Below, one piece after another: positions 1 through 64,000 of a stretch of DNA of 64,000 nt. This DNA is from Lytechinus pictus (lineage: Eukaryota): NCBI RefSeq assembly GCF_037042905.1, contig NC_087254.1, positions 20,398,001 to 20,462,000 of the forward strand, written 5' to 3'. Within the stretch, counting starts at the first letter, position 1, and every line of letters starts with the position of its first letter. The notes below the pieces were generated by a model. The model did no database searches. It was not told the DNA's origin and was given only the letters and a program-made list of their open reading frames with translations. Both the position numbers and the translations under genes were made by a program.

Positions 1-214
1 GTGTTGGTTGTTGTCAAGATGGTAAAGGGATCGGGAATCCCGAATCCCTGTAGTGGTTCCATATCCATGGTATCCTGCTTTTCTACATGACTAGACTTGT
101 TGGTAAGGTCAGAATCAACATGTTTAACTGCATGGTCAGTAGGTATTTTTACTTTCCTTGGATTGGGAATAGATTCTTCGTCAAGTTTGATGGCGTCCTT
201 TGGCCGCGAGTTCC
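1..214 (-). CDS. Coding exon 2 (runs off the window) of a minus-strand type II membrane protein gene; stem-like region
   Basis: Minus-strand acceptor ...tattatcAG at 216-215. Open frame (G)NSRPKDAIKLDEESIPNPRKVKIPTDHAVKHVDSDLTNKSSHVEKQDTMDMEPLQGFGIPDPFTILTTTN to the window edge. Phase 1 matches the donor at 1450. Confidence 0.75.
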
Positions 215-1450
215 CTGATAATATTGATCAAAATGAAGGAGATAGAAAAGTATACATTAACATGAAATCAAACTCAATCATTTGGGAACACCTTTCCACC
301 ATCCCAACAAGAACTTATAGGAAGGGCGTATCACATATTTTTTAACGAAAATAACGAAGTTGGGGCTAGATATGTCAATGTACTGTATGTCTTGTGTATT
401 TGTTTCAAAGACGGAGTGAGAACTTTCTCTGGTGAAGCTTTCATCAGCAACTACGCCATCTGCGACGAAGGTATAGAAAGAAGCTTGCAACATTGTAAAC
501 GAACACTGATTTTACCGTAGGGAAATTATTTGTACAGATTAATGCGGGCGAAATATTTTTTAAAGGAAAATTTCCAGATGATTAAAACAAAACTTTTCTC
601 ATCTCTGGGAAAACTACTTTGTCCTAATGATTAAGATTTTTTCCGTCAAAACTTCCCTACAAAAGTTGAATTAATTTAGTTGATAAAATCCTGTTTCTAA
701 ATATCACGCTATATATAAATAAAAAAATATCCATACCTGCAACTATATGATGACCTGATATTTTTGTTGAAACACTTGCGATGCTTCGGGCTTTAATGGA
801 GGAGAATCAGATAATTTTTTTATTTTAATACAAAATTGCATAGTGTTACAAAGAGTACCTATGCTATTAATTACTAATAAGACATATTGATTTAATTGTA
901 ACTGAGCCATGAATTTCAAACACTTTGTCTTCCGCTGCTCATGAGCGAGATTTGATTTTGATTACTTTATTATTATTGAAATATATTTATTCAGGAAAAA
1001 TACAAGATCAGTATAAAAACACTGTTTTACATCAAGGTCCTGAAAAGGTTAAAAAGTTGAATCAAATTCAAAAATCATACTGATATACTGGGAAGATGTC
1101 ACAGAACACTGAACGCCTTTGATGAATAATATAGTTTGACCATAGCATTATTCTTATAAAAATATTTGCTCAAGAATCGTCATAACAGTTAGAGTGTCTC
1201 CACTCAGGTTCAGATCCCCCAAAGGAAAAGCCAATCAACTTTCACATCATTGATGGTCTACACAAACATTTGTTGATACTGTGCCCTCTTTTAAACGATT
1301 ATTGACCTATGTTATGAATTAACCCTATTTTATAAAAACACAGATGCAAGTAGTGTATTTTGTAGCATAAAGGATATAATTTTTCAGTGAAGTGACCACA
1401 CGCATTATACCCTTTCTTGATTTAATTACGAAGTAATCCTTTCTACAAAC

Positions 1451-1682
1451 CTGCTTTAGCTTTCGTCATCTCCAGGTCCGGGCGCCACTGGCATCGGCAG
1501 TCACAAGGGGGCGCTGCTCTCAGAAGAAATACTCCAGTGAGAAGGATTTGACCGCCAATAAAAGCCGCTAGCATTGTAAAGAGGGTAGTATGTGCCTTGT
1601 TCGTCGACCAGGGGGATGTAAAGGATGAATTCCGAGTTGAGAAGAGGTTTCGTCTCACCCCTCGTTTACCCGATGAAACCAT
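1451..1682 (-). CDS. First coding exon of a type II single-pass membrane protein (basic cytoplasmic tail, TM, Cys-rich start of stem); Golgi transferase-like topology
   Basis: ORF 1443..1682 MVSSGKRGVRR...LFTMLAAFIGGQILLTGVFLL-RAAPPCDCRC. Acceptor ttttttaatcAG at 1724-1723; donor GCAG|GTTTGT at 1450, phase 1. The catalytic domain is not in the window, so the family cannot be assigned. Confidence 0.75.
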
Positions 1683-1914
1683 GACTGGTTAGAGAACTTC
1701 CAATCCCGGCTTCCAATGCTATCTGATTAAAAAACAATATTGTTATAAAATATAATTACATAATTGAATTAAGAGTGGAATTGTCTTAATTTGTAATAAC
1801 AATTACAGAGATGCATAATATTTCATATATATTTTTTAGAATTTTATTTCATTTCTTTTAAACATGTGCACACCTAGTTTCCAAGAATGCAGCATTTTCG
1901 TTATTTTATTTGAA

Positions 1915-2023
1915 TGCAGGATAACTGTCGATTGCACGCCTTTCTCACGGGCATAGGTGCCGTGGCCGGGGATTGAACCCCCGACTTTCAAATGTCTAGT
2001 CGTTGCCTTAAACCACTCGATCA
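1915..2023 (-). mobile_element. tRNA-derived SINE fragment
   Basis: Minus strand reads GAGTGGTTTAAGG (A-box-like) ... GGTTCAATCCC (B box), followed by SINE body sequence; no complete cloverleaf. Confidence 0.6.
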
Positions 2024-3207
2024 CGATGATGAAAGTTAACCGATAGCACAGGCGAAGTCATAAATTTTCAACCGGAGGGGGGTGGCATGCGAGGTAGCGA
2101 ATCTACCGTCTATGCCTGGCATATATGGGAAAAGATCTTTTTGTCTTTGCTTGATTAAAAAAAACTTTCTGAATGAAATATTGGATTTTCTGTAAAATTT
2201 AAATGCAAAGTTAAAGCTAGGGAGACTATTATGTTGGTCAAAGACTGCATCCCCGAAAATACGCAATGCCTATAAGCGATTGATTTGTTATCTTCACCTG
2301 TGTGCAGCTGAATATTTTGAACTATACAGTATATTCATTGCAGTGAACGGGTGAGAAAATTTGCAAATTTTACTAGTGAAGATTTACATTTTAAGCCCAT
2401 GGTGAACAATAAATACTGAACTGGAAGAATAGTTACACATATTCAGCAATGAAACTGCACACGATGCAACACCATTTAGAGATTAATAAAAATGCAGTGT
2501 GCGAGCGAGGTATATATAGGCGACCAAGCAATTAAAATCCTTTTAATTTTTTACCCTCTGAACCTCCAATGCCATAAACAGTATGATAAGACATCTTAAT
2601 GAACATGCATGGTGAAAGGGGCGTTTTACGTAAGTGAATTTTCATAATGTTTTTTCAAACACGTAAACAAAATGATTTCGTTTCTATATAAAAATATATA
2701 ATCTTACTAATTGAAATTGTGGTGTATTTTGATTTGTAACATCCTGGGAGATGATTCGAGGGACCAACAATTTTAAGAAATCCCTGCCTATATGCTACAC
2801 ACTCAATAAATTGATTATTGTATAATATTAGGTGAAAAGTAGTTTCGTTTTTTGGTGTCCACAACAATCTGTTGGCCTTGCTACTGTATACCCCCCCCCC
2901 CACACACACACTTTCTCCTATTCACCTGCATTGATTGAATCTTTTTAGAGTGAGCATGCATTCGTACTTGATGGTTTCATGTCCTGAAGAATATCAGTAA
3001 AAATAAAGACATCATAATGTTCAGATAATGTTCATTTATTTGACATCCTTTTTAAAAACATACAAACATATAAACATATATAAATTTACATTTGCAATTG
3101 AATATTGACATAGACGTGTTTAAATCATGTAAATTATACACTGAAATGGTATCTAAACAGTAAAATATTAAAAAAAACAGTAAAAACTACTTCAGAAATA
3201 TACTCAC

Positions 3208-3327
3208 GAATATTATTAGATACCGAATGGTAATGTACAGGGACCGATAGAAAGCACGTATAAGGCAATCCGATTAAAACAGCCAACACGGCATCTGTAG
3301 CAGCGACATCACCAGCAAGAACACAAA
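3208..3327 (-). other. Probable non-coding 5' UTR exon of the minus-strand membrane protein gene
   Basis: Minus-strand acceptor cttgtctttccAG (3329-3328) and donor GTGAGT (3207-3202) bracket a 120-nt, more GC-rich segment. Confidence 0.4.
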
Positions 3328-3480
3328 CTGGAAAGACAAGACCTCTGTGTCATTAAATTGATAAGGTTAAGTAATACAATTGCTTTCCATGTATCAAAGA
3401 CACTGTCCAAAATTCCCCCTTGATATTGCAGTCAACTTGCAGATCCATTTTTATATGCCATGTCCAGATGTCATACATAA

Positions 3481-3798
3481 TATGGCGCGCCGTTTGACCA
3501 ATAATTCAGATAAACACTTTTTATCGCCGATAAACAGTGTTTATCGCCGAAAAACAGTGTTTATCGAGCGATAAACACTGTTTATCAAGCGATAAACACT
3601 GTTAATCGAGAGAAACTGTGTTTTTCAGTCGATAAACATAGTTTCTCTCGATAAACACTGTTTTTCGGCGATAAACACTGTTTATCTGATTTATTGGGCA
3701 AATGGCGCGCACTCGTACTCTAGATCCTGCAGTGCCGTACGTATCACCGTATGCACTGTACTAGCTACTCTAGATCTCCACGTGCGTGCGCCGGCACC
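3481..3798 (+). repeat. Left terminal inverted repeat with ~9 palindromic ~20-bp units (CGATAAACASTGTTTATCG)
   Basis: Tandem units at ~3509-3687, flanked by an outer end (3481) and an inverted inner pseudo-end (...TTATTGGGCAAATGGCGCGC, ending 3710). Confidence 0.9.
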
Positions 3799-4822
3799 AC
3801 GTTTTAAATTATTAAAAATACTGCCCTGTTGTTGGGATGGACCTGTTTAACTAGATTCTCTTGATCTTGAGCAGAATTTTAGCCAACTCCAGGTAAGTCC
3901 CAGATCTGATATTCCCATATTTCTGCTACATCTTTCTGGCGCAATTCCGAAAGCCGTCTGGAATCATTAATCAAACGGTCAGTCGGGTACGATTCTGGGT
4001 CTTGACTTGGTCTTGGGTTGGGGCCCCTAATCCCTATATCTATGCCGTGCTATGGCATGGGCTGGCGCGGCCGCGCCCGTCTGCAGGCCTGGTCCCGGGA
4101 GCGCAGGCAGCCCGGTCGGTCGTTCAATTCCGCAAGCGAGACGCGATCGCGACTGCTAGCTAGCTACAGTAGCTAGTTAGATATAACCGTCTGGTATGAT
4201 ATGGGTCATTCTTTAATAAAATTGACATTTGCTACCCTGGCCCGAGGGGGGAGGGGGGGGGGGTATGGGGGATCCGGATGGTACCGATCTTGTAAGTTGT
4301 ACTTGTAGTTGTACCACATAGACTCTATATCATTACATGGCCACACATGCGCACACGTCATAACAATTGAGTGAATGCATGGCACACTCAGTGAGTTTAA
4401 AAGTCACTCTCATTTGTTGCATGTGTACTACTTTGTGCACTAATTGAAACTATAAGTAGGCCTAGGCCTACACATGAGTGACTCTTGCGTTTTGTTTGCT
4501 TAATCAATGAATGAGCTGTTATCTATGCAAAAGGGAATAGTCTAGAACTAGAATAGAAGCCCAGAAACTTGCTTTTGCCCAACTTTGGCCAGTTTGGGAC
4601 GATTACGTGGTGTTATGAAAGGAGAATGAAACTCTTGGAGCAAGTTAGCTTTTGTGAAAGCAGAAAAATCAAAGAATAAGATCAACAAAAGTTTGAGTAA
4701 AATAGGACTAGCAATAGAAGAGTTATGAGCATTTGAATGTCGAGATCACTAATGCTATGGAGATCCTCTCATTGGCAACGCAACCAAGATCTATGATATC
4801 ACAGACGAACAACTCTCCCCTT

Positions 4823-5953
4823 CAGGGGCGTAGACAACGGGGGGGATGAGGGGGATGCATCCCCCCCACCTCACAAGGTGGGGGGGATGGCATGTACAAT
4901 CATCCCCCCCAGGTTTTGGGAATGATATTTGGTTACTTAATAAGTCATAATGATAATAATAGTAATAATAATAATGATAACAATTATAATATTAATAATA
5001 ATAATAATTATGATGATGATAATAATAATCCTCATCATTATTGTAATTGTGTTTATTGTTATTAGCCGCATTCACACGTTGAAAGCCAATTCAGACGGTA
5101 AAAAAAAGAAAATCTTACAAGTATATTTTGTGGTTATCTTGTGGTTTGGAAACCACAAGATAACCACAAGATTAATCGCGCATATTTTGCAGTGCGCGCA
5201 ATCTCGTGGTGTGGAAACCAAAAGATAACCACGAGTTATTACTCCATGGATCATAGTGATACTGTTTATGTTTTTTGTATCTGTATGTTAATGAGCCGCC
5301 AGCCAATATCCATCTATGGATATTATGCCTGTTTCTTTGAGGTAAAAAAAAAGCATAGTATGTACGTATTCATTATGCTTTATAATGAACAGACATATTG
5401 TTATTTGTTTGTTGTTTATGTGTTCTATTCACAAATGGCCACAGAGGCTGTTTTCATTCATAACCACATACCCATATCAAGACAACAAAGACTATACCTG
5501 CGTGTACACAGTTGACATTGGTTTTTTTTCTGAAGAGGTGTAACAGCAAAATTCACAGAGATAAATAAATACGTAGTGTGGTTCAATATGCAATACTATG
5601 TGTCAGTCCATTCTGTATTCGTATGCCACGGTGTGTAGATCTTGTCGATGTATGTCTGTCCATTCAAGGCGTAGTATGTGTGTGGTGCGCGCACCCGTGT
5701 GTGTGTGTGTGTGTGTGTGTGAGTATGTGTGCATGCGCGCTTGTGTGTGTTATTTTACCTTTAAGTATGCATCAGATTGCACGATTTCAAGTTCAAAATT
5801 GCAAAAGCTCCCTACCGTGGGAGGGGGGACACCCCCCTCCCACACCCTCCCCCCGCTCGGTCGCTTCGCTCCCTCGCTCGGGCGCTTCGCGCCCTCACTA
5901 GCGTTGGCAGCCCAGTCATCCCCCCCAGGTGTACGAACCTGTCTACGCCACTG
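4823..5953. mobile_element. Non-autonomous hAT-type element
   Basis: TIR CAGGGGCGTAGACA / TGTCTACGCCACTG (13/14). Perfect 8-bp TSD CTCCCCTT at 4815-4822 and 5954-5961. Internal (ATA)n and (GT)n microsatellites. Confidence 0.85.
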
Positions 5954-6307
5954 CTCCCCTTTTGGACACTGAAAATATACCCCAAAACATCTCTTTTTAC
6001 TCATTCTAATCATATGACAAACGATTCATCAATGATATAATGTTGTGAAACCTCTGTACTTGTCCTCTCATAAAGAGAACACCTCACCTTGTGATAGATT
6101 CTATAAAAGTGAGAATATAAGTGAAATAAGTACTAAAGCAATGAGGGAGTTGTACGTGTGTGACATCACAGATCTTGGTCGCATTGCCAATGGGAGGATC
6201 TACATGGCATGATCTCAATATTCAAATGCTCATAACTTTCTTATTATTCATTCAATCTTCCTCAAACTTTCAACAATATGTTTCTTTGATTTTTCTCTTT
6301 GATATGG

Positions 6308-7922
6308 TGTCACTACAGCAGTGTGTAGTGATGTTATATTCTCTCATCCAATCTTCATCAAGAGTCTGATTATCAAGACTATACCACCAAAGAGGTATAT
6401 GTTTCCCCAGAAGGTGTGACTCACCGCTAATAGTAGAGTAATTTCATTGTTCTCCAACTTCTCTCCAAGAATATCTTCTTGGAAGTAAAGATAACTTTCA
6501 TTCTCATAGTCAGAGTGATGGAGTAAAGTACTACTCACAATCAGTTGCAGAAAGTTCAAGTAAATTGTTATTTGTGGACAACTACAAAGGCCCAATTCGG
6601 TAAGAACATATTTCATATAATATTGTTTTGATATTTAACATGGTAAATATATTGTAGAATTCATATTACTATTTAAGATAGTTTTGAATGTTTTTAGTTA
6701 GAGAAGATTATGTGTTTGTGTTAACAGAGTGTAATACGTATATTGCATAGTGTAGGAAAGTTGATTTCTTTGTTGTACAGTTTAGTATATTTGAGGAATA
6801 GGTGAATATACTGATGTTGATAGATCTCATAATATTGTTCTTGTATAATACATTTCCATCTAGAAGTGCTAAGATGTAAAAGGCTTTTAAATACAATGAA
6901 TTAGTTGGGTGTAATTATACATAAAGCAAGAAGTCTAGTTTCATTGGGAAACAAAGAGAGTCTGTTTTTGCTAATCCAGTAGAAGCAGGGTCTATGAATG
7001 ACTACTTTGGAATGTGGCCCCTTTCACATTCACCCCTTTTTACTTTCTCTTTTGAGTAGATAAATTACTGCACGTTGTAAATGCAGGGCTTGTTCACATT
7101 TGTATTTTAATCTGGTTTAACTTTAATCTTAAGATAGAATAATGTTATGCTGTTTCGTTATAAGCTGAGTTAGTGTAATAGTAGGAACTATTACTAGTTT
7201 GTTTTCTTATTATACTCTAATCATCTCTAAAGAGTTACTTCTTTAGTTTCATGTTTAACTTGTGATAATGTAGATTACTGTTCGTACATGGCCAATTTGT
7301 TATTAAGAACAAAACCATAACTTTCGTGGAGAGAAAGACCTTTCCTCTGGGAGTGATTTAGGGAGAAACCTTGAATGAATGACTGTGTTGGCATGTAGTT
7401 ATGTTCACCCGGCCAATATCTATTGGGTAGAATACTTAGTAGTGCACAGCACAAAGTGAGTGTAGATGTGTTCATACGAGGATTTAATCAATAGATTAAC
7501 TTTATTCCTTGTATATTTTATACTCTATTAAATTAGGTTAATGTTATAAGGTATAATAGTACAAGTGTATGATGATCACTTATATTAGTGTCAGATTAAT
7601 TCTCATTTAATCATATGTAATCGTAATTGTTGTACTAACTTAGATTTAGTAATTGACATGATTTCAAGATGAAACATTTGTTTATTATTGTTTGTTTATT
7701 CATTATCATTACAGATTGTTATCTGAAGGTGCATAGAAGTATAACTGAAAGTACGACTGAAGTTTGTCACCAGTGTTGGAGATTAACTGAATAAAGCGAA
7801 AGTTTGTTTTATTTCAACAAGTCGAGTCCAGCATTGATTGATTCCTTGTGCCTTGTGAATAACAATAGTTGGACATAAGTAGACGAAACTCCTTCGTAGA
7901 AAGTTTTACGAAGGCAGTCACA
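6308..7922 (+). repeat. 5' LTR (1615 bp)
   Basis: TGTCACTACAGC...GGCAGTCACA. Three ORF-track peptides recur identically at offset 7684. AATAAA at 7790-7795. Confidence 0.97.
6600..7714 (+). other. Predicted intron inside the LTR (copy in 3' LTR at 14284-15398)
   Basis: Donor TCG|GTAAGA at 6600, AT-rich interior, TACTAAC at 7633-7639, T-rich tract and acceptor TTACAG| at 7714. Confidence 0.6.
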
Positions 7923-7934
7923 ATAACAATCGAA
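7923..7934 (+). promoter_or_regulatory. Non-tRNA primer-binding position ATAACAATCGAA, complementary to the predicted LTR splice junction
   Basis: Immediately follows the LTR-terminal CA and lacks the TGG of tRNA PBSs. Its reverse complement TTCGATTGTTAT equals 6596-6599 joined to 7715-7722. Confidence 0.6.
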
Positions 7935-8031
7935 CGGACAACTTGTGTCGTCCAGTCAGGATCACGTTCAGAAAGTTCTGGAATCATCCAAACATACTAC
8001 TTGGAACTTTACTGCCCAAAAGTTTTTCATC

Positions 8032-11000
8032 ATGGCCAACATAGATGGAAAAAATCTAGTCAGCGAGGCTACACGTGTAGATCTTCAGAGGACGTCCTCT
8101 TCGCTGCCAGAAATGATGGATAAGTATCCAAAACCAGCTAGGAGTCTAGCAAGCAGAAAATCAGCCAAAAGCGAGATGCTTATTAAGGCCTTTCAGGCTG
8201 AACTTGATGTTATGGACAAAGAGGACAACATAAAGATTCTGCAAAGGGAGCATGAACAAGCAATGCAGTTGGAGAGAGCCCAGATGGAGCTGAAACGGTT
8301 GAAGCTGCAGAAAGAACATCAGCAGAAATTAGCCGAACTTGCAGAATCAGAAGATGAGCTCTCAAACACCAGTATCAAGTTTCCAGAGGAGACGAAGGAG
8401 GAGTCTGTTCAAAGATTCTTTGAATCTCAATCGACGGATGAGGGCAAGATCCAGACCCAAGCCCCACCAGTTCCAGCCACTCTGAGTGAAGTGAAGCATG
8501 AACCAACCAACGCTTCACCAGGAATGGAAAACGTGGTTGAGTCACTTGCCAAGGTAGCCAACATGATGCTGAATCAAAATGCGACTAGTCAACAAGTATT
8601 GGCAGCCAGTCAGTTACCAAAGGTGGATGTTCCGGTATTTAATGGTGACCCATTACGATATCCCCTCTGGAGAAATGCATTTTCAAGTTTCGTTGACTCC
8701 AAGCCTCTAGATGCCGCAACCAAGCTTCATATGTTGCATACATATGTTACTGGTGAACCAAAGAAGGTCGTGGAGCATTATCTTCTTCTTGGCACCGATG
8801 AAGCTTACCTGAAAGCTAGGGAGTCTCTCGCCAATAGGTATGGCAACACCAGTGTAGTTTCATCAGCGTTCATGAAGAAGTTGAACTCATGGCCGAGAAT
8901 CTCAGACCGGGATCCAAGTGGATTGCGGTCATTTGCGGACTTTCTTCAGCAGGTCAGCGTTGCCAAGGAGACTGTTGACTCCCTTGGCATTCTCGATTAT
9001 CCGCAGGAGAACGTCAAGCTGTTGAGGAAGGTTCCATTCTACCTTGAACGCAAATGGAGAGACGAGGTGACCAAGTGGCAGCGATGTGGATATGGCAGTT
9101 ACCCTACCTTTGCCAGATTTGTAGACTTCGTCACCAGTGCAGCAGAAGTGGCCAATATTCCAGAGTTGGAATACACCAGGTTAGACGAGGCGAAAGTAAA
9201 GTCAGCACCTCCGAAAGGGAAGACCTTTCAAGGTCGGTCACTGTCTACAACAGCCGCACATGGAAAGGAGTATTCATCATGTCCTTACTGTGATAAGGAC
9301 CATCACATCGATGACTGCCCAGAGTTCAAGCAGATCTACTACAAGGATAAGAAGACGTTCTTCTTCAAGAAGTATCTGTGTATGGGATGTGGCCAAAGTA
9401 GCAACCACTTTGGGAAGGACTGCAAGCAACGCCGGGAATGTAAAAAGTGTAAGGGAACCCACTTGACATGCCTACACCGACAGAAGATAGAAAAATCATC
9501 GGCTAGCTCAAACTGTACCAACATCTGCGATCTTCCTGACCAAGATGGAAAGGACCATTGTATGATTGTGCCGGTTTGGGTGAGGCAAGCTGATGATCCA
9601 TCGAGGGAATTCCTAGAATATGCGATCCTCGACGACCAGTCCAATGTTGGATTTGTCTCCAGTGGTCTTTGCGACAGAATGGGTGTTAAAGGACCTGAGA
9701 CTGATCTTTTGCTTACAACAATGCACGAGAGTGCTCAGATTAGCTGTCAAAAGATTAGTGGTCTTGAGGTCTTGGACTTCCAAAAGTCTACAGTTGTCCA
9801 ACTCCCGTCCTGCTACACCAGACAAGAGGTTCCGGCCAAGCGGTCACAAATTCCCAAGGCAGAAGTTCTGAGGAAATGGAGGCATCTAGCACCAATCGCA
9901 GATGAGTTGATGCCATACAACCCGTCAATTAAGGTTTCCTTGCTCATAGGAAACAACTGTCCTAGAGCGATTCGACCCCGAGAAGTACTCGCTGGTGCAG
10001 AAGACGACCCGTATGCGATGAAAACTTCACTCGGATGGGGCGTTGTCGGCAGAGTATGTCAGAGTTCTCAAAGTGATGATGCCGTCTGCCACAGGATTCA
10101 GACAAGTGAAGGATATCCCCACTTGGTGCACTCAAGCCAAGCGAAGGAAGTGTTTGCACCAGAGTCTGTACTGAAGATCTTGGAACGAGACTTCCAAATG
10201 ACAAGTCCAAAAGGAGCTCCACTCTCAGTGAAAGAAACAAGGTTCATGACAATCTTGGAGGATGGAATCCGCAAGAGAAGTGATGGACACTACCAAATGC
10301 CCTTGCCCTTGAAGTCAGATCAGGTGACCTTTCCTGACAACAAGATTCTTGCTGTTAAAAGATGGAGACAGCTATCTGCAAGATTTAGGAAGAACCAGAA
10401 GTTTCTGGATGACTACAAGACCTTCATGGATGATGTAATCACCAACTACGCAGAACGAGTACCAGATGACTGCTTGAAGGTTCGAGATGGCAGAGTAAAC
10501 TATATTCCGCACACAGGGGTGTACCATCCTCACAAGCCTGACAAAATCCGTGTTGTATTCGACTGTTCAGCAAAATTTGAAGGCGTATCCTTGAATGATC
10601 ATCTTCTGCAAGGTCCTGACCTGATGAATGGACTACTTGGTGTTCTGTGCCGATTCCGAAAGGAAGAAGTTGCCTTCATGGCTGATGTGAAAGGAATGTT
10701 CCTTCAGTTCTACGTAGATGAAGAAGACCGGAACTTGCTGCGGTTCCTGTGGTATGAAGGCGGTGACGAAACAAAGGAAGCTGTTGAATACCGGATGAAG
10801 GTTCATCTCTTCGGAGCAGCTAGTTCTCCAGGATGCAGTAACTTTGGACTGAGAAGGGCTGCAACAGATGGTGAAGAAGAGTTTGGTTCAAGTGCAGCAG
10901 AGTTCATTCGTAGAGACTTCTACGTAGATGACGGTCTTAGTTCACGACCTACTGCGGAAGAGGCTGTGCAGCTGCTGAAAAACAGTCAAGCAATCTGTGC

Positions 11001-13641
11001 AAAATCAGGACTGAAATTGCACAAGATTGTGTCTAACAGCAGAGAAGTTCTGAAAAGCTTTCCAGCAGATGAACGAGCAAAAAGCCTGCAAGACCTGGAT
11101 TTAGATGTCGACAAGCTTGTGCTGGAAAGAGTTCTAGGAGTGTCCTGGAACATTGAGAATGACACCTTCAACTTTAGAGTGCAGGTGAAGGCAAGCTCAT
11201 TCTCCAGACGAGGTGTTCTCTCAACGATCAGTTCAATCTATGATCCAAGCGGCTTTCTTGGTCCAGTAGTTCTTAAAGGCAAGAGGATTCTCCAAGCTAT
11301 GTGCAAGCAGAACATGGACTGGGACGAATCTATGACCGATGAACAGCGTTCAGAATGGGATAAATGGCTGCTTGATCTCCAGCATCTAGGTGACCTCCAA
11401 CTCAAGAGATGCTACAAACCAAGTAGGTTCGGCAAGGTCAAGCAGGTAGAAGTCCACCATTTCTCTGATGCCAGTCAGGATGGGTATGGGCAATGTTCAT
11501 ATCTCCGTCTCATCAATGAGGATGACAAAGTGCATTGTTCATTCGTAATCGGAAAGGCCCGAGTTACTCCATTGAGACCAATTACTATTCCAAGACTGGA
11601 GCTAACAGCAGCAACATTGTCAGCCAAGAGCAGCACATTCCTGAAGTCGGAACTGGAATACGATTCTGTGAAGGAGTTCTTCTGGACAGACAGCAAGGTT
11701 GTTCTTGGATACATAAAAAATGAAGCCAGGCGGTTTCATATCTTCGTTGCCAACAGAGTTCAGACAATCCGAGAGCAGACTGACCCTGATGCATGGTACT
11801 ATGTTGATACCAAGGAGAATCCTGCTGATGGAGCTTCTCGAGGAATCTCAGCAAAGGAGCTCACTTCTAGCCACTGCTGGTTTCAAGGCCCAGATTTCCT
11901 GTGGAATGATGGTTTGTTTGCACCCCCAGGAGATGATCCATGTACGGTAGATGACCACGACCCAGAGGTGAAGCATGCCTCAGTCCTGAGAACAGAAGCA
12001 ACCACCAAGGTCAGTACAGGGCAATTTGAATCCAACCGTTTGAATTGCTTCTCCAGTTGGCACTTTGCCAAGAAGGCAGTAGCCAGATGTATACAGCTGA
12101 AGACGAGTCTGAAGAAAAGGGCTAACCAGCATACCAGAACGAGGTCTAGATCAGTGGAAGCAACGATCCCTAAGGTTGTGACAGTGAGTGAGCTGCAGGA
12201 AGCTGAGAAGGTCATCATTAGAGGTTTACAACAAGAAAACTTCACGCAGGAGCTGCAGATTCTTAAAGAACTAGATAAGACAGGAGAAATGAGTAGACAT
12301 GAAGTACCTACTCGAAATGCGGCACTGAAGAAAACCAGTGCCCTCTTCAGATTGGACCCGTTTCTAGATGATGACGGGGTGATTCGAGTCGGCGGCCGGA
12401 TACATCGCGCCAATTTGTCCAGTAACATTAGACATCCAGTGATTATTCCTCGTAAGAGTCATGTCACAACACTGCTGATCCGAGATGCTCATCACAGGAC
12501 CCAACATAGTGGTAGAGGCATTACTCATAATGAGCTACGTCAGAGAGGATACTGGGTGATAGGAGGAGTGTCTGCAGTTTCACAATGCATCTCGTCCTGT
12601 GTGACATGTCGACGATTGCGAGGACAGCCCCTCCAACAAAAGATGGCAGATCTTCCAGAAGAAAGAGTTGAGCCTTCTCCACCATTCTCGTATTGTGCAG
12701 TGGACTATTTTGGACCCTTTCTTATCAAGGAAAGACGGAGTGAAGTCAAGAGATATGGTGTGCTCTTCACATGTCTGTCTTCAAGAAGTGTACACCTGGA
12801 AACTGCCAACAGTCTTAGTAGCAGTGCATTCATCAACGCTTTGCGGCGTTTCATGAATCGACGGGGTGCTGTAAGGCATCTACGCTCTGACCAGGGTACA
12901 GCATTCATTGGAGCCAGAAACGAGTTGAAGGAAGCGCTGTCTGAAATGGACCAGGGAAAGGTACAAGAGTACCTGCTTGAGAATGGATGTGACTGGATAC
13001 CATTCAAGATGAATGTGCCCCATGCCTCTCATATGGGTGGAGTTTGGGAGAGGCAGATTCAGTCAGTGCGACGTGCACTAGAGCCATTGCTGAAATCATC
13101 TGGGAGTCAACTTGATGATGAGGCCTTCAGAACCTTCATGACCGAAGCAGAAGCCATAATCAACTCCAGGCCATTGACGACAACCAATCTAAGTGACAGT
13201 GAAGCACCAGAACCACTGACCCCTCATCATATCTTGACTGCCAAGCCCAAAGTCATATTACCCCCACCAGGAGTCTTCCAGCGCGAAGATGTGTACTCTA
13301 GGAAGTGGTGGAGACGCGTCCAACACCTCGCCAATGAGTTCTGGCTACGATGGAGGAAAGAATATTTGCAGGGACTGCAAGAGCGTAGAAAATGGACAAG
13401 TACAGAAAAAGACTTAACGATAGGTGATATTGTAATCTCCAAAGAAGAGGAGGGAGGACGATACAAGTGGCCCTTAGCTAGGGTGATAGATGTATATCCT
13501 AGTGCCGATGGTAGAATTAGGAAGGTAAAACTTCTAATGGCTGATGGACAGTTAGATAAGAATGGCAAACGCCAGAGCCCACCAACTAAATTCGACAGAC
13601 CAGTAAACAAGTTAGTTCTTCTGTTACCCAATCAACAGTAA
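8032..13641 (+). CDS. BEL/Pao Gag-Pol polyprotein (1869 aa from first ATG; frame open from 7945): Gag (DUF1759-like, three Cys/His knuckles), aspartic protease, RT, RNase H, integrase
   Basis: LPKVDVPVFNGDPLRYPLW; CPYCDKDHHIDDC, CMGCGQSSNHFGKDC, CKKCKGTHLTCLH; protease AILDDQS; RT KIRVVFDCS...FYVDDGL; RNase H HHFSDAS...WTDS...NPAD; integrase H...H...CVTC, DYFGP, SDQG, WERQI. Domain order PR-RT-RH-IN. Confidence 0.97.
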   Translation: MANIDGKNLVSEATRVDLQRTSSSLPEMMDKYPKPARSLASRKSAKSEMLIKAFQAELDVMDKEDNIKILQREHEQAMQLERAQMELKRLKLQKEHQQKLAELAESEDELSNTSIKFPEETKEESVQRFFESQSTDEGKIQTQAPPVPATLSEVKHEPTNASPGMENVVESLAKVANMMLNQNATSQQVLAASQLPKVDVPVFNGDPLRYPLWRNAFSSFVDSKPLDAATKLHMLHTYVTGEPKKVVEHYLLLGTDEAYLKARESLANRYGNTSVVSSAFMKKLNSWPRISDRDPSGLRSFADFLQQVSVAKETVDSLGILDYPQENVKLLRKVPFYLERKWRDEVTKWQRCGYGSYPTFARFVDFVTSAAEVANIPELEYTRLDEAKVKSAPPKGKTFQGRSLSTTAAHGKEYSSCPYCDKDHHIDDCPEFKQIYYKDKKTFFFKKYLCMGCGQSSNHFGKDCKQRRECKKCKGTHLTCLHRQKIEKSSASSNCTNICDLPDQDGKDHCMIVPVWVRQADDPSREFLEYAILDDQSNVGFVSSGLCDRMGVKGPETDLLLTTMHESAQISCQKISGLEVLDFQKSTVVQLPSCYTRQEVPAKRSQIPKAEVLRKWRHLAPIADELMPYNPSIKVSLLIGNNCPRAIRPREVLAGAEDDPYAMKTSLGWGVVGRVCQSSQSDDAVCHRIQTSEGYPHLVHSSQAKEVFAPESVLKILERDFQMTSPKGAPLSVKETRFMTILEDGIRKRSDGHYQMPLPLKSDQVTFPDNKILAVKRWRQLSARFRKNQKFLDDYKTFMDDVITNYAERVPDDCLKVRDGRVNYIPHTGVYHPHKPDKIRVVFDCSAKFEGVSLNDHLLQGPDLMNGLLGVLCRFRKEEVAFMADVKGMFLQFYVDEEDRNLLRFLWYEGGDETKEAVEYRMKVHLFGAASSPGCSNFGLRRAATDGEEEFGSSAAEFIRRDFYVDDGLSSRPTAEEAVQLLKNSQAICAKSGLKLHKIVSNSREVLKSFPADERAKSLQDLDLDVDKLVLERVLGVSWNIENDTFNFRVQVKASSFSRRGVLSTISSIYDPSGFLGPVVLKGKRILQAMCKQNMDWDESMTDEQRSEWDKWLLDLQHLGDLQLKRCYKPSRFGKVKQVEVHHFSDASQDGYGQCSYLRLINEDDKVHCSFVIGKARVTPLRPITIPRLELTAATLSAKSSTFLKSELEYDSVKEFFWTDSKVVLGYIKNEARRFHIFVANRVQTIREQTDPDAWYYVDTKENPADGASRGISAKELTSSHCWFQGPDFLWNDGLFAPPGDDPCTVDDHDPEVKHASVLRTEATTKVSTGQFESNRLNCFSSWHFAKKAVARCIQLKTSLKKRANQHTRTRSRSVEATIPKVVTVSELQEAEKVIIRGLQQENFTQELQILKELDKTGEMSRHEVPTRNAALKKTSALFRLDPFLDDDGVIRVGGRIHRANLSSNIRHPVIIPRKSHVTTLLIRDAHHRTQHSGRGITHNELRQRGYWVIGGVSAVSQCISSCVTCRRLRGQPLQQKMADLPEERVEPSPPFSYCAVDYFGPFLIKERRSEVKRYGVLFTCLSSRSVHLETANSLSSSAFINALRRFMNRRGAVRHLRSDQGTAFIGARNELKEALSEMDQGKVQEYLLENGCDWIPFKMNVPHASHMGGVWERQIQSVRRALEPLLKSSGSQLDDEAFRTFMTEAEAIINSRPLTTTNLSDSEAPEPLTPHHILTAKPKVILPPPGVFQREDVYSRKWWRRVQHLANEFWLRWRKEYLQGLQERRKWTSTEKDLTIGDIVISKEEEGGRYKWPLARVIDVYPSADGRIRKVKLLMADGQLDKNGKRQSPPTKFDRPVNKLVLLLPNQQ

Positions 13642-13991
13642 TTATTCCCACTCAAAATCCACAGTAGTAAAGTGGAAGTATCCCATTTGTCTCGCGAAAG
13701 ACTCGGAGCTTTCCCCCTCAAAGAGCCATTATCTTTTACATTTTCATTTAACGATGATATAAATGATGCGTTTAAATTGTTGTTTTTCTTTTCATGTATG
13801 GTTCAGTGATAATTCTAAAGGCTAGAATGCTGTTTTAAAGGTTGCATTGTGTGTATGTATCCATTGGGTATAGTATTGGTCAAAGTATTGTTTAAGATTA
13901 ATTTGTATTATGATGTGGTATAATTTGTTGTACTTTATATTCGTAATAATTGAAGCTAATTTAGTAAATGTAGGTACATTTAAAGGAGCCA

Positions 13992-15606
13992 TGTCACTAC
14001 AGCAGTGTGTAGTGATGTTATATTCTCTCATCCAATCTTCATCAAGAGTCTGATTATCAAGACTATACCACCAAAGAGGTATATGTTTCCCCAGAAGGTG
14101 TGACTCACCGCTAATAGTAGAGTAATTTCATTGTTCTCCAACTTCTCTCCAAGAATATCTTCTTGGAAGTAAAGATAACTTTCATTCTCATAGTCAGAGT
14201 GATGGAGTAAAGTACTACTCACAATCAGTTGCAGAAAGTTCAAGTAAATTGTTATTTGTGGACAACTACAAAGGCCCAATTCGGTAAGAACATATTTCAT
14301 ATAATATTGTTTTGATATTTAACATGGTAAATATATTGTAGAATTCATATTACTATTTAAGATAGTTTTGAATGTTTTTAGTTAGAGAAGATTATGTGTT
14401 TGTGTTAACAGAGTGTAATACGTATATTGCATAGTGTAGGAAAGTTGATTTCTTTGTTGTACAGTTTAGTATATTTGAGGAATAGGTGAATATACTGATG
14501 TTGATAGATCTCATAATATTGTTCTTGTATAATACATTTCCATCTAGAAGTGCTAAGATGTAAAAGGCTTTTAAATACAATGAATTAGTTGGGTGTAATT
14601 ATACATAAAGCAAGAAGTCTAGTTTCATTGGGAAACAAAGAGAGTCTGTTTTTGCTAATCCAGTAGAAGCAGGGTCTATGAATGACTACTTTGGAATGTG
14701 GCCCCTTTCACATTCACCCCTTTTTACTTTCTCTTTTGAGTAGATAAATTACTGCACGTTGTAAATGCAGGGCTTGTTCACATTTGTATTTTAATCTGGT
14801 TTAACTTTAATCTTAAGATAGAATAATGTTATGCTGTTTCGTTATAAGCTGAGTTAGTGTAATAGTAGGAACTATTACTAGTTTGTTTTCTTATTATACT
14901 CTAATCATCTCTAAAGAGTTACTTCTTTAGTTTCATGTTTAACTTGTGATAATGTAGATTACTGTTCGTACATGGCCAATTTGTTATTAAGAACAAAACC
15001 ATAACTTTCGTGGAGAGAAAGACCTTTCCTCTGGGAGTGATTTAGGGAGAAACCTTGAATGAATGACTGTGTTGGCATGTAGTTATGTTCACCCGGCCAA
15101 TATCTATTGGGTAGAATACTTAGTAGTGCACAGCACAAAGTGAGTGTAGATGTGTTCATACGAGGATTTAATCAATAGATTAACTTTATTCCTTGTATAT
15201 TTTATACTCTATTAAATTAGGTTAATGTTATAAGGTATAATAGTACAAGTGTATGATGATCACTTATATTAGTGTCAGATTAATTCTCATTTAATCATAT
15301 GTAATCGTAATTGTTGTACTAACTTAGATTTAGTAATTGACATGATTTCAAGATGAAACATTTGTTTATTATTGTTTGTTTATTCATTATCATTACAGAT
15401 TGTTATCTGAAGGTGCATAGAAGTATAACTGAAAGTACGACTGAAGTTTGTCACCAGTGTTGGAGATTAACTGAATAAAGCGAAAGTTTGTTTTATTTCA
15501 ACAAGTCGAGTCCAGCATTGATTGATTCCTTGTGCCTTGTGAATAACAATAGTTGGACATAAGTAGACGAAACTCCTTCGTAGAAAGTTTTACGAAGGCA
15601 GTCACA
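13992..15606 (+). repeat. 3' LTR (1615 bp)
   Basis: Same sequence as the 5' LTR; preceded by a short purine tract AAAGGAG (13982-13988). Confidence 0.97.
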
Positions 15607-16599
15607 TATGGATTCAGCTGGTTTCAAGGGTTTCATTCTCCTTTAATATTAGTAATATAGCCTAGATCAGGGACGTGATAGAGAAGGACTGGAATCAAGC
15701 CGCTCTCCTTTGACCCCATGCTCCATGCCGCCGAAAAGTTATGCGCTAATCTGCAACTGTTTGACCAGGTGGTGAGATAAAAGAGGGCATGAAATTTCAG
15801 GATTTAGAATTCCTACATCAGAAAATGGTATCCCAGCAACTGTTCGCTGTCCCTTTCAATGATTTCTCATCCATTGTTGAATGTGTAAAGAGTAGAACAA
15901 GCGAACACAAACTTGTGTAATTTCATCCTTTTTTTAACTTCAAAAATATAAAAAACACGCGAAAACACGCATTAGCAAACTTAATGTTATTAAAGATTGT
16001 AAATCATGGATTAAATAACGGGACATTAGAACATGCACAAATTAGCGCATTATCCTAAAATATTGAGTTTTTGTCAGGATGTAATTTTTCTTTTACCAAC
16101 TCATGCACACAAATTTTAGGAAGGACGGAGTACTAAATTTGAAAATTTGTTTGATGCACTATTCCCAATACAATCCCCAAATAAAGTTTTTGATATACAC
16201 TGAAATTTTGCCGGTAATTTAATATTTTGTAATAAATGTAAAACTGGTGCCTGGCTTCCGAAAGTCCCCGCAGTGGAAGCGCGGTTCGGAGCATGGAACT
16301 TCAAAGCCAAGTGGAATGTTACACATCCCATTGTTACGCTTTAGAACTCACGAATGCGTTTGAATAAATTACCAGAGTTTCACCTCCTTTCTCTCACCTC
16401 CCTGCCTAGATCTAGATCTAGAGTCTAGAGACAGAGTCTAGTTAGTAGGGTCTAGATCTAGGCCAGGCCTAGTAGTACTATTAGTGTTAGCATGATTTAT
16501 TAGTGTGTGTGTGTTTAGGTCTAGATCTATATTTTTTAGTAATCTACATTATAAATAATGTTGTATAAAATTAGAGGGAAGGCATGCATAGGGACATGT

Positions 16600-16960
16600 C
16601 AGGGGCGGATCAAGCCGGCGGCAAGGGAGGGGGCCTAAAAAGGGGCCCACTTCGTGCGAAAATTTTGAAAATCGTGCCAGTGGGGGGGGGTGTGAGCCAA
16701 AAAAAAAGGGTAATTTTTTTTCCACCGCCACCCCCCCCCCCCTTGAGCGCCAGGGGTAGTGAGCACATTTTTTTTTTTTTGGCACCCGAAAAAGAATTTT
16801 CCCTACGGGAAGGGTTTTTTTTTTTCCACCGCCACCCCCCCCCCCCTTGGGCGCCAGGGGAGGGGGCCCAACTTCTCTTTTTTTTCAAAAAAAGGGTGTT
16901 TTTACCTGTTTTTTTTCTAGGGGAGGGGGCCCGGGCCCCCCCCCCCTGGATCCGCCACTG
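16600..16960. mobile_element. Non-autonomous hAT-type MITE
   Basis: CAGGGGCGGATC / GATCCGCCACTG termini; 8-bp TSD GGACATGT / GTACATGT (7/8). Confidence 0.75.
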
Positions 16961-17207
16961 GTACATGTAAATAATTTCAAACTAGTGTTGCCTAGGCCTA
17001 GGTACGTATATAGTGATAGATCTAGACCCTATGTGATAAAGTATATGAGACTGAGTAGAAAACATAGGCTTTGATAATTTAGTTTTTTCCCTAGAGTAGG
17101 CCTACAGTTTTTTAATTGTTGTGGCTTACGCCTATACAGGTAATACTAATAGGTCTACCATACGTACATTTTCCTAACTTTGTTTCAATTTTTCTTTGTA
17201 TCTCAGA

Positions 17208-17261
17208 ATGGTGGAACCACTACCGATGGGGGCATTTGACCCACTAGAAGATTCAGATGAT
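17208..17261 (+). CDS. Cargo gene of the large TIR element, coding exon 1 (MVEPLPMGAFDPLEDSDD)
   Basis: Pyrimidine tract and CAG acceptor at 17206, ATG at 17208, donor GTAAGT at 17262, phase 0. Confidence 0.6.
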
Positions 17262-17340
17262 GTAAGTTAACTTCAGACTTCTGAGTTACTTAATCTTTTA
17301 TTCAAAGAAGAAATACAAAGGCTTTCTTGTGAATAAGCCA

Positions 17341-18174
17341 CACTGTAAAAAAAAATTAGTAGAAATTACTTAATAAAATTGTGGCAAAAAATTGCCTTAA
17401 TTTTTTCAAGTATTTATGACTTTGGCAGTTTTAAGTAAAATTTACTTATTTTCTTTGCTTCCATTTTACTCAAGAAAATTAAGTTACAATAACTTAATTC
17501 AATTAAGTAAAACAATCAACAAAATATTTGAAAATATCAAATGGGGGAGTGGACTTTCGTGATTCGAAAGTCCGCTCCCCCATCGTCCCACTTTTGGTGG
17601 CATCATTTTCATTTTAGACATGTTTTATCCAAATATTAGACTTTGTGAATTGTCACTTACCTGTACATGTATAGGTACTGACATTTATATTTATACGCGA
17701 TCGTTTCATTCTTACAAATAAAACAGTGAGAATAATTTTCTGCTAAATGACTATTTAATATTGCCTTTTCATTGATTCAACAAAAGAATACAATAGTTAG
17801 CACACCCTTATCCAAAACAATTTCAAACACAAATAGATATGACAGTTATTTAAAAAAAAAAAACATTTACTTGCTCTAATGAATATTCATGCATTATTTA
17901 AATATGGCGTTAATTGAAAAATATAAGTACATTCAACATGATTTTATAAGTAACAATCATCTTTGCCTAATTGAGTTAGATTTACTCAATCAAAGCAAGC
18001 TATCAATACGTGAATTTTCTTAAATGTATATTGAACCCAAATAAATCAAGTAAATCAAGTAAATTAAAAGACAAGTTGAAACTACTTAAAAACAACGAAA
18101 AATAATTACAAATTGTAAATTCTACTTAAATACATTAAGTGTTAACTACTGATTCAAAGATTTTTTTTACAGTG
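17341..18174. mobile_element. CAC...GTG (CMC/EnSpm-type) non-autonomous element
   Basis: CACTGTAAAAAAAA / TTTTTTTTACAGTG termini; 2-bp TSD CA. Confidence 0.75.
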
Positions 18175-19088
18175 CACCAGCTCTCACCTTGAGTTTGTAA
18201 CAACCCATGCGATTTGCCATTTGTTTTTGCATATTTTGATAATTTACCCTTGAGTTGACTAAAGAAGCAGAAAACAGTTGTTGATGATCTCTCTATTTAA
18301 TAATAATTTAACAAAACAATACATGCACAATTTTGTGTGAAGAAATGGTTGAAACTATAGCAATGCATTTTTAGCCCCCTCTTGTGTTTTAACGGCTCGT
18401 TTTGATTTGATAACAGGCTTTTTCGTAGTTGTTTGTAATTTGTTATACCAGGCTTTCGAGCATGGTGGAGTACTATCTATTACATGTATATAGTGTGTAA
18501 TGTTATTGTTCAGGATTTGGTTGCTAAAGTTCAGTCTTGCACAAAAAAAACTATCCCTTTAACTCTTAAAGCCCAAGTTCACTCCAAAAATAACTTACTT
18601 TCAATACAACCAGAAAAATCTGACAAACCAATCAAAAAAAGTTTGAGCAAAATCGGATAACTAATAAGAAAGTTATGAATTTTTAATGACATGAAAAACT
18701 TTGAAAATCACTACACAAATTGGCAACTCACTCATGTATCTGTGACGTATCCTCACTATCCACTAATTATTTCCTTTTGATAACTTTAGTAATGTTTGAC
18801 GGATTTTGAGGAATTTGATATGAAGGTACATACTACATAATAAAATTTTTAAAAGCCTAAGTTCTACTTCGGAGTATGTAAGTCAAATGTTATAGCTCAT
18901 TATTTTTGCCAAATTACCTAATGTATGCGAAAATTTGGTTAACTTCCTTGCCTAGTTATCTAATAGTATAGTCTAATGGAGGTAACTTGTTCTGACGTAC
19001 ATAGGCCATTTGTACCCGGTGAGGGGATGCTACGCTTTGCGTTGACTTGTTTAGAGATTGTCACATTACTTCTGTTTTATTCTCCCAG

Positions 19089-19350
19089 GACAATGACTTC
19101 CAAATCCAGAGGCAGCTGCTGAATCGGAGGTTGACAACGGCGATTGGAGGGCTGACTGCTCTGCAGCAGATAAATGTCAACGGGCCCAACGCTAACAGCA
19201 ATCAAGGGAGAGGCCGTAAGAGGAAAAGGGGCCCACCGGCGAAAAGGGTCTCACACATCTGGTATTGCCTGGCAGAAGGAGCTACAGTGCCAAACCTGAA
19301 AAAGAAAGAATCATGCCCTATACATCAGGCGCAGACAGAGGCAGGCTATG
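19089..19350 (+). CDS. Cargo gene coding exon 2 (basic NLS-like RGRKRKR; HIWYCLA...VP...EAGYG motif)
   Basis: Acceptor ttctcccAG at 19088, phase 0; donor TATG|GTAAGT at 19351, phase 1; in frame with ORF 19047..19364. Confidence 0.75.
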
Positions 19351-20641
19351 GTAAGTACAGGTGATTCACTTGATGCAGGACAAACAGTGAAAGTTTAGTA
19401 GTTATGCACAATTCTAGAAACCAAATCAATAACTTCATATTGGAGGGGGAAGGGAATATAAGCATAGATCCTTCTAGTGTTTATAAATGTAAAAACAAAT
19501 ATTTCTTTGAATGCAATCTTATTCCGGAATAGCTCTATCCCTTTAACAGTTTTTTCATTTAATTATTAAAAAAATGAAATTCCTTAATGATGTTTTGTTT
19601 TTAAAGATTCAAATAAGAAATAAATATACAATTAATTACATTAACAGAATATATATTTAAATAAAGATTGTTTACACATTGTAGGTTTCTTTGAATATCC
19701 TCTACATAAATTCCCACTCTCTTGCAATATGAGTATGAATGTTGTCCTGTAATATTTTCGTTTCTGGAATTCTAAACCCTTTATGTTGTATAGCACCCTC
19801 TCAGGACTGATATTACTTTAGCTTTAAAACAGTGTTTCTTGACAATAATTGACCGATTTGCTATTCCCGTTTGGAAATTATATATCGGAACTGCATATTC
19901 TGAGATTTTCATGGTCGCAGCTACCATGGAATGGCCTTAGGCGCTATTTGAAATATCTGAAATTTACCGGGAGCACCGGTTAAATAATTTTTATTATTCG
20001 ATTTGCTCGAAAGCAGAAGTGATTAGGGGCTAAATTTTTTAGTGCTTCTAATACATCCACAGGGGCATCCAAATATATAAAAAATTTAAAGAATAACTAT
20101 CCATCCAATTTCAAAATTTCTCAAAACTTTGCATTACCTAAGGGTGCAAGTCAAAGTTTTTGTTAAAGCATGTTTTGAAGCCCATAGCTTCCAAATGAAA
20201 TAACATTAGGCTCAAATATTCTTGGAGACCTTCCTTTCCTCAACAAATCTTTAAAAAATGAGCGCAATCGTAGAAATCGTCTTATGTAAAGCCCTCAAAG
20301 TTGGAATTTTTTATAAATGCAACAGATTCATGGTCAAAGGGTACCCTTCATCCCACTTGGGAGCAACACCAATTTGTGTGTATTGCTAGACTTTTACCTG
20401 TATTTCCATGGGTTACCCTAGAGTCAGATTCTGCTACTGAAAAGTTTAATGGCGTATTTACACTGCTGAAAATGGCTGCTGAAAAAGCACAATGTCAAAA
20501 TGGAATTCGGCTGAAAGCTCTGACCCATATTTGACACAAAATAGTGGGATATTCAACAATTTAAGTATTTCTTTCAATAACCCAAACCCCTTGATTGGCT
20601 TCAATTTGTTGCTAATCTTTTATGTTGCATTCTCATTTCAG

Positions 20642-21168
20642 GATACCCACCATCTTGTGTTTCCCAAGAAGGCATAAGCATGGTACAATTGGAATTAGAA
20701 CTGGACGAGGTGCAGTTTAAGGAGGACATATGGGAATTATTTCCCATATTAAGAAGAAGTCCATTCAACATCTACAAAAGAGACAAGCAGAAGAAGCTTG
20801 TTCTCATAAATGTAAAGACCCCCAAGGAACTAAAAAATGAAAGATATCGAAGCACTATCTTCATTCGCCCATCATCAGCTTTTCATTCAGCCTTAGCTCC
20901 TGCCTCAACCTCAGCTACCACTGCAGCTTTAGCTCCTGCCTCAACTTCAGCTACCACTGCAGCTTTAGCTCCTGCCTCAACTTCAGCTACCACTTCAGCT
21001 TTAGCTCGTGCCTCAACTTCAGCTTCCACTGCAGCTTTAGCTCCTGCATCAACCTCAGCGACCACTTCAGCTTTAGCTCCTGCCTCAACTTCAGCTACCA
21101 CTTCTTCAGCTACCACCTCAGTGCCTACCACCTCAGTGCCTACAACTCCCTTTGTAAGCTATGCATAA
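20642..21168 (+). CDS. Cargo gene coding exon 3 (...FKEDIWELFPIL...TIFIRP followed by an Ala/Ser/Thr/Pro repeat); ends at stop 21168 or at donor 21154
   Basis: Acceptor ctcatttcAG at 20641. Phase 1 joins exon 2 in frame with ORF 20680..21168. Confidence 0.75.
20887..21102 (+). repeat. Coding 36-bp minisatellite, ~6 copies (xALAPASTSATT)
   Basis: Unit gctttagctcctgcctcaacttcagctaccact(g/t)ca repeated in frame. Confidence 0.9.
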
Positions 21169-22210
21169 TTCGAGAATTGTATGCTTCGAACTGCAAAATT
21201 TTGTTTTTCTATTGCTGCGATCAACTTAGCACACTCAGTGTCCATATTGGTACAGAGTTAACATAAGGTGTAATGGGGAACTAATGACACAACCAAACAT
21301 GCAATTGTGAATCCCGTGGCAAAGTGTATATTAAAAGTCTTCATTTTATGGAAAAATACTCCCAGAAAGATAAGAAAATTGACACGAAACAGTTAAGAAA
21401 CATAACGACTTTTAAATCATGGCCATTATTTGAAGAAAAGATGAAGATTTACTTGATTTTTAGGTCTGTTTTAGTAGGGTATCTCTATGCCGGAGTTACG
21501 GGGTCATAGTCACTCCAGCAAAGCATAGAGAGTCAATACTGCGTATGGACCTCTACTCTAGCGCCGTACCATGTGCTAATACTAATAACACACAAATGCA
21601 CACAACCATGCCAATAAAACTGTAAGCAAGTTTGACAGTGGACTCACGATTTTAATTTTTAAATTATTCTTTTTAACATCGGTGAGTTGACAAAATTGTA
21701 AGTAGATCTAGGTCTACGATCTACCGATTTTGCGTGAAATCAATTTAGTTTTGTACAGTGGTGTTTGAAATGTTGAGATCAATAAAACAGGTTTTAATAC
21801 ATGTACACAGCCAGGATAGCGGTGCAGCTATGTGTGCTAATAATACTACTACTAGTAGTAGTAGGTCTACTAGTAGTTGTAGTAGTAGTAGTAGAGTCAG
21901 TACTAGACAGAAATAACCGTCTGGTATGGGTCATTCTTTAATAAAACTGACATTTGTTGACATTCCCCATACACAGACAGTACCCCGTACGCCTCGCACC
22001 ACGGGGAGAGATTGAGCCGATTGTGACCCACTTTCTACCCCGAAACTTTTCTTAATTAGATCTAATTTTCTGATTTATAAATCAGATATAAAAAAATATG
22101 TATTTTTGTTTTCCTATGTACAGTTCTCAAAGTTTTATTACCTAGATCTATTTCCAAATGCGAAATTTACGGACTTACGTATAGGAGTTATCCATTTTTT
22201 ATCTCAGAAC

Positions 22211-22873
22211 TAGCCAGGCGGCTTCTAGAGAGTAAAAATCATTTACTAACGTAAGGTCACTCTCATGAAGCCAGGGCTTCCTTCATATACTTTTGTGTGT
22301 ACCACCAAAAAACCTGAAACTTTCGCCCCCGAGATTTCTACTTTCTTTCTAAAAGATCTAGCCCTAAATCATGTACATGGGATAAAACTTCATTTCCGAC
22401 ATTTCTACGCTCTCGTTGTTATTTTTTAACAAGAATTCATCAAAAAAATGAGAGAAATATTGTGTAAAGACGGAAGAGACTTGCCCGATGTTTACGCCGC
22501 CATCTTGTTTCCTATTGTTCTTCGCCAACGTTACAGACGCGTGCGTCGGGTAACGTTGGGGAAGAACAATTGAAAACAAGATGGCGGCGTAAACATCGGG
22601 CAAGTCTCTTCCGTCTTTACACAATATTTCTCTCATTTTTTTGATGAATTCTTTTTCAAAAATAACAACGAGAGCGTAGAAATGTCGGAAATGAAGTTTT
22701 ATCCCATGTACATGATTTAGGGCTAGATCTTTTAGAAAGAAAGTAGAAATCTCGGGGGCGAAAGTTTCAGGTTTTTTGGTGGTACACACAAAAGTATATG
22801 AAGGAAGCCCTGGCTTCATGAGAGTGACCTTACGTTAGTAAATGATTTTTACTCTCTAGAAGCCGCCTGGCTA
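22211..22873. mobile_element. Foldback (near-perfect 663-bp palindrome) MITE, hAT-type
   Basis: TAGCCAGGCGG... / ...CCGCCTGGCTA; arms almost perfectly complementary up to the centre near 22541; 8-bp TSD CTCAGAAC at 22203-22210 and 22874-22881. Confidence 0.92.
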
Positions 22874-24139
22874 CTCAGAACCAAGGAAACGGTACGTTCA
22901 TGCATTCGAACTGGTAATCTATGACATGACCCGGCCGATATATTTCCGGGTCAACCGACCAAAACAAGCCCAATGGCCAATCAGAGCACGTGTTGATATT
23001 GGGCTTATGAATATTCAAACTTCACCGGCTCATGCCGGGCTGACTCATACGTAGCTATTGGACGTTCGAAAAGAAAAAATGAATATTCATCTACTCAAAC
23101 CAAGATGGCTGACAACAAATCATGTTGACTACAAGTTCAACGAGTACAAGACTTTCTCGGATTAATCATTAATTTAGGATCTAAATGAGCAAGCTATCGT
23201 AAGTCAAAGTGGATGTTTCCGTGTTATTTTTAATTTTTATTAATATGCAGTGTAATATTGCAGCCAAAATGGATATATGAAGACGTAAAGAGTGAAAAAC
23301 TCGTTGCATATCTCATTCATCGCGGTCCGGCTCAACCGAACCATTCGTTCCCCACACTACTCCATAGCCGTACTTCAGTCTATGTATAGAGGCGGTCAGA
23401 GGAGCCAGATGCAATCTCAGCGGAACAACCGTCGATATCAGAGACTGCATGAAGCTTTCGGTCTAAGTCAGTACTAGGTCTAGTAGTACTAGTAGGCCTA
23501 GTACTACTACTACTGGTAGACTCTAGTACTAGTCTGTACTCTGTAGTCAGTAGGCATACGCGATCAGACAACCCGTCCCTACTAGTACTAAAAGTAATAG
23601 TAGAATCTAGTATTAATAGTACTAATAATTAGTAGTCTACTAGCGATTCAAGGGTAATTCATTAGAAATGACGTGCGTACGTATTAAAACACTTAAAATA
23701 AGATAGGGGGTGTATGAGAGACAAGAGCAAGTATAGTAATAGAATAAGAATAACCCCTTTAACGTTCACGAGTTGATGCGTTGGCAAATTTAGAAACTGG
23801 TCACGAATACTAACGGACGGGACTACATTAAATGGCACGTTGGCGACCAACGGATTACACCAGGCATGACTGGCAATGGCAGTTACTAGACTCTACTACT
23901 AGTACTAGATCTACGTTTTGGTGGGGAATTCTGGTAAAAGCCAATTATTGTATTTACCTGCAGTACACGGTGAAGAAAAGCTTGGTTCCAAGCTGAAACT
24001 TTTCCTGATATGATATTGATAATAATAAGCGGCGGAAATGTCGATCGTGGTCATGTCTCATGAGCAGTGAGGTGTAGATTATGCTGCATGCGCGCTGGCA
24101 TGCAATGCATGGTATATATACGGTGTAAAGTGCCGATAC

Positions 24140-24639
24140 GGTGCCGGCACGCACATGCGGAGTAGTAGTGCATACGGTGATACGGCACTGCACTGATCTG
24201 GAGTACGAGTGCGCGCCATTTGCCCAATAAATCAGATAAACATTGTTTATCGGCGATAAACAGTGTTTATCGCCGAAAAACACTGTTAATCGTCGAAAAA
24301 CACTGTTTATCGCCGATAAACAGTGTTTATCGCCGAAAAACACTGTTTATCGAGCGATAAACACTGTTTATCAACTGAAAAACACAGTTTCTCTTGATAA
24401 ACAGTGTTTATCGCCGATAAACACTGTTTATCGAGAGAAACTATGTTTATCGACTGAAAAACACAGTTTCTCTCGATAAACAGTGTTTATCGGCGATAAA
24501 TCGTGTTTATCAAGCGATAAACACTGTTTATCGAGAGAAACTATGTTTTTCGACTGATAAACACAGTTTCTCTCGATAAACAGTGTTTATCGGCGATAAA
24601 CAGTGTTTATCTGAATTATTGGTCAAACGGCGCGCCATA
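24140..24639 (-). repeat. Right terminal inverted repeat with ~19 palindromic ~20-bp units
   Basis: Units at ~24235-24611; inner pseudo-end GCGCGCCATTTGCCCAATAAATCAG from 24211; outer end ...CAAACGGCGCGCCATA at 24639. Confidence 0.9.
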
Positions 24640-25891
24640 GATGTCTAGCGTGGGGCTAATTCCCACGTTAAAAAATCGTGAAAGACAAGTATGCGAAAAA
24701 TGAAGTTCATTCCATGGCATCAGAATTTGTGTCCATATCAATAGAATCTAGTCCATGATAGCTATCATTCTTGCGTCGTAGGAAGTTACAAAATTATCTT
24801 GCTCTCGTGTTCAGGATTATATAGGTGGCTGCTAAGATCAAACAGCATATTTTTTACTGGAAGAAAAAAAGATGAAACAATTCTACCTGTTGTTACTTTG
24901 GAGATGACAGCCTAAAGAGGAATTTTTAGACATGCGATGCTTTCAAGATTGTATTGGAATACAGTATCCTAACGTTTATAGACCTAATAGATAAAAAAGG
25001 GAATGTTTGCGCTTGTGATACAACTTCCTTCACTCATGCACTTTGGAAAGGGAGTGGGTTTTATGTCCTCAAAGCGTTTGCGAAGGGAGAGTGCAACTAT
25101 TACGCAACGGAGTACATACTTAGACAAAGGGTCACTATTTAAGATTCGGGTTTGCTAAGTTTGAACATAGAGCTATAATAGCTTTTATGGTTTGAAAGTC
25201 ATTCTGCGACCATTACGACGGCCCAATGTATGTATATAAGGTTACTGTGACAAGTTCTTGAAATATTTTTTTTCTTCTAAAAATTGGCAAATGTAGGGGC
25301 AAGTAAACCTCAATCCCGTGCGGGGGAGGGCGTGCACTCAGGTATACGGGTAAGTGCTGTCCTTATGACCCCCCCTTCCACGCCTTGTCAGTTCCCAAGC
25401 ATATTATTTTCATCTTTTTCCAAATTTTTTACCAATCCGTTCTCCCCGTTCTTAGTCCCTCATATTTCAAGTGTCAGCTCTTGAAGACCCCTATTACATG
25501 TTAAATTCCAGCTCCCAAGCACCCAATTTTCAAAAGGGAATCTAGTTTTAAGCCCCCTCATTTCACAACAACTTTAGTTTTTAAGGGTATGGTTTCAGAA
25601 TTTGGGGCCACACATCCATATCCTTTCCATGTCCGAGCGCCCTTGCATGGACCTCAAGTAGGGCCTACAAGTTGATATTGATAAATAGACAAACGTCAGA
25701 AAGTATAGGCATACATATACTGATTAAATTTACTCAAAATGGGATATAAAGTGTTAACTTACAACATTTTGTTTTAAAGCTTTAAATTTCACGAAATCTA
25801 TATCACAAACAATAGCCTATATGAAAATGATGAACTCTATACTTCACTGTGTAAACAAAGTACCGTGGTTTTTAGAACGTATACAATATTA

Positions 25892-26018
25892 TAGGACCCC
25901 AGTGGAAATAAGCCTTTCGGCTTTCATGGGCTATCCTGTCAAGGTATTTTTCAATTTCATTGTAATCACCTGAGACATTCTTGACGAATAAAATCAATCA
26001 ATAAATCAATCAATCAAT
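25892..26018 (+). mobile_element. LINE/SINE 3' tail fragment (CR1/L2-like)
   Basis: Short stem-loop-like segment followed by AATAAA and (ATCA)n tail. Confidence 0.4.
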
Positions 26019-26439
26019 TAAGGACAAATAAAAATAAACTTCATTCAATTGAGATATTTGAGTGGACATATTTTATCTTCCTGTATATATACACGGCAAG
26101 AGAAAAAGACACCTCCGAGAAAAGATTGAAAGAAATCCTGAACCCCTTCCCTGATCTCTGATATTGTGAGGATCAAAAGATGACTGGCATGGGTCAGGCA
26201 ACAATACAGCGGCGTATAAGGCGTCTGGGGACAAACTTTGAAGTTACCCCCCCCCCCTTCCACCTCACTTTGTCGCTCTCGGCTGAGAGGTTACATACAG
26301 AACTATATAGCTTGCAGCATGCTAAAGCAGATCGAGACGAATAATAAGAAGTTCTAATCTGTGCCCTTAATGCCTATGATAAACTAGTTTCATGCATTAT
26401 ACATTTACATTAAAACGCGGGGAGGGGTGCATTCCTCTT

Positions 26440-26607
26440 CAGGGGCCGCGGAAGCGGGGGGGGGGGGGCGGGGGGACTTCACCCCCCTTTTCAAAACCGT
26501 GTACAAAACGTAAAAATTACCATATGATTGTGATTTTTTGCATGGTCAGCCCCCCAGTTTTTGCTCAGCCCCCCCCCCCCCCTTTGAAAACCGTTCCGCG
26601 GCCCCTG
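26440..26607. mobile_element. Short hAT-type MITE
   Basis: TIR CAGGGGCCGCGGAA / TTCCGCGGCCCCTG; flanking CTCTT duplicated (only 5 bp clear). Confidence 0.7.
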
Positions 26608-27377
26608 CTCTTAGCTGGCATTGGATTGTATTAAAAAGCCCAGATAAAATGCTGCCTATTTTTCAAGAGAGAGAAATCTCAGCTTTGTGTGAGCGCACAC
26701 GTTGTGTGAACTTGTGTCTGACACACACTCGGTATTATTATTTTTGTATGTGCAATTATAGGGCTATGGATACATTGAAAGTGAAGGCCAATTGATTGTA
26801 TATTAAAAAGAACATGTTTTTATAAATAGGTACCAATTAAGTTCAACCACTTATTATACATGTTGATTGGCAGAAAAGGACTGGAGCTAAACTGCCATCA
26901 CTGAAAAAAGAGTACATCAAAAATTATATGTGCATGCATGCGAGGATTTAGGGGTGTTCCACATTTAAAATGAAATCCATGTCATTTTTACAAAATTTTG
27001 CACAAAGTTACTTTAGCACATGAATATTATGCAAAGTATAATATGGGTATACATGTGCTTGATTTTTGTCTCACCTGCATATCAGAGTGAGACTTATAGG
27101 CGCCGCTTTTCCGACGGCGGCGGCGGCGTCAACACCAAATCTTAACCGAAGGTTAAGTTTTTGAAATGACAGCATAACTTAGAAAGTATATCGACCAAAT
27201 TCATGAAACTTTGACATAATATGGTTAATCAAGTATTACTAAACATCCTGCCTGAGTTTTAGGTCACATGATCAAGGTCAAGGGTCATTTAGGGTCAATA
27301 AACTTAGACCATGTTGGGGGAATCAGCATCAAAATCTTAACCTAAGGTTAAGTTTTTGAAATGTCATCATAACTTAA

Positions 27378-27976
27378 AGGGATGGTCCGGGCTGAAAATG
27401 TTTATATCTTTATAAAAAGAGTAAAATTCACAAAGCAAAATGCTGAAAATTTCATCAAAATCTGATAACAAATAGGGAAAATATTGAATTTTAAAGTTTA
27501 GCAATATTTTGTGAAAATTATGCACATCGTCATGAATATTCATTAGGTGGGCTGATGTCGCATCCCCACTTTCCCTTTTCTTATGTTATTACATGAAATC
27601 ATAAATGTTTCATTTTTTCATATAATATGTGTAAATGATGTGTCCCATTATGATGAAATAAGTTGCGGCAATAAATAACTAATGCACTTAATCAGTTGTC
27701 AATCCAATTGTTTTTAGTTCTTGGTAGAAAATTTATGAATAGACCTTATTTCATATTATAAAATACAAAAGAACAAGTGGGGATATGACATCATCAGGCA
27801 ACCTTATGAATATTCATAAAGACATGCCTAAAACTGTTTCAGCGGAATAATGCAAATCTTTAAAATTCAATAACTTCGTTATTTGTTATCCGATTTTGAT
27901 GAAATTTTTAACATTTTGCTCTGTGAATTTTACTCTATTTATTGAGATATAAATATCTCCAGCCTGGACCATCCCT
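27378..27976. mobile_element. TTAA-target (Kolobok-type) palindromic MITE inserted in the HINE
   Basis: TTAA-AGGGATGGTCCGGGCTG / CAGCCTGGACCATCCCT-TAA; inverted arms. Confidence 0.85.
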
Positions 27977-29552
27977 TAAAAAAAATGGTCCTAGTTCATG
28001 AAACTTGGCCACAAGGGAAATAAATATTACTAAACATCCTGCCTGAGTTTCAAGTCAAATGACCAAGGATAAAGGTCATTTATTGTTAATGAATTTTGGC
28101 CAAGTTGGGGGTATCTGTTGAATTACCATCATAACTTTAAAAGTTTATGAATCTGATTCATGAAACTTATAGATAAGAATAATCAAGTATATCACTAATC
28201 ATCCTGTGCGAGTTTCAGGTCACATGATTAAGGGCAAAGGTCATTTAAGGTCAATGAACTTTGGCCAAGTTGGGGGTATTTGTTGAATTACCATTATAAC
28301 TTTGATAGTTTATTGGTCTAGTTAAAAAAACCTGGACTTAAGAATAATCAAGTATAACTTAACATCCTGTGCGAGTTTCAGGTCATATGATCAAGGTCAA
28401 ATGTCATTTAAGGTCAATGAACTTTGGCCAAGTTGGGGGTATTTGTTGAATTACCGTCATAACTTGAAAAGTTTATGGATCTGATTCATGAAACTTAACA
28501 TAAGAGTAATCAAGTATCACTGATTTTGTTCAGGGGGAGGGGGTAGCTGGGTGGGAGTAAGCAATATATTTTTTTTCCTTTTTTCTTTTTTTCTTTCTAC
28601 TTTTTCTTTTCTTTCTTCCTTACTTTCCCTCTTTTGTATTTTCTTTTCTGTTCTCATGTTCCTCTCCCTATGACTCTCTCTCTTTTATTTGGTCCCCATG
28701 GAAGACCAGCCGCACATATAATTGATGCAGCTGAATATGGGTTATCCAACAGTATTTTGTCTTAAGTTTGATTTTAACTTCCTTAACATGTTTCAATCAT
28801 TAATTTTTCTTTTCTTTTTTAAATCAATGTTTAGAATTTATTTCATTATGTATGTATATGTTACTCCTCTTTACATGTGTATATATTGTCATGTATTTTT
28901 TTTATGACGGAAATAAAAACAAACAAACAAACTGAACATCCTATGCGAGTTTCAGGTCACATGACCAAGGTCAAAGGTCAGTGAACTTTGGCCATGTCGG
29001 GGGTATTTGTTGAACTACCATCATAACTCTGTAAGTGTATTGGTCTCGTTCATAAAACTTGGACATAAGAGTAATCAAGTATTACCGAACATCCTGTGCA
29101 AGTTTCAGTTCACATGACCAAGGTCAAAGGTCAATGAACTTTTGCCATGTTAGGGTTGTTGTTGAATAACCATCATATCTAGTTCATAAAACCTGGACAT
29201 AAGAGTAATCAAGTATCACAAGTAATCAAGTATCGACTTAAATAGTCAAATTTGACTGTAAAACCGTTAAAATGAACATCTCATGCGAGTTTCAGTTCAC
29301 ATGACCAAAGTCAAAGGTCATTTAAGGTCAACGAACTTTGGCCATTTTTGAGGTTAATACTATTGCTGTCATTATTTTCAAAGTTTATGGATATTGTTTA
29401 TAAAATGTGGATATAGGGTAATCAAGTACCACTGACAAGTCGAAGGTCAAATGTCATTTATTGTCAGTGAACATAGTATTGTATCATTATATGAATTGTG
29501 TTTTTTGTGAATAATTATTTTATAGTAGTTTTCAAAGTCAGCACTTCTGCTA

Positions 29553-29718
29553 CACTGTAAAAACTGAAGTGCTAATTTAGCACTTACAGTGCTTGTATAG
29601 TGACTGCACTACGAGTGCTGATTTTTAAGTTCAAATTTAAACTAGACAATCAGCACTCGTAGTGCAGTCACTATACAAGCACTGTAAGTGCTAAATTAGC
29701 ACTTCACTTTTTACAGTG
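29553..29718. mobile_element. CAC...GTG palindromic MITE (166 bp)
   Basis: Near-perfect hairpin; TA duplicated at both ends. Confidence 0.85.
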
Positions 29719-30229
29719 TATATTGAATCGCGTGATGCAGGTGAGACTGCCATGCAGAGGCGCTCCACTTGGTTACTACTGAACTTTGAAGTGCACCGAA
29801 TTGGAAGTTCTTGAGAATGATTCAAAAGAATTTGGCATTTTAAGAACCCATGACTGAGAACATTTTGTTGAGGTAAAACCTCGCAGTCAAAATCCATGTA
29901 AATGTCATCAAATTTGACAGTATAGTTCTGAATTGTATACTGACTTGAAGATGGAGAATTCATTCATATTGCTTCGGTTTCCCTTTTAAAGCCACCAGCA
30001 CCTTCATTTCTTTTTAATGGACAAAAGATGACAAACACGTAATCTAAAAAAGTTGACATTTCTATAACCAATATGAGAAGTACAATAATATTGTTGTAGG
30101 CCTACTTTATTCAAAATCCATGTCATTTCCACCAAAATTTGCAAGCCTGTATTTTTAGAGGAAGATGTATACTTAAGCGGCGTAGATATATTACGGTTTA
30201 TGTGCTTGTTTTCAAATTATCAGAACTCT

Positions 30230-31530
30230 TTTAATGTTAGAACTTCCAAAGATTGGAACATGCTTTCTAGTAATGTAATGAATAGCACATCTATCTCAAC
30301 TTTAAAAACTTACTTAAGACCCACTTCTTATTAAAAATTTCACAACCTTTCCTATCCACATTATATGCCGCACTTTTACTTTATACTTAGTCATATTTTA
30401 TTACGAACGATTTTGTCTCACAGTGACTCAGAAAGATTAAGTTGTCATATTAATTCATTATATTTTGTCATGTTATTCCTATGTCTGTTATTTCATTTTG
30501 CTCTTATAGTTACATATAAATCTTTAAATGTAATCATTGTCCTTTTAAATGATAATTCACATTATTTTATTTCGGCGATTGCCAAAACCTATGTTTTTTA
30601 TCTTGATGCTACTTATTGTAATTGTATTTCATTTGGGACTCAAACCCTTTTTGTTTCCCTTATTTTTACTTTGTATGTTTCACTTGTCTTAATAATACAA
30701 ATACAACTTGCAAGTGTGCTATTTTTAAAAGACACGCAAAAAAACCGCGCCAAGTACATAAGGCTTTGTATCGGGCTATGTGAGGAATAATCGTTCAATT
30801 TTAAACAGTGGATTGACTCGACGCCAACAATCGGAATAACGAATAACTCAAGCTCATTATGTTCTACAAAGACTATTGTTGAATTTGGTTCTAGTGTTCA
30901 CACATCATTGAGTGATCATTATCTCGTGTATGCTAGAATTCAAAGCAAAACACATTCTAATAGGGTAATCAAATTGCGTTCTAACGAACAGTTGAGATCT
31001 GATGATTTTCTTTAGAAAGTCCGGGATTCACCCTGGTCTGATCTTGAATTTATCTCTGACGTCAACATGTAGGCCCTATTGGAATAAATGGAAAGAAATT
31101 TGTGTTTCAACCATTATGGAAATAGCACCACTAAAACATTCACGAGTACGTGAAAAGACTTTCCCATGGATAACGCCAGATATAAAAAAAAATTAATGAG
31201 AAATCGAGATTCGGTGCATCAAATTGTTTTAAAGGGAATCAAATTCAAATTGAAGATCACGATGAAAGCCATACTTTGTGTATTATTTTGGAAGAATTAC
31301 AAAAAACTGCGTATGATGTCAACATCTGAATGGAAAAATCTAAAAGAAATTATTTCACTTCTAAAATTCGTGATTCTGCCATTAATGTTAAACAAATGTG
31401 GAAATGTGTAAAGGTCTTATTACCACAAAAACATTTACTTATTCCTAATATTTTTTAAATAGAAAATGTTTTCTGTCGTGATGACAAAATCATAAGTATA
31501 ACGCATTCAATGATTATTTCGTTGAATCTT
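30230..31530 (+). mobile_element. Degenerate CR1/L2-clade LINE fragments
   Basis: Frameshifted motifs SLSDHYLVYA (endonuclease end), FPWITPDIKK-LMRNRD and AFNDYFV (EN-RT linker); an FKNLLKTH-like ORF2 C-terminal remnant near 30300. Confidence 0.6.
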
Positions 31531-32729
31531 TCCACACTCGAATGGATTCGAACGCCTATGGATTATTTTCAGCTAATTAGCTTTATTACACTCCGATATG
31601 CAGTCATCGTGAAAAATCAGCTGATATCATATAGGCCTACCTATATAGCTGATATCACATAGCTGTTAATCAATTTCATTATGACGTCACTATGCGCATA
31701 GTGTAAAATATGCATGATCATGATGCCCATGCACAAACATAACTATGGAACGTCCTAAAAACTTAATCCACTCAGAAAACCCCTTAAACCAATATACGAG
31801 CATAAATTGTCGTCCTTGTACCTTTTTTTTCTATATCTTAAAACCAAAGCTGAGTTTTCATGGCTTTGAGAGTGCATTGCGATCTATGCTCCTCAACAAT
31901 CAAGCAATATATGACCCATGTTAACATCATAATATACTTATAATGCACATGAACGAAGCTTATTCCTATTTTATATTATCAAATTCAAAGTTTGACACTG
32001 ATGTTGATCTGTCATCCTCATGTTTTATGGCCGAAATTTGTTTTATAGGCCTATATACATTTTGAATTCTCTATATATTTCAAAATCAACTTAAAAATGT
32101 TGCTGAAATTTTGCCGTCTATAGCCATCCTCCCCCCTCAGGTACTACCAGGGTCCATGCCCCTATTATCTGGCACCCTGCACCCTGCGCAATTAAGCCAG
32201 TAAAACAGTACGGATATAAAATTAGACATTCAACGTGGAGCACTCCCTAATATGGAAATGCTATTTTCAACACTATACTACAAGGGAACACACAGCTTAC
32301 TTCAGCACAGTATGCAATAACCTTTGTGGAAATTTTTTGACCTATTCGAAACAGCGCAAAAACGCTGTGTGTCGAGTGTTTTAGGTATGACTGATTTTTG
32401 TACAACCGCATGCAGCTAGCAGTGTATGCGTACTTCATCCACACACAAAAATAATAATACCGAGTGTATGTCAGACACAACGTGTGCACTCACACAAAGC
32501 TGAGATTTCTGTCTCTTCAAAAATAGGCAGCATTTTATCTGGGGCTTTTTAATACTGTATCCAATGCCAGCTTGGACAGAGCTTTAAATCATATCTGTTC
32601 AGCCTTTGTTGTGGTTTTCTAGCCGTTCCCAGTGTTATAAGAAGAGATAAATTGAACCCGAGAAAATTGCCTGTTTTGAAACCTGTTTTTGTCAGTCGAA
32701 GAATTCTTCACTTCACTTCTGCTGCTGGG

Positions 32730-32804
32730 CTATATTATATATATATAGCAGCCGCGTTGCAGTTGAGCTTTGTCACCTCGGTATACATTTCCTGCGCGGT
32801 GAGT
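32730..32804 (+). promoter_or_regulatory. Possible promoter/first non-coding exon of the Myb/SANT gene
   Basis: TATA-like run at 32731-32747 and donor CGCG|GTGAGT at 32799. The Myb/SANT ATG exon begins with an acceptor, so an upstream exon is required. Confidence 0.35.
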
Positions 32805-34729
32805 ACGATACACACACAGTTTATATAATAAACACACTCGATCGCCAGTTGCCTTGCAAGCTATTTTAGTCAAGGAAAAATAGAGACAATAATTCAAAAC
32901 CGGATTTAAGTCCTATTTTTATGACTGTTTGTCTTTATACTTCATTCGACTTTTTAAATTCATCCCTGCAAGTCATATCAATGTGTAAAATTGATTTACC
33001 CCGTAAGAGAACTACATGTATGGAGGGCCGGGGGTAAACACCCGGGGTAAAATGCGAATGGAGAAAATTGAGAGAGGGGGGGGGGGGTAGTGTTGTAAAA
33101 TATGCCATTGATCCCTTGATTGAATGCAACGGGCAATAGACTACTTTATATTTTCATAAAATACCAACATGTCGTCTACGCCGGGCTTTCGAAATGCCCC
33201 GCTCCATCTTAAATTTTAAAGTGGAAGCTTTAGTGGAACAAATTTCTTATGTAAACAAACGGGAACATGTGGGCTTCATTTGGCGGGAATTCGAACAATA
33301 CAAATAGATCTAGGATTGGTGTTATATGATATTATATTCTCTATTATGTTCATTACTTGTTTATCGTGTCTCATATTTAATACACAAAATTATCATCCTT
33401 ATCATATGATATCTCATGGTAGTTTGATTTGTTCATACAGCACCCACGCAAGCAACTGAACATTCCCGGGCAAACATTTCTCCCCCCATCCCTCTATACG
33501 ATTCGGAATGGTTAGATGGCGCATGATGTGTTTATTATAATTATGGCCGTGCAGGCAATTAAGCAGGGGTGCATGATGGGGGCTGCTGAAGAACCCCCCG
33601 GCCATGTTTTTTTTCCCGGGGGAGTTGCCTATGTAAAATACCGGGCCATATAGGCTACACCCAATCAGGTATATGCTAAAGTGTAAAAATTAATTGCTTG
33701 TAATTTTTTTTCCCACCAAAATTAACTTCATTTTGGAGTGAAAGCTTTTTTCCTGCCATTTTTTCCAATTAGCACCCCCTCTCAAAAATTGTTTTAACTC
33801 TCCTGATCATGCATATATCTACAACTTTCTTTCTTGACTGAACCAAACCTGATTTTTCACCAAATTCCGCTTTAGTTTTGTGAATAGTACTTAGAACAGC
33901 ATTATTTTATCAAGAAATTAATCAATGTAGATTTCATGTATTTTATCAAATCATTAATCAAATCAATTTTGAATTCTATACTTTAAAACAAAATATATGA
34001 AATTCATATGTCCCTATTTCCAAATGAGCATTCACTTTCTTGCAGTAAAACGTTATGGTTTTGGGTAATTCCGCGACATTCTTTACACTTTTAGTCATCC
34101 CCAGTCTATAATTGGCTCGATCCTACTTGAAGATTCATTTATATGTTTTTATTTCTATTCTATATTTGAAGCGTTGATACCTGTATAGTCAAAGGCTACT
34201 TCATATCAGTCCCTGAGAAAAGTTTCAGTGAAGGAGGATATAGTTCATAGGATCTTTAATTTGAGACATGTGTTCGTCTTAAAAGTTTTAAATTTGATTC
34301 AAATATCAAACATAACAAATTGTGATACTCATATGCTATCGCTGGATAGTTTCAAAGTCATTGAAAGTGTAACATAGTTAGAAAGAGCTTTATTCTGAAA
34401 AAAATCACGTTACGTTAAGTTAAACTATACACTTTGTAAAGATTAAAGATTTTCCATTTTGATCGTTTCATCTTTATTAATCAATTAAAAGAAGTTTTAC
34501 ATTCAGCCTAGGTCTATGGGACATAACATAACCAGTGGTGTAACAATGGGGGGGGGGGGGCTTTGGGGCTCCTGCCCCCCCCAAAAAAAAAAAAAAAAAA
34601 AAAAAAAAACAAGGCAAAAGCGATTTTGTGTCTCGCCCATTTCTTATGAAAATAACCAGAAATATCGTGATTTGCGAGGGCACGAAACATAATTGTATCG
34701 AACTTCATTGTGAAATGACTGGGATGGAA

Positions 34730-34976
34730 TAACACTTGTCATAAGAGCCTTGCACGTAAACTTTAATGTTGACCTGAAAATGACCTTTTACCTTACCATG
34801 TGACTTCCGACTGCAGCATAACATGCAGGTCCCCCAAGTCCATCTACCATCCAAGTTTGGTTGAAAAGCGACTTACGGTTGTGGAGTTATGTGTCATTAG
34901 GTTTGTGACGGACGGACGACATTTGGATCCCTAAGTCTCGCCTTCACCTCTGGCAGTCTGGTGGGCGAGACAAAAA
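34730..34976 (-). mobile_element. Short HINE-like element
   Basis: Minus strand starts TTTTTGTCTCGCC, has partial IR GGCGAGAC, a (GTCC)n microsatellite and one core unit. Confidence 0.5.
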
Positions 34977-35221
34977 TTAGAATCTAGGAAGAAAAGGAAA
35001 GAGAGAAGGGTGAAATATTATATTATTTCTGAATATTATGTCAAAACCTATCACAAAATTTGATTTTCGTCTTAACTTAAAATGATTAAATCTTTTTACT
35101 CGCGATCGCTTCGCTCGCTTTTAACAATAAAATTTAAGTGATACGTCATATCTATATAGCCCTCTCAAAATGTTTAGCTCATTACGCCACTGAATATGAT
35201 AATATATTTATGTCATTGGTA

Positions 35222-35460
35222 CACTGTAAGAACAGTGGTGTTAAAACTGACACCAGTTGGTGTTAATAGAGGACCACACCCCGAGGTGTTAAAATTACAC
35301 CCTAGAGATTGAACATAACACCAAAGAGTGTAAATGTAACAACCAAAGGTGTTGTAATAACACCTATAGGTGTTAAACTAACACCATCAATTTAACACCG
35401 GAGTAAAATAATTGGTGTGGTCCTCTATGTACACCGGTTAACACCACAGTTTTTGCTGTG
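35222..35460. mobile_element. CAC...GTG MITE with internal AACACC repeats
   Basis: TA-CACTGTAAGAAC / TTTTTGCTGTG-TA; inverted arms (agaggaccacacc / ggtgtggtcctct). Confidence 0.7.
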
Positions 35461-36233
35461 TATGGTGTATAGACAATACAAAATAATATGAAGCATAAAA
35501 ACATACAAAGATACATAAAAAAACCAAAAAAACTTAATACTCGAATTTTGATTAAAGATTCTATTCATAAGACGGAAAATATTTCTTTGTTCGGATTTGT
35601 AGAGCGCACGAATCCACCTTGTCAGCTGCTCAAGGCCCTCTTATATTATCCGGCTAATGAATGAATTAATATTAATGACTCAATATGAATTGTTTTCAAG
35701 GCGACGAAGTAGCTATGTATATTGAATGAATTGAAATTTCATATTGTAGAAAATGTTCTTCTAAAATTGTCCTTCGAACCATCAATAATAATTTATAACA
35801 AAAAGTTTCTGTAACACTCATGCAGTTATAGGCTATACGCTAATTTGTTGCAATTATTCTTTGGCATGGTCGGTACTTGATAACATCATTTTTTAAACTG
35901 ATTTCAATGAAATATTGTTAATTTTTCCAATGGTAATCCTTGCATCCAACATTTTGGGACCTAGTCCCCTTAACCGGTCCTCGAATAACAAGATATAAGC
36001 AAGATTTCGCTCCGCGGCGCAGGACGAATTAAAAAACATAGAAAAATGTATCAATAATCATATGCCCTTCATGATAAAAAGCAACCAAAAAAAGTCTTTG
36101 TCGAAATTGGTGAATCAAAACGGCAGTTTCGTTTTGGTGGATGTTTCATACAGTTCTGTTCTTGTGAAAAAAAATGGTATACAATCATTGGCGATGGTTT
36201 AGCGCGCAAGAAAGGTTCACCAGTCGTTCTTAA

Positions 36234-37426
36234 AGGTCAAGTCCACCCCAGCAAAATATTGAATAGAGAAAAATCAAACTAGCATAACCCTGAAAATTTC
36301 ATCAAAATCGGATGTAAAATAAGAAATTTATGGCATTTTAAACTTTCGCTTATTTTTAACAAAATAGTGATATGCACAACTCAGTAACATGAAAATGAGT
36401 CAGTCGGTGATGTCCATCACTCACTATTTCTTTTGTTTTGTATTGTTTGAATTATACAATATTTCATTTTTTACAGATTTGACCATAGGGACAAACTTAA
36501 CTGAATCATATAGTATCAAACAATGCTAGTTCCACATGTTCAGGGAGGAATTAATCACTGTTTCACTTGACTATGAGGAGATAATTAGAATATTTCATAC
36601 TTCATATAATAAAATACAAAAGAAATAGTGAGTGGATGACGTCATCACTCTCCCCATTTGCATATCGACCAGGATGTGCATATAACTGTTTTGTGAAATT
36701 AAGCGAAACTTTAAAGGTCAAGTCCACCCCAGGAAAATGCTGACTTGAATAAATAGAGAAAAATCAAACCAGCATAGTGCTGAAAATTTCATCAAAATCG
36801 GATGTAAAATAAGAAAGTTATGACATTTTAAAGTTTCGCTTATTTTTCACAAAACAGTGATATGCACAACTATATATGTGAGTCAGTCGATGATGTCCAT
36901 TACTCACTATTTCTTTTGTTTTTTATTTTTTGAATTATACAATATTTCATTTATTATAGATTTGACAATAAGGACCAACTTGACTGAACCATATAGTATT
37001 AAACAATGCTAATTCCACAAGTTCAGTGAGGAATTAATCGTTGTATCACTTGGCAATGAGGAGAAAATTAGAATATTTCATATTTAATATAATAAAATAC
37101 AAGAGAAATAGTGAGTGGATGACGTCATAGTCTCCTCATTTGCATACCAGCTAGGATGTGCATATAACTGTTTTGTGAAATTAAGCGAAACTTTAAAATG
37201 TCATAACTTTGTTATTTTACATCCGATTTGGATGAAATTTTCAGTGTTATGCTTGATGGATTTTTCTCTTTTTATTCAAATCAACTTTTTGTTGGGGTGG
37301 ACTTGTCCTTCAAAATGTCATAACTTTCTTATTTTACATCCGATTTTGATGAAATTTTCAGTGCTGTGCTTGTTGGATTTTTCTCTTTTTATTCAAATCA
37401 ATTTTTTGTTGGGGTGGACTTGTCCT
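36234..37426. mobile_element. Kolobok-type MITE (outer copy) containing a same-family copy
   Basis: TTAA-AGGTCAAGTCCACCCC ... GGGGTGGACTTGTCCT-TTTAA. Confidence 0.85.
36715..37309. mobile_element. Kolobok-type MITE (inner copy)
   Basis: TTAA (36711-36714) AGGTCAAGTCCACCCC ... GGGGTGGACTTGTCCT TCAA; the outer copy resumes directly afterwards. Confidence 0.85.
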
Positions 37427-37662
37427 TTTAAGTCGCTCTTAACTTAGTAAATTTTCACGCTCTTAATAGTAATTTCTTTAGCAGGAAGGTCGTGCTTTAG
37501 GATGTATAAAGGTCAAGGTAATATCTACTTTATACCTTATTTTCGGCGAGGACATGCATACGGTTTTGGCAAAATTGGGCCGTAAAGAAAATTTTCGCTG
37601 CAGGGCGAACCTGCCCCACCCTGGGGCAAGTTCGCCGGTTTGGCGGGGCGAGTTCGCCCATA

Positions 37663-38065
37663 CACTGTTAAAAAAAACTGATTTTACAGGGGAAAAAAAG
37701 AAGATTTTGCAGAAAGCAATAACAGAATCATTCTTTAAATTCATAAAACATGAATTTTTCTGCAATTTAACAGAACAGGGGTCCGTTGCAGAAAGAGTTG
37801 CGTTTAAACGCAAGTAAAAAAAAATCAATCGCTAGTCCGAAATGCGCGCTGTTGATTGGTTGAAAATCAAGTTGCGCATGATTTTTAGAGTTGCGATTGA
37901 TTGCAACTCTTTCTGCAACGGGCCCCAGGTCTGTTTAAAAAGGGGAAAAGGGTGTTTTCTTAAAGGAAAGTAAGATTACGCAATCTGGTAAGATTACCGT
38001 ACATGTGTTCTCGAGACTCTGCTGCAGGAACTTCTTTTATTTTAAGGGTAAATTTTCTAACAGTG
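37663..38065. mobile_element. CAC...GTG MITE containing a nested Harbinger-type MITE (37779-37925)
   Basis: TA-CACTGTTA / TAACAGTG-TA. Inner element GGGTCCGTTGCAGAAAGAGTTGC / GCAACTCTTTCTGCAACGGGCCC with 3-bp TSD CAG. Confidence 0.75.
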
Positions 38066-38614
38066 TAAGGAAAAAACAGTGATATATGAAACAAAATGAT
38101 GTGTTCAAAGATGTGTTCAGATGACCTTTCGCCAAGGTATGTTGCTACCTTTGGGCAGGTTAATATTACATCATCAACAAAACCTACATCCAGTCATAGC
38201 AAAGTGGAAAGTCAAGTGGTGGGCGGACTTGCCCTGGGGGCGGATTAGCCCCGCTCTCCCTTACTCCTATGGCCGGTTTAAGATCGCATGCTCGATCCGT
38301 TATGAAAATCATAAGTCAGAAAAAAAAATTACGAACAGCTTGATGAATCGGCATCCTGGACTTTGGACAAACGACATATTTGCAATCTTTCGTTAGCTTT
38401 GAAACTCAGAACGAAACCGCTCTTCCGATTCACCAATTTTTGACAAAGATATACTGGTTGCGTTTGTCATTTGACGGGGATTTTCAATACATTTACTTTA
38501 AAAAAAATCTATTCTGCGTCGCGTTGCGGAAACTCCGTATGAACGATATTAGTCTTACCTATGGCATACTTCTTATACAATATTATTTATGTTTTCTTCC
38601 AGAGTTGTCTCAAC

Positions 38615-39282
38615 ATGCCAAAGGCAAACAGGTTTACTTTGGAGGAGAGGATGGATGTTCTGGAGCTGATCAAGCCGAAAGTTGCTATAGTGGACGCATT
38701 GACCAGTGATTTCGTGGCCAATGAGAAGAAGAAGGAAGTTTGGGAAGAAATTACCAGGGATTTTATCAAGGACCGTCCTGATCGACAGGAATTGACCTCT
38801 AAAGAGGTGAGAGAACTATGGCGAAGGGTAAAGCACAGAGCTAGAATGGATGTTCGTCACGCCATTCAGAATGCCAAGGTGGGACACGTCAGATCCATGG
38901 GAGAAGCAGACAACTTGGGTTGGCTCCCTGAAGATAACACTGGTCACAAGGTCATCGACATCAACGACCTCGGTTTAGAAGTCGATACTAAGTTCATCAC
39001 TGACTTCGTGCCTTTGCTGGAAGAAGAAGCGACTGTACTTGAGACACGGAACGGTGTCTTGCTAGACTATAATGGAAAGGGCAGTACGAAGGAAAAGCGG
39101 CGGGCGTCTTCAAGTCATTCAGTGCCCTCTAATGGGAAACATAAAGTAGCCAAAACCGATTCGATAGGTGGTAATGATGTCTATGAAGTCATAGAGGTCG
39201 AGGATAGGACTTCACCAGAAGTGGAAACACCACTAAGTGACCTGTCAAGTCCAAACCAGGAAAACCAAGGGGACACTTCACA
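38615..39282 (+). CDS. Myb/SANT-like DNA-binding protein (MSANTD/Harbinger-Myb type), coding exon 1
   Basis: Acceptor ttcttccAG at 38602. MPKANRFTLEERMDVLELI...KKKEVWEEITRDF...EVRELWRRVKHRAR fits the Myb/SANT-like trihelix pattern. Donor CA|GTGAGT, phase 2. Confidence 0.85.
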
Positions 39283-39309
39283 GTGAGTGCACAGTCATTT
39301 TAAAAACCA

Positions 39310-39669
39310 ATAATAATATAATATAATAATAGCCATTTTTTATGTAGCGCTTCTCCCAGAATGGCTCAAAGCGCTTCACAGCATACTATTACCCCGGTCA
39401 TTGGATTAATTTCAATCCCGCACAAAAAGTGCACAATTTCCACTCCCTGGGGACCATTCCTTGCATTCATCGCAGCCTCATTATGGCGCTGGCAAATTCA
39501 AATATACAATATCTTTCGCATCCTACCGGGTACCCATTTAGCACCTGGGTCGAGAGTGGCAAAGTGTGGATTAACGCCTTGCCAAAGGACGCTAGACCGC
39601 GGTGGGATTCGAACACACGACCCTCTGTTTACAAGGCGAGAGTCAGAACCACTACACCACGGCTCTTCC
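39310..39669 (-). mobile_element. tRNA-derived SINE (near full length)
   Basis: Minus-strand head GGAAGAGCCGTGGTGTAGTGG (A box) ... GTTCGAATCCC (B box), body, AAGCGC..GAG..AAGCGCTAC 3' end and (TTA)n tail. Confidence 0.85.
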
Positions 39670-40717
39670 ACTGAATAATATTAATAATGCAATATTTGCC
39701 AGCGCCATTTCTCCTGAGCTATGTATATTGGCCAATGGCCATACCTACCAAGGGGGGGGGGGGGGCTTGACCAGAGCTGGACTCCCTATGGATGCCATAC
39801 GATATGGAAATATAATGGCCCGAACTGAAGTAGAACTATTCTGATCCCCGGTTTGATCTTATTGGTCTCAATTATGGGTAGCTAAATGTGACACCAATTA
39901 CCTCAACTTCAATTTACCAGCAAGGATGAATGTTATTTGAGGAGTGTTTCATAGAGTTTATGAACTATAGAAATGAAATGCTTTGTGAAGTATGAAGTGT
40001 TATGTTTTTTTTATTATTATTATTTGCTTTTATTACTGCGTTCAAAATAATAAAATATCAAATGTGTTTACAGATGCAATATATATGCCTATATAAAATA
40101 ATCAGTAATAAACATGTGAACAATATAATTATAACACATAATTAATACAAAATAACGATACGAGAATAAACTTCACTTTTCAATAATAATAATAATAATA
40201 ATAATAAATTAATTAATGAACGCAGGAGGCCGCCATCGTAAGCGGTTAAGCTTGATATTGATGGCGGCCTCATAAAAAGGTTCGTGACTGAGATTGATAT
40301 TTACTGATCAAGAAAGAGTGCCCTGCAGAATTTTACTGCCCTTTTTAATAGTCACAGTATTTTGGGAAATGGCGGCGACCTTTGACTTGTTCTAGTTGTC
40401 AGAAAATGTTTGCCCCTCCTGACGAGGTGCGCCACTGCCCCCACCCACAACACACACAGACTCACATTTGACACTTTAGCCAATAATATTATACCATGTC
40501 TTGAGTGAAGACCAGACGCCAAACTTTATGTCTGTGTCAAGGGAGAGCCAGCCACAGCTAGTGCATAGTAAATTTAGTCTCACTACTTCAGACACTGCAT
40601 TAGGCACTATGTGAATTGCGAAAGCAAAGGGTCTGTGCCTGCAGACTAACCACACACCTTCATAATAATATTACACATAAACTCACCTTTTTCTCTCCTT
40701 TTTTTTTTTTGCTACAG

Positions 40718-41234
40718 GATTGATAGTATGTATGATGTTCATGGGGGTATTCAGATCGCTGCTGTAATGAGCCAACAGCCAGAGTTTGCCCCAGATACAA
40801 CCAGTAGGAGTGCATCACATCATTTCGATCAGCACCAGCGGGTTAGAACAAGCACTACCACGGGAATGAACCCCTCACTAAAACCGGCAATGAACTCGAA
40901 ACTCGGTATGTACATCGGTATGAACTCCATGGCCCACCCGAGTATTGGCTCACCGATGAGCTCGGACATAAATACGAACATGGCATCGGATATGGGTATG
41001 AGCTCGGGTACGACCAGGGCATCGACAGCGATGAAAGACACTGATAAGGAGCTGACGGCGTTGTCGATCGAGTATTTAAAGCAGGAACATGAAGCAAAGA
41101 TGGAGTTGATTCGTTTGAAGCAATCAGCTGCAAAGGCAAAAAGTGAAACAGCCAGGGCAAAGAGATCAGCTTACGATGAGAAAAGAATGTTTTACTTTGA
41201 AAAAAGAAAGCAATTGCATGAAGATCCTGTTTGA
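40718..41234 (+). CDS. Myb/SANT-like protein, coding exon 2 (Met/Ser-rich linker and C-terminal coiled coil); spliced total 394 aa
   Basis: Long pyrimidine tract and acAG at 40717; phase 2 matches; EYLKQEHEAKMELIRLKQ coiled coil; TGA at 41232-41234. Confidence 0.85.
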
Positions 41235-43558
41235 TTTGGGAAGAAAAGTATTTTTCTAGATTCGGACTGAAAAGTGGAAACAAAAGAAATGTGTAACTCA
41301 TTGTGTCAATACGACTCGTTTGCAAGAGTAAAAAAACGCGGCTATAGCAAATAATAAACTGTCGGAGTCTAGAGATAGGTCTTCGACGATGAACGGATTG
41401 ATTTTATACGCATGCCCATTCTCTTACCAGTTTTGTCACGATCGTGAGGAAAATAATCATAATCTTATCATATTGTCATCAGAAACTTTCGATTTTATTG
41501 AAAATTGCAGCAGTCTATATATACATGTATAGAAAATGAAACTCAACTATACAGGATTTCTTATTTTGTCAATAATGAATAATGGACTTATTAGCATAAA
41601 ATGAACAGCAGCCAAGGCAAAGGAGTGAGCAACCAAATTTTAAGATCGGCTTATGATGTTTTTAGAAAAGAAAGCAATTACATCGACATTGTATACCGAT
41701 CCGGTAATAAGTGTCTTTAGGTTACACTCGTCCACGCGCCGGGTCAGAAGTGACCCCGAAATAGGGTTAGATGTGATATAGAGTTATATCTGAACTTATT
41801 CCGGGTCATTTTGATCCCGGGGTTTTGATCCAAAGGAGGTGTGACCTCAATGGACTGATTTCCCGGTTTCTAAGAGTATACAAGTGTATTCTACTGGAAA
41901 GGATTTAGACAAAATATTGACAGTGACGACATGGTGATTCTGATATCTGTTCCATTTCGGCAAATATTTGAAGTAATTTATGTAGTCATTATTTTTTACT
42001 AAATAAACGTAAAAAATATATTATCATCGACTTACCTGTTATGACTTTTCTATAAAAAAAAGATATGCACCGTTTTAGAATTCCATTTTAGATGTAAGTC
42101 AGCCCTGATTATCAACTATGTTAAAAACACTTTTGAGACACAAAGTTCAATTATTTTATGTAAATGGCAGGTTTGCCCTGTTATACAATAAGTGTTCCCC
42201 TTCGTTTTATTTCCTTTTAGATTGAAGGATTATAAGAGACTTGTATAAAAGGCAAGTCCACACTAATTGAGTTGAGTTTTGATTTATTTTCTAAGATTTG
42301 TGTTTACAGTAGAAGAATTTCAGGGGGTGGTGAGGATCACCCATTACCGATATTTAACCTGTTTTCTGCCTTTTTAATTTGTGCCAGTATTTCGAAAAAA
42401 GGGCAATTTTCGTAAAAGTTAAAGTCTATATTATATCTTTAGCATGTTTTTAAAAGATGTTTTTCGAAATAAGACAATAATGTATGCTAACTCGCTTCAC
42501 TAGCTCTCATATTGATGAGACATCATGCACAAAACCAAAGTTACTTTGACGATTTCAGTAAAAAAAATTGTCACAGCAAAAGTCAGATCTAGGAATCATA
42601 GAAATTAGCATAATTGTGTGACATTATTTACCTTTTTATTATTTTTACTTTTCTGTAAATAGTGTATTGTATACTTATTTGACATGCCATTGTATACTTT
42701 CTATGCATAAATCACAGTTGGTTATTATAAAAACTATTAATGTGTTTTAAACTCAGTTACATAATACAGGTTTGTATCATTACTTGCTCGTACATTTTAG
42801 TGTACAATTTTGTATTCAAATGTCGTTATACCTTTACTATTTGTGTGCTTTTTCACATTCCGAGGTGATTAAGGAGCCTGGAAATGTTACAAAATCATTT
42901 TTAATTGTCTCTTTTTGTTTCTTCATTGGACATCGGAACGGAACGATAAGCGAACAATGTCAAAAAAGACTAAAAGAAAAAATGAAACAAAATCTTGCCA
43001 TTGCATATTTCTCGTTTGCCATGCAAGTAGAAATAAATACCGTTTCTTTGGTCGTTAAAGGTCACGTTAATCAAAAGAAAGTGTAAATGGTGTTTGAATG
43101 TTTAGATTTCTTTACAATGATAATAGCTAGTTTTCGCTCCGAAACGTACGGAGCATTAAAAAACGCAGTGAATGTATTGAAAATGTCCGTCAAATGACAA
43201 AGAACAGTTGGGACGTCTTTGTCGAAATTGGTGAACCGGAACAGCATTGCTGACTAAAAATTGCAAATATGTCGTTTGTCGAGAGTCAGGACAAAACTTC
43301 TATTTAGATTCACCAATTTTCGACAAAGGCTTCTTGGTTGTTCTTTGTCGTGAAAAGCATTTGACAACACATTTTCTATGTTCTTGAATCTTCCGTACTT
43401 CGCGACGCGTCGCTCTCGGGGTCGCTCTGCGAAAACAGCTCGCGGTCACACCAACACAAGAGACCCATCACAAGCGATCATGGTCGAGCAAACCTTCGAC
43501 GCAGTATCGATGTCGGGCTGGGGACAGTTCGTTTGTGTGACTGCGTCTATAATGTCAC

Positions 43559-44100
43559 GGTAAATTGCCAATTCGTCTAATGCCAACTCGTCCACTCATA
43601 ACATTGTCTACTTTAGTTTAGTCTAATGCCATTCCAACCATCAACATTTTCGTCAAACAACCATTCGGTCCAATCACCATTTGGTCCAATAATCACTTCG
43701 TCTCATTACCAGTTGGTCTAATACCCAGTTTCTTTTCATTCAGTTGGTCAATTAAACAGTCCAGGTGAATGTTTCATAAAGCTGTTCGTAAGATAAGAAC
43801 GACTGTTGATCCTTTCTTTTGGTAAATGGTATACACTTGGCTTAGCGCGTAAGAAAGAATCACCAGTCGTTCTTAAAGTCGCTCTTTAATTTCGAACAGC
43901 TTTTATGAAACGGCCTCCAGTTAGACCTAAAATGGTATATGGACTAAAAATGGCTAATGGACCAACTGGTTATTATAAATTGTGATTGGACGAAATGGCA
44001 ATTAGACCCCGTGGATAGTAGACGAACTGTTGGTAGACCAAATGATAGTATACGAGTTGGTGATTGGACGAATTGGCATCGGACCAACTAAAATTAAACC
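43559..44100. mobile_element. Degenerate foldback-like element with ~20-bp subterminal repeats and a nested Harbinger-like MITE (~43764-43917)
   Basis: tgccaattcgtc/tgccaactcgt repeats on the left mirror gacgaattggca/acgagttgg on the right; inner gtttcataaagctgttcg / cgaacagcttttatgaaac. Confidence 0.55.
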
Positions 44101-45259
44101 AATGTCACTGGCGTTAGAGACAGGTCTAACATCTCTAGGTAAAATGAAGTCAGGTAGTTTTATCTTCTTTATTGCATAACAGACCTATATAGAGATGCTG
44201 TCACTGGCTTAATATTACTTTTTTTTTCAACAACAAAAAATCGATCTATACTTTTCTATTTATCCGCCTTTGACTGAAATTCATTTTAAACTGTTTAATT
44301 ACTTGGATGGATTTGATTTTGATGTGTCGAGGTGCCTTTGTCTCTGGACCTTGAATAGATACCCAATAAATTGAATGAACATGATGAAAAGGATTGGGAG
44401 TCATGAATAATTAACAAAATTAGCAAAACAAATCCAACGAAAAAAATTATCCAGACAAGAATGACCCATCCAAGATCCATGTATTTTTCCTATTTAGCCT
44501 ATATTGCTTAACGCGATTTCAAAAACTATCATATAAGAATATTAAGCCTATCCATAATCAATAATCATTGTTATGGCAATTTGAGCAGGTCATGGGCAGG
44601 GGGCAGGGGCAATATTGCAGTTTGCAAACATGAAAAATATAGGAGAAAAAAAAAATGAGAGAGAAAAAAAGAGGTGAGGGTTGTGTAAATCTATCTTGAT
44701 TCTATTGTGAGTGGTGGAAATGCCTTCAGTTTGCTAAAGTTTTCCCATCCGCCCTAATCAAAATATCCGGATGCTATTCAAGATCTGGGGCACTGATCAA
44801 CGAAAATACAACCATTAAAATTTATTTTCATTCAATGTTAGCTGGCGCCCTTCAATATTCGGAAACGGTGTCATTAAGTATGTATTCCACAACCGCCCAA
44901 TCACCGGTCACAAATGACGAGATCTTGCTCTGGCCTATTTCGCTCTATATACCTGGTATATTTCTTTTAATGGTTGACCGAATTTTATAGCAAGTATCAG
45001 AAATATTTAGAGGTTACAGAGGACATTAAACAATTATGTGCATCATTTAAATCTAACCGCCTTCATATGTGACGATTTTCTGTTATTGATGACTGATGAC
45101 TTGGTGTTCATATTTTAAAATTTTGTTTTATACAAAGCATTGATAAACTCAAGAGGATGCTGGCAAAATTGCAATCCCGTTTTGATAGGGGAAACGTATA
45201 CTATTACTATAAATCAACTGCCGTAAATATACTTATGCCTGATTCGATCGCTATAACGA

Positions 45260-45811
45260 CCCGGGGGGGCCACTTACATTGACGAGTGGATACCATGCGC
45301 GACCAAAAAAACACGTAAAAAGGATGTCTTTTTCAAGATAGGGCACGTTACGTACGTAACGTGATAAGGGTGTCAAAAACACAAAAATAATGAAAAAAGG
45401 GTATCTATTTCGTTAGGAAAGCTACGTGTTTAGGGTCAAATTTGCGGGGATGATAAAACAAAATTAAAATGTTTTATAAAGGATGTCCTTTTTGCTCCAA
45501 CACTACGTGTTTAGAGTCCGATTTGCGCGACGTGTGGAAGGTAGGGCCGTTCTAACCAAGTGATGTGTAAAAGTAACCGACGACCGACGGACCCGTGACA
45601 TATCGCTGTACTTGTTTAGGGGTTCATTTCAGGGAATACTTGTCAAGAGTATCGTTTTGTTTCCAATACTTGTTAAGGGTAGGGTTTCACAGGCCAATAC
45701 TTGTTAAGGGGTGCATTTTCAGAATATGGAAAATACGTGTTTAGGGTGCTTTTCGAGACCCCATGGTCGCGCATGGTATCCACTCGTCAATGGAAGTGGC
45801 CCCCCCCCGGG
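45260..45811. mobile_element. Non-autonomous TIR element with CCCGGG termini
   Basis: ~45-bp TIR CCCGGGGGGGCCACTTACATTGACGAGTGGATACCATGCGCGACC; 8-bp TSD TATAACGA at 45252-45259 and 45812-45819. Confidence 0.9.
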
Positions 45812-46987
45812 TATAACGATTATGTCGAATCCACAATAGCCGCCATTAGTCCATATTTAGGATTTTTTCCAGTTCATTTTCAATATGATTGAGCGTTTTG
45901 TAACAAATCTTTTTGGTTGTATCGACTCAGTTCCAAAGCTATAGCATCTTGGCCATACTTAATAATGATCATGATGAATGCCCGGATGATAACACCTGCG
46001 TGAAGGGAAATTGCTACTGCAATGGGACACGTTCTCGTCCCAAAGTGTCAGGTTGTCTGGAATTGGGCGGCAACTTGAAAAACATTATTGCTGCACCGGC
46101 GAGCTGCAGAAAGTTGTGTCTGCGACTGTGGAATAGTGTTAATAATAATTATGTTACATATTATTTTCGACCACTGATTTTATTTATTGCTTAAGAATCA
46201 TAAACATCTTGCTTATATCCATCCATTCAAACGCCCAACTTCCGTTAACCGACCATCTTGACGAAACGGCTTCAACATTAACACGGTCTATTGTTATGCA
46301 TCCTTGTGTTACATCACAGTGTATTCATTGGCACTGCTTTATAAATCTAAGAAACCTTATCATTGTCTAGTGCAAACATAACACAATAACGATTATCTCA
46401 TCTTGAAGGGACGATAGTCCCATCAGTGTTTACATGTGTTGCAAACAGGAAAACCACAACTTATTTCATAGAGGTGAACATATATATTCTTTTGGCTTGA
46501 TATCTGTAAAGCGTAAATCATTTTGGAGGATACACTGCCAAGAATTATCACACTTCTTCCTCAGCGTAATAGAATTGGGCGTTGCTGAGTACCAGAGTAG
46601 ATGTAGATGTGGATTCGAAGGTGTTTTCTATCCGAAGGCTGTACTCGAAGGAAGTATATGGTGTTTAATCATAAAGGTAATTCGCAATATTATCATGCTT
46701 TGAAATCTACCGATCATGCCTTATCATCTTAGTTTGTTAGACCGATATTTCAGAACATAATAAGTATGCCTATTCCTCGAATTAAATTTACACTATGGGA
46801 TTAGTCTTCTCTCCAGAACTTTATCGTAAATATAACAGACTTGTTTGAAATAGATGTTTTGAGAATGAAATTGTTTAAAATTAAAAATATATCAATTTTC
46901 GTTTCTTCACCTGAGTATGCTTTCTAGCTCGATACTACAACGCAAAGCATAGGTAGAAAATATAGGGCCTGTAGCAGGGTAAGAAGA

Positions 46988-47671
46988 AGCAGTAGTATGT
47001 ATGTATATTAGTAGTATCAGCAGCAGCAGCAGCAGTATAGTAGTAGTAGTATAGTAGCAGCAGGTAGTAGTAGTAGTAGTAGTAGTAAAGAAGTATAGTG
47101 GTGGTGGTGGTGGTCAGGGTCGGATCCATGACTTTCCAGGGGGGGGGGGCAAATTTTTTGGAGGAAAATTTAATTTGGCAAGCAAAAAAAACCCACAAAT
47201 TATTTCGTACCCGAAAAAAATGATCCGCCAGGTGTGGTGGTGGTGGTAGTAGTAGTAGTAGTATTGTAGTAGTAGTAGCAGCAGCAGTAGTAGAAGCAGC
47301 AGCATTAGTAGTAGCAGCAGCAGCAGACGTATTAGTAGTAGTAGTAGTAGTAGTAGAAGTAGTAGTAGTAGCAGCAGCAGCATTAGTATAGTAGCAGCAG
47401 CAGACGTATTAGTAGTAGTAGTAGTAGTAGTAGTAGATATATATAGAAGTAGTAGTAGTAGCAGCAGCAGCAGCATTAGTTTAGTAGCAGCAGCAGCAGA
47501 CGTATTAGTAGTAGTAGTAGTAGTAGTAGTAGTAGCAGCAGCAGTAGTAGCAGCAGCAGCATTAGTATAGTAGCAGCAGCAGCAGACGTATTAGTAGTAG
47601 TAGTAGTAATAGCAGCAGCAGTAGTAGCAGTAGCAGCATTAGTATAGTAGCAGCAGCAGCAGCAGACGTAT

Positions 47672-47731
<60 letters not shown>

Positions 47732-47790
47732 CAGCAGCAGTAGTAGTAGCAGCAGCAGCATTAGTATAGTAGCAGCAGCAGCAGACGTAT

Positions 47791-47847
<57 letters not shown>

Positions 47848-47906
47848 CAGCAGCAGTAGTAGTAGCAGCAGCAGCATTAGTATAGTAGCAGCAGCAGCAG
47901 ACGTAT

Positions 47907-47969
<63 letters not shown>

Positions 47970-48226
47970 CAGCAGCAGCAGTAGTAGTAGCAGCAGCAGC
48001 ATTAGTATAGTAGCAGCANNNNNNNNNNNNNNNNNNNNNNNNNNNNNNNNNNNNNNNNNNNNNNNNNNNNNNNNNNNNNNNNNNNNNNNNNNNNNNNNNN
48101 NNNNNNNNNNNNNNNNNNNNNNNNNNNNNNNNNNNNNNNNNNNNNNNNNNNNNNNNNNNNNNNNNNNATTAGTATAGTAGCAGCAGCAGCAGACGTATTA
48201 GTAGTAGTAGTAGTAGTAGCATGCAG
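46988..48226. repeat. Compound (TAG)n/(CAG)n microsatellite with higher-order periodicity; assembly gaps at 48019-48167 and 48227-48532
   Basis: Recurring block cattagtatagtagcagcagcagcagacgtatt(agt)n; N runs. Confidence 0.95.
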
Positions 48227-48746
48227 NNNNNNNNNNNNNNNNNNNNNNNNNNNNNNNNNNNNNNNNNNNNNNNNNNNNNNNNNNNNNNNNNNNNNNNNNN
48301 NNNNNNNNNNNNNNNNNNNNNNNNNNNNNNNNNNNNNNNNNNNNNNNNNNNNNNNNNNNNNNNNNNNNNNNNNNNNNNNNNNNNNNNNNNNNNNNNNNNN
48401 NNNNNNNNNNNNNNNNNNNNNNNNNNNNNNNNNNNNNNNNNNNNNNNNNNNNNNNNNNNNNNNNNNNNNNNNNNNNNNNNNNNNNNNNNNNNNNNNNNNN
48501 NNNNNNNNNNNNNNNNNNNNNNNNNNNNNNNNTATATGAGAAGAGTATAGTAAGCCAAAGTATTCACAAAATCATCTTAGGTTATTCAAAAACTTGCAGT
48601 GATATCATAATTTCATTTCTGCACTCTACTATTTCATTTATTATCATCAGATAACACTATAATGACGAGATGACAAGGAATCCGCTGTTACGTTTTCCAC
48701 CACATATGATATTGTGCCATTCATCATCAAATCACTGCCGGTCCAA

Positions 48747-48942
48747 ATGAAACTCCAAATTCCAATGCTGTCCCATGTCACTGCAGTGAAGTCACGATTT
48801 TCGTCTGTGACTTCTCACATCTGGGAAACCTTGAGCGATGGGCGTGTCCTTGGCAGAGCTCTCTTCTGGTATATCTGGATCCTGGTTGTCATGGCAACCG
48901 TTTCAACGCTTGCTCTTTGGGCGTCGTTTGATGCAAGTTATG
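48747..48942 (+). CDS. B4GALT5/6-like: Beta-1,4-galactosyltransferase (B4GALT5/6-like), coding exon 1: cytoplasmic tail and TM
   Basis: First ATG after in-frame stops; ALFWYIWILVVMATVSTLALWASF hydrophobic segment; donor G|GTAAGG, phase 1. Confidence 0.75.
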
Positions 48943-49290
48943 GTAAGGAGGAGTTTTTATATCGCTGTCCATTCTTTCTTTGACTTTTGAGAATCAATCG
49001 CATTAATTTGGGGATCTGTAAATTGCTCTCTATCTAATTTTAATTCAAGTTGAAGAGTTTTTTTTTCATTTACAACTACCTAACAAAAACAAATAAAATT
49101 TTGTAGTACAAGAATCATGCCCAAGCTCTCATGGTCTGATAAATTGTGTTGAAAGTAACTTAAATTAAAAAAAACAGAACAAAGTCAATCTACCAAGATT
49201 TAAAAAAAAAACTTTAATCTGTTCTTTTGAAGGTTTGAAGGCCTGCAAAATTAAGATACGACGTGTTTTGCATCATTTTATGTTTCATTG

Positions 49291-49532
49291 CATTGCAAAA
49301 ACTCTGGTGTTGTTTTAACACCAGCCCGGAATCTATATATGTCCACAACAGAGAAGTGTTTAACAACACCAGTTTCGTTTTGGTCTAACACCAGATAGGT
49401 GTTTATACAACACCAATTAGTATCAAAACAGCATCGGTTTGATTCCAAACTGGTGTTGTTTCAATACTTCTCTGGTGTGGACATATATAGATTCCGGGCT
49501 GGTGTTAAATCAACACCTGAGTTTTTGCAATG
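49291..49532. mobile_element. CAC/CAT...GTG palindromic MITE
   Basis: CATTGCAAAAACTC / GAGTTTTTGCAATG, 2-bp TSD TG; same family as 56657-56898. Confidence 0.8.
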
Positions 49533-50861
49533 TGTAAATGAAGCACAGAAGCCCCTGATCATGCTTCAATACTGACAAGGGAAGGGGCCAAGCTTAAAGA
49601 AGTGGAATGTGTATATATTATGAACTCAAGAAAAGACTTTCTATCTAGAAAAACTCGGATAGAATGCATGCATGTAATAAGCCGTATTTGATTTTTCGGA
49701 ATTAAATATTTCTCTTCAACAAAACTCTCCCTGTTTAGGGCATGTGTAGAAAGTATCCCTTTGTATGGGTCAGGAACGTGGACAATCAAGAAGTCCTTAA
49801 GATTTAGACTAGATGGCACATAAATATACTCGACTTTTAATGAGGTTACAAAATACTAGTAGGATAGATCACAAAACAAAAGATGAAATTCGTGGAGATC
49901 TTCCCCCATCTCCAACACGGTAATTAAACGTAATTAGTATGAGATTTGCTGGTCACTGTTTTTTTTTCTGATGTTATATTAATTGTTGCGCCTCCCTCAT
50001 AAAACCAGAGGACGGATACCTAATTTGTTACATGATTTCCCAACTCTCATGTCAGATCGCAAAGCCTGGCATATCTCGGATGCGTCCGATTTGTAGTGCA
50101 CTACATGTAGTGTAGTAAATGGTACCACTAAGGGACGCACCATGAGATATCCAGGTGGGTGGGGGGGGGCTGGAAGTTTTTCCCCAAAAAAACTTGACTC
50201 ACCATCAGAGTAAAAAAAAAAAACTTGGTCCATTGATAAATCATCTGAAAGGTGTAAAAACAAAAAGAAAAAACATGTCTCAATGGAGTAAGGAAAAAAC
50301 AAACTTTGCTCAAAGAAGAAAGGATTTTTTTTTGCATCAACCCCTCCCCTAGGTATCAAATGGTGCGTCCCTAAATATACCAACATAGTGAACATTCGTA
50401 GGCATGGTTATACTCAAACTAGAATCCATCATGTCCACATTAGATGCCATGAGCGGAATAGACAAAAATGGGTTTGCCAATATTTTCTTGGCATTTCAAT
50501 CTAAATTCCTTGAGACTCGAAGATAATTGAATCTCCAAACTTACCAAGATTTAAAAATAGTAAATTGCCTATTTTAGTTGACGTACTCAAGAATTAAAAG
50601 ATGAGTGTATCTACTGGGAAAGGCAATAGACAATGCCCCCCCCCCCCTCCTCATACAGTCGTTGTTGTTTGTTGGGTATAATGGCAACCAGTCATGTTTG
50701 ACTATTTTTACCGCAACTGGGTTTTTTTTCTTCGTTCTTTTCGTTTTGTCCCTTTCCTTTCTTTCCTTTTCTTTTCCTCAATCTTTCCTCTCCCATTTTC
50801 GAAGTATACTTTCTTTCCTGTGATTTCTTCTTCTTATTATCATCGTTATTATCCTAAGAAA

Positions 50862-51079
50862 GGAAGTGCGATAGCTCAGTCGGTAGAGCGGGGGTTTCGG
50901 ATTCCGGTGACCCGGGTTCGATTCCCAAGAGGTGCGCTAGTGCCCTTTGGTAAGGCATTTATCCTCATTACCAGGTCCCTCGGAAAGGACCTTAAGCCGC
51001 TGGTCCCCTGGTTGCTTGCTCACAGGCATTCGTGCTTTCTTAGCAGTCAGGTAAAAAAACCTCGGTATAAAAAAAAAAA
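50862..51079 (+). mobile_element. tRNA-derived SINE
   Basis: TAGCTCAGTCGGTAGAGC (A box), GGTTCGATTCCC (B box), SINE body and poly(A) end. Confidence 0.8.
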
Positions 51080-51836
51080 GACTATTGTATCTTATACAGC
51101 TAACCCGGATCCTGTCCGTTCTTCGACACCGTCCAGACATCGTCACTTTTGTCAGTCAAAATTTTGCCAGTCTCCACTTCTTCAAGTCGGCCATTACTAA
51201 TACCATTCATATCATGTTACATTCGTTTATTGTCTTTTATGCTTTTTATCTAAAATTGCATTAGCTTTTTAAATGTATGTAGCCTTTAAAATGTTATTTT
51301 ACATTATGTTTTACTATGTCATTTATTGTGCCAATACAAACTTTTAAACAAGATTTTGTCAGCTCCGGCTGTTTATTCCTATGCGACAGTTATATAAACA
51401 TGTTTGATCATCAATAAAGACCATTTTAAATTGAATTGAAATGAATTGAACTTATAATCTAAACTCAAATCTTTGCCATTATTTTGACGGGCTTTACGTG
51501 GGAGCCACGTTCAAATATTTCAAGGTTCATCTTTAAAATTGTATTTAATTTGCCTATGGCCTATATAAAGATATTTTCCCAATATAATAGCATACAAATT
51601 ATTTTAGAAAGGGGATATCCTACCCTAACCACCAGACGATATGATTGAAATGATTACCCCTGTTCGTGTAAAAAAAAAAAAACCCAGGAATGCTCCCCGT
51701 TAGTGGCGAAAACCATTTTAATGCTTGTCACAGAACTATATGGACGAAATAGAGCGTACCATTGTGGCCTGAACCATGGTTAATACGCTGGCTATATTAT
51801 TTCAAACATTTTATCAATATTTGTTTCACTATGCAG

Positions 51837-51971
51837 GGCGTTCCCTAGTCGTATATCGCTCCGGGAGAGACCTGGATGGAGGATCGGAGTTGATGAGTGG
51901 TCTGAGAAAATTATCAGATCGGATTGGAGAAGCTTTTACAAGATCAAGGACAGTTGATGTCAGAGCGAGAA
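51837..51971 (+). CDS. B4GALT5/6-like: B4GALT5/6-like exon 2 (stem)
   Basis: Acceptor atgcAG at 51836; open 135 nt, phase 1/1; donor A|GTGAGA. Confidence 0.65.
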
Positions 51972-52120
51972 GTGAGAAACTATGTTATTAGCATAATTGC
52001 AGAATTTTGTTCTCAGGAGAGTTGGCAGTCTATATACGCCAGTTTATTTTGGACTTTTAAAAGATACCACCCACTTAATATCTTTCGCAGATTATTTGTT
52101 TCAATGTGAGCTATATAATA

Positions 52121-52766
52121 TGAAGAGCTCGGCTGTAGAAGGGGTTAGATCCACTTTGGGGATCATTTCGAGAAAAATCATATTTGTTTATTCTCCCATA
52201 TTGCAATATTCTTATGAGAAACTAAATTGCCATGATGCACTACCCTGCCGTGTGAACATAGAATTGGGTATAAAAAATGTACCTGTCTTCATTTTTTAAA
52301 TATATATATTTAAAAAAAAATTATCATTGTGGATCTATATCCCCTTTTCAAGCAAACTGAAATGAAGCCAATCCCTTTTGAATAAAAAAGTGAATTTTCT
52401 TTGCCACTTTTATTCACGTTTTAATGTGAATTTCAAATTGTCTTTGGTATCATCAGAGCGACTAAAAATCTATGTTTTGAGACAACAAAAAAATAAAATG
52501 TATGAAAAATGGATTTAACCCCTTTTGACAAATTAGCTCTTCAGAAGAGTTTGTTTGCAAAACGGATTAGATCCACTCCAAGAAAATCATTTTTTTAATT
52601 CTCCCATATTGCAATATTCTTATGCGAAACTAAATTTTCATGATACCCTACCATGTGAACATAAAATTTGATATAAAAGAAACCTACCTGTCTTTATATT
52701 TTTTAGAATATTCTTTTCCAAAAAAAATCTTTGTGGATCTAACCCCTTTTGCAACTGAGCTCTTCA
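52121..52766. mobile_element. TIR element with two internal ~190-bp direct copies
   Basis: TGAAGAGCTC..AAGGGGTTAGATCCAC / GTGGATCTAACCCCTT..GAGCTCTTCA, flanked by TA; ~52145-52335 repeated at ~52568-52750. Confidence 0.7.
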
Positions 52767-53166
52767 TATCTTATCAATTTGTTGATCATTCTTATTGATC
52801 TATATATTTATGGATGGCGCCACACAGAGGAGGGAACCGCAATTAATGTTTATATCCAACTATTCAGGGGGAGAGAGAAGAAGAAAAATTGGTTTAAAAT
52901 TGATTCAGAGGGTTCAGTTGTAGAACTTAATACCCCGTTATACGTTACCCCATCAAAATACCCCGACCCAACTCCCGACTATAAAGCGAGACTTCATCAG
53001 ATAAATAACTCCGGACAGTAATCAAATATCACCGTCGTTCTAACAACTTTCCAACAGATAAAGACTTTAGATCTTGTAAAATAGAAAATGTTTTATCCGA
53101 CACATATTGAATTACATGTATGTTTAGTGTAATAATCATTCCCGTTTTATACATATATTTTTACAG

Positions 53167-53214
53167 AATCTATCCATGGTCCGGTTTGCCCTGAGATAGA
53201 CATACCCGGTTCAG
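53167..53214 (+). CDS. B4GALT5/6-like: B4GALT5/6-like exon 3 (SIHGPVCPEIDIPGS)
   Basis: ttacAG acceptor, CAG|GTAAGA donor, conserved CPE. Confidence 0.8.
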
Positions 53215-53330
53215 GTAAGAGATCTCAAACAGCCCTACAATCCATTTTAATCAAATCGTGATCAATATGTGTCGTTTACGCTCGAAGCGCAATTCGTCAG
53301 ATTTGACAAGCTGAATGATCACCAGACCAG

Positions 53331-53487
53331 GGGCCCGTTTCATAAAGGACTTGCAACTGTTGTAACTTTGCCATTACGGCAACTACCATGGTAAACTTGA
53401 TTATGATTGGCTGCTAAGCCCCGTTACCATGGTAGTTGTCATTATGGCAAAGTTACAACAGTTGTAAGTCCTTTATGAAACGGGCCC
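53331..53487. mobile_element. Harbinger-type palindromic MITE
   Basis: GGGCCCGTTTCATAAAGGACTT / AAGTCCTTTATGAAACGGGCCC; 3-bp TSD CAG. Confidence 0.85.
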
Positions 53488-54516
53488 CAGCACTTGGCTA
53501 TCTTAATTGATACAGATCGGACTGTATACGTGATACTGTACAAACGATGAGAAATTGCCTTATACAGCTTCTACCGTATAGGCAAACACGAAAAATAAAA
53601 ATAAAACATTCGATAATTACTGTCAATTTGCCCTATATACTTTTAAACTTAACCCCCACAGTTATCTAACAAATATAGATACCCCCCCTTTTTTTTGGGG
53701 GGGGGGGTACTTAATCAATCCGCCAGTGAGCATAGTGGGTGTAAGACTCATTTTTAGAAGTTCTCTTGATTGGCACCATACATTTTTATTGCATAATACG
53801 CTCTATTTCTAAGACTTAGTAAATCGAGATCGGTTGTGGTTACTGATCAAACGAACACTTACTTCAAGATTTTATATACTTTAATCAGAAATATTATTTA
53901 AAAAGAGATAAACTTGTTGCCTCGATGGGATTTCAAACTGCAATGGTTTTATACGTGCACACGTCACTATAGAGCCGGGGTAATAGTATGCAGCGCTTAG
54001 AATCATTTGTATTAAGCGCTATTATGAATGCTGCATGCAAGTTCCCCGCTGTGATTAATTCAAATGATATGCAACTAGTTATCAGATGCACGTTCTGAAT
54101 CAATAACTATTTACATAGTTTAGCACCTGACTTATTCTTTAATAAAGCTAACACGTGTCTCTCTCAAAATTTTACTGATCACTAAGAATGATCATTACCT
54201 TTTTTATTATGATTATGAACAAGGTACACTGTAGTCCTATAGGTCTATGATTATGAAAGTTGACATTTGAGCCAAAAAAAGAAGATATATTTGATATCAT
54301 TTCTGAAAAGGAAATCTTATTTTGAATCAAGTCATACAGCTGTACTCATGAGGGCCTTTTTTCCGAGGGGCGGGCCAGAATATACGAACATTGTATGAAA
54401 GGGTACGAAAGTAAGAGAGCAAAGTGAGCTAACTTATCACGAAGCCGTATTTTGCACTTTGAAAGTTGAAAAGAAGGATTTGGTGCACACCTAACCCGCT
54501 ACCATGACTATTTTAG

Positions 54517-54776
54517 ATAAAAACCTAACGCATGAACTCAACGAAACAACAATGAACCACGCAGAGGAACGCATCCTCCTCACTCACACCATGGATGCCC
54601 GTCGGCTCACCCGACATAGCAACGAGAAACTACAGGATCTCTACTACGCAAGGAGGATTAACAGAGCATCTGGAGCTGGTATCCCGGATGTACTGAATGA
54701 TGGGCTTGAGACAGAGGATTATATTGTGTTACCAGGGGGTCATTGGATACCCACCACCTGCTCACCCAGATGGAAG
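54517..54776 (+). CDS. B4GALT5/6-like: B4GALT5/6-like exon 4 (...PGGHWIPTTCSPRWK)
   Basis: ttttAG acceptor, phase 1; GGHWxPxxC motif; donor AAG|GTGAGA. Confidence 0.85.
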
Positions 54777-55173
54777 GTGAGACTTTGGGAAGAAATATGA
54801 AGATATTTATTCCTAAAGGAGTTGGTTCCCTTTTAGACTTGGAAAATTATTTCAAAAAAATTTTATAAAATATATCGCTAGATTTTTAATAGGATGATAG
54901 AATTAATCTATAGGAAAATAGCCAGATCGTGATATCGAAATAGGATAGCAGTGTACAAGGGATAATGATGGCCTATACTGAAAAACCTCCCCAAAAAACC
55001 ATGAAGGGTAAGCTCATTTTGAAAAAAGGCATTCTTTAGAACCTTGCAAAGAAAATGTACTCACAACATTACTTTCTATTAAAAAAATGTAATTAGATTA
55101 TTACTTTATAAATAAATAAATAGTTAAACATTAATTTGTAATGATATATTTACTATCCTTTTTCCCCTTGTAG

Positions 55174-55290
55174 GTAGCAATAGTAATACCATTTCGAGAT
55201 CGTCATCAGCATCTACCTATCTTGCTGCTTCATCTAGTACCTTTCCTAAAGAGTCAATACCTAGAGTTTGCCATATTTGTTGTCGAACAG
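55174..55290 (+). CDS. B4GALT5/6-like: B4GALT5/6-like exon 5 (VAIVIPFRDRHQHL...FVVEQ)
   Basis: GT7 PFRxR motif; canonical splice sites, phase 0/0. Confidence 0.95.
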
Positions 55291-56427
55291 GTAAATATAC
55301 TAAATGAATATAAGCGCACAGAAAAAAAGTTTGGTAATCGCTATATAAACATTAAATTCGTATTATCATAATTATAAGAACAGCCCTATTCCAATATCCA
55401 TCTCTAAATGGCTAACTTGTTTCATGGCTGTACTAAGTAATTTTGAAAACCTGAAAATTCACCAAAAGTGTGCACGAAATCCTTTAATTTCACTCTCGAA
55501 AATGCAAAAGGGCCCCGCATTAGAAGCTCGGTCATTTCGCTCCCTCGCTTTCGGGTTTCTTCGAAAATTTTTAAACTTCTTGCCCCCCTGGAAAAGTTTC
55601 TGCGTACGGCCATGTGCTGTTTATACATGAGGCCATCTTTGTTTAATTGTATCCCGGAATTCCACTCAGAAGTGCCCAATATAATTGAGGAGCTGACCAA
55701 ACTCCTTATTGGACAAACAAAACAAATATTTTATTTTCTTGATTTACTCGAAATGAACTTTCGTGGATCAGGGCCGTCCCTTTGTTATACCCAATTCAAG
55801 ACTAATAGGAATTTCAATATCAATCAGCTCCTCAGTTGAAGTTTGAACGAAATACAATTATCTCTTCAAAATGTATTTAAAAAAGCATTCATTACAAGTC
55901 ATAATTAGGTTGCCAAGAATTATTATTTTTACATGAAATATCATTATATATCATCCAAGTAACTCTGTTGACAACATTTGAGAACTCATCAGGGCGACGT
56001 TATGATTATTTTTTTCACCAAAACCTTGATCTAAACAATTAGTTCTATAGGTCGGATTATTCTCCAAAAAGTGTTGTCAAGTAATTATATCGCAAAAATG
56101 AAATTAGTAGAAAGAAAATACAAAAAGTCATGATTGATTCCTACATACTATACAATATTCGATAGCAAAATAATAGAGCGTCATTTATTAAGAAAAAAGG
56201 GTCTAACTTATGCATACATGAGAATATTTGCAAATTGATTACTTCGTAAAATTTTACTACGAAAATTGACAGATTACGTCACGGTTGACGAGGTACGTGC
56301 CGAAATTCGGCGCGATCGCGTGGTCGACTCCGATTGCTCGTAAAGCCGAACCCCATTAGAGGCATTTCATACTTTCCCCTATGCACATTTTATTTAGTAT
56401 CCGCTTTTATTTCATGCCTATCAATAG

Positions 56428-56615
56428 GAAAATGATCTTCGTTTTAATCGAGCGATGTTGATGAACGTCGGTTTCGTCGAGGCTCTAAACTACACCATGT
56501 TTGACTGCTTTATATTTCATGATGTTGATCATATACCTCTCTCATATGGAAACTTTTATGGATGCAGTGGAATGCCTCGTCATTTCGTCTCAGGTGTCGA
56601 CCGATGGAATTACAA
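56428..56615 (+). CDS. B4GALT5/6-like: B4GALT5/6-like exon 6 (FNRAMLMNVGF...DCFIFHDVDHIP...MPRH)
   Basis: FNRA and DxD (DVD) motifs; HDVDH as in B4GALT5/6; donor AA|GTAAGT. Confidence 0.95.
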
Positions 56616-56656
56616 GTAAGTATAGACACATTATCAAAGTCATTTTGGACGCTATA

Positions 56657-56898
56657 CTCTGCAAAAACTCTGGTGTTGATTTAACACCAGCCCGGAATCT
56701 ATATATGACCACACCAGAGAAGTGTTAAACAACACCAGTTTCGTTTTGGTCTAACACCAGATAGGTGTTTATACAACACCAATTAGTATCAAAACACCAT
56801 CGGTTTGATTCCAAACTGGTGTTGTTTCAATACTTCTCTGGCCGGTGGACATATAGATTTCGAGCTGGTGTTAAATCAACACCGGAGCTTTTGCAGTG
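56657..56898. mobile_element. CAC...GTG palindromic MITE
   Basis: Near-identical to 49291-49532; TA flanks. Confidence 0.8.
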
Positions 56899-57796
56899 TA
56901 TTATCTTTGATATTAAGGTACTACAGGTGAGCGTTTCATCAACAGTTATCGTCTGACAATTGCTCTCGTTGAATTTGAATGGATAAGAAGCTCATGTGTG
57001 TATGTGTGGGTTTGTGTATGTGTGAGTGGTATGGTGTGAGGATGGATGTTTGTGGCTGATTATTAAGTTAATTTGAGATAATTTAGCTTGTTAATGTCAA
57101 TGTGTTTAAATTGTCTTGAACTTATTGTCAGTCTATATTGTTTGTAACTGTTATTTTATGAAAACCAATAAAAACAGAAAAAAAGAAGCTCATGTGTCTG
57201 ACTGTTACCATGGTTACTGTGGGATGACTTTCATGAAATCGTTTCATCAACATTTGTCGTTTCATTGACAATTTTTTGTTGGTTTTGATTGCCTAAGAAA
57301 CAAAGGCGTCTAACTTTTACTAACTGTCGGATGAAATAACCTTGTCATAAAAAAAAGTTCATCATAACAGATTTACTTTGTTGGATAACATAAAAAGGTT
57401 CTTTCATGAAAAGTTCTCTTGAAGATGAGAGAAGGGGCCGCCCGCCTCTATGATTTGCCAGTAAGATAATTGGTCGAACAAAGCAATCATAAAAAGGTTT
57501 ATGATGAGAGCAATATATTTTTGAGGAAAATATCAATTTCAGCTGGTTTTATCTAATCTAAACTCTAAGTAGTCATAATAGCGATTGTTATCATTCATTA
57601 TCGTTTGTCGCCAATGTTATTTTGCTATTTAATCATCATCATCATCATCATCATCATCACCACCACCACCACCACCATCATCATTATCATATTTCTGTAG
57701 TTGTTGCTTTGTATGTAATATCATGATTATTTTCTTCTGGAGAAAATTGCGAAAATTCACGATTATACATTAAATCCTCCTATTTCTAATTAACAG

Positions 57797-58021
57797 ATTA
57801 TTGTATTGGGGATTCTTTGGTGCTGTTACCGGATTCACGAGAACACAGATTGAGACATTTAACGGGTTTCCTAATGTCTATTGGGGATGGGGAGGAGAAG
57901 ACGATGATATCTTAGGCCGGATCAGGGCCAAGGGACTCGCGAAGACCAGGCCTTGGGGACCGGTTGGATTCTATAATGTCATACCACACCATCACAAGAG
58001 CGCCAAGAAAAATATGGACAG
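57797..58021 (+). CDS. B4GALT5/6-like: B4GALT5/6-like exon 7 (FFGAV...NGFPNVYWGWGGEDDD...IPHHH)
   Basis: WGWGGEDDD catalytic motif; phase 2/2. Confidence 0.97.
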
Positions 58022-58577
58022 GTGATCTATAGAATAAGGTTTTGCCCTTATCTAAATGAAATAGCGTCACTTGGTGTTTGTGTATATAGTTTAGATAACG
58101 AATACTAAACGCAGAGATTGTGTTTTCCTGTAATACGTTTTAAACATAACTATGCCACACCTTTATCAATAGTTTATTCGAACTGATTTATAGTCTTTGC
58201 CAACTAAATTTTGATAGACCTTTAGAATAAGGCAATGATCGTGTCCCATGCATGTACCAATAAAAAAAAGCAAGAAAATTTATCGTTCATTATTTTGTTT
58301 TACTGTTTGTGATTCCAAAACAGAAAAGAGGGGAGTTTAATGTACTTCCGTAAAATACAAAACGAAATCGTATTATAATATATAAGGAAAGAAATGGAAG
58401 GCCTATAATAGATATGGAAAGACGGCCACCGAATTCCATTCTTAGCCTTATCTTTGTATAAGAGTGGTTATTTTTATTTATTTTATTTATTACGTATTAT
58501 TTAAACAGTTAACGAACCGAACTTTGAAATGTTTTGGTGGGTTAATTATTTTTCTTTTATAATATGTTTCAACACAG

Positions 58578-58806
58578 GGTATGTCTTCTGAATAATTATA
58601 AAGAGCGCATAGATACAGATGGTCTGAGCAACCTGTACTATGGAACGCCACGTGTGACGCTGTATCCCCTATACACCAACATCGCAGTAGACATTCAGGA
58701 CCTACCCTGGAACGTTGCATGGCATGTATGTGACCGTGATGCTGAACTCTTGGAAAAGATTTTAAAAGAAAAAGATTTTATTGCAGATGAAGGAGATGGA
58801 ACGTGA
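58578..58806 (+). CDS. B4GALT5/6-like: B4GALT5/6-like exon 8 (DGLSNL...LYTNIAVDI, C-terminal extension, stop); spliced total 465 aa
   Basis: acacAG acceptor; DGL and LYTNI motifs; TGA at 58804-58806. Confidence 0.93.
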
Positions 58807-59553
58807 AATACCACTTTGTCTCATATCTTCTATATTATCTTCTTTGTACGAATCTTCAAGTAGCTCATTGTGGAGTAAAATCAATGTGTAAATATCTTTT
58901 TTTTTCTATATATCAAATATTTCAATGCAGAATGTATCGTTATTTTGTCAAAATTTGAATAGGGTTATAGGAAATTCACTTTATTTTTGCTAAGACGCCA
59001 GGGAAAATTGGGGTATTTCATTTTTATAAGACATGCACTTTGCCGTCGCGCGTACATACAACCTTACGTATATAATGCAAAAGTGCATTATTTACTAATA
59101 GCTTTATGTATATCATGAGATGGAAATAAGTAGACTATCACCTACATGTAGACAAAATTAGCAATGCGATACTTAGAAATGATTAGTTCATGCGGTGAAT
59201 GACAATCAGTCAATTTAATATTGGACAAAATTGCAATCAGACCAATATACGCTTTACCCAGATAATGAGAGATTGGGCTACCGAACCATATAAAAATATT
59301 ATCGCAACATTTTATAAGGATTAACAAAATGTTTTTCATGTCGTGTTTTTCCATTTTTCATGCATGATGTCTTATCAAATTTTGAATGTTTTTATGATGT
59401 GAAGTACAATGTATTTTAATGATCTGATTCGATTTTTTTTTCTCTAGAATGTTTTATGAAAGGGTTCCACTTTTTATATTTTAACAAAAAATGTATTTTT
59501 ACCACAGTAAATACCTCAATGACATAATGGGGTGTAATTCTTGTATGTGTTAA

Positions 59554-60157
59554 AGGTCAAGTCCACCTCAGAAAAATGTTGATTTGAATCAATAGAGAAA
59601 AATCAGACGAGCACAATGCTGAAAATTTCATCAAAATCGGATGTAAAATAAGAAAGTTATGACATTTCAAAGTTTCGCTTATTTTTAACAAAATAGTTAT
59701 ATGAACGAGCCAGTTACATCCAAATGAGAGAGTCGATGACATCACTCACTCACTATTTCTTTTGTTTTTTATTGTTTGAATTATACAATATTTCAATTTT
59801 TACGGATTTGACGATTAGGACCTCCTTTGCCTGAAGCACAAAATGTTACAATAATGGAATTTCACGTGTTCAGGGAGGAATGAAACTTCATTTCACATGA
59901 CAATGACGAGAAAATCAAAATATTTCATATTTCATATAATAAAAAACAAAAGAAATAGTGAGTGAGTGACATCATCGACTCTCTCATTTGGATGTAACTG
60001 GCTCGTTCACATAACTATTTTGTTAGAAATAAGCTAAACTTTAAAATGTCATAACTTTCTTATTTTACATCCGATTTTGATGAAATTTTCAGTGTTATGC
60101 TGGTTGAATTTTTCTCTTTTTATTCAAATCACGTTTTTGTTGGGGTGGACTTGTCCT
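59554..60157. mobile_element. Kolobok-type palindromic MITE (same family as 36234-37426)
   Basis: TTAA-AGGTCAAGTCCACC ... GGTGGACTTGTCCT-TTAA. Confidence 0.9.
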
Positions 60158-60356
60158 TTAATAATATTTAAATATTGCAATTGCCGAATGATACAAACAT
60201 GTTTTCTTGATGATTCCAAGAACTTACATTATGTTATATAATGATTTAACATTAATTTTAAAGAGGAATCGTCTTTCCATAATTTATAATATAAATATTT
60301 TTGTTACTTCTGGTTGAATTGCTGACTTCCGTCTAAGTAACTCTCAATTATAGGTA

Positions 60357-60560
60357 CACTGTTAAAAAGCTGTATATACAATTTTAAGCACGTTGTTTAA
60401 GCCCGTCACTCTAACAACTATTTAAACTTTTTAAACAACTGTTTAAACTTTTTAACAATCATTGTTTAAAAAGTTTATACAATTACAAAAAAGTTTAAAC
60501 AACTTGTTGTTAGAGTGTAGACGGGCTTAAACAACGTGCTATTTTTTTTGTTTTACTGTG
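60357..60560. mobile_element. CAC...GTG palindromic MITE
   Basis: Inverted arms agcacgttgtttaagcccgtc / gacgggcttaaacaacgtgct. Confidence 0.65.
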
Positions 60561-63500
60561 TGTGGAATGGGGGACTCTGCATGCACGATGACATACGAAT
60601 ATTCTTAAATAAGCCGTTATTTTGGCACGTCATAGGCCTAATCAATTCGTTGAAAAATTATCACTATATGAATCCTCCAATGGAAAAATAGATAACTCTT
60701 AAAATGTATGTGCCATATGTAGTATATTCTTCTTGGTTTTAAATATTATTGAAACAAACCATGTAAGTTGTATTAATCAAAGTACATATTAGTCACAATC
60801 ATGATGTAGTTCGATAAGATCTTGCCTGTAATATAATGTTTGTTTTTTCTTCGATTAATGTATCCGTATTAATATCTGTATATAATTCAGAAAAACGTTT
60901 TGATTAAATAGACACTTTTAACACTTTTCTTATAGTCTATAAACAGTAGAAGAAAAAAAGTAAGGACTTTTTTTAAATCTCGAAACGGCTATTTTCAGCG
61001 GCACTGATTAGAGGGACTCTCTTCCGCATGATCTTGACAATCGAATGCATGTGCAACCATTAAAAAAAAACCTTGTTGGTATTTAATTTAAGTATTGTAA
61101 TTTCATTATTCAAGATCCGTATTCCCAATTCATTGCATATTATCAGAATTTTTGCTCGATTTTGAGCTAAGAATAATTATACACGAGACTCTAAAGATCG
61201 TATAATTGCTCTGCAGACTTCTTGATTTGCGCTTGTATACTGCGTGTAATGTTAAAAGGTGAAGTTCGATGTGACAAGGCCTTATCACGAATATGACCAG
61301 AACTCGCACGAAATCAGGTTCAAAATTAAGAGGGGAGGAATGGTGTCAGATGCAGAGGAAATCTGATGTGTTCATCAAACTTAGTCTTTTACAAACCAAC
61401 ATTTTCGAACCTTCTGGATTTTTTTTGTAACTTGTCATGCATTGTTCCTATAAAGTTTTGTCTCAATGACAATCATTACTCTTCATGAGTGCACTTTATA
61501 CGTGAAAAAAATAAATGTATCATGAATTGCTGATGAGTTTGCTTGTTTTTCAAAATCTGAGTTTAGAGTATGTTATATACTACAATCACACCAACGGAGC
61601 TCACTCCAAATCATGCTCCAAACCGACAGACACATTAATCTCATTGGTATGATAATAGCTTTTGTCACCCTGAGTCTTGCCTGTGTGTTTTTTCTTGTGA
61701 CGACAATTGCTGGCGAAGTATGGTGAACTTAAGCTCTTAGATAAAATAAAATGGGCCAATCTGGCAAACCTTCATAGAAAGGCAATCCTAATAGTTGATC
61801 ATAATATTTTACGATAAAGCGACCAATTATTATTTCCTCAGTTTCAAAATGTATCATAATTATTGTTTCAGATTCATGAATATGTTGACTGCATTATAGG
61901 CCGATGGAATATTCTTAAAGTTTGATCCATTTTTTAAAAATAAAGAATAGGAATGCCAATAATGTATTGTTATTTCAAAATAATGTTGATTCCAAACAAC
62001 TCCACCAATCATCAACAATAAATCAATGTGGTGAATGACTTACTTGCAGAAAACACAAGAGGGCGCAAAATGAAAAAGTATATTGATTGAACGGAGGAGT
62101 ATATCGGAAATTATGTATTTTGGTTGAAATTCAATACTGTAATCGCCTTCCGATCGTAAGTGGAGACCTTGGATCTGTGGCGTACGCAGGGACCCCCTTA
62201 ATTTTTTTAAATACCCAAACACCCCCCTTAAAAAATGTTGACGAATTTTTTTACTTGTCAAATTTGTGTTGGGTACGAAACGACCTAAAATGTATGATGA
62301 TGACCTATTTTCCCCTTTTTTTTTGGTTATCAACGTTCCTTTCATCTTGAACCCCCCCCCTTTCAAAAATCCTCCGCACGCCACTGCCTAGGATATTGCA
62401 TGGGAAGCTATAAACGGATTAATTAAACAAGGTTTCAACCTAATAATTAATTGAGCCATATGACCAAGTTTATTGTTCTAAATATATATGCAGAAAGTTC
62501 ATCTAATAATTTTTTTTCCACTAACTTTAGCAATCAGTCTCTCGTTCGTAAAAAGCAAATATAGTGAACATTAATTGTTTTACAAAGTCGGGAGGGTTTC
62601 ATGAAGTTCGTCATGGAGATCTATTTTACTGGAGCTAAGGAATTTATCTTCTTCGTTTAATTTTATATTAATGTAGAGCCCTTTGGCTTGCTTGCAGTGG
62701 CGGCTTCAGGATTTGTATACTGGGGGGGGGGGGGCAAGTGGGAGACAAGATAACTTTGTCAGGGGAAGCAAAGGCGGGCACAATTTTTTTGCCTGTTTCA
62801 CAAAATCGACCGCGAAGCGCAAGCTAAAATGTTTAGGCACTATTGCTTGACCTGTTAAGAACTGTTTCCAGTGACTCGTAAAGATGATATTTCATCAAAT
62901 CAATAATGCGAGGAAGAAGCGCGAGATAAACATTTTTAATATCTTGAGATGATTAGTGGACGTTGAAACTTGAACATGATGGGTACTAAACTAAACAATG
63001 CGAGCACATAGCGCGAGCTGATTTTTTTTTATATTCAGCACTTTTTTGTGATTATGAACTGCAGGATGCGTAGCACGCCAAAACGAGTAAATAAAAACTC
63101 GAATCATGAGAAAAATAATTTGTGCATAATGAATCAAACATAAGCCCCATGTTATTTGATTGAGCATAGGCTTATCCTCAACAGCCACTGCTAATAACGC
63201 GAAGCCGCCAGCAAGATATTGAATATTATGACCTGAAAGATGGCCGTCAGAGCAGAGGATTATCTTTTGTATAGGGGAGGGGGGGTGCAACAAAAGATGC
63301 CGTCCCATGAAAAAGGGACACGCTATTTTTAAAGGCCCATGCTCGTATTTTTGGAAGCTAACCATGAGTACGGTAAGCCTGCATGAGAAATTCCTCAAAA
63401 TTTGAAGAGTGAAAGCGCTGTTTGGAGCACTTTACAGCTTGACATCATTTACTGCACATCATTTTTTTTTATTTGAAAATTATTTTCTTGCATAAAGTGT

Positions 63501-64000
63501 ACTGTGCACGCAAGTGGTTCGGGGCCATAGAGATAGGTATGCATGGTCGGGGGCATTCGGTCGGCAAAATCACTCGTACCGCATACCGTTCCGTCGTACC
63601 GTACGTACCATGCATGTTAGTCTTAATGTTCGGCTCGCATATCGCGATCGGCTAGCTCCGATCCGTACGTACGTACGCACGCATATATTTTCCCGCGCGC
63701 AGATATCGTTTCACATCTCATGAAGATGTGATTTCGATGCATAATTTATCTCCTGAAAAGTTGCATCTGTGGATTCATACATTAGGTGGACTTAATAGGA
63801 TTTTACGGAATATTTTAACTGGATTCCTTGGTACTACTGGGTGAGGTGATTATCAGGAGATATGATTCTAAACTACTAAAATATTGACAATTTTTTTTGC
63901 GCCTTGGCCGTGACCGTGTGACTGTGTGAGGCGATTGTGTGACTTCCCATACCGTAGGCATTATCATTGCTTGTTGATGCAGTTTCGATTTAGTTTCAAT

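What the first reader, a model, noticed from the sequence alone, without database searches (positions are those of the whole stretch)
3481..24639. 21-kb gene-carrying DNA transposon with IS3EU-like ends and no transposase
Seen: exact 36-bp terminal inversion, TIR similarity over ~320/500 bp, TAT...ATA termini, and a 6-mer GATGTC on both sides (directly on the right, offset by 8 nt on the left). About 8 kb remains after removing the clear nested insertions. Recalled knowledge, to verify: the IS3EU superfamily has TAY..RTA ends and 6-bp TSDs. An alternative reading is GG termini with an AT duplication (ISL2EU-like). Inference: an internally deleted derivative that still carries its accessory gene.
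Basis: partly seen in the sequence, partly recalled or inferred. Interest (0 to 1): 0.75.

Follow-up and report, generated by a model that had tools for sequence, protein, structure and literature searches.

The report
Gene-carrying IS3EU-type transposon without transposase
This is a real 21-kb copy of a jumping-gene family of the little-studied IS3EU/GingerRoot kind that has lost its own transposase, has been swollen by four later insertions, and holds a small spliced gene whose first coding exon comes from the transposon; it is a well-documented new example of a known kind, not a new kind.

Summary
Window 3481-24639 is bounded by a 38-nt exact inverted terminus (TATGGCGCGCC...), and the inverted similarity runs about 325 bp on the left and 525 bp on the right.

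The same terminus occurs 82 times in this genome, against 0 for the control pattern. Of 30 paired copies with TAT..ATA ends, 24 have a perfect 6-bp target duplication directly abutting the ends and 3 more have one mismatch.

Published IS3EU/GingerRoot hallmarks are all met:
- a 6-bp duplication;
- TA..TA ends, and TAYGG..CCRTA ends in fungal families;
- GC-rich targets.

A sister copy on contig C8 keeps the last exon of an integrase-core (Pfam rva_4) transposase. The window copy has no transposase codons; its similarity to that copy stops 24 nt before that exon.

After removing four nested insertions, 8.6 kb belongs to the element.

The cargo gene is real: three exons, a spliced contig across both junctions, and a RefSeq model (uncharacterized LOC129270318, Lytechinus pictus). 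Exon 1 is family sequence. Exons 2-3 occur only in this copy, so "accessory gene of the family" is unproven.

In this copy the left duplication sits 8 nt from the end. That offset is unexplained.

The scan had already noted IS3EU-like foldback elements elsewhere in this genome.

The parts
3467..3472 (.). Left copy of the putative 6-bp target duplication GATGTC. It is separated from the element by 8 nt of filler (ATACATAA, 3473-3480).
   Evidence: family TSD table
3481..3710 (+). Left terminal block: TATGG terminus, 33-nt terminal motif, about 9 copies of the 20-bp palindromic unit, and an inward-facing variant of the terminal motif (3686-3710). Inverted homology with the right end continues to about 3805.
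3711..4616 (+). Left internal family sequence, first part. It is 95% identical to copies L033 (C8) and L034 (C13) and includes a GC-rich stretch.
4617..15645 (.). Nested TIR element 'X' (ends GAAAGGAGAATGAAAC / GTTTCATTCTCCTTT). It in turn holds a BEL/Pao LTR retrotransposon at 6308-15606, with 1615-bp LTRs that are 100% identical, a 5-bp TSD TATGG, and a 1898-aa ORF at 7945-13641.
15646..17341 (+). Left internal family sequence, second part, 94-98% identical to L033 and L034.
17208..17261 (+). Cargo gene, first coding exon (MVEPLPMGAFDPLEDSDD, phase 0). It is preceded by a 3' splice-site-like tract and lies in family sequence. The identical peptide is encoded in L033 at 4081-4134.
17342..18174 (.). 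Nested MITE (CACTGTAAAAAA...TTTTTTACAGTG), absent from L033.
18175..18444 (+). Last stretch collinear with L033 (99.6%). This is intron sequence that, in L033, ends 24 nt further on at the acceptor of the last transposase exon. Similarity breaks at 18444/18445.
18445..22035 (+). Segment specific to this copy. It holds cargo exons 2 and 3 between fragments of other repeats (about 18568-19052 and 19773-20475).
19089..19350 (+). Cargo gene exon 2: basic stretch RKRKRGPPAKR (nuclear-localisation-like, my reading) and a Cys-containing motif. Paralogue at C4:23228910-23229155 has 47-50% identity and the same exon borders.
20642..21168 (+). Cargo gene exon 3: a 70-aa ubiquitin-like (beta-grasp) domain, then 12-aa Ala/Ser/Thr-rich repeats (36-bp DNA repeat at 20886-21104), with the stop codon at 21166-21168.
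22036..24210 (+). Right internal family sequence, 94-98% identical to copy L047 (C10:13.0 Mb). It is interrupted by the hairpin MITE listed next.
22211..22873 (.). Nested hairpin MITE: 324-nt arms 98% complementary, TIR TAGCCAGGCGGC, 8-bp TSD CTCAGAAC (hAT-like).
24211..24639 (-). Right terminal block: inward-facing motif variant, about 19 copies of the 20-bp palindromic unit, 33-nt terminal motif, CCATA terminus.
24640..24645 (.). Right copy of the 6-bp target duplication GATGTC, directly abutting the end.

Best explanation
Window 3481-24639 is one non-autonomous copy of an IS3EU/GingerRoot-type cut-and-paste DNA transposon family of this sea-urchin genome.

Identity of the genome. The RefSeq protein encoded here is from Lytechinus pictus, on a contig whose length equals that of C10.

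How the family moves (inferred from the family and from the literature). An integrase-like DDE transposase (Pfam rva_4) supplied in trans would bind the TATGG termini and the arrays of 20-bp palindromic subterminal units. It would integrate with a 6-bp staggered cut, preferring GC-rich NNCGNN targets.

State of this copy (shown):
- Both long ends are intact.
- All transposase codons are lost. Collinearity with the C8 copy stops 24 nt before the last transposase exon.
- 12.5 kb has been gained through four nested insertions.

The gene it carries (shown). The gene is spliced and annotated. It encodes about 280 aa (summed from the three exons): an acidic N-terminus, a basic RKRKR stretch, a ubiquitin-like domain and a repeat tail. 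Its first coding exon is transposon-family sequence. Its other two exons lie in a 3.6-kb segment unique to this copy.

Origin of that segment (unresolved). It could be a remnant of a longer ancestral element or DNA acquired during gap repair.
For: Family and ends:
- The terminus pattern occurs 40 times forward and 42 times reverse, against 0 for the control. Almost all hits pair up.
- Of 30 pairs with TAT/ATA ends, 24 have perfect 6-bp TSDs and 3 have one mismatch. These TSDs are 67% GC against 37% for the window, with C at position 3 in 19/24 and G at position 4 in 17/24.
- The ends match published IS3EU features: TA..TA termini with a 6-bp TSD (PMC10045372), TAYGG..CCRTA ends with TIRs over 30 bp (PMC12730594), and GC-rich TSDs with carried gene fragments in GingerRoot (PMC6839031).

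Transposase:
- Sister copy L033 encodes rva_4 at E 1.9e-62.
- Paralogue L070 has an upstream exon with a weak HTH_21 match and the first catalytic D.
- Full-length homologues are 413-429 aa, with D-57-D-35/37-E spacing and no HHCC motif.

Collinearity and nested insertions.

Gene:
- GT..AG joints 17261>19089 and 19350>20642 occur in a contig of run X4.
- The public proteins XP_054763689.1 and .2 match the three-exon model.
- A paralogue has the same exon borders.
Against: - The left GATGTC is 8 nt from the end, whereas 27 of 30 other copies have abutting TSDs. One-event insertion is therefore likely but not proven.
- No autonomous copy of this exact family is in the assembly. The only transposase matches are L033 (truncated) and a 67% paralogue without recognised ends.
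- Placement of rva_4 transposases among reference IS3EU/GingerRoot proteins was not tested, because no reference sequences were on hand.
- No empty site could be examined.
- The deep RNA runs X19 and X20 show no reads on the exons. Run X4 is only guessed to be RNA.
Confidence: 0.85

Rival explanations
1. Capture (Pack-type). The 3.6-kb segment with exons 2-3 was host DNA copied into a deleted element during gap repair. The transposon's own first coding exon then happened to splice in frame to it, creating a chimeric gene.
For: - Exons 2-3 are in no other family copy.
- They belong to a small gene family with members outside recognisable elements on C4 and C2.
- In L033, exon 1 sits directly upstream of the transposase's last exon, which suggests it was originally a transposase-gene exon.
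- GingerRoot elements often carry acquired gene fragments (PMC6839031).
Against: - No parental copy of high identity exists in the assembly. The best matches are 47-50% for exon 2 and 35-36% for exon 3 at protein level, although family copies are 94-99% alike.
- The acidic run continues smoothly across the exon 1/2 junction (EDSDD|DNDF), and the C4 paralogue's exon 2 starts DDDFQ.
Confidence: 0.35
2. Native accessory gene. The ancestral autonomous element carried both the transposase and this gene, possibly sharing the first coding exon by alternative splicing. This copy and L033 are different deletion derivatives of it.
For: - It requires only deletions.
- Exon 1 is shared by the L033 and window copies.
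- Fungal IS3EU elements carry several genes (PMC10853768, PMC12730594).
- The only paralogue of exons 2-3 with full exon structure lies 48 kb from the closest paralogue of the family's transposase.
Against: - No copy with both genes was found.
- None of the other rva_4 loci examined has exon 2/3-like sequence within 1.5 kb.
- The C4 pair is convergent and 48 kb apart.
Confidence: 0.35
3. Two unrelated truncated insertions bracket a resident host gene: a left-end fragment at 3481-18444 and a right-end fragment at 22036-24639. On this reading there is no single 21-kb element.
For: - Most family members are short units with their own TSDs.
- The middle segment is unique.
- The left TSD is not abutting.
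Against: - The same hexamer GATGTC flanks both outer ends (chance about 0.8%, my estimate).
- The two fragments have the order and orientation of one element.
- The inner ends of both blocks lack TAT/ATA and lack their own duplications. Instead they continue into about 95 nt of mutual inverted homology and into interior sequence collinear with other long copies.
Confidence: 0.1
4. ISL2EU-like element with GG..CC termini and a 2-bp AT duplication.
For: AT precedes GGCGCGCC on the left and follows it on the right.
Against: 30 pairs have invariant TAT/ATA, and 24 of them are followed by perfect 6-bp direct repeats of varied sequence. A 2-bp duplication does not predict this.
Confidence: 0.01

Closest known systems
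IS3EU superfamily (Repbase), including the fungal families ending TAYGG..CCRTA and the multi-gene element Styx of Zymoseptoria
   Same: 6-bp target duplication, TA..TA termini (here exactly TATGG..CCATA), TIRs longer than 30 bp, an integrase-like DDE transposase without an HHCC zinc motif, non-autonomous derivatives mobilised in trans, and extra genes inside some elements (PMC10045372, PMC12730594, PMC10853768).
   Different: - The host is an animal (sea urchin).
- The ends are long blocks built from arrays of a 20-bp palindrome with an inward-facing second copy of the terminal motif.
- Most copies are 0.2-1.4-kb foldback/MITE-like units.
- The carried gene encodes a small protein with a basic stretch and a ubiquitin-like domain, not TET/JBP or alpha-kinase.
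- The clade of the transposase was not tested.
GingerRoot (Selaginella lepidophylla and aquatic animals)
   Same: 6-bp TSD, 5'-TA...TA-3' termini, GC-rich target sites, and frequent loss of the transposase together with carriage of gene fragments (PMC6839031).
   Different: GingerRoot TIRs are 100-150 bp. Acquired fragments there have identifiable, highly similar parental genes, whereas no such parent is found here. Here the insert forms a complete spliced ORF.
Pack-MULE-type gene-carrying non-autonomous transposons
   Same: A non-autonomous TIR element with long ends carries exons of a cellular-type gene, and transposon sequence is joined to them in one transcript.
   Different: The superfamily differs: Mutator elements make 9-bp TSDs. 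Capture is not demonstrated here.
Foldback elements and the IS3EU-like foldbacks already noted in this genome by the scan
   Same: Ends made of short tandem sub-repeats, and many copies that are almost pure inverted repeat.
   Different: This copy has 8.6 kb of non-palindromic interior with a gene.

Membership tests
IS3EU/GingerRoot | 6-bp target site duplication | tested here: met
   Met for the family: 24 perfect and 3 one-mismatch TSDs among 30 TAT/ATA pairs, and no 7-mers. For this copy, GATGTC is present on both sides but the left one is offset by 8 nt.
IS3EU/GingerRoot | Termini 5'-TA...TA-3' (fungal IS3EU: TAYGG..CCRTA) | tested here: met
   TATGG...CCATA in the window and in 30 paired copies. 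Feature as stated in PMC10045372 and PMC12730594.
IS3EU/GingerRoot | Terminal inverted repeats longer than 30 bp | tested here: met
   38 nt exact, 66 nt at 97%, and extended inverted homology of about 325/525 bp.
IS3EU/GingerRoot | Encodes an integrase-related DDD/E transposase without an HHCC motif, with the first D 100-300 residues from the N-terminus | tested here: inconclusive
   The window copy encodes none. Sister copy L033 has the last exon only, rva_4 at E 1.9e-62 with the second D and the E. Full-length homologues have D at 175-227, D-57-D-35/37-E spacing and no HHCC. Paralogue L070's exon 1 has a weak HTH_21 match, below the Pfam cut-off.
IS3EU/GingerRoot | Transposase clusters with reference IS3EU/GingerRoot proteins in a phylogeny | not testable with these tools
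IS3EU/GingerRoot | GC-rich target preference (reported for GingerRoot) | tested here: met
   Perfect TSDs are 67% GC against 37% for the window, with a central CG (C 19/24, G 17/24).
   Invariant TAT/ATA followed by 6-bp direct repeats.
Gene-capturing (Pack-type) element | The internal segment has an identifiable parental host gene of high identity elsewhere in the genome | tested here: not met
   The best matches to exons 2 and 3 elsewhere in the genome are 47-50% and 35-36% at protein level. No DNA-level match was found.

The most novel reading that the evidence does not exclude
The carried gene is a working accessory gene of an animal IS3EU element, not a passenger. It encodes a small protein with a basic, nuclear-localisation-like stretch. 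Its ubiquitin-like domain is the same module that is repeated 3-5 times in front of C2H2 zinc-finger arrays in teleost proteins. It would be expressed from the transposon's own first coding exon, for example as a decoy or modulator of host zinc-finger-based silencing. That would be the first accessory protein described for IS3EU in animals.
Probability: 0.15. Interest if true: 0.6.

Novelty: new member of a known kind. Interest (0 to 1): 0.4.

Why it matters
IS3EU/GingerRoot is one of the least characterised superfamilies of eukaryotic DNA transposons, and animal families are known mostly from repeat-library entries.

This family gives:
- a clean TSD table;
- a target motif (NNCGNN);
- a candidate transposase-binding unit, the 20-bp palindrome arrays;
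- a series running from 0.2-kb foldback units to a 21-kb gene-bearing copy.

It also shows that an annotated "uncharacterized" sea-urchin gene takes its start codon from transposon sequence and sits between transposon ends. This matters for gene annotation and for studying how such elements create or move genes.

None of this changes the known picture of the superfamily.

Tried and rejected
- **Each terminal block as an independent MITE:** rejected. The inner ends lack TAT/ATA and lack their own duplications, and they continue into shared interior sequence.
- **Transposase in the window:** tblastn with both exons of the C4 paralogue found nothing.
- **Upstream HTH/first-D exon in L033:** absent.
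- **Terminal repeats around the C4 transposase paralogue:** none recognised within 10 kb.
- **Paralogous empty site:** both flanks are single-copy, so this gave nothing.
- **Pfam on every stop-to-stop frame of the element's own sequence:** no family.
- **Protein Atlas:** only weak unnamed clusters for exon 3, and nothing for exon 2.
- **Word-based protein search with exon 3:** a single 67-aa hit.
- **Foldseek against PDB:** only E of about 0.16, to PB1 domains.
- **VIA-align:** only Z 3.0-4.2, almost all to ubiquitin-like domains. This is a lead on the fold, not a function.
- **Bacterial promoter scan:** irrelevant for this eukaryote.
- **A first exon for the C4 paralogue:** none found within 1.5 kb upstream.
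Full report
**1. The observation**

The two ends are real.
- Read inward, 3481... and 24639... are identical for 38 nt (TATGGCGCGCCGTTTGACCAATAATTCAGATAAACACT).
- 66 nt are 97% complementary (I7).
- Each end is a block. It holds the terminal motif, an array of the 20-bp palindromic unit GATAAACACTGTTTATCGGC (8.9 copies on the left, 18.9 on the right), and an inward-facing variant of the terminal motif (3686-3710 and 24211-24235).
- About 95 nt of further mutual inverted homology follows. Inverted similarity therefore spans about 325 bp on the left and 525 bp on the right, as reported.
- GATGTC abuts the right end (24640-24645). It also lies at 3467-3472, 8 nt (ATACATAA) before the left end.

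**2. A family with a consistent footprint**

The window is G000:C10:20398001-20462000 in an 812-Mb assembly.
- The 33-nt terminal motif, with up to 3 mismatches, occurs 40 times forward and 42 times reverse, against 0 for the reversed control. The hits pair up almost without exception.
- I fetched 38 loci and tabulated the flanks. Thirty pairs have TAT...ATA ends; 24 have a perfect 6-bp direct repeat directly outside TAT/ATA and 3 more have one mismatch. None extends to a 7-mer.
- The perfect duplications are 67% GC in a window of 37% GC. C is at position 3 in 19/24 and G at position 4 in 17/24, giving an NNCGNN preference.
- Most copies are 0.2-1.4 kb and consist of little more than the terminal blocks.
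- The long copies are L031 (4.8 kb), L032 (6.1 kb, with a nested RT plus tyrosine-recombinase retroelement), L033 (5.1 kb), L047 (about 3.2 kb), the truncated L034, and this one (21,159 bp).

**3. Comparison with what is published**

- Kojima and Bao state that complete IS3EU families always have TA..TA termini and usually 6-bp TSDs, and that IS3EU and GingerRoot form one lineage (PMC10045372).
- Fungal IS3EU families have TIRs over 30 bp and end TAYGG..CCRTA (PMC12730594). That is exactly the TATGG..CCATA seen here.
- GingerRoot has 6-bp TSDs, TA..TA ends, GC-rich TSDs and frequent carried gene fragments, and it occurs in aquatic animals (PMC6839031).
- Styx, an IS3EU relative, carries four coding sequences (PMC10853768).
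- IS3EU appears in the text of two sea-urchin genome papers; I did not open them to see in what context.
The alternative of GG ends with an AT duplication is excluded.

**4. The transposase**

- Copy L033 (C8:1873966-1879111) has an ORF matching Pfam rva_4 (integrase core) at E 1.9e-62.
- It is only the last exon. The acceptor lies at ...TTTTACAG|A TGG GGT, and the C-terminus runs into the right terminal array.
- The closest paralogue (C4:23280224, 67% identity) has an upstream exon with a weak HTH_21 match, below the Pfam cut-off, and the WHLD first-aspartate motif.
- Neither L033 nor the window has that upstream exon.
- Full-length homologues from molluscs and a sponge are 413-429 aa. They have D-57-D-35/37-E spacing, no HHCC motif, and a first D at residues 175-227. 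This matches the published description of IS3EU-type transposases.
- I could not place the protein in a tree with reference IS3EU proteins.
- No intact transposase of this exact family is in the assembly.

**5. Anatomy of the window copy**

| Window coordinates | Content |
|---|---|
| 3481-3710 | Left terminal block |
| 3711-4616, 15646-17341, 18175-18444 | Collinear with L033 (94-99.6%) and L034 |
| 4617-15645 | Nested TIR element X, holding the BEL/Pao LTR retrotransposon 6308-15606 |
| 17342-18174 | Nested MITE |
| 18445-22035 | Found in no other family copy |
| 22036-22210, 22874-24210 | Collinear with L047 (94-98%) |
| 22211-22873 | Hairpin MITE with an 8-bp TSD |
| 24211-24639 | Right terminal block |

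- The BEL/Pao element has 1615-bp LTRs that are 100% identical and a TATGG TSD. Its ORF matches Peptidase_A17, DUF1759 and DUF5641.
- Removing the nested insertions leaves 8,634 bp.
- Collinearity with L033 breaks 24 nt upstream of the acceptor of the last transposase exon. No transposase codon survives.

**6. The carried gene**

Exon structure:
- Exon 1 is 17208-17261 and ends in phase 0.
- Exon 2 is 19089-19350.
- Exon 3 is 20642-21168.
- All borders are GT..AG and in frame.

Evidence that it is a real gene:
- A 489-nt contig of public run X4 joins 17261>19089 and 19350>20642, at depth 3.8 and with 2 differences. That run is only guessed to be RNA.
- The deep RNA runs X19 and X20 have no reads on the exons. 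The reads they place at 18561-19164 and 19769-20221 are 95-99% matches that run on into unlike sequence, so they come from other repeat copies.
- The profile search returned P0122. Its cluster-mate P0172 is RefSeq XP_054763689.2, uncharacterized LOC129270318 of Lytechinus pictus. It lies on a contig of 37,180,102 bases, the length of C10, and reproduces the three-exon model.

Where the exons come from:
- Exon 1 is family sequence; the same 18 residues are encoded in L033 at 4081-4134.
- Exon 1 cannot splice in frame to L033's transposase exon (phase 0 against phase 2). An intermediate exon is therefore missing from both copies.
- Exons 2 and 3 have one paralogue with identical exon borders at C4:23228910-23232165. 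Identity is 47-50% for exon 2 and 35-36% for exon 3. Two partial exon-2 copies lie on C2.

What the protein looks like:
- No Pfam family matches.
- The exon-3 domain has 51 relatives at E<=0.001. They include teleost proteins with 3-5 tandem copies of the domain ahead of C2H2 zinc-finger arrays.
- An AlphaFold model from a 23-sequence alignment has pLDDT 77.5. Its best matches are almost all ubiquitin-like beta-grasp domains (TBK1 ULD, Ufm1, USP7 UBL, PB1) at Z 3.0-4.2, with PB1 hits at E of about 0.16 by Foldseek. This is a weak but coherent lead on the fold.

**7. Interpretation**

Shown:
- The family's ends and its 6-bp footprint.
- Loss of the transposase in this copy.
- The four nested insertions.
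- The gene, and its transposon-derived first coding exon.

Inferred:
- Trans-mobilisation by an rva_4 DDE transposase that binds the palindromic arrays.
- A single insertion at GATGTC. The 8-nt filler is unexplained. One other copy, L058, also has a displaced duplication.

Unresolved: whether exons 2-3 are native to a longer ancestor or were acquired. I rate the two options about equal.
- Against recent capture: there is no high-identity parent, although family copies are 94-99% alike.
- Against native status: no copy has both genes.
- A curiosity: the only full paralogue of exons 2-3 lies 48 kb from the closest paralogue of the transposase on C4.

**8. Limits**

- The spliced model was searched exon by exon, by reference only.

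**9. Verdict**

This is a new member of a known kind. Interest is moderate, because of the clean family data and the transposon-fused annotated gene.

Noticed in passing
window 6308-15606: BEL/Pao LTR retrotransposon with 1615-bp LTRs that are 100% identical (6308-7922 and 13992-15606), a 5-bp TSD TATGG and an open 1898-aa polyprotein frame. It looks like a very recent insertion.
   Followed up: partly
window 4617-6307 and 15607-15645: About 1.7-kb TIR element 'X' (GAAAGGAGAATGAAAC ends, internal 87-nt inverted arms). Compared with the empty site in L033 (1920-1935), its insertion shows no clear target duplication (0-1 nt). Superfamily unknown.
   Followed up: partly
window 22211-22873: Hairpin MITE with 324-nt arms 98% complementary and a 15-nt loop, TAGCCAGGCGGC termini and an 8-bp TSD CTCAGAAC (hAT-like).
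   Followed up: partly
family copies L031-L064 (TSD table): The family prefers GC-rich targets with a central CG (NNCGNN): C at position 3 in 19/24 and G at position 4 in 17/24 perfect TSDs, in a genome window of 37% GC.
   Followed up: yes
G000:C4:23228910-23232165 and C4:23280224-23282500: The only full paralogue of the cargo gene's exons 2-3 lies 48 kb from the closest paralogue (67%) of the family's transposase, in convergent orientation. This may be chance or a remnant of an old linked pair.
   Followed up: no
L058 (G000:C5:14329251-14330792): This copy has a 10-nt flank match (AATGTACCGT) displaced by 1 nt on the left. It is a second case of a non-abutting duplication in the family.
   Followed up: no
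L055-L063 (for example G000:C18:11298786-11300147): About ten family members hold three exact terminal motifs (F,F,R or F,R,R). They look like composite or dimer-like arrangements of the short units.
   Followed up: no
L032 (G000:C4:25462021-25468166): A short family member carries a nested retroelement with reverse transcriptase and tyrosine-recombinase ORFs (DIRS/Ngaro-like).
   Followed up: partly
window 18561-19164 and 19769-20221: These intron stretches attract many RNA-seq reads at 95-99% identity that run on into unlike sequence. Other copies of these repeat families are therefore highly transcribed.
   Followed up: no
window 38561-39286: 241-aa ORF with a Myb/SANT-like DNA-binding domain (Myb_DNA-bind_5, E 4.8e-9), outside the element.
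   Followed up: no
G000:C4:22365050-22399074: Cluster of more than 15 degenerate rva_4 integrase-core matches with in-frame stops within 35 kb, apparently a tandem array of decayed IS3EU-type transposase copies.
   Followed up: no

What the first reader, a model, noticed from the sequence alone, without database searches (positions are those of the whole stretch)
6596..7934. Splicing-dependent self-priming: the PBS is complementary to an exon-exon junction formed inside the LTR
Seen: the 12 nt directly after the 5' LTR (7923-7934, ATAACAATCGAA) lack the TGG expected for pairing with a tRNA CCA end. The LTR has a donor (..CCAATTCG|GTAAGA, 6600) and an acceptor (..TTACAG|ATTGTTATC, 7714). Joining them creates TTCG|ATTGTTAT, the exact reverse complement of those 12 nt (4 nt from the upstream exon, 8 from the downstream one). 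The 3' end of the duplex (T7722) pairs with A7923, flush with the LTR-terminal CA, where minus-strand synthesis must start. Known: fission yeast Tf1 self-primes by pairing its transcript 5' end with the PBS and cleaving it, with no splicing involved. Inference: the spliced leader folds onto the PBS and is cut after 7722 to give the primer. Sequence from 7723 to the poly(A) site (AATAAA at 7790) serves as R for strand transfer, and the intron is inherited from an unspliced 3' LTR copy (14284-15398). This would couple host splicing to reverse transcription; I know of no description of it for BEL/Pao elements.
Basis: partly seen in the sequence, partly recalled or inferred. Interest (0 to 1): 0.95.

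Follow-up and report, generated by a model that had tools for sequence, protein, structure and literature searches.

The report
Splice-junction self-primer in sea-urchin retrotransposons
A young BEL/Pao retrotransposon of a sea urchin, like its relatives, seems to start reverse transcription from its own leader RNA instead of a host tRNA, and the full 11-13-base primer sequence exists only after an intron inside the LTR is spliced out.

Summary
The 12 nt after the 5' LTR (7923-7934) are the exact reverse complement of TTCG (6596-6599) joined to ATTGTTAT (7715-7722). These flank a GTAAGA...Y-tract-CAG intron inside a 1615-nt LTR.

It is not chance. Nine intron-bearing elements carry five exon-2 8-mers and several exon-1 ends. 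They come from six families in this genome, Diadema, Strongylocentrotus and one unidentified organism. In each, the PBS is complementary over only 9 nt to unspliced DNA but over 11-13 nt to the predicted junction. Exon-1-specific positions show compensatory changes. Intronless relatives, including a sea anemone element, have the same 11-12-nt complement uninterrupted, as in Tf1.

Splicing at exactly these sites is documented at the DNA level. Intronless copies exist in four families here: three solo LTRs (one checked, with an intact TSD) and one palindromic element. Lytechinus variegatus has a full-length element with both LTRs intronless.

tRNA priming is excluded by the covariation and by the lack of TGG. 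RNA-seq was uninformative because no sense reads were found. The transcription start, the cut after 7722 and priming itself remain inferred.

I found no description of self-priming in BEL/Pao. ICTV states tRNA priming.

The parts
6303..6307 (+). Target-site duplication TATGG (second copy at 15607-15611)
   Evidence: direct reading of both LTR flanks
6308..7922 (+). 5' LTR, 1615 nt, TGT...ACA, 100% identical to the 3' LTR
6497..6530 (+). Conserved block with an initiator-like TCATTCT about 100 nt upstream of the donor. It is a candidate transcription start region (inferred only).
   Evidence: conserved in Lytechinus fam1 and fam2, L. variegatus and S. purpuratus. The palindromic fossil L079 shows an exon 1 of at least 73 nt.
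6582..6599 (+). 3' end of LTR exon 1 (conserved block ...CTACAAAGGCCCAATTCG). The last 4 nt, TTCG (6596-6599), pair with PBS nt 9-12.
   Evidence: this block is an island of conservation in otherwise diverged LTRs
6600..7714 (+). Spliceosomal-type intron inside the LTR (GTAAGA ... T-rich tract ... CAG), 1115 nt
   Evidence: Homologous introns of 126-1155 nt occur in 9 elements. The fam1 intron is precisely absent from solo LTR L082.
7715..7722 (+). First 8 nt of LTR exon 2 (ATTGTTAT), pairing with PBS nt 1-8. The inferred primer 3' end is T7722. The conserved CT at 7723-7724 follows the inferred cut.
   Evidence: perfect covariation with the PBS in all 13 elements; the 8-mer is followed by CT
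7790..7795 (+). Poly(A) signal AATAAA. The stretch from 7723 to about 7815 is the inferred R used for minus-strand transfer.
   Evidence: an AATAAA-type signal (ATTAAA in some) lies downstream of the acceptor in most families
7889..7918 (+). U5 hairpin (CCTTCGTA / TACGAAGG stem) between the conserved GAAACTCC and GGCAGYCACA, directly upstream of the PBS
   Evidence: RNAalifold on 12 elements gives 11 pairs, 7 with compensatory changes
7923..7934 (+). Primer-binding site ATAACAATCGAA, flush with the LTR-terminal CA. Identical in the sister family, where similarity stops after nt 12.
8032..13641 (+). Intact gag-pol ORF (1869 aa) of a BEL/Pao element
   Evidence: (Peptidase_A17, DUF1759, DUF5641, Integrase_H2C2)
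13982..13991 (+). Polypurine tract region AAAGGAGCCA directly upstream of the 3' LTR
   Evidence: the same ...RGGAGCCA|TGT motif appears in relatives
13992..15606 (+). 3' LTR, with its intron copy at 14284-15398

Best explanation
This is an intact, recently active BEL/Pao LTR retrotransposon of a sea urchin; the best protein match, at 98%, is Lytechinus pictus. It belongs to a clade that does not use a tRNA primer. Instead it self-primes as fission-yeast Tf1 does: a short stretch of its own LTR-derived leader RNA pairs with the PBS flush against U5. That stretch is presumably cut after ...UAU, before the conserved CU, and its 3' end primes minus-strand DNA.

In the sea-urchin families, and in one unidentified organism, the self-primer sequence is interrupted by a spliceosomal intron inside the LTR. 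The last 3-5 nt of a cap-proximal LTR exon 1 and the first 8-9 nt of exon 2 form the full 11-13-nt complement only after splicing. Here that means 6599 joined to 7715.

After the cut, the template would begin at 7723. Strong-stop DNA (7723-7922) would transfer through the R stretch (7723 to the poly(A) site after AATAAA at 7790). It would then copy the unspliced 3' LTR, which regenerates exon 1, the intron and the acceptor. When the 3' LTR copy is spliced too, the progeny carry intronless LTRs.

Shown here: the anatomy, the covariation and the in-vivo use of the splice sites (as DNA fossils). Inferred: the transcription start in exon 1, the cleavage, the priming, and priming in cis rather than in trans.
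For: 1. Complementarity. In all 9 intron-bearing elements with a known donor, the complement is 9 nt contiguous but 11-13 nt across the junction. Three intronless relatives have 11-12 nt contiguous.

2. Covariation. PBS positions 1-11 are Watson-Crick paired in 12/12 or 13/13 elements, with 2-3 pair types at 10 of the 11 positions. Each PBS against its own LTR gives runs of 11-13; cross-family pairings average 3.5 with a maximum of 9.

3. Junction-specific compensatory changes. Exon 1 TTCG pairs with PBS CGAA in Lytechinus fam1/fam2 and S. purpuratus. TTTG pairs with CAAA in Diadema, which has the same exon-2 8-mer. ATTTG pairs with CAAAT in the L061 family. CAAT pairs with ATTG in L095, where the acceptor G does not pair at all.

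4. Conservation. The donor block and the acceptor block are islands of identity in LTRs that are otherwise about 74% identical or unalignable. In the sister family the PBS is identical for exactly 12 nt and then diverges.

5. Splicing fossils. Junction patterns of 23-24 nt found intronless DNA copies in four families, against 0 control hits. L082 and L083 are solo LTRs. L084 is a solo LTR with an intact 5-bp TSD. L097 is a full-length L. variegatus element with both LTRs intronless. L079 is a palindrome made of the spliced leader from U5 back to at least 73 nt of exon 1, joined to PBS-gag.

6. A covarying U5 hairpin lies next to the PBS.

7. The junction duplex is 1.6-5.2 kcal/mol more stable than the unspliced one.

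8. No tRNA signal was found.
Against: There is no RNA evidence. Three stranded total-RNA runs showed only low antisense coverage from other copies and no junction reads. Only about 6% of each run was read.

The transcription start is not mapped.

The roughly 75 nt upstream of the acceptor are more conserved than a 3' splice site needs, and some families have TATA-like motifs about 25 nt upstream of the CAG. A second start at the acceptor, with a 9-nt Tf1-like primer, therefore cannot be excluded as a parallel route.

The C:G to T:A compensatory change is a pair of CpG-decay transitions, which are individually frequent.

Single-sequence MFE folds include the junction:PBS helix in only 2 of 9 leaders.

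The model requires the 5' LTR intron to be spliced while the 3' copy stays unspliced, or priming in trans. This was not tested.
Confidence: 0.72

Rival explanations
1. Tf1-like self-priming without splicing. Genomic RNA starts at or next to the CAG (about 7713-7715), and its first 8-9 nt pair with the PBS. The LTR intron is a separate feature of U3, for example regulatory, whose removal in the 3' LTR occasionally yields intronless progeny.
For: Nine nt pair without splicing in every family. The distance from the acceptor to AATAAA and to U5 is what a classical start of R would have. There is strong conservation and some TATA-like motifs upstream of the CAG. Intronless relatives carry the complement contiguously. 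Solo LTRs and L097 could arise from 3' LTR splicing alone.
Against: It does not explain why PBS nt 10-13 match the end of exon 1 in four different sequence versions, including L095 where the acceptor G is unpaired. At pre-specified homologous donors the joint chance is roughly 1e-5 to 1e-6. It leaves intron-bearing elements with 9 bp while all intronless relatives keep 11-12 bp. The L079 palindrome centres in exon 1, not at the acceptor.
Confidence: 0.15
2. The spliced RNA primes in trans. An unspliced genomic RNA is the template, and a separate spliced, cleaved leader RNA is the primer, possibly co-packaged. Splicing and templating would then occur on different molecules.
For: It uses the same complementarity and covariation data as the best explanation. 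It removes the need for one molecule to be spliced in its 5' LTR but not its 3' LTR.
Against: No data distinguish cis from trans. The conserved UAU|CU context and the Tf1 precedent favour an intramolecular fold-back. A trans primer still needs the same cut.
Confidence: 0.08
3. A host RNA (a tRNA fragment or other small RNA) is the primer, and the match to the LTR is coincidental.
For: TTCGATT resembles a T-loop, and some elements (copia, Ty5) use internal tRNA fragments (general knowledge). ICTV describes BEL/Pao as tRNA-primed (PMC8742986).
Against: No PBS starts with TGG. The 12-mer occurs 122 times against 152 for the control, and no tRNA lies at any of the 28 sites scanned. Six families in one genome have five PBS 8-mers, each matched by its own LTR.
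Confidence: 0.02
4. Chance complementarity in an AT-rich LTR.
For: Many GT and AG dinucleotides (135 and 121) give many possible splits.
Against: Only 0.4% of control words reach 12 nt. The pattern recurs with different sequences in 13 elements.
Confidence: 0.01

Closest known systems
Tf1 (Schizosaccharomyces pombe) and the Tf1/sushi group: self-priming of reverse transcription
   Same: There is no tRNA PBS. An 11-13-nt stretch of the element's own leader RNA is complementary to the PBS and flush with U5. A structured U5 hairpin lies next to the PBS. An endonucleolytic cut is needed to create the primer 3' end. The nucleotides removed with the primer are restored from the 3' LTR copy.
   Different: Tf1 is a Ty3/gypsy chromovirus, whereas this is BEL/Pao (Peptidase_A17, DUF1759, DUF5641). 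In Tf1 the complement is the first 11 nt of the transcript and no splicing is involved. Here the complement spans an exon-exon junction inside the LTR and is preceded by an exon 1 that, in the one family where it can be gauged (the L079 fossil), is at least 73 nt.
Predicted self-priming in the plant Tcn1 (Ty3/gypsy) and TAR (Ty1/copia: Houba, Osr-1) lineages (PMC6317226)
   Same: These are sequence-based predictions of self-priming from PBS complementarity to the element's own LTR.
   Different: They belong to different superfamilies, have a contiguous complement, and no intron is involved.
Canonical BEL/Pao (Belpaoviridae, Semotivirus) replication as summarised by ICTV (PMC8742986)
   Same: Protein domains, LTR ends TG..CA, 5-bp TSD, and a PPT before the 3' LTR.
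   Different: ICTV describes an 18-nt PBS complementary to tRNA-Arg or tRNA-Gly and tRNA-primed replication. This clade has an ATA-type 11-13-nt PBS complementary to its own LTR.
Retroviruses with the major splice donor inside R of the LTR (for example HTLV-1/BLV and foamy viruses; from general knowledge, not tested here)
   Same: A splice donor lies inside the LTR and is used on 5' LTR transcripts.
   Different: Their acceptors lie in the body of the genome and produce subgenomic mRNAs. Priming is by tRNA, and the intron is not contained within the LTR.
Intronless relatives found here: Actinostola element (L089) and the contigs L096 and L093
   Same: They share the U5 architecture (GAAACTCC hairpin, then GGCAGYCACA) with minor departures in L096. 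They have an ATA-type PBS. In L089 and L096 the primer stretch ends ...TAT followed by CT, and L093 ends it one nucleotide earlier (...GTTA then ACT). Their proteins are 55-61% identical to this one.
   Different: Their LTRs are short (257 nt in L089, about 290-330 nt in the others) and have no intron. The 11-12-nt complement is contiguous. This is probably the ancestral arrangement.

Membership tests
BEL/Pao (Belpaoviridae) | Pao-type aspartic peptidase (Peptidase_A17) within a gag-pol polyprotein | tested here: met
   PF05380 with E=3.7e-46, plus DUF1759 (gag), Integrase_H2C2 and DUF5641
BEL/Pao (Belpaoviridae) | LTRs with TG..CA ends and a 4-6-bp target duplication | tested here: met
   TGT...ACA ends and TSD TATGG
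BEL/Pao (Belpaoviridae) | 18-nt PBS complementary to the 3' end of a host tRNA (ICTV profile) | tested here: not met
   no TGG, no tRNA at genomic matches, and the PBS covaries with the element's own LTR
Tf1-type self-priming (mechanism) | PBS complementary to the element's own leader RNA, with the duplex flush against U5 | tested here: met
   11-13 nt in 12 elements, with compensatory changes
Tf1-type self-priming (mechanism) | The complement is the extreme 5' end of the transcript | tested here: inconclusive
   No transcription start data. The L079 fossil indicates at least 73 nt of exon 1 upstream of the junction. This probably differs from Tf1.
Tf1-type self-priming (mechanism) | RNase H cut of the leader creates the primer 3' end | not testable with these tools
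   The only indirect hint is the ...TAT|CT context in 12 of the 13 elements
Tf1-type self-priming (mechanism) | Structured U5 stem-loop adjacent to the PBS | tested here: met
   7 of 11 pairs have compensatory changes
Tf1/sushi clade (phylogenetic membership) | Ty3/gypsy chromovirus polyprotein | tested here: not met
   BEL/Pao domains only
Spliceosomal intron | GT-AG borders, a donor fitting GTRAGT, and a pyrimidine tract before CAG | tested here: met
   donors GTAAGA or GTAAGT and T-rich tracts in 9 elements
Spliceosomal intron | Precise removal in vivo | tested here: met
   intronless DNA copies joined exactly at the predicted sites in 4 families and 2 species, with 0 control hits
Spliceosomal intron | Junction reads in RNA-seq | tested here: inconclusive
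   no sense-strand reads over the element in the three runs sampled

The most novel reading that the evidence does not exclude
Splicing of an intron contained in the LTR is an obligatory step in starting reverse transcription. Only the cap-proximal (5' LTR) copy is spliced efficiently, which creates the primer. The unspliced 3' copy carries the intron to the next generation. The host spliceosome would thereby license retrotransposition and tell the two identical LTRs apart. Self-priming would be ancestral to a BEL/Pao clade spanning cnidarians and echinoderms, contrary to the textbook tRNA priming of this family.
Probability: 0.55. Interest if true: 0.9.

Novelty: new variant of a known kind. 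Interest (0 to 1): 0.86.

Why it matters
Initiation of reverse transcription is one of the defining steps of LTR retroelements. For BEL/Pao it has only been assumed to be tRNA-primed.

These data indicate a self-priming BEL/Pao clade. This third superfamily with self-priming would suggest the mechanism is older or arises more readily than thought.

The data also show a primer that exists only as an exon-exon junction, which I have not found described for any retroelement. If confirmed, four things follow:
- It links host splicing directly to retrotransposition.
- It offers a mechanism for treating the 5' and 3' LTR differently.
- It explains how an intron can persist inside an LTR through RNA-mediated replication.
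- Automated PBS annotation based on tRNA libraries would systematically miss such elements.

Tried and rejected
RNA evidence. Over the element it gave only low antisense coverage from other copies. Library polarity was calibrated from strand-specific A>G changes in the flanking repeat. There were no joints and no read-start pile-ups. This says nothing for or against splicing. X1 behaves like DNA.

tRNA primer. The 12-mer is not enriched in the genome, and no tRNA was found at the 28 loci checked. I rejected this explanation.

More families from this genome. The L075 and L080 donors therefore lie outside the DNA held.

Other taxa. The fish element L090 has no LTR complement to its post-LTR sequence (a 7-nt chance match only). 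LTRs of the Clytia element L091 could not be delimited. P0003 returned no DNA and P0015 was not on record.

Thermodynamic folding. Single spliced leaders show the junction:PBS helix in the MFE in only 2 of 9 cases. I treat this as neutral, because the duplex is AU-rich and would need a chaperone.

Other checks. A third GGCAGTCACA in the window (1496) is a chance match with no LTR context. Seven literature searches plus three papers read found no description of BEL/Pao self-priming or of a splice-junction primer. The library holds open-access papers only.
Full report
**1. The element**

Window 6308-15606 is a complete LTR retrotransposon. It has two 1615-nt LTRs (6308-7922 and 13992-15606) that are 100% identical, begin with TGT and end with ACA, and are flanked by the 5-bp duplication TATGG. 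A single intact ORF (8032-13641, 1869 aa) carries Peptidase_A17 (the Pao peptidase), DUF1759, Integrase_H2C2 and DUF5641. It is therefore BEL/Pao. The closest database protein, at 98% identity, is from the sea urchin Lytechinus pictus. The genome holds at least four full-length copies with open frames of 1904-1906 aa. The family is young.

**2. The observation**

- The 12 nt after the LTR are ATAACAATCGAA (7923-7934).
- Exon 1 ends ...CCAATTCG at 6599 and is followed by GTAAGA.
- A T-rich tract and CAG end at 7714 and are followed by ATTGTTATCT.
- Joining 6599 to 7715 gives TTCG|ATTGTTAT, the exact reverse complement of the PBS, with T7722 opposite A7923.
- AATAAA is at 7790.

One refinement is needed. 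The G of the acceptor CAG equals the last G of exon 1. So 9 nt (7714-7722) are complementary without splicing, and splicing adds 3.

I tested 3000 control 16-mers from the element's interior against this LTR. Only 0.4% reached 12 or more nt by any GT-AG split, and 0.7% reached 9 or more nt contiguously.

**3. A sister family**

A second family in the same genome has LTRs about 74% identical and about 1265 nt long.
- It has the identical 12-nt PBS, and similarity to the window stops immediately after nt 12.
- The acceptor region is almost perfectly conserved.
- A 25-nt block around the donor (CTACAAAGGCCCAATTCG|GTAAGAA) is invariant within a poorly conserved LTR 5' half.

**4. Covariation**

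A gag search of the genome found many more BEL/Pao families. In every locus that reached the LTR end, the LTR ends GGCAG[CT]CACA and is followed by an ATA-type PBS. The first 8 nt of that PBS are the reverse complement of the 8 nt that follow a Y-tract-CAG about 145-230 nt upstream. The 8-mers are:

| Family | Exon-2 8-mer |
|---|---|
| fam1, fam2 | ATTGTTAT |
| L059 | TATATTAT |
| L060 | TATTCTAT |
| L061 | AATGTTAT |
| L074, L075 | TATTTTAT |

Each 8-mer is followed by CT.

A homologous donor block, AAAG(G)CC(T)CCAATTG|GTAAG, lies 203-1115 nt further upstream, and its last nucleotides extend the complement.

| Exon-1 end | PBS nt 9 onward | Total complement | Families |
|---|---|---|---|
| TTCG | CGAA | 12 | fam1, fam2 |
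| ATTTG | CAAAT | 13 | L061 |
| TTG | CAA | 11 | L059, L060, L074 |

L074 also pairs at PBS nt 13-14, so 13 of its 14 positions match the junction.

Other species behave the same way.

| Element | Donor | Acceptor and exon 2 | PBS | Complement |
|---|---|---|---|---|
| S. purpuratus L088 | GGCCCAATTCG&#124;GTAAGA | ATTGTTAT | ATAACAATCGAA | 12 |
| Diadema antillarum L087 | GGCCCGAATTTG&#124;GTAAGA | ATTGTTAT | ATAACAATCAAA | 12 |
| L095 (unidentified organism) | GCAACAAT&#124;GTAAGT, 126-nt intron | cgacag&#124;AATTGTCATCT | ATGACAATTATTG | 13 spliced, 9 unspliced |

Diadema has the same exon-2 8-mer as S. purpuratus, but T:A where the others have C:G at the exon-1-specific position. In L095 the acceptor G does not pair.

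Across 12-13 elements, PBS positions 1-11 are Watson-Crick paired without exception, with two or three pair types at ten of the eleven positions. Each PBS against its own LTR gives runs of 11-13 nt. Cross-family pairings average 3.5 nt with a maximum of 9.

**5. Intronless relatives**

Three more distant relatives have proteins 55-61% identical to this one. They are an Actinostola sea-anemone element (L089) and two contigs from unidentified samples (L096, L093). They have short LTRs (257 to about 330 nt), a similar U5 end and PBS type, and no intron. Their complement is contiguous and 11-12 nt long.

The complement is therefore about 11-13 nt throughout the clade. In the intron-bearing members that length is reached only across the splice junction. 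This argues that the spliced RNA is the pairing partner. It also suggests that a Tf1-like contiguous self-primer is the ancestral state.

**6. The splice is real**

I searched the genome for the predicted exon-exon junctions, using patterns of 23-24 nt with up to 2 mismatches. Reversed-pattern controls gave 0 hits, and about 0.01 hits are expected by chance. The search found intronless DNA copies in four families.
- L082 is a full fam1 solo LTR, from TGTCAC to CACA, that lacks exactly 6600-7714.
- L083 is the same for an L061-like family.
- L084 is an L060-family solo LTR with an intact TSD ACAAA.
- L079 is an element whose 5' side is a 463-nt palindrome. It consists of the reverse complement of U5-exon 2-junction-exon 1, a 21-nt loop, and then the same sequence forward, running on into PBS and gag. 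The arms end exactly at the LTR-terminal CACA and include at least 73 nt of exon 1.
- In L. variegatus, a full-length element (L097) has both LTRs intronless at the predicted junction.

Such copies can only arise by reverse transcription of spliced RNA. The L079 structure looks like a snap-back of strong-stop DNA made on a spliced 5' leader. If so, the RNA 5' end lies about 85-95 nt upstream of the donor. A conserved initiator-like block (TCATTCT, window 6498-6504) lies about 100 nt upstream of the donor in four sea-urchin elements. The transcription start is nevertheless only inferred.

**7. Other supporting anatomy**

- A hairpin between the conserved GAAACTCC and GGCAGYCACA, directly upstream of the PBS, is supported by compensatory changes at 7 of 11 pairs. 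This is analogous to the U5 stem-loops of Tf1 and retroviruses.
- A poly(A) signal follows the acceptor in most families. This leaves a short R downstream of the inferred cut for strand transfer.
- The PPT motif ...RGGAGCCA|TGT is conserved.

**8. Exclusions**

A host tRNA cannot explain five PBS 8-mers in one genome, each matching its own LTR. No PBS has TGG. The 12-mer occurs 122 times against 152 for the control, and none of the 28 sites scanned is a tRNA.

A start site at the acceptor with a 9-nt primer remains possible as a parallel route. It does not account for the exon-1-specific pairs.

**9. What is missing**

RNA-seq gave no sense reads over the element. The few reads are antisense and come from diverged copies. 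Library polarity was set from strand-specific A>G changes in the flanking repeat. Junction reads, the start site, the cut after 7722 and priming itself are therefore unobserved. MFE folding of single leaders is not decisive.

**10. Known or new**

Self-priming is established for Tf1 and the Tf1/sushi group, and predicted for the plant Tcn1 and TAR lineages (PMC6317226). For BEL/Pao, the ICTV profile states an 18-nt tRNA-Arg or tRNA-Gly PBS and tRNA-primed replication (PMC8742986). The main BEL/Pao survey does not discuss the PBS at all (PMC3118150).

No paper in the searchable library describes self-priming in BEL/Pao or a primer formed by splicing. Two other first-stage notes of this scan raise the same idea for other pieces of this genome. 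They are consistent with the families analysed here but are not independent evidence.

**11. Verdict**

I classify it as a new variant of a known kind: Tf1-type self-priming, in a new superfamily, with the primer split by an LTR intron. It is of high interest, pending RNA and strong-stop DNA evidence.

Noticed in passing
window 6210-6307 (continues after the 3' LTR at 15607 onward): The element is inserted in a repeat that is very highly represented in RNA on both strands. The RNA reads show strand-specific A>G (RNA of the + strand) and T>C (RNA of the - strand) changes at about 10 sites. This looks like ADAR-type hyperediting of a dsRNA-forming repeat.
   Followed up: no
L079 (G000 C14:27583951-27587628), oriented positions 369-831: A 463-nt palindrome made of the spliced LTR leader (U5-exon 2-junction-exon 1), with a 21-nt loop, followed by PBS and gag. 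The arms end exactly at CACA. It is probably an integrated snap-back product of minus strong-stop DNA, and it hints at the RNA 5' end.
   Followed up: partly
L097 (Lytechinus variegatus, GCA_018143015.1 CM031017.1), LTRs 3097-3945 and 11225-12087: A full-length L060-type element whose two LTRs (863 nt, 98.3% identical) both lack the intron precisely. It is a natural intron-loss derivative with a contiguous 11-nt self-complement.
   Followed up: partly
L063 (G000 C2:20032664-20036716), about 260 nt upstream of the gag ATG: A tandem duplication of the R-U5 segment just before the PBS in one copy of the L061 family. It may be another aberrant reverse-transcription product.
   Followed up: no
window 7859-7866: A second copy of PBS nt 1-8 (ATAACAAT) lies inside U5. 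It is conserved as GAATAACAA in the sister family and as AATAACAAC in L093. It does not change with the PBS in families that have other 8-mers.
   Followed up: partly
window 7640-7714: The last roughly 75 nt of the LTR intron are nearly invariant between families whose LTRs are otherwise 74% identical. This is more than a branch point and pyrimidine tract need. It could hold regulatory sites or a second promoter.
   Followed up: no
L090 (Brachyhypopomus gauderio element): A fish BEL/Pao relative (44% protein identity) with 584-nt identical LTRs and TSD CTTCC. It has neither a TGG-type PBS nor an LTR complement, so its primer is unexplained.
   Followed up: partly
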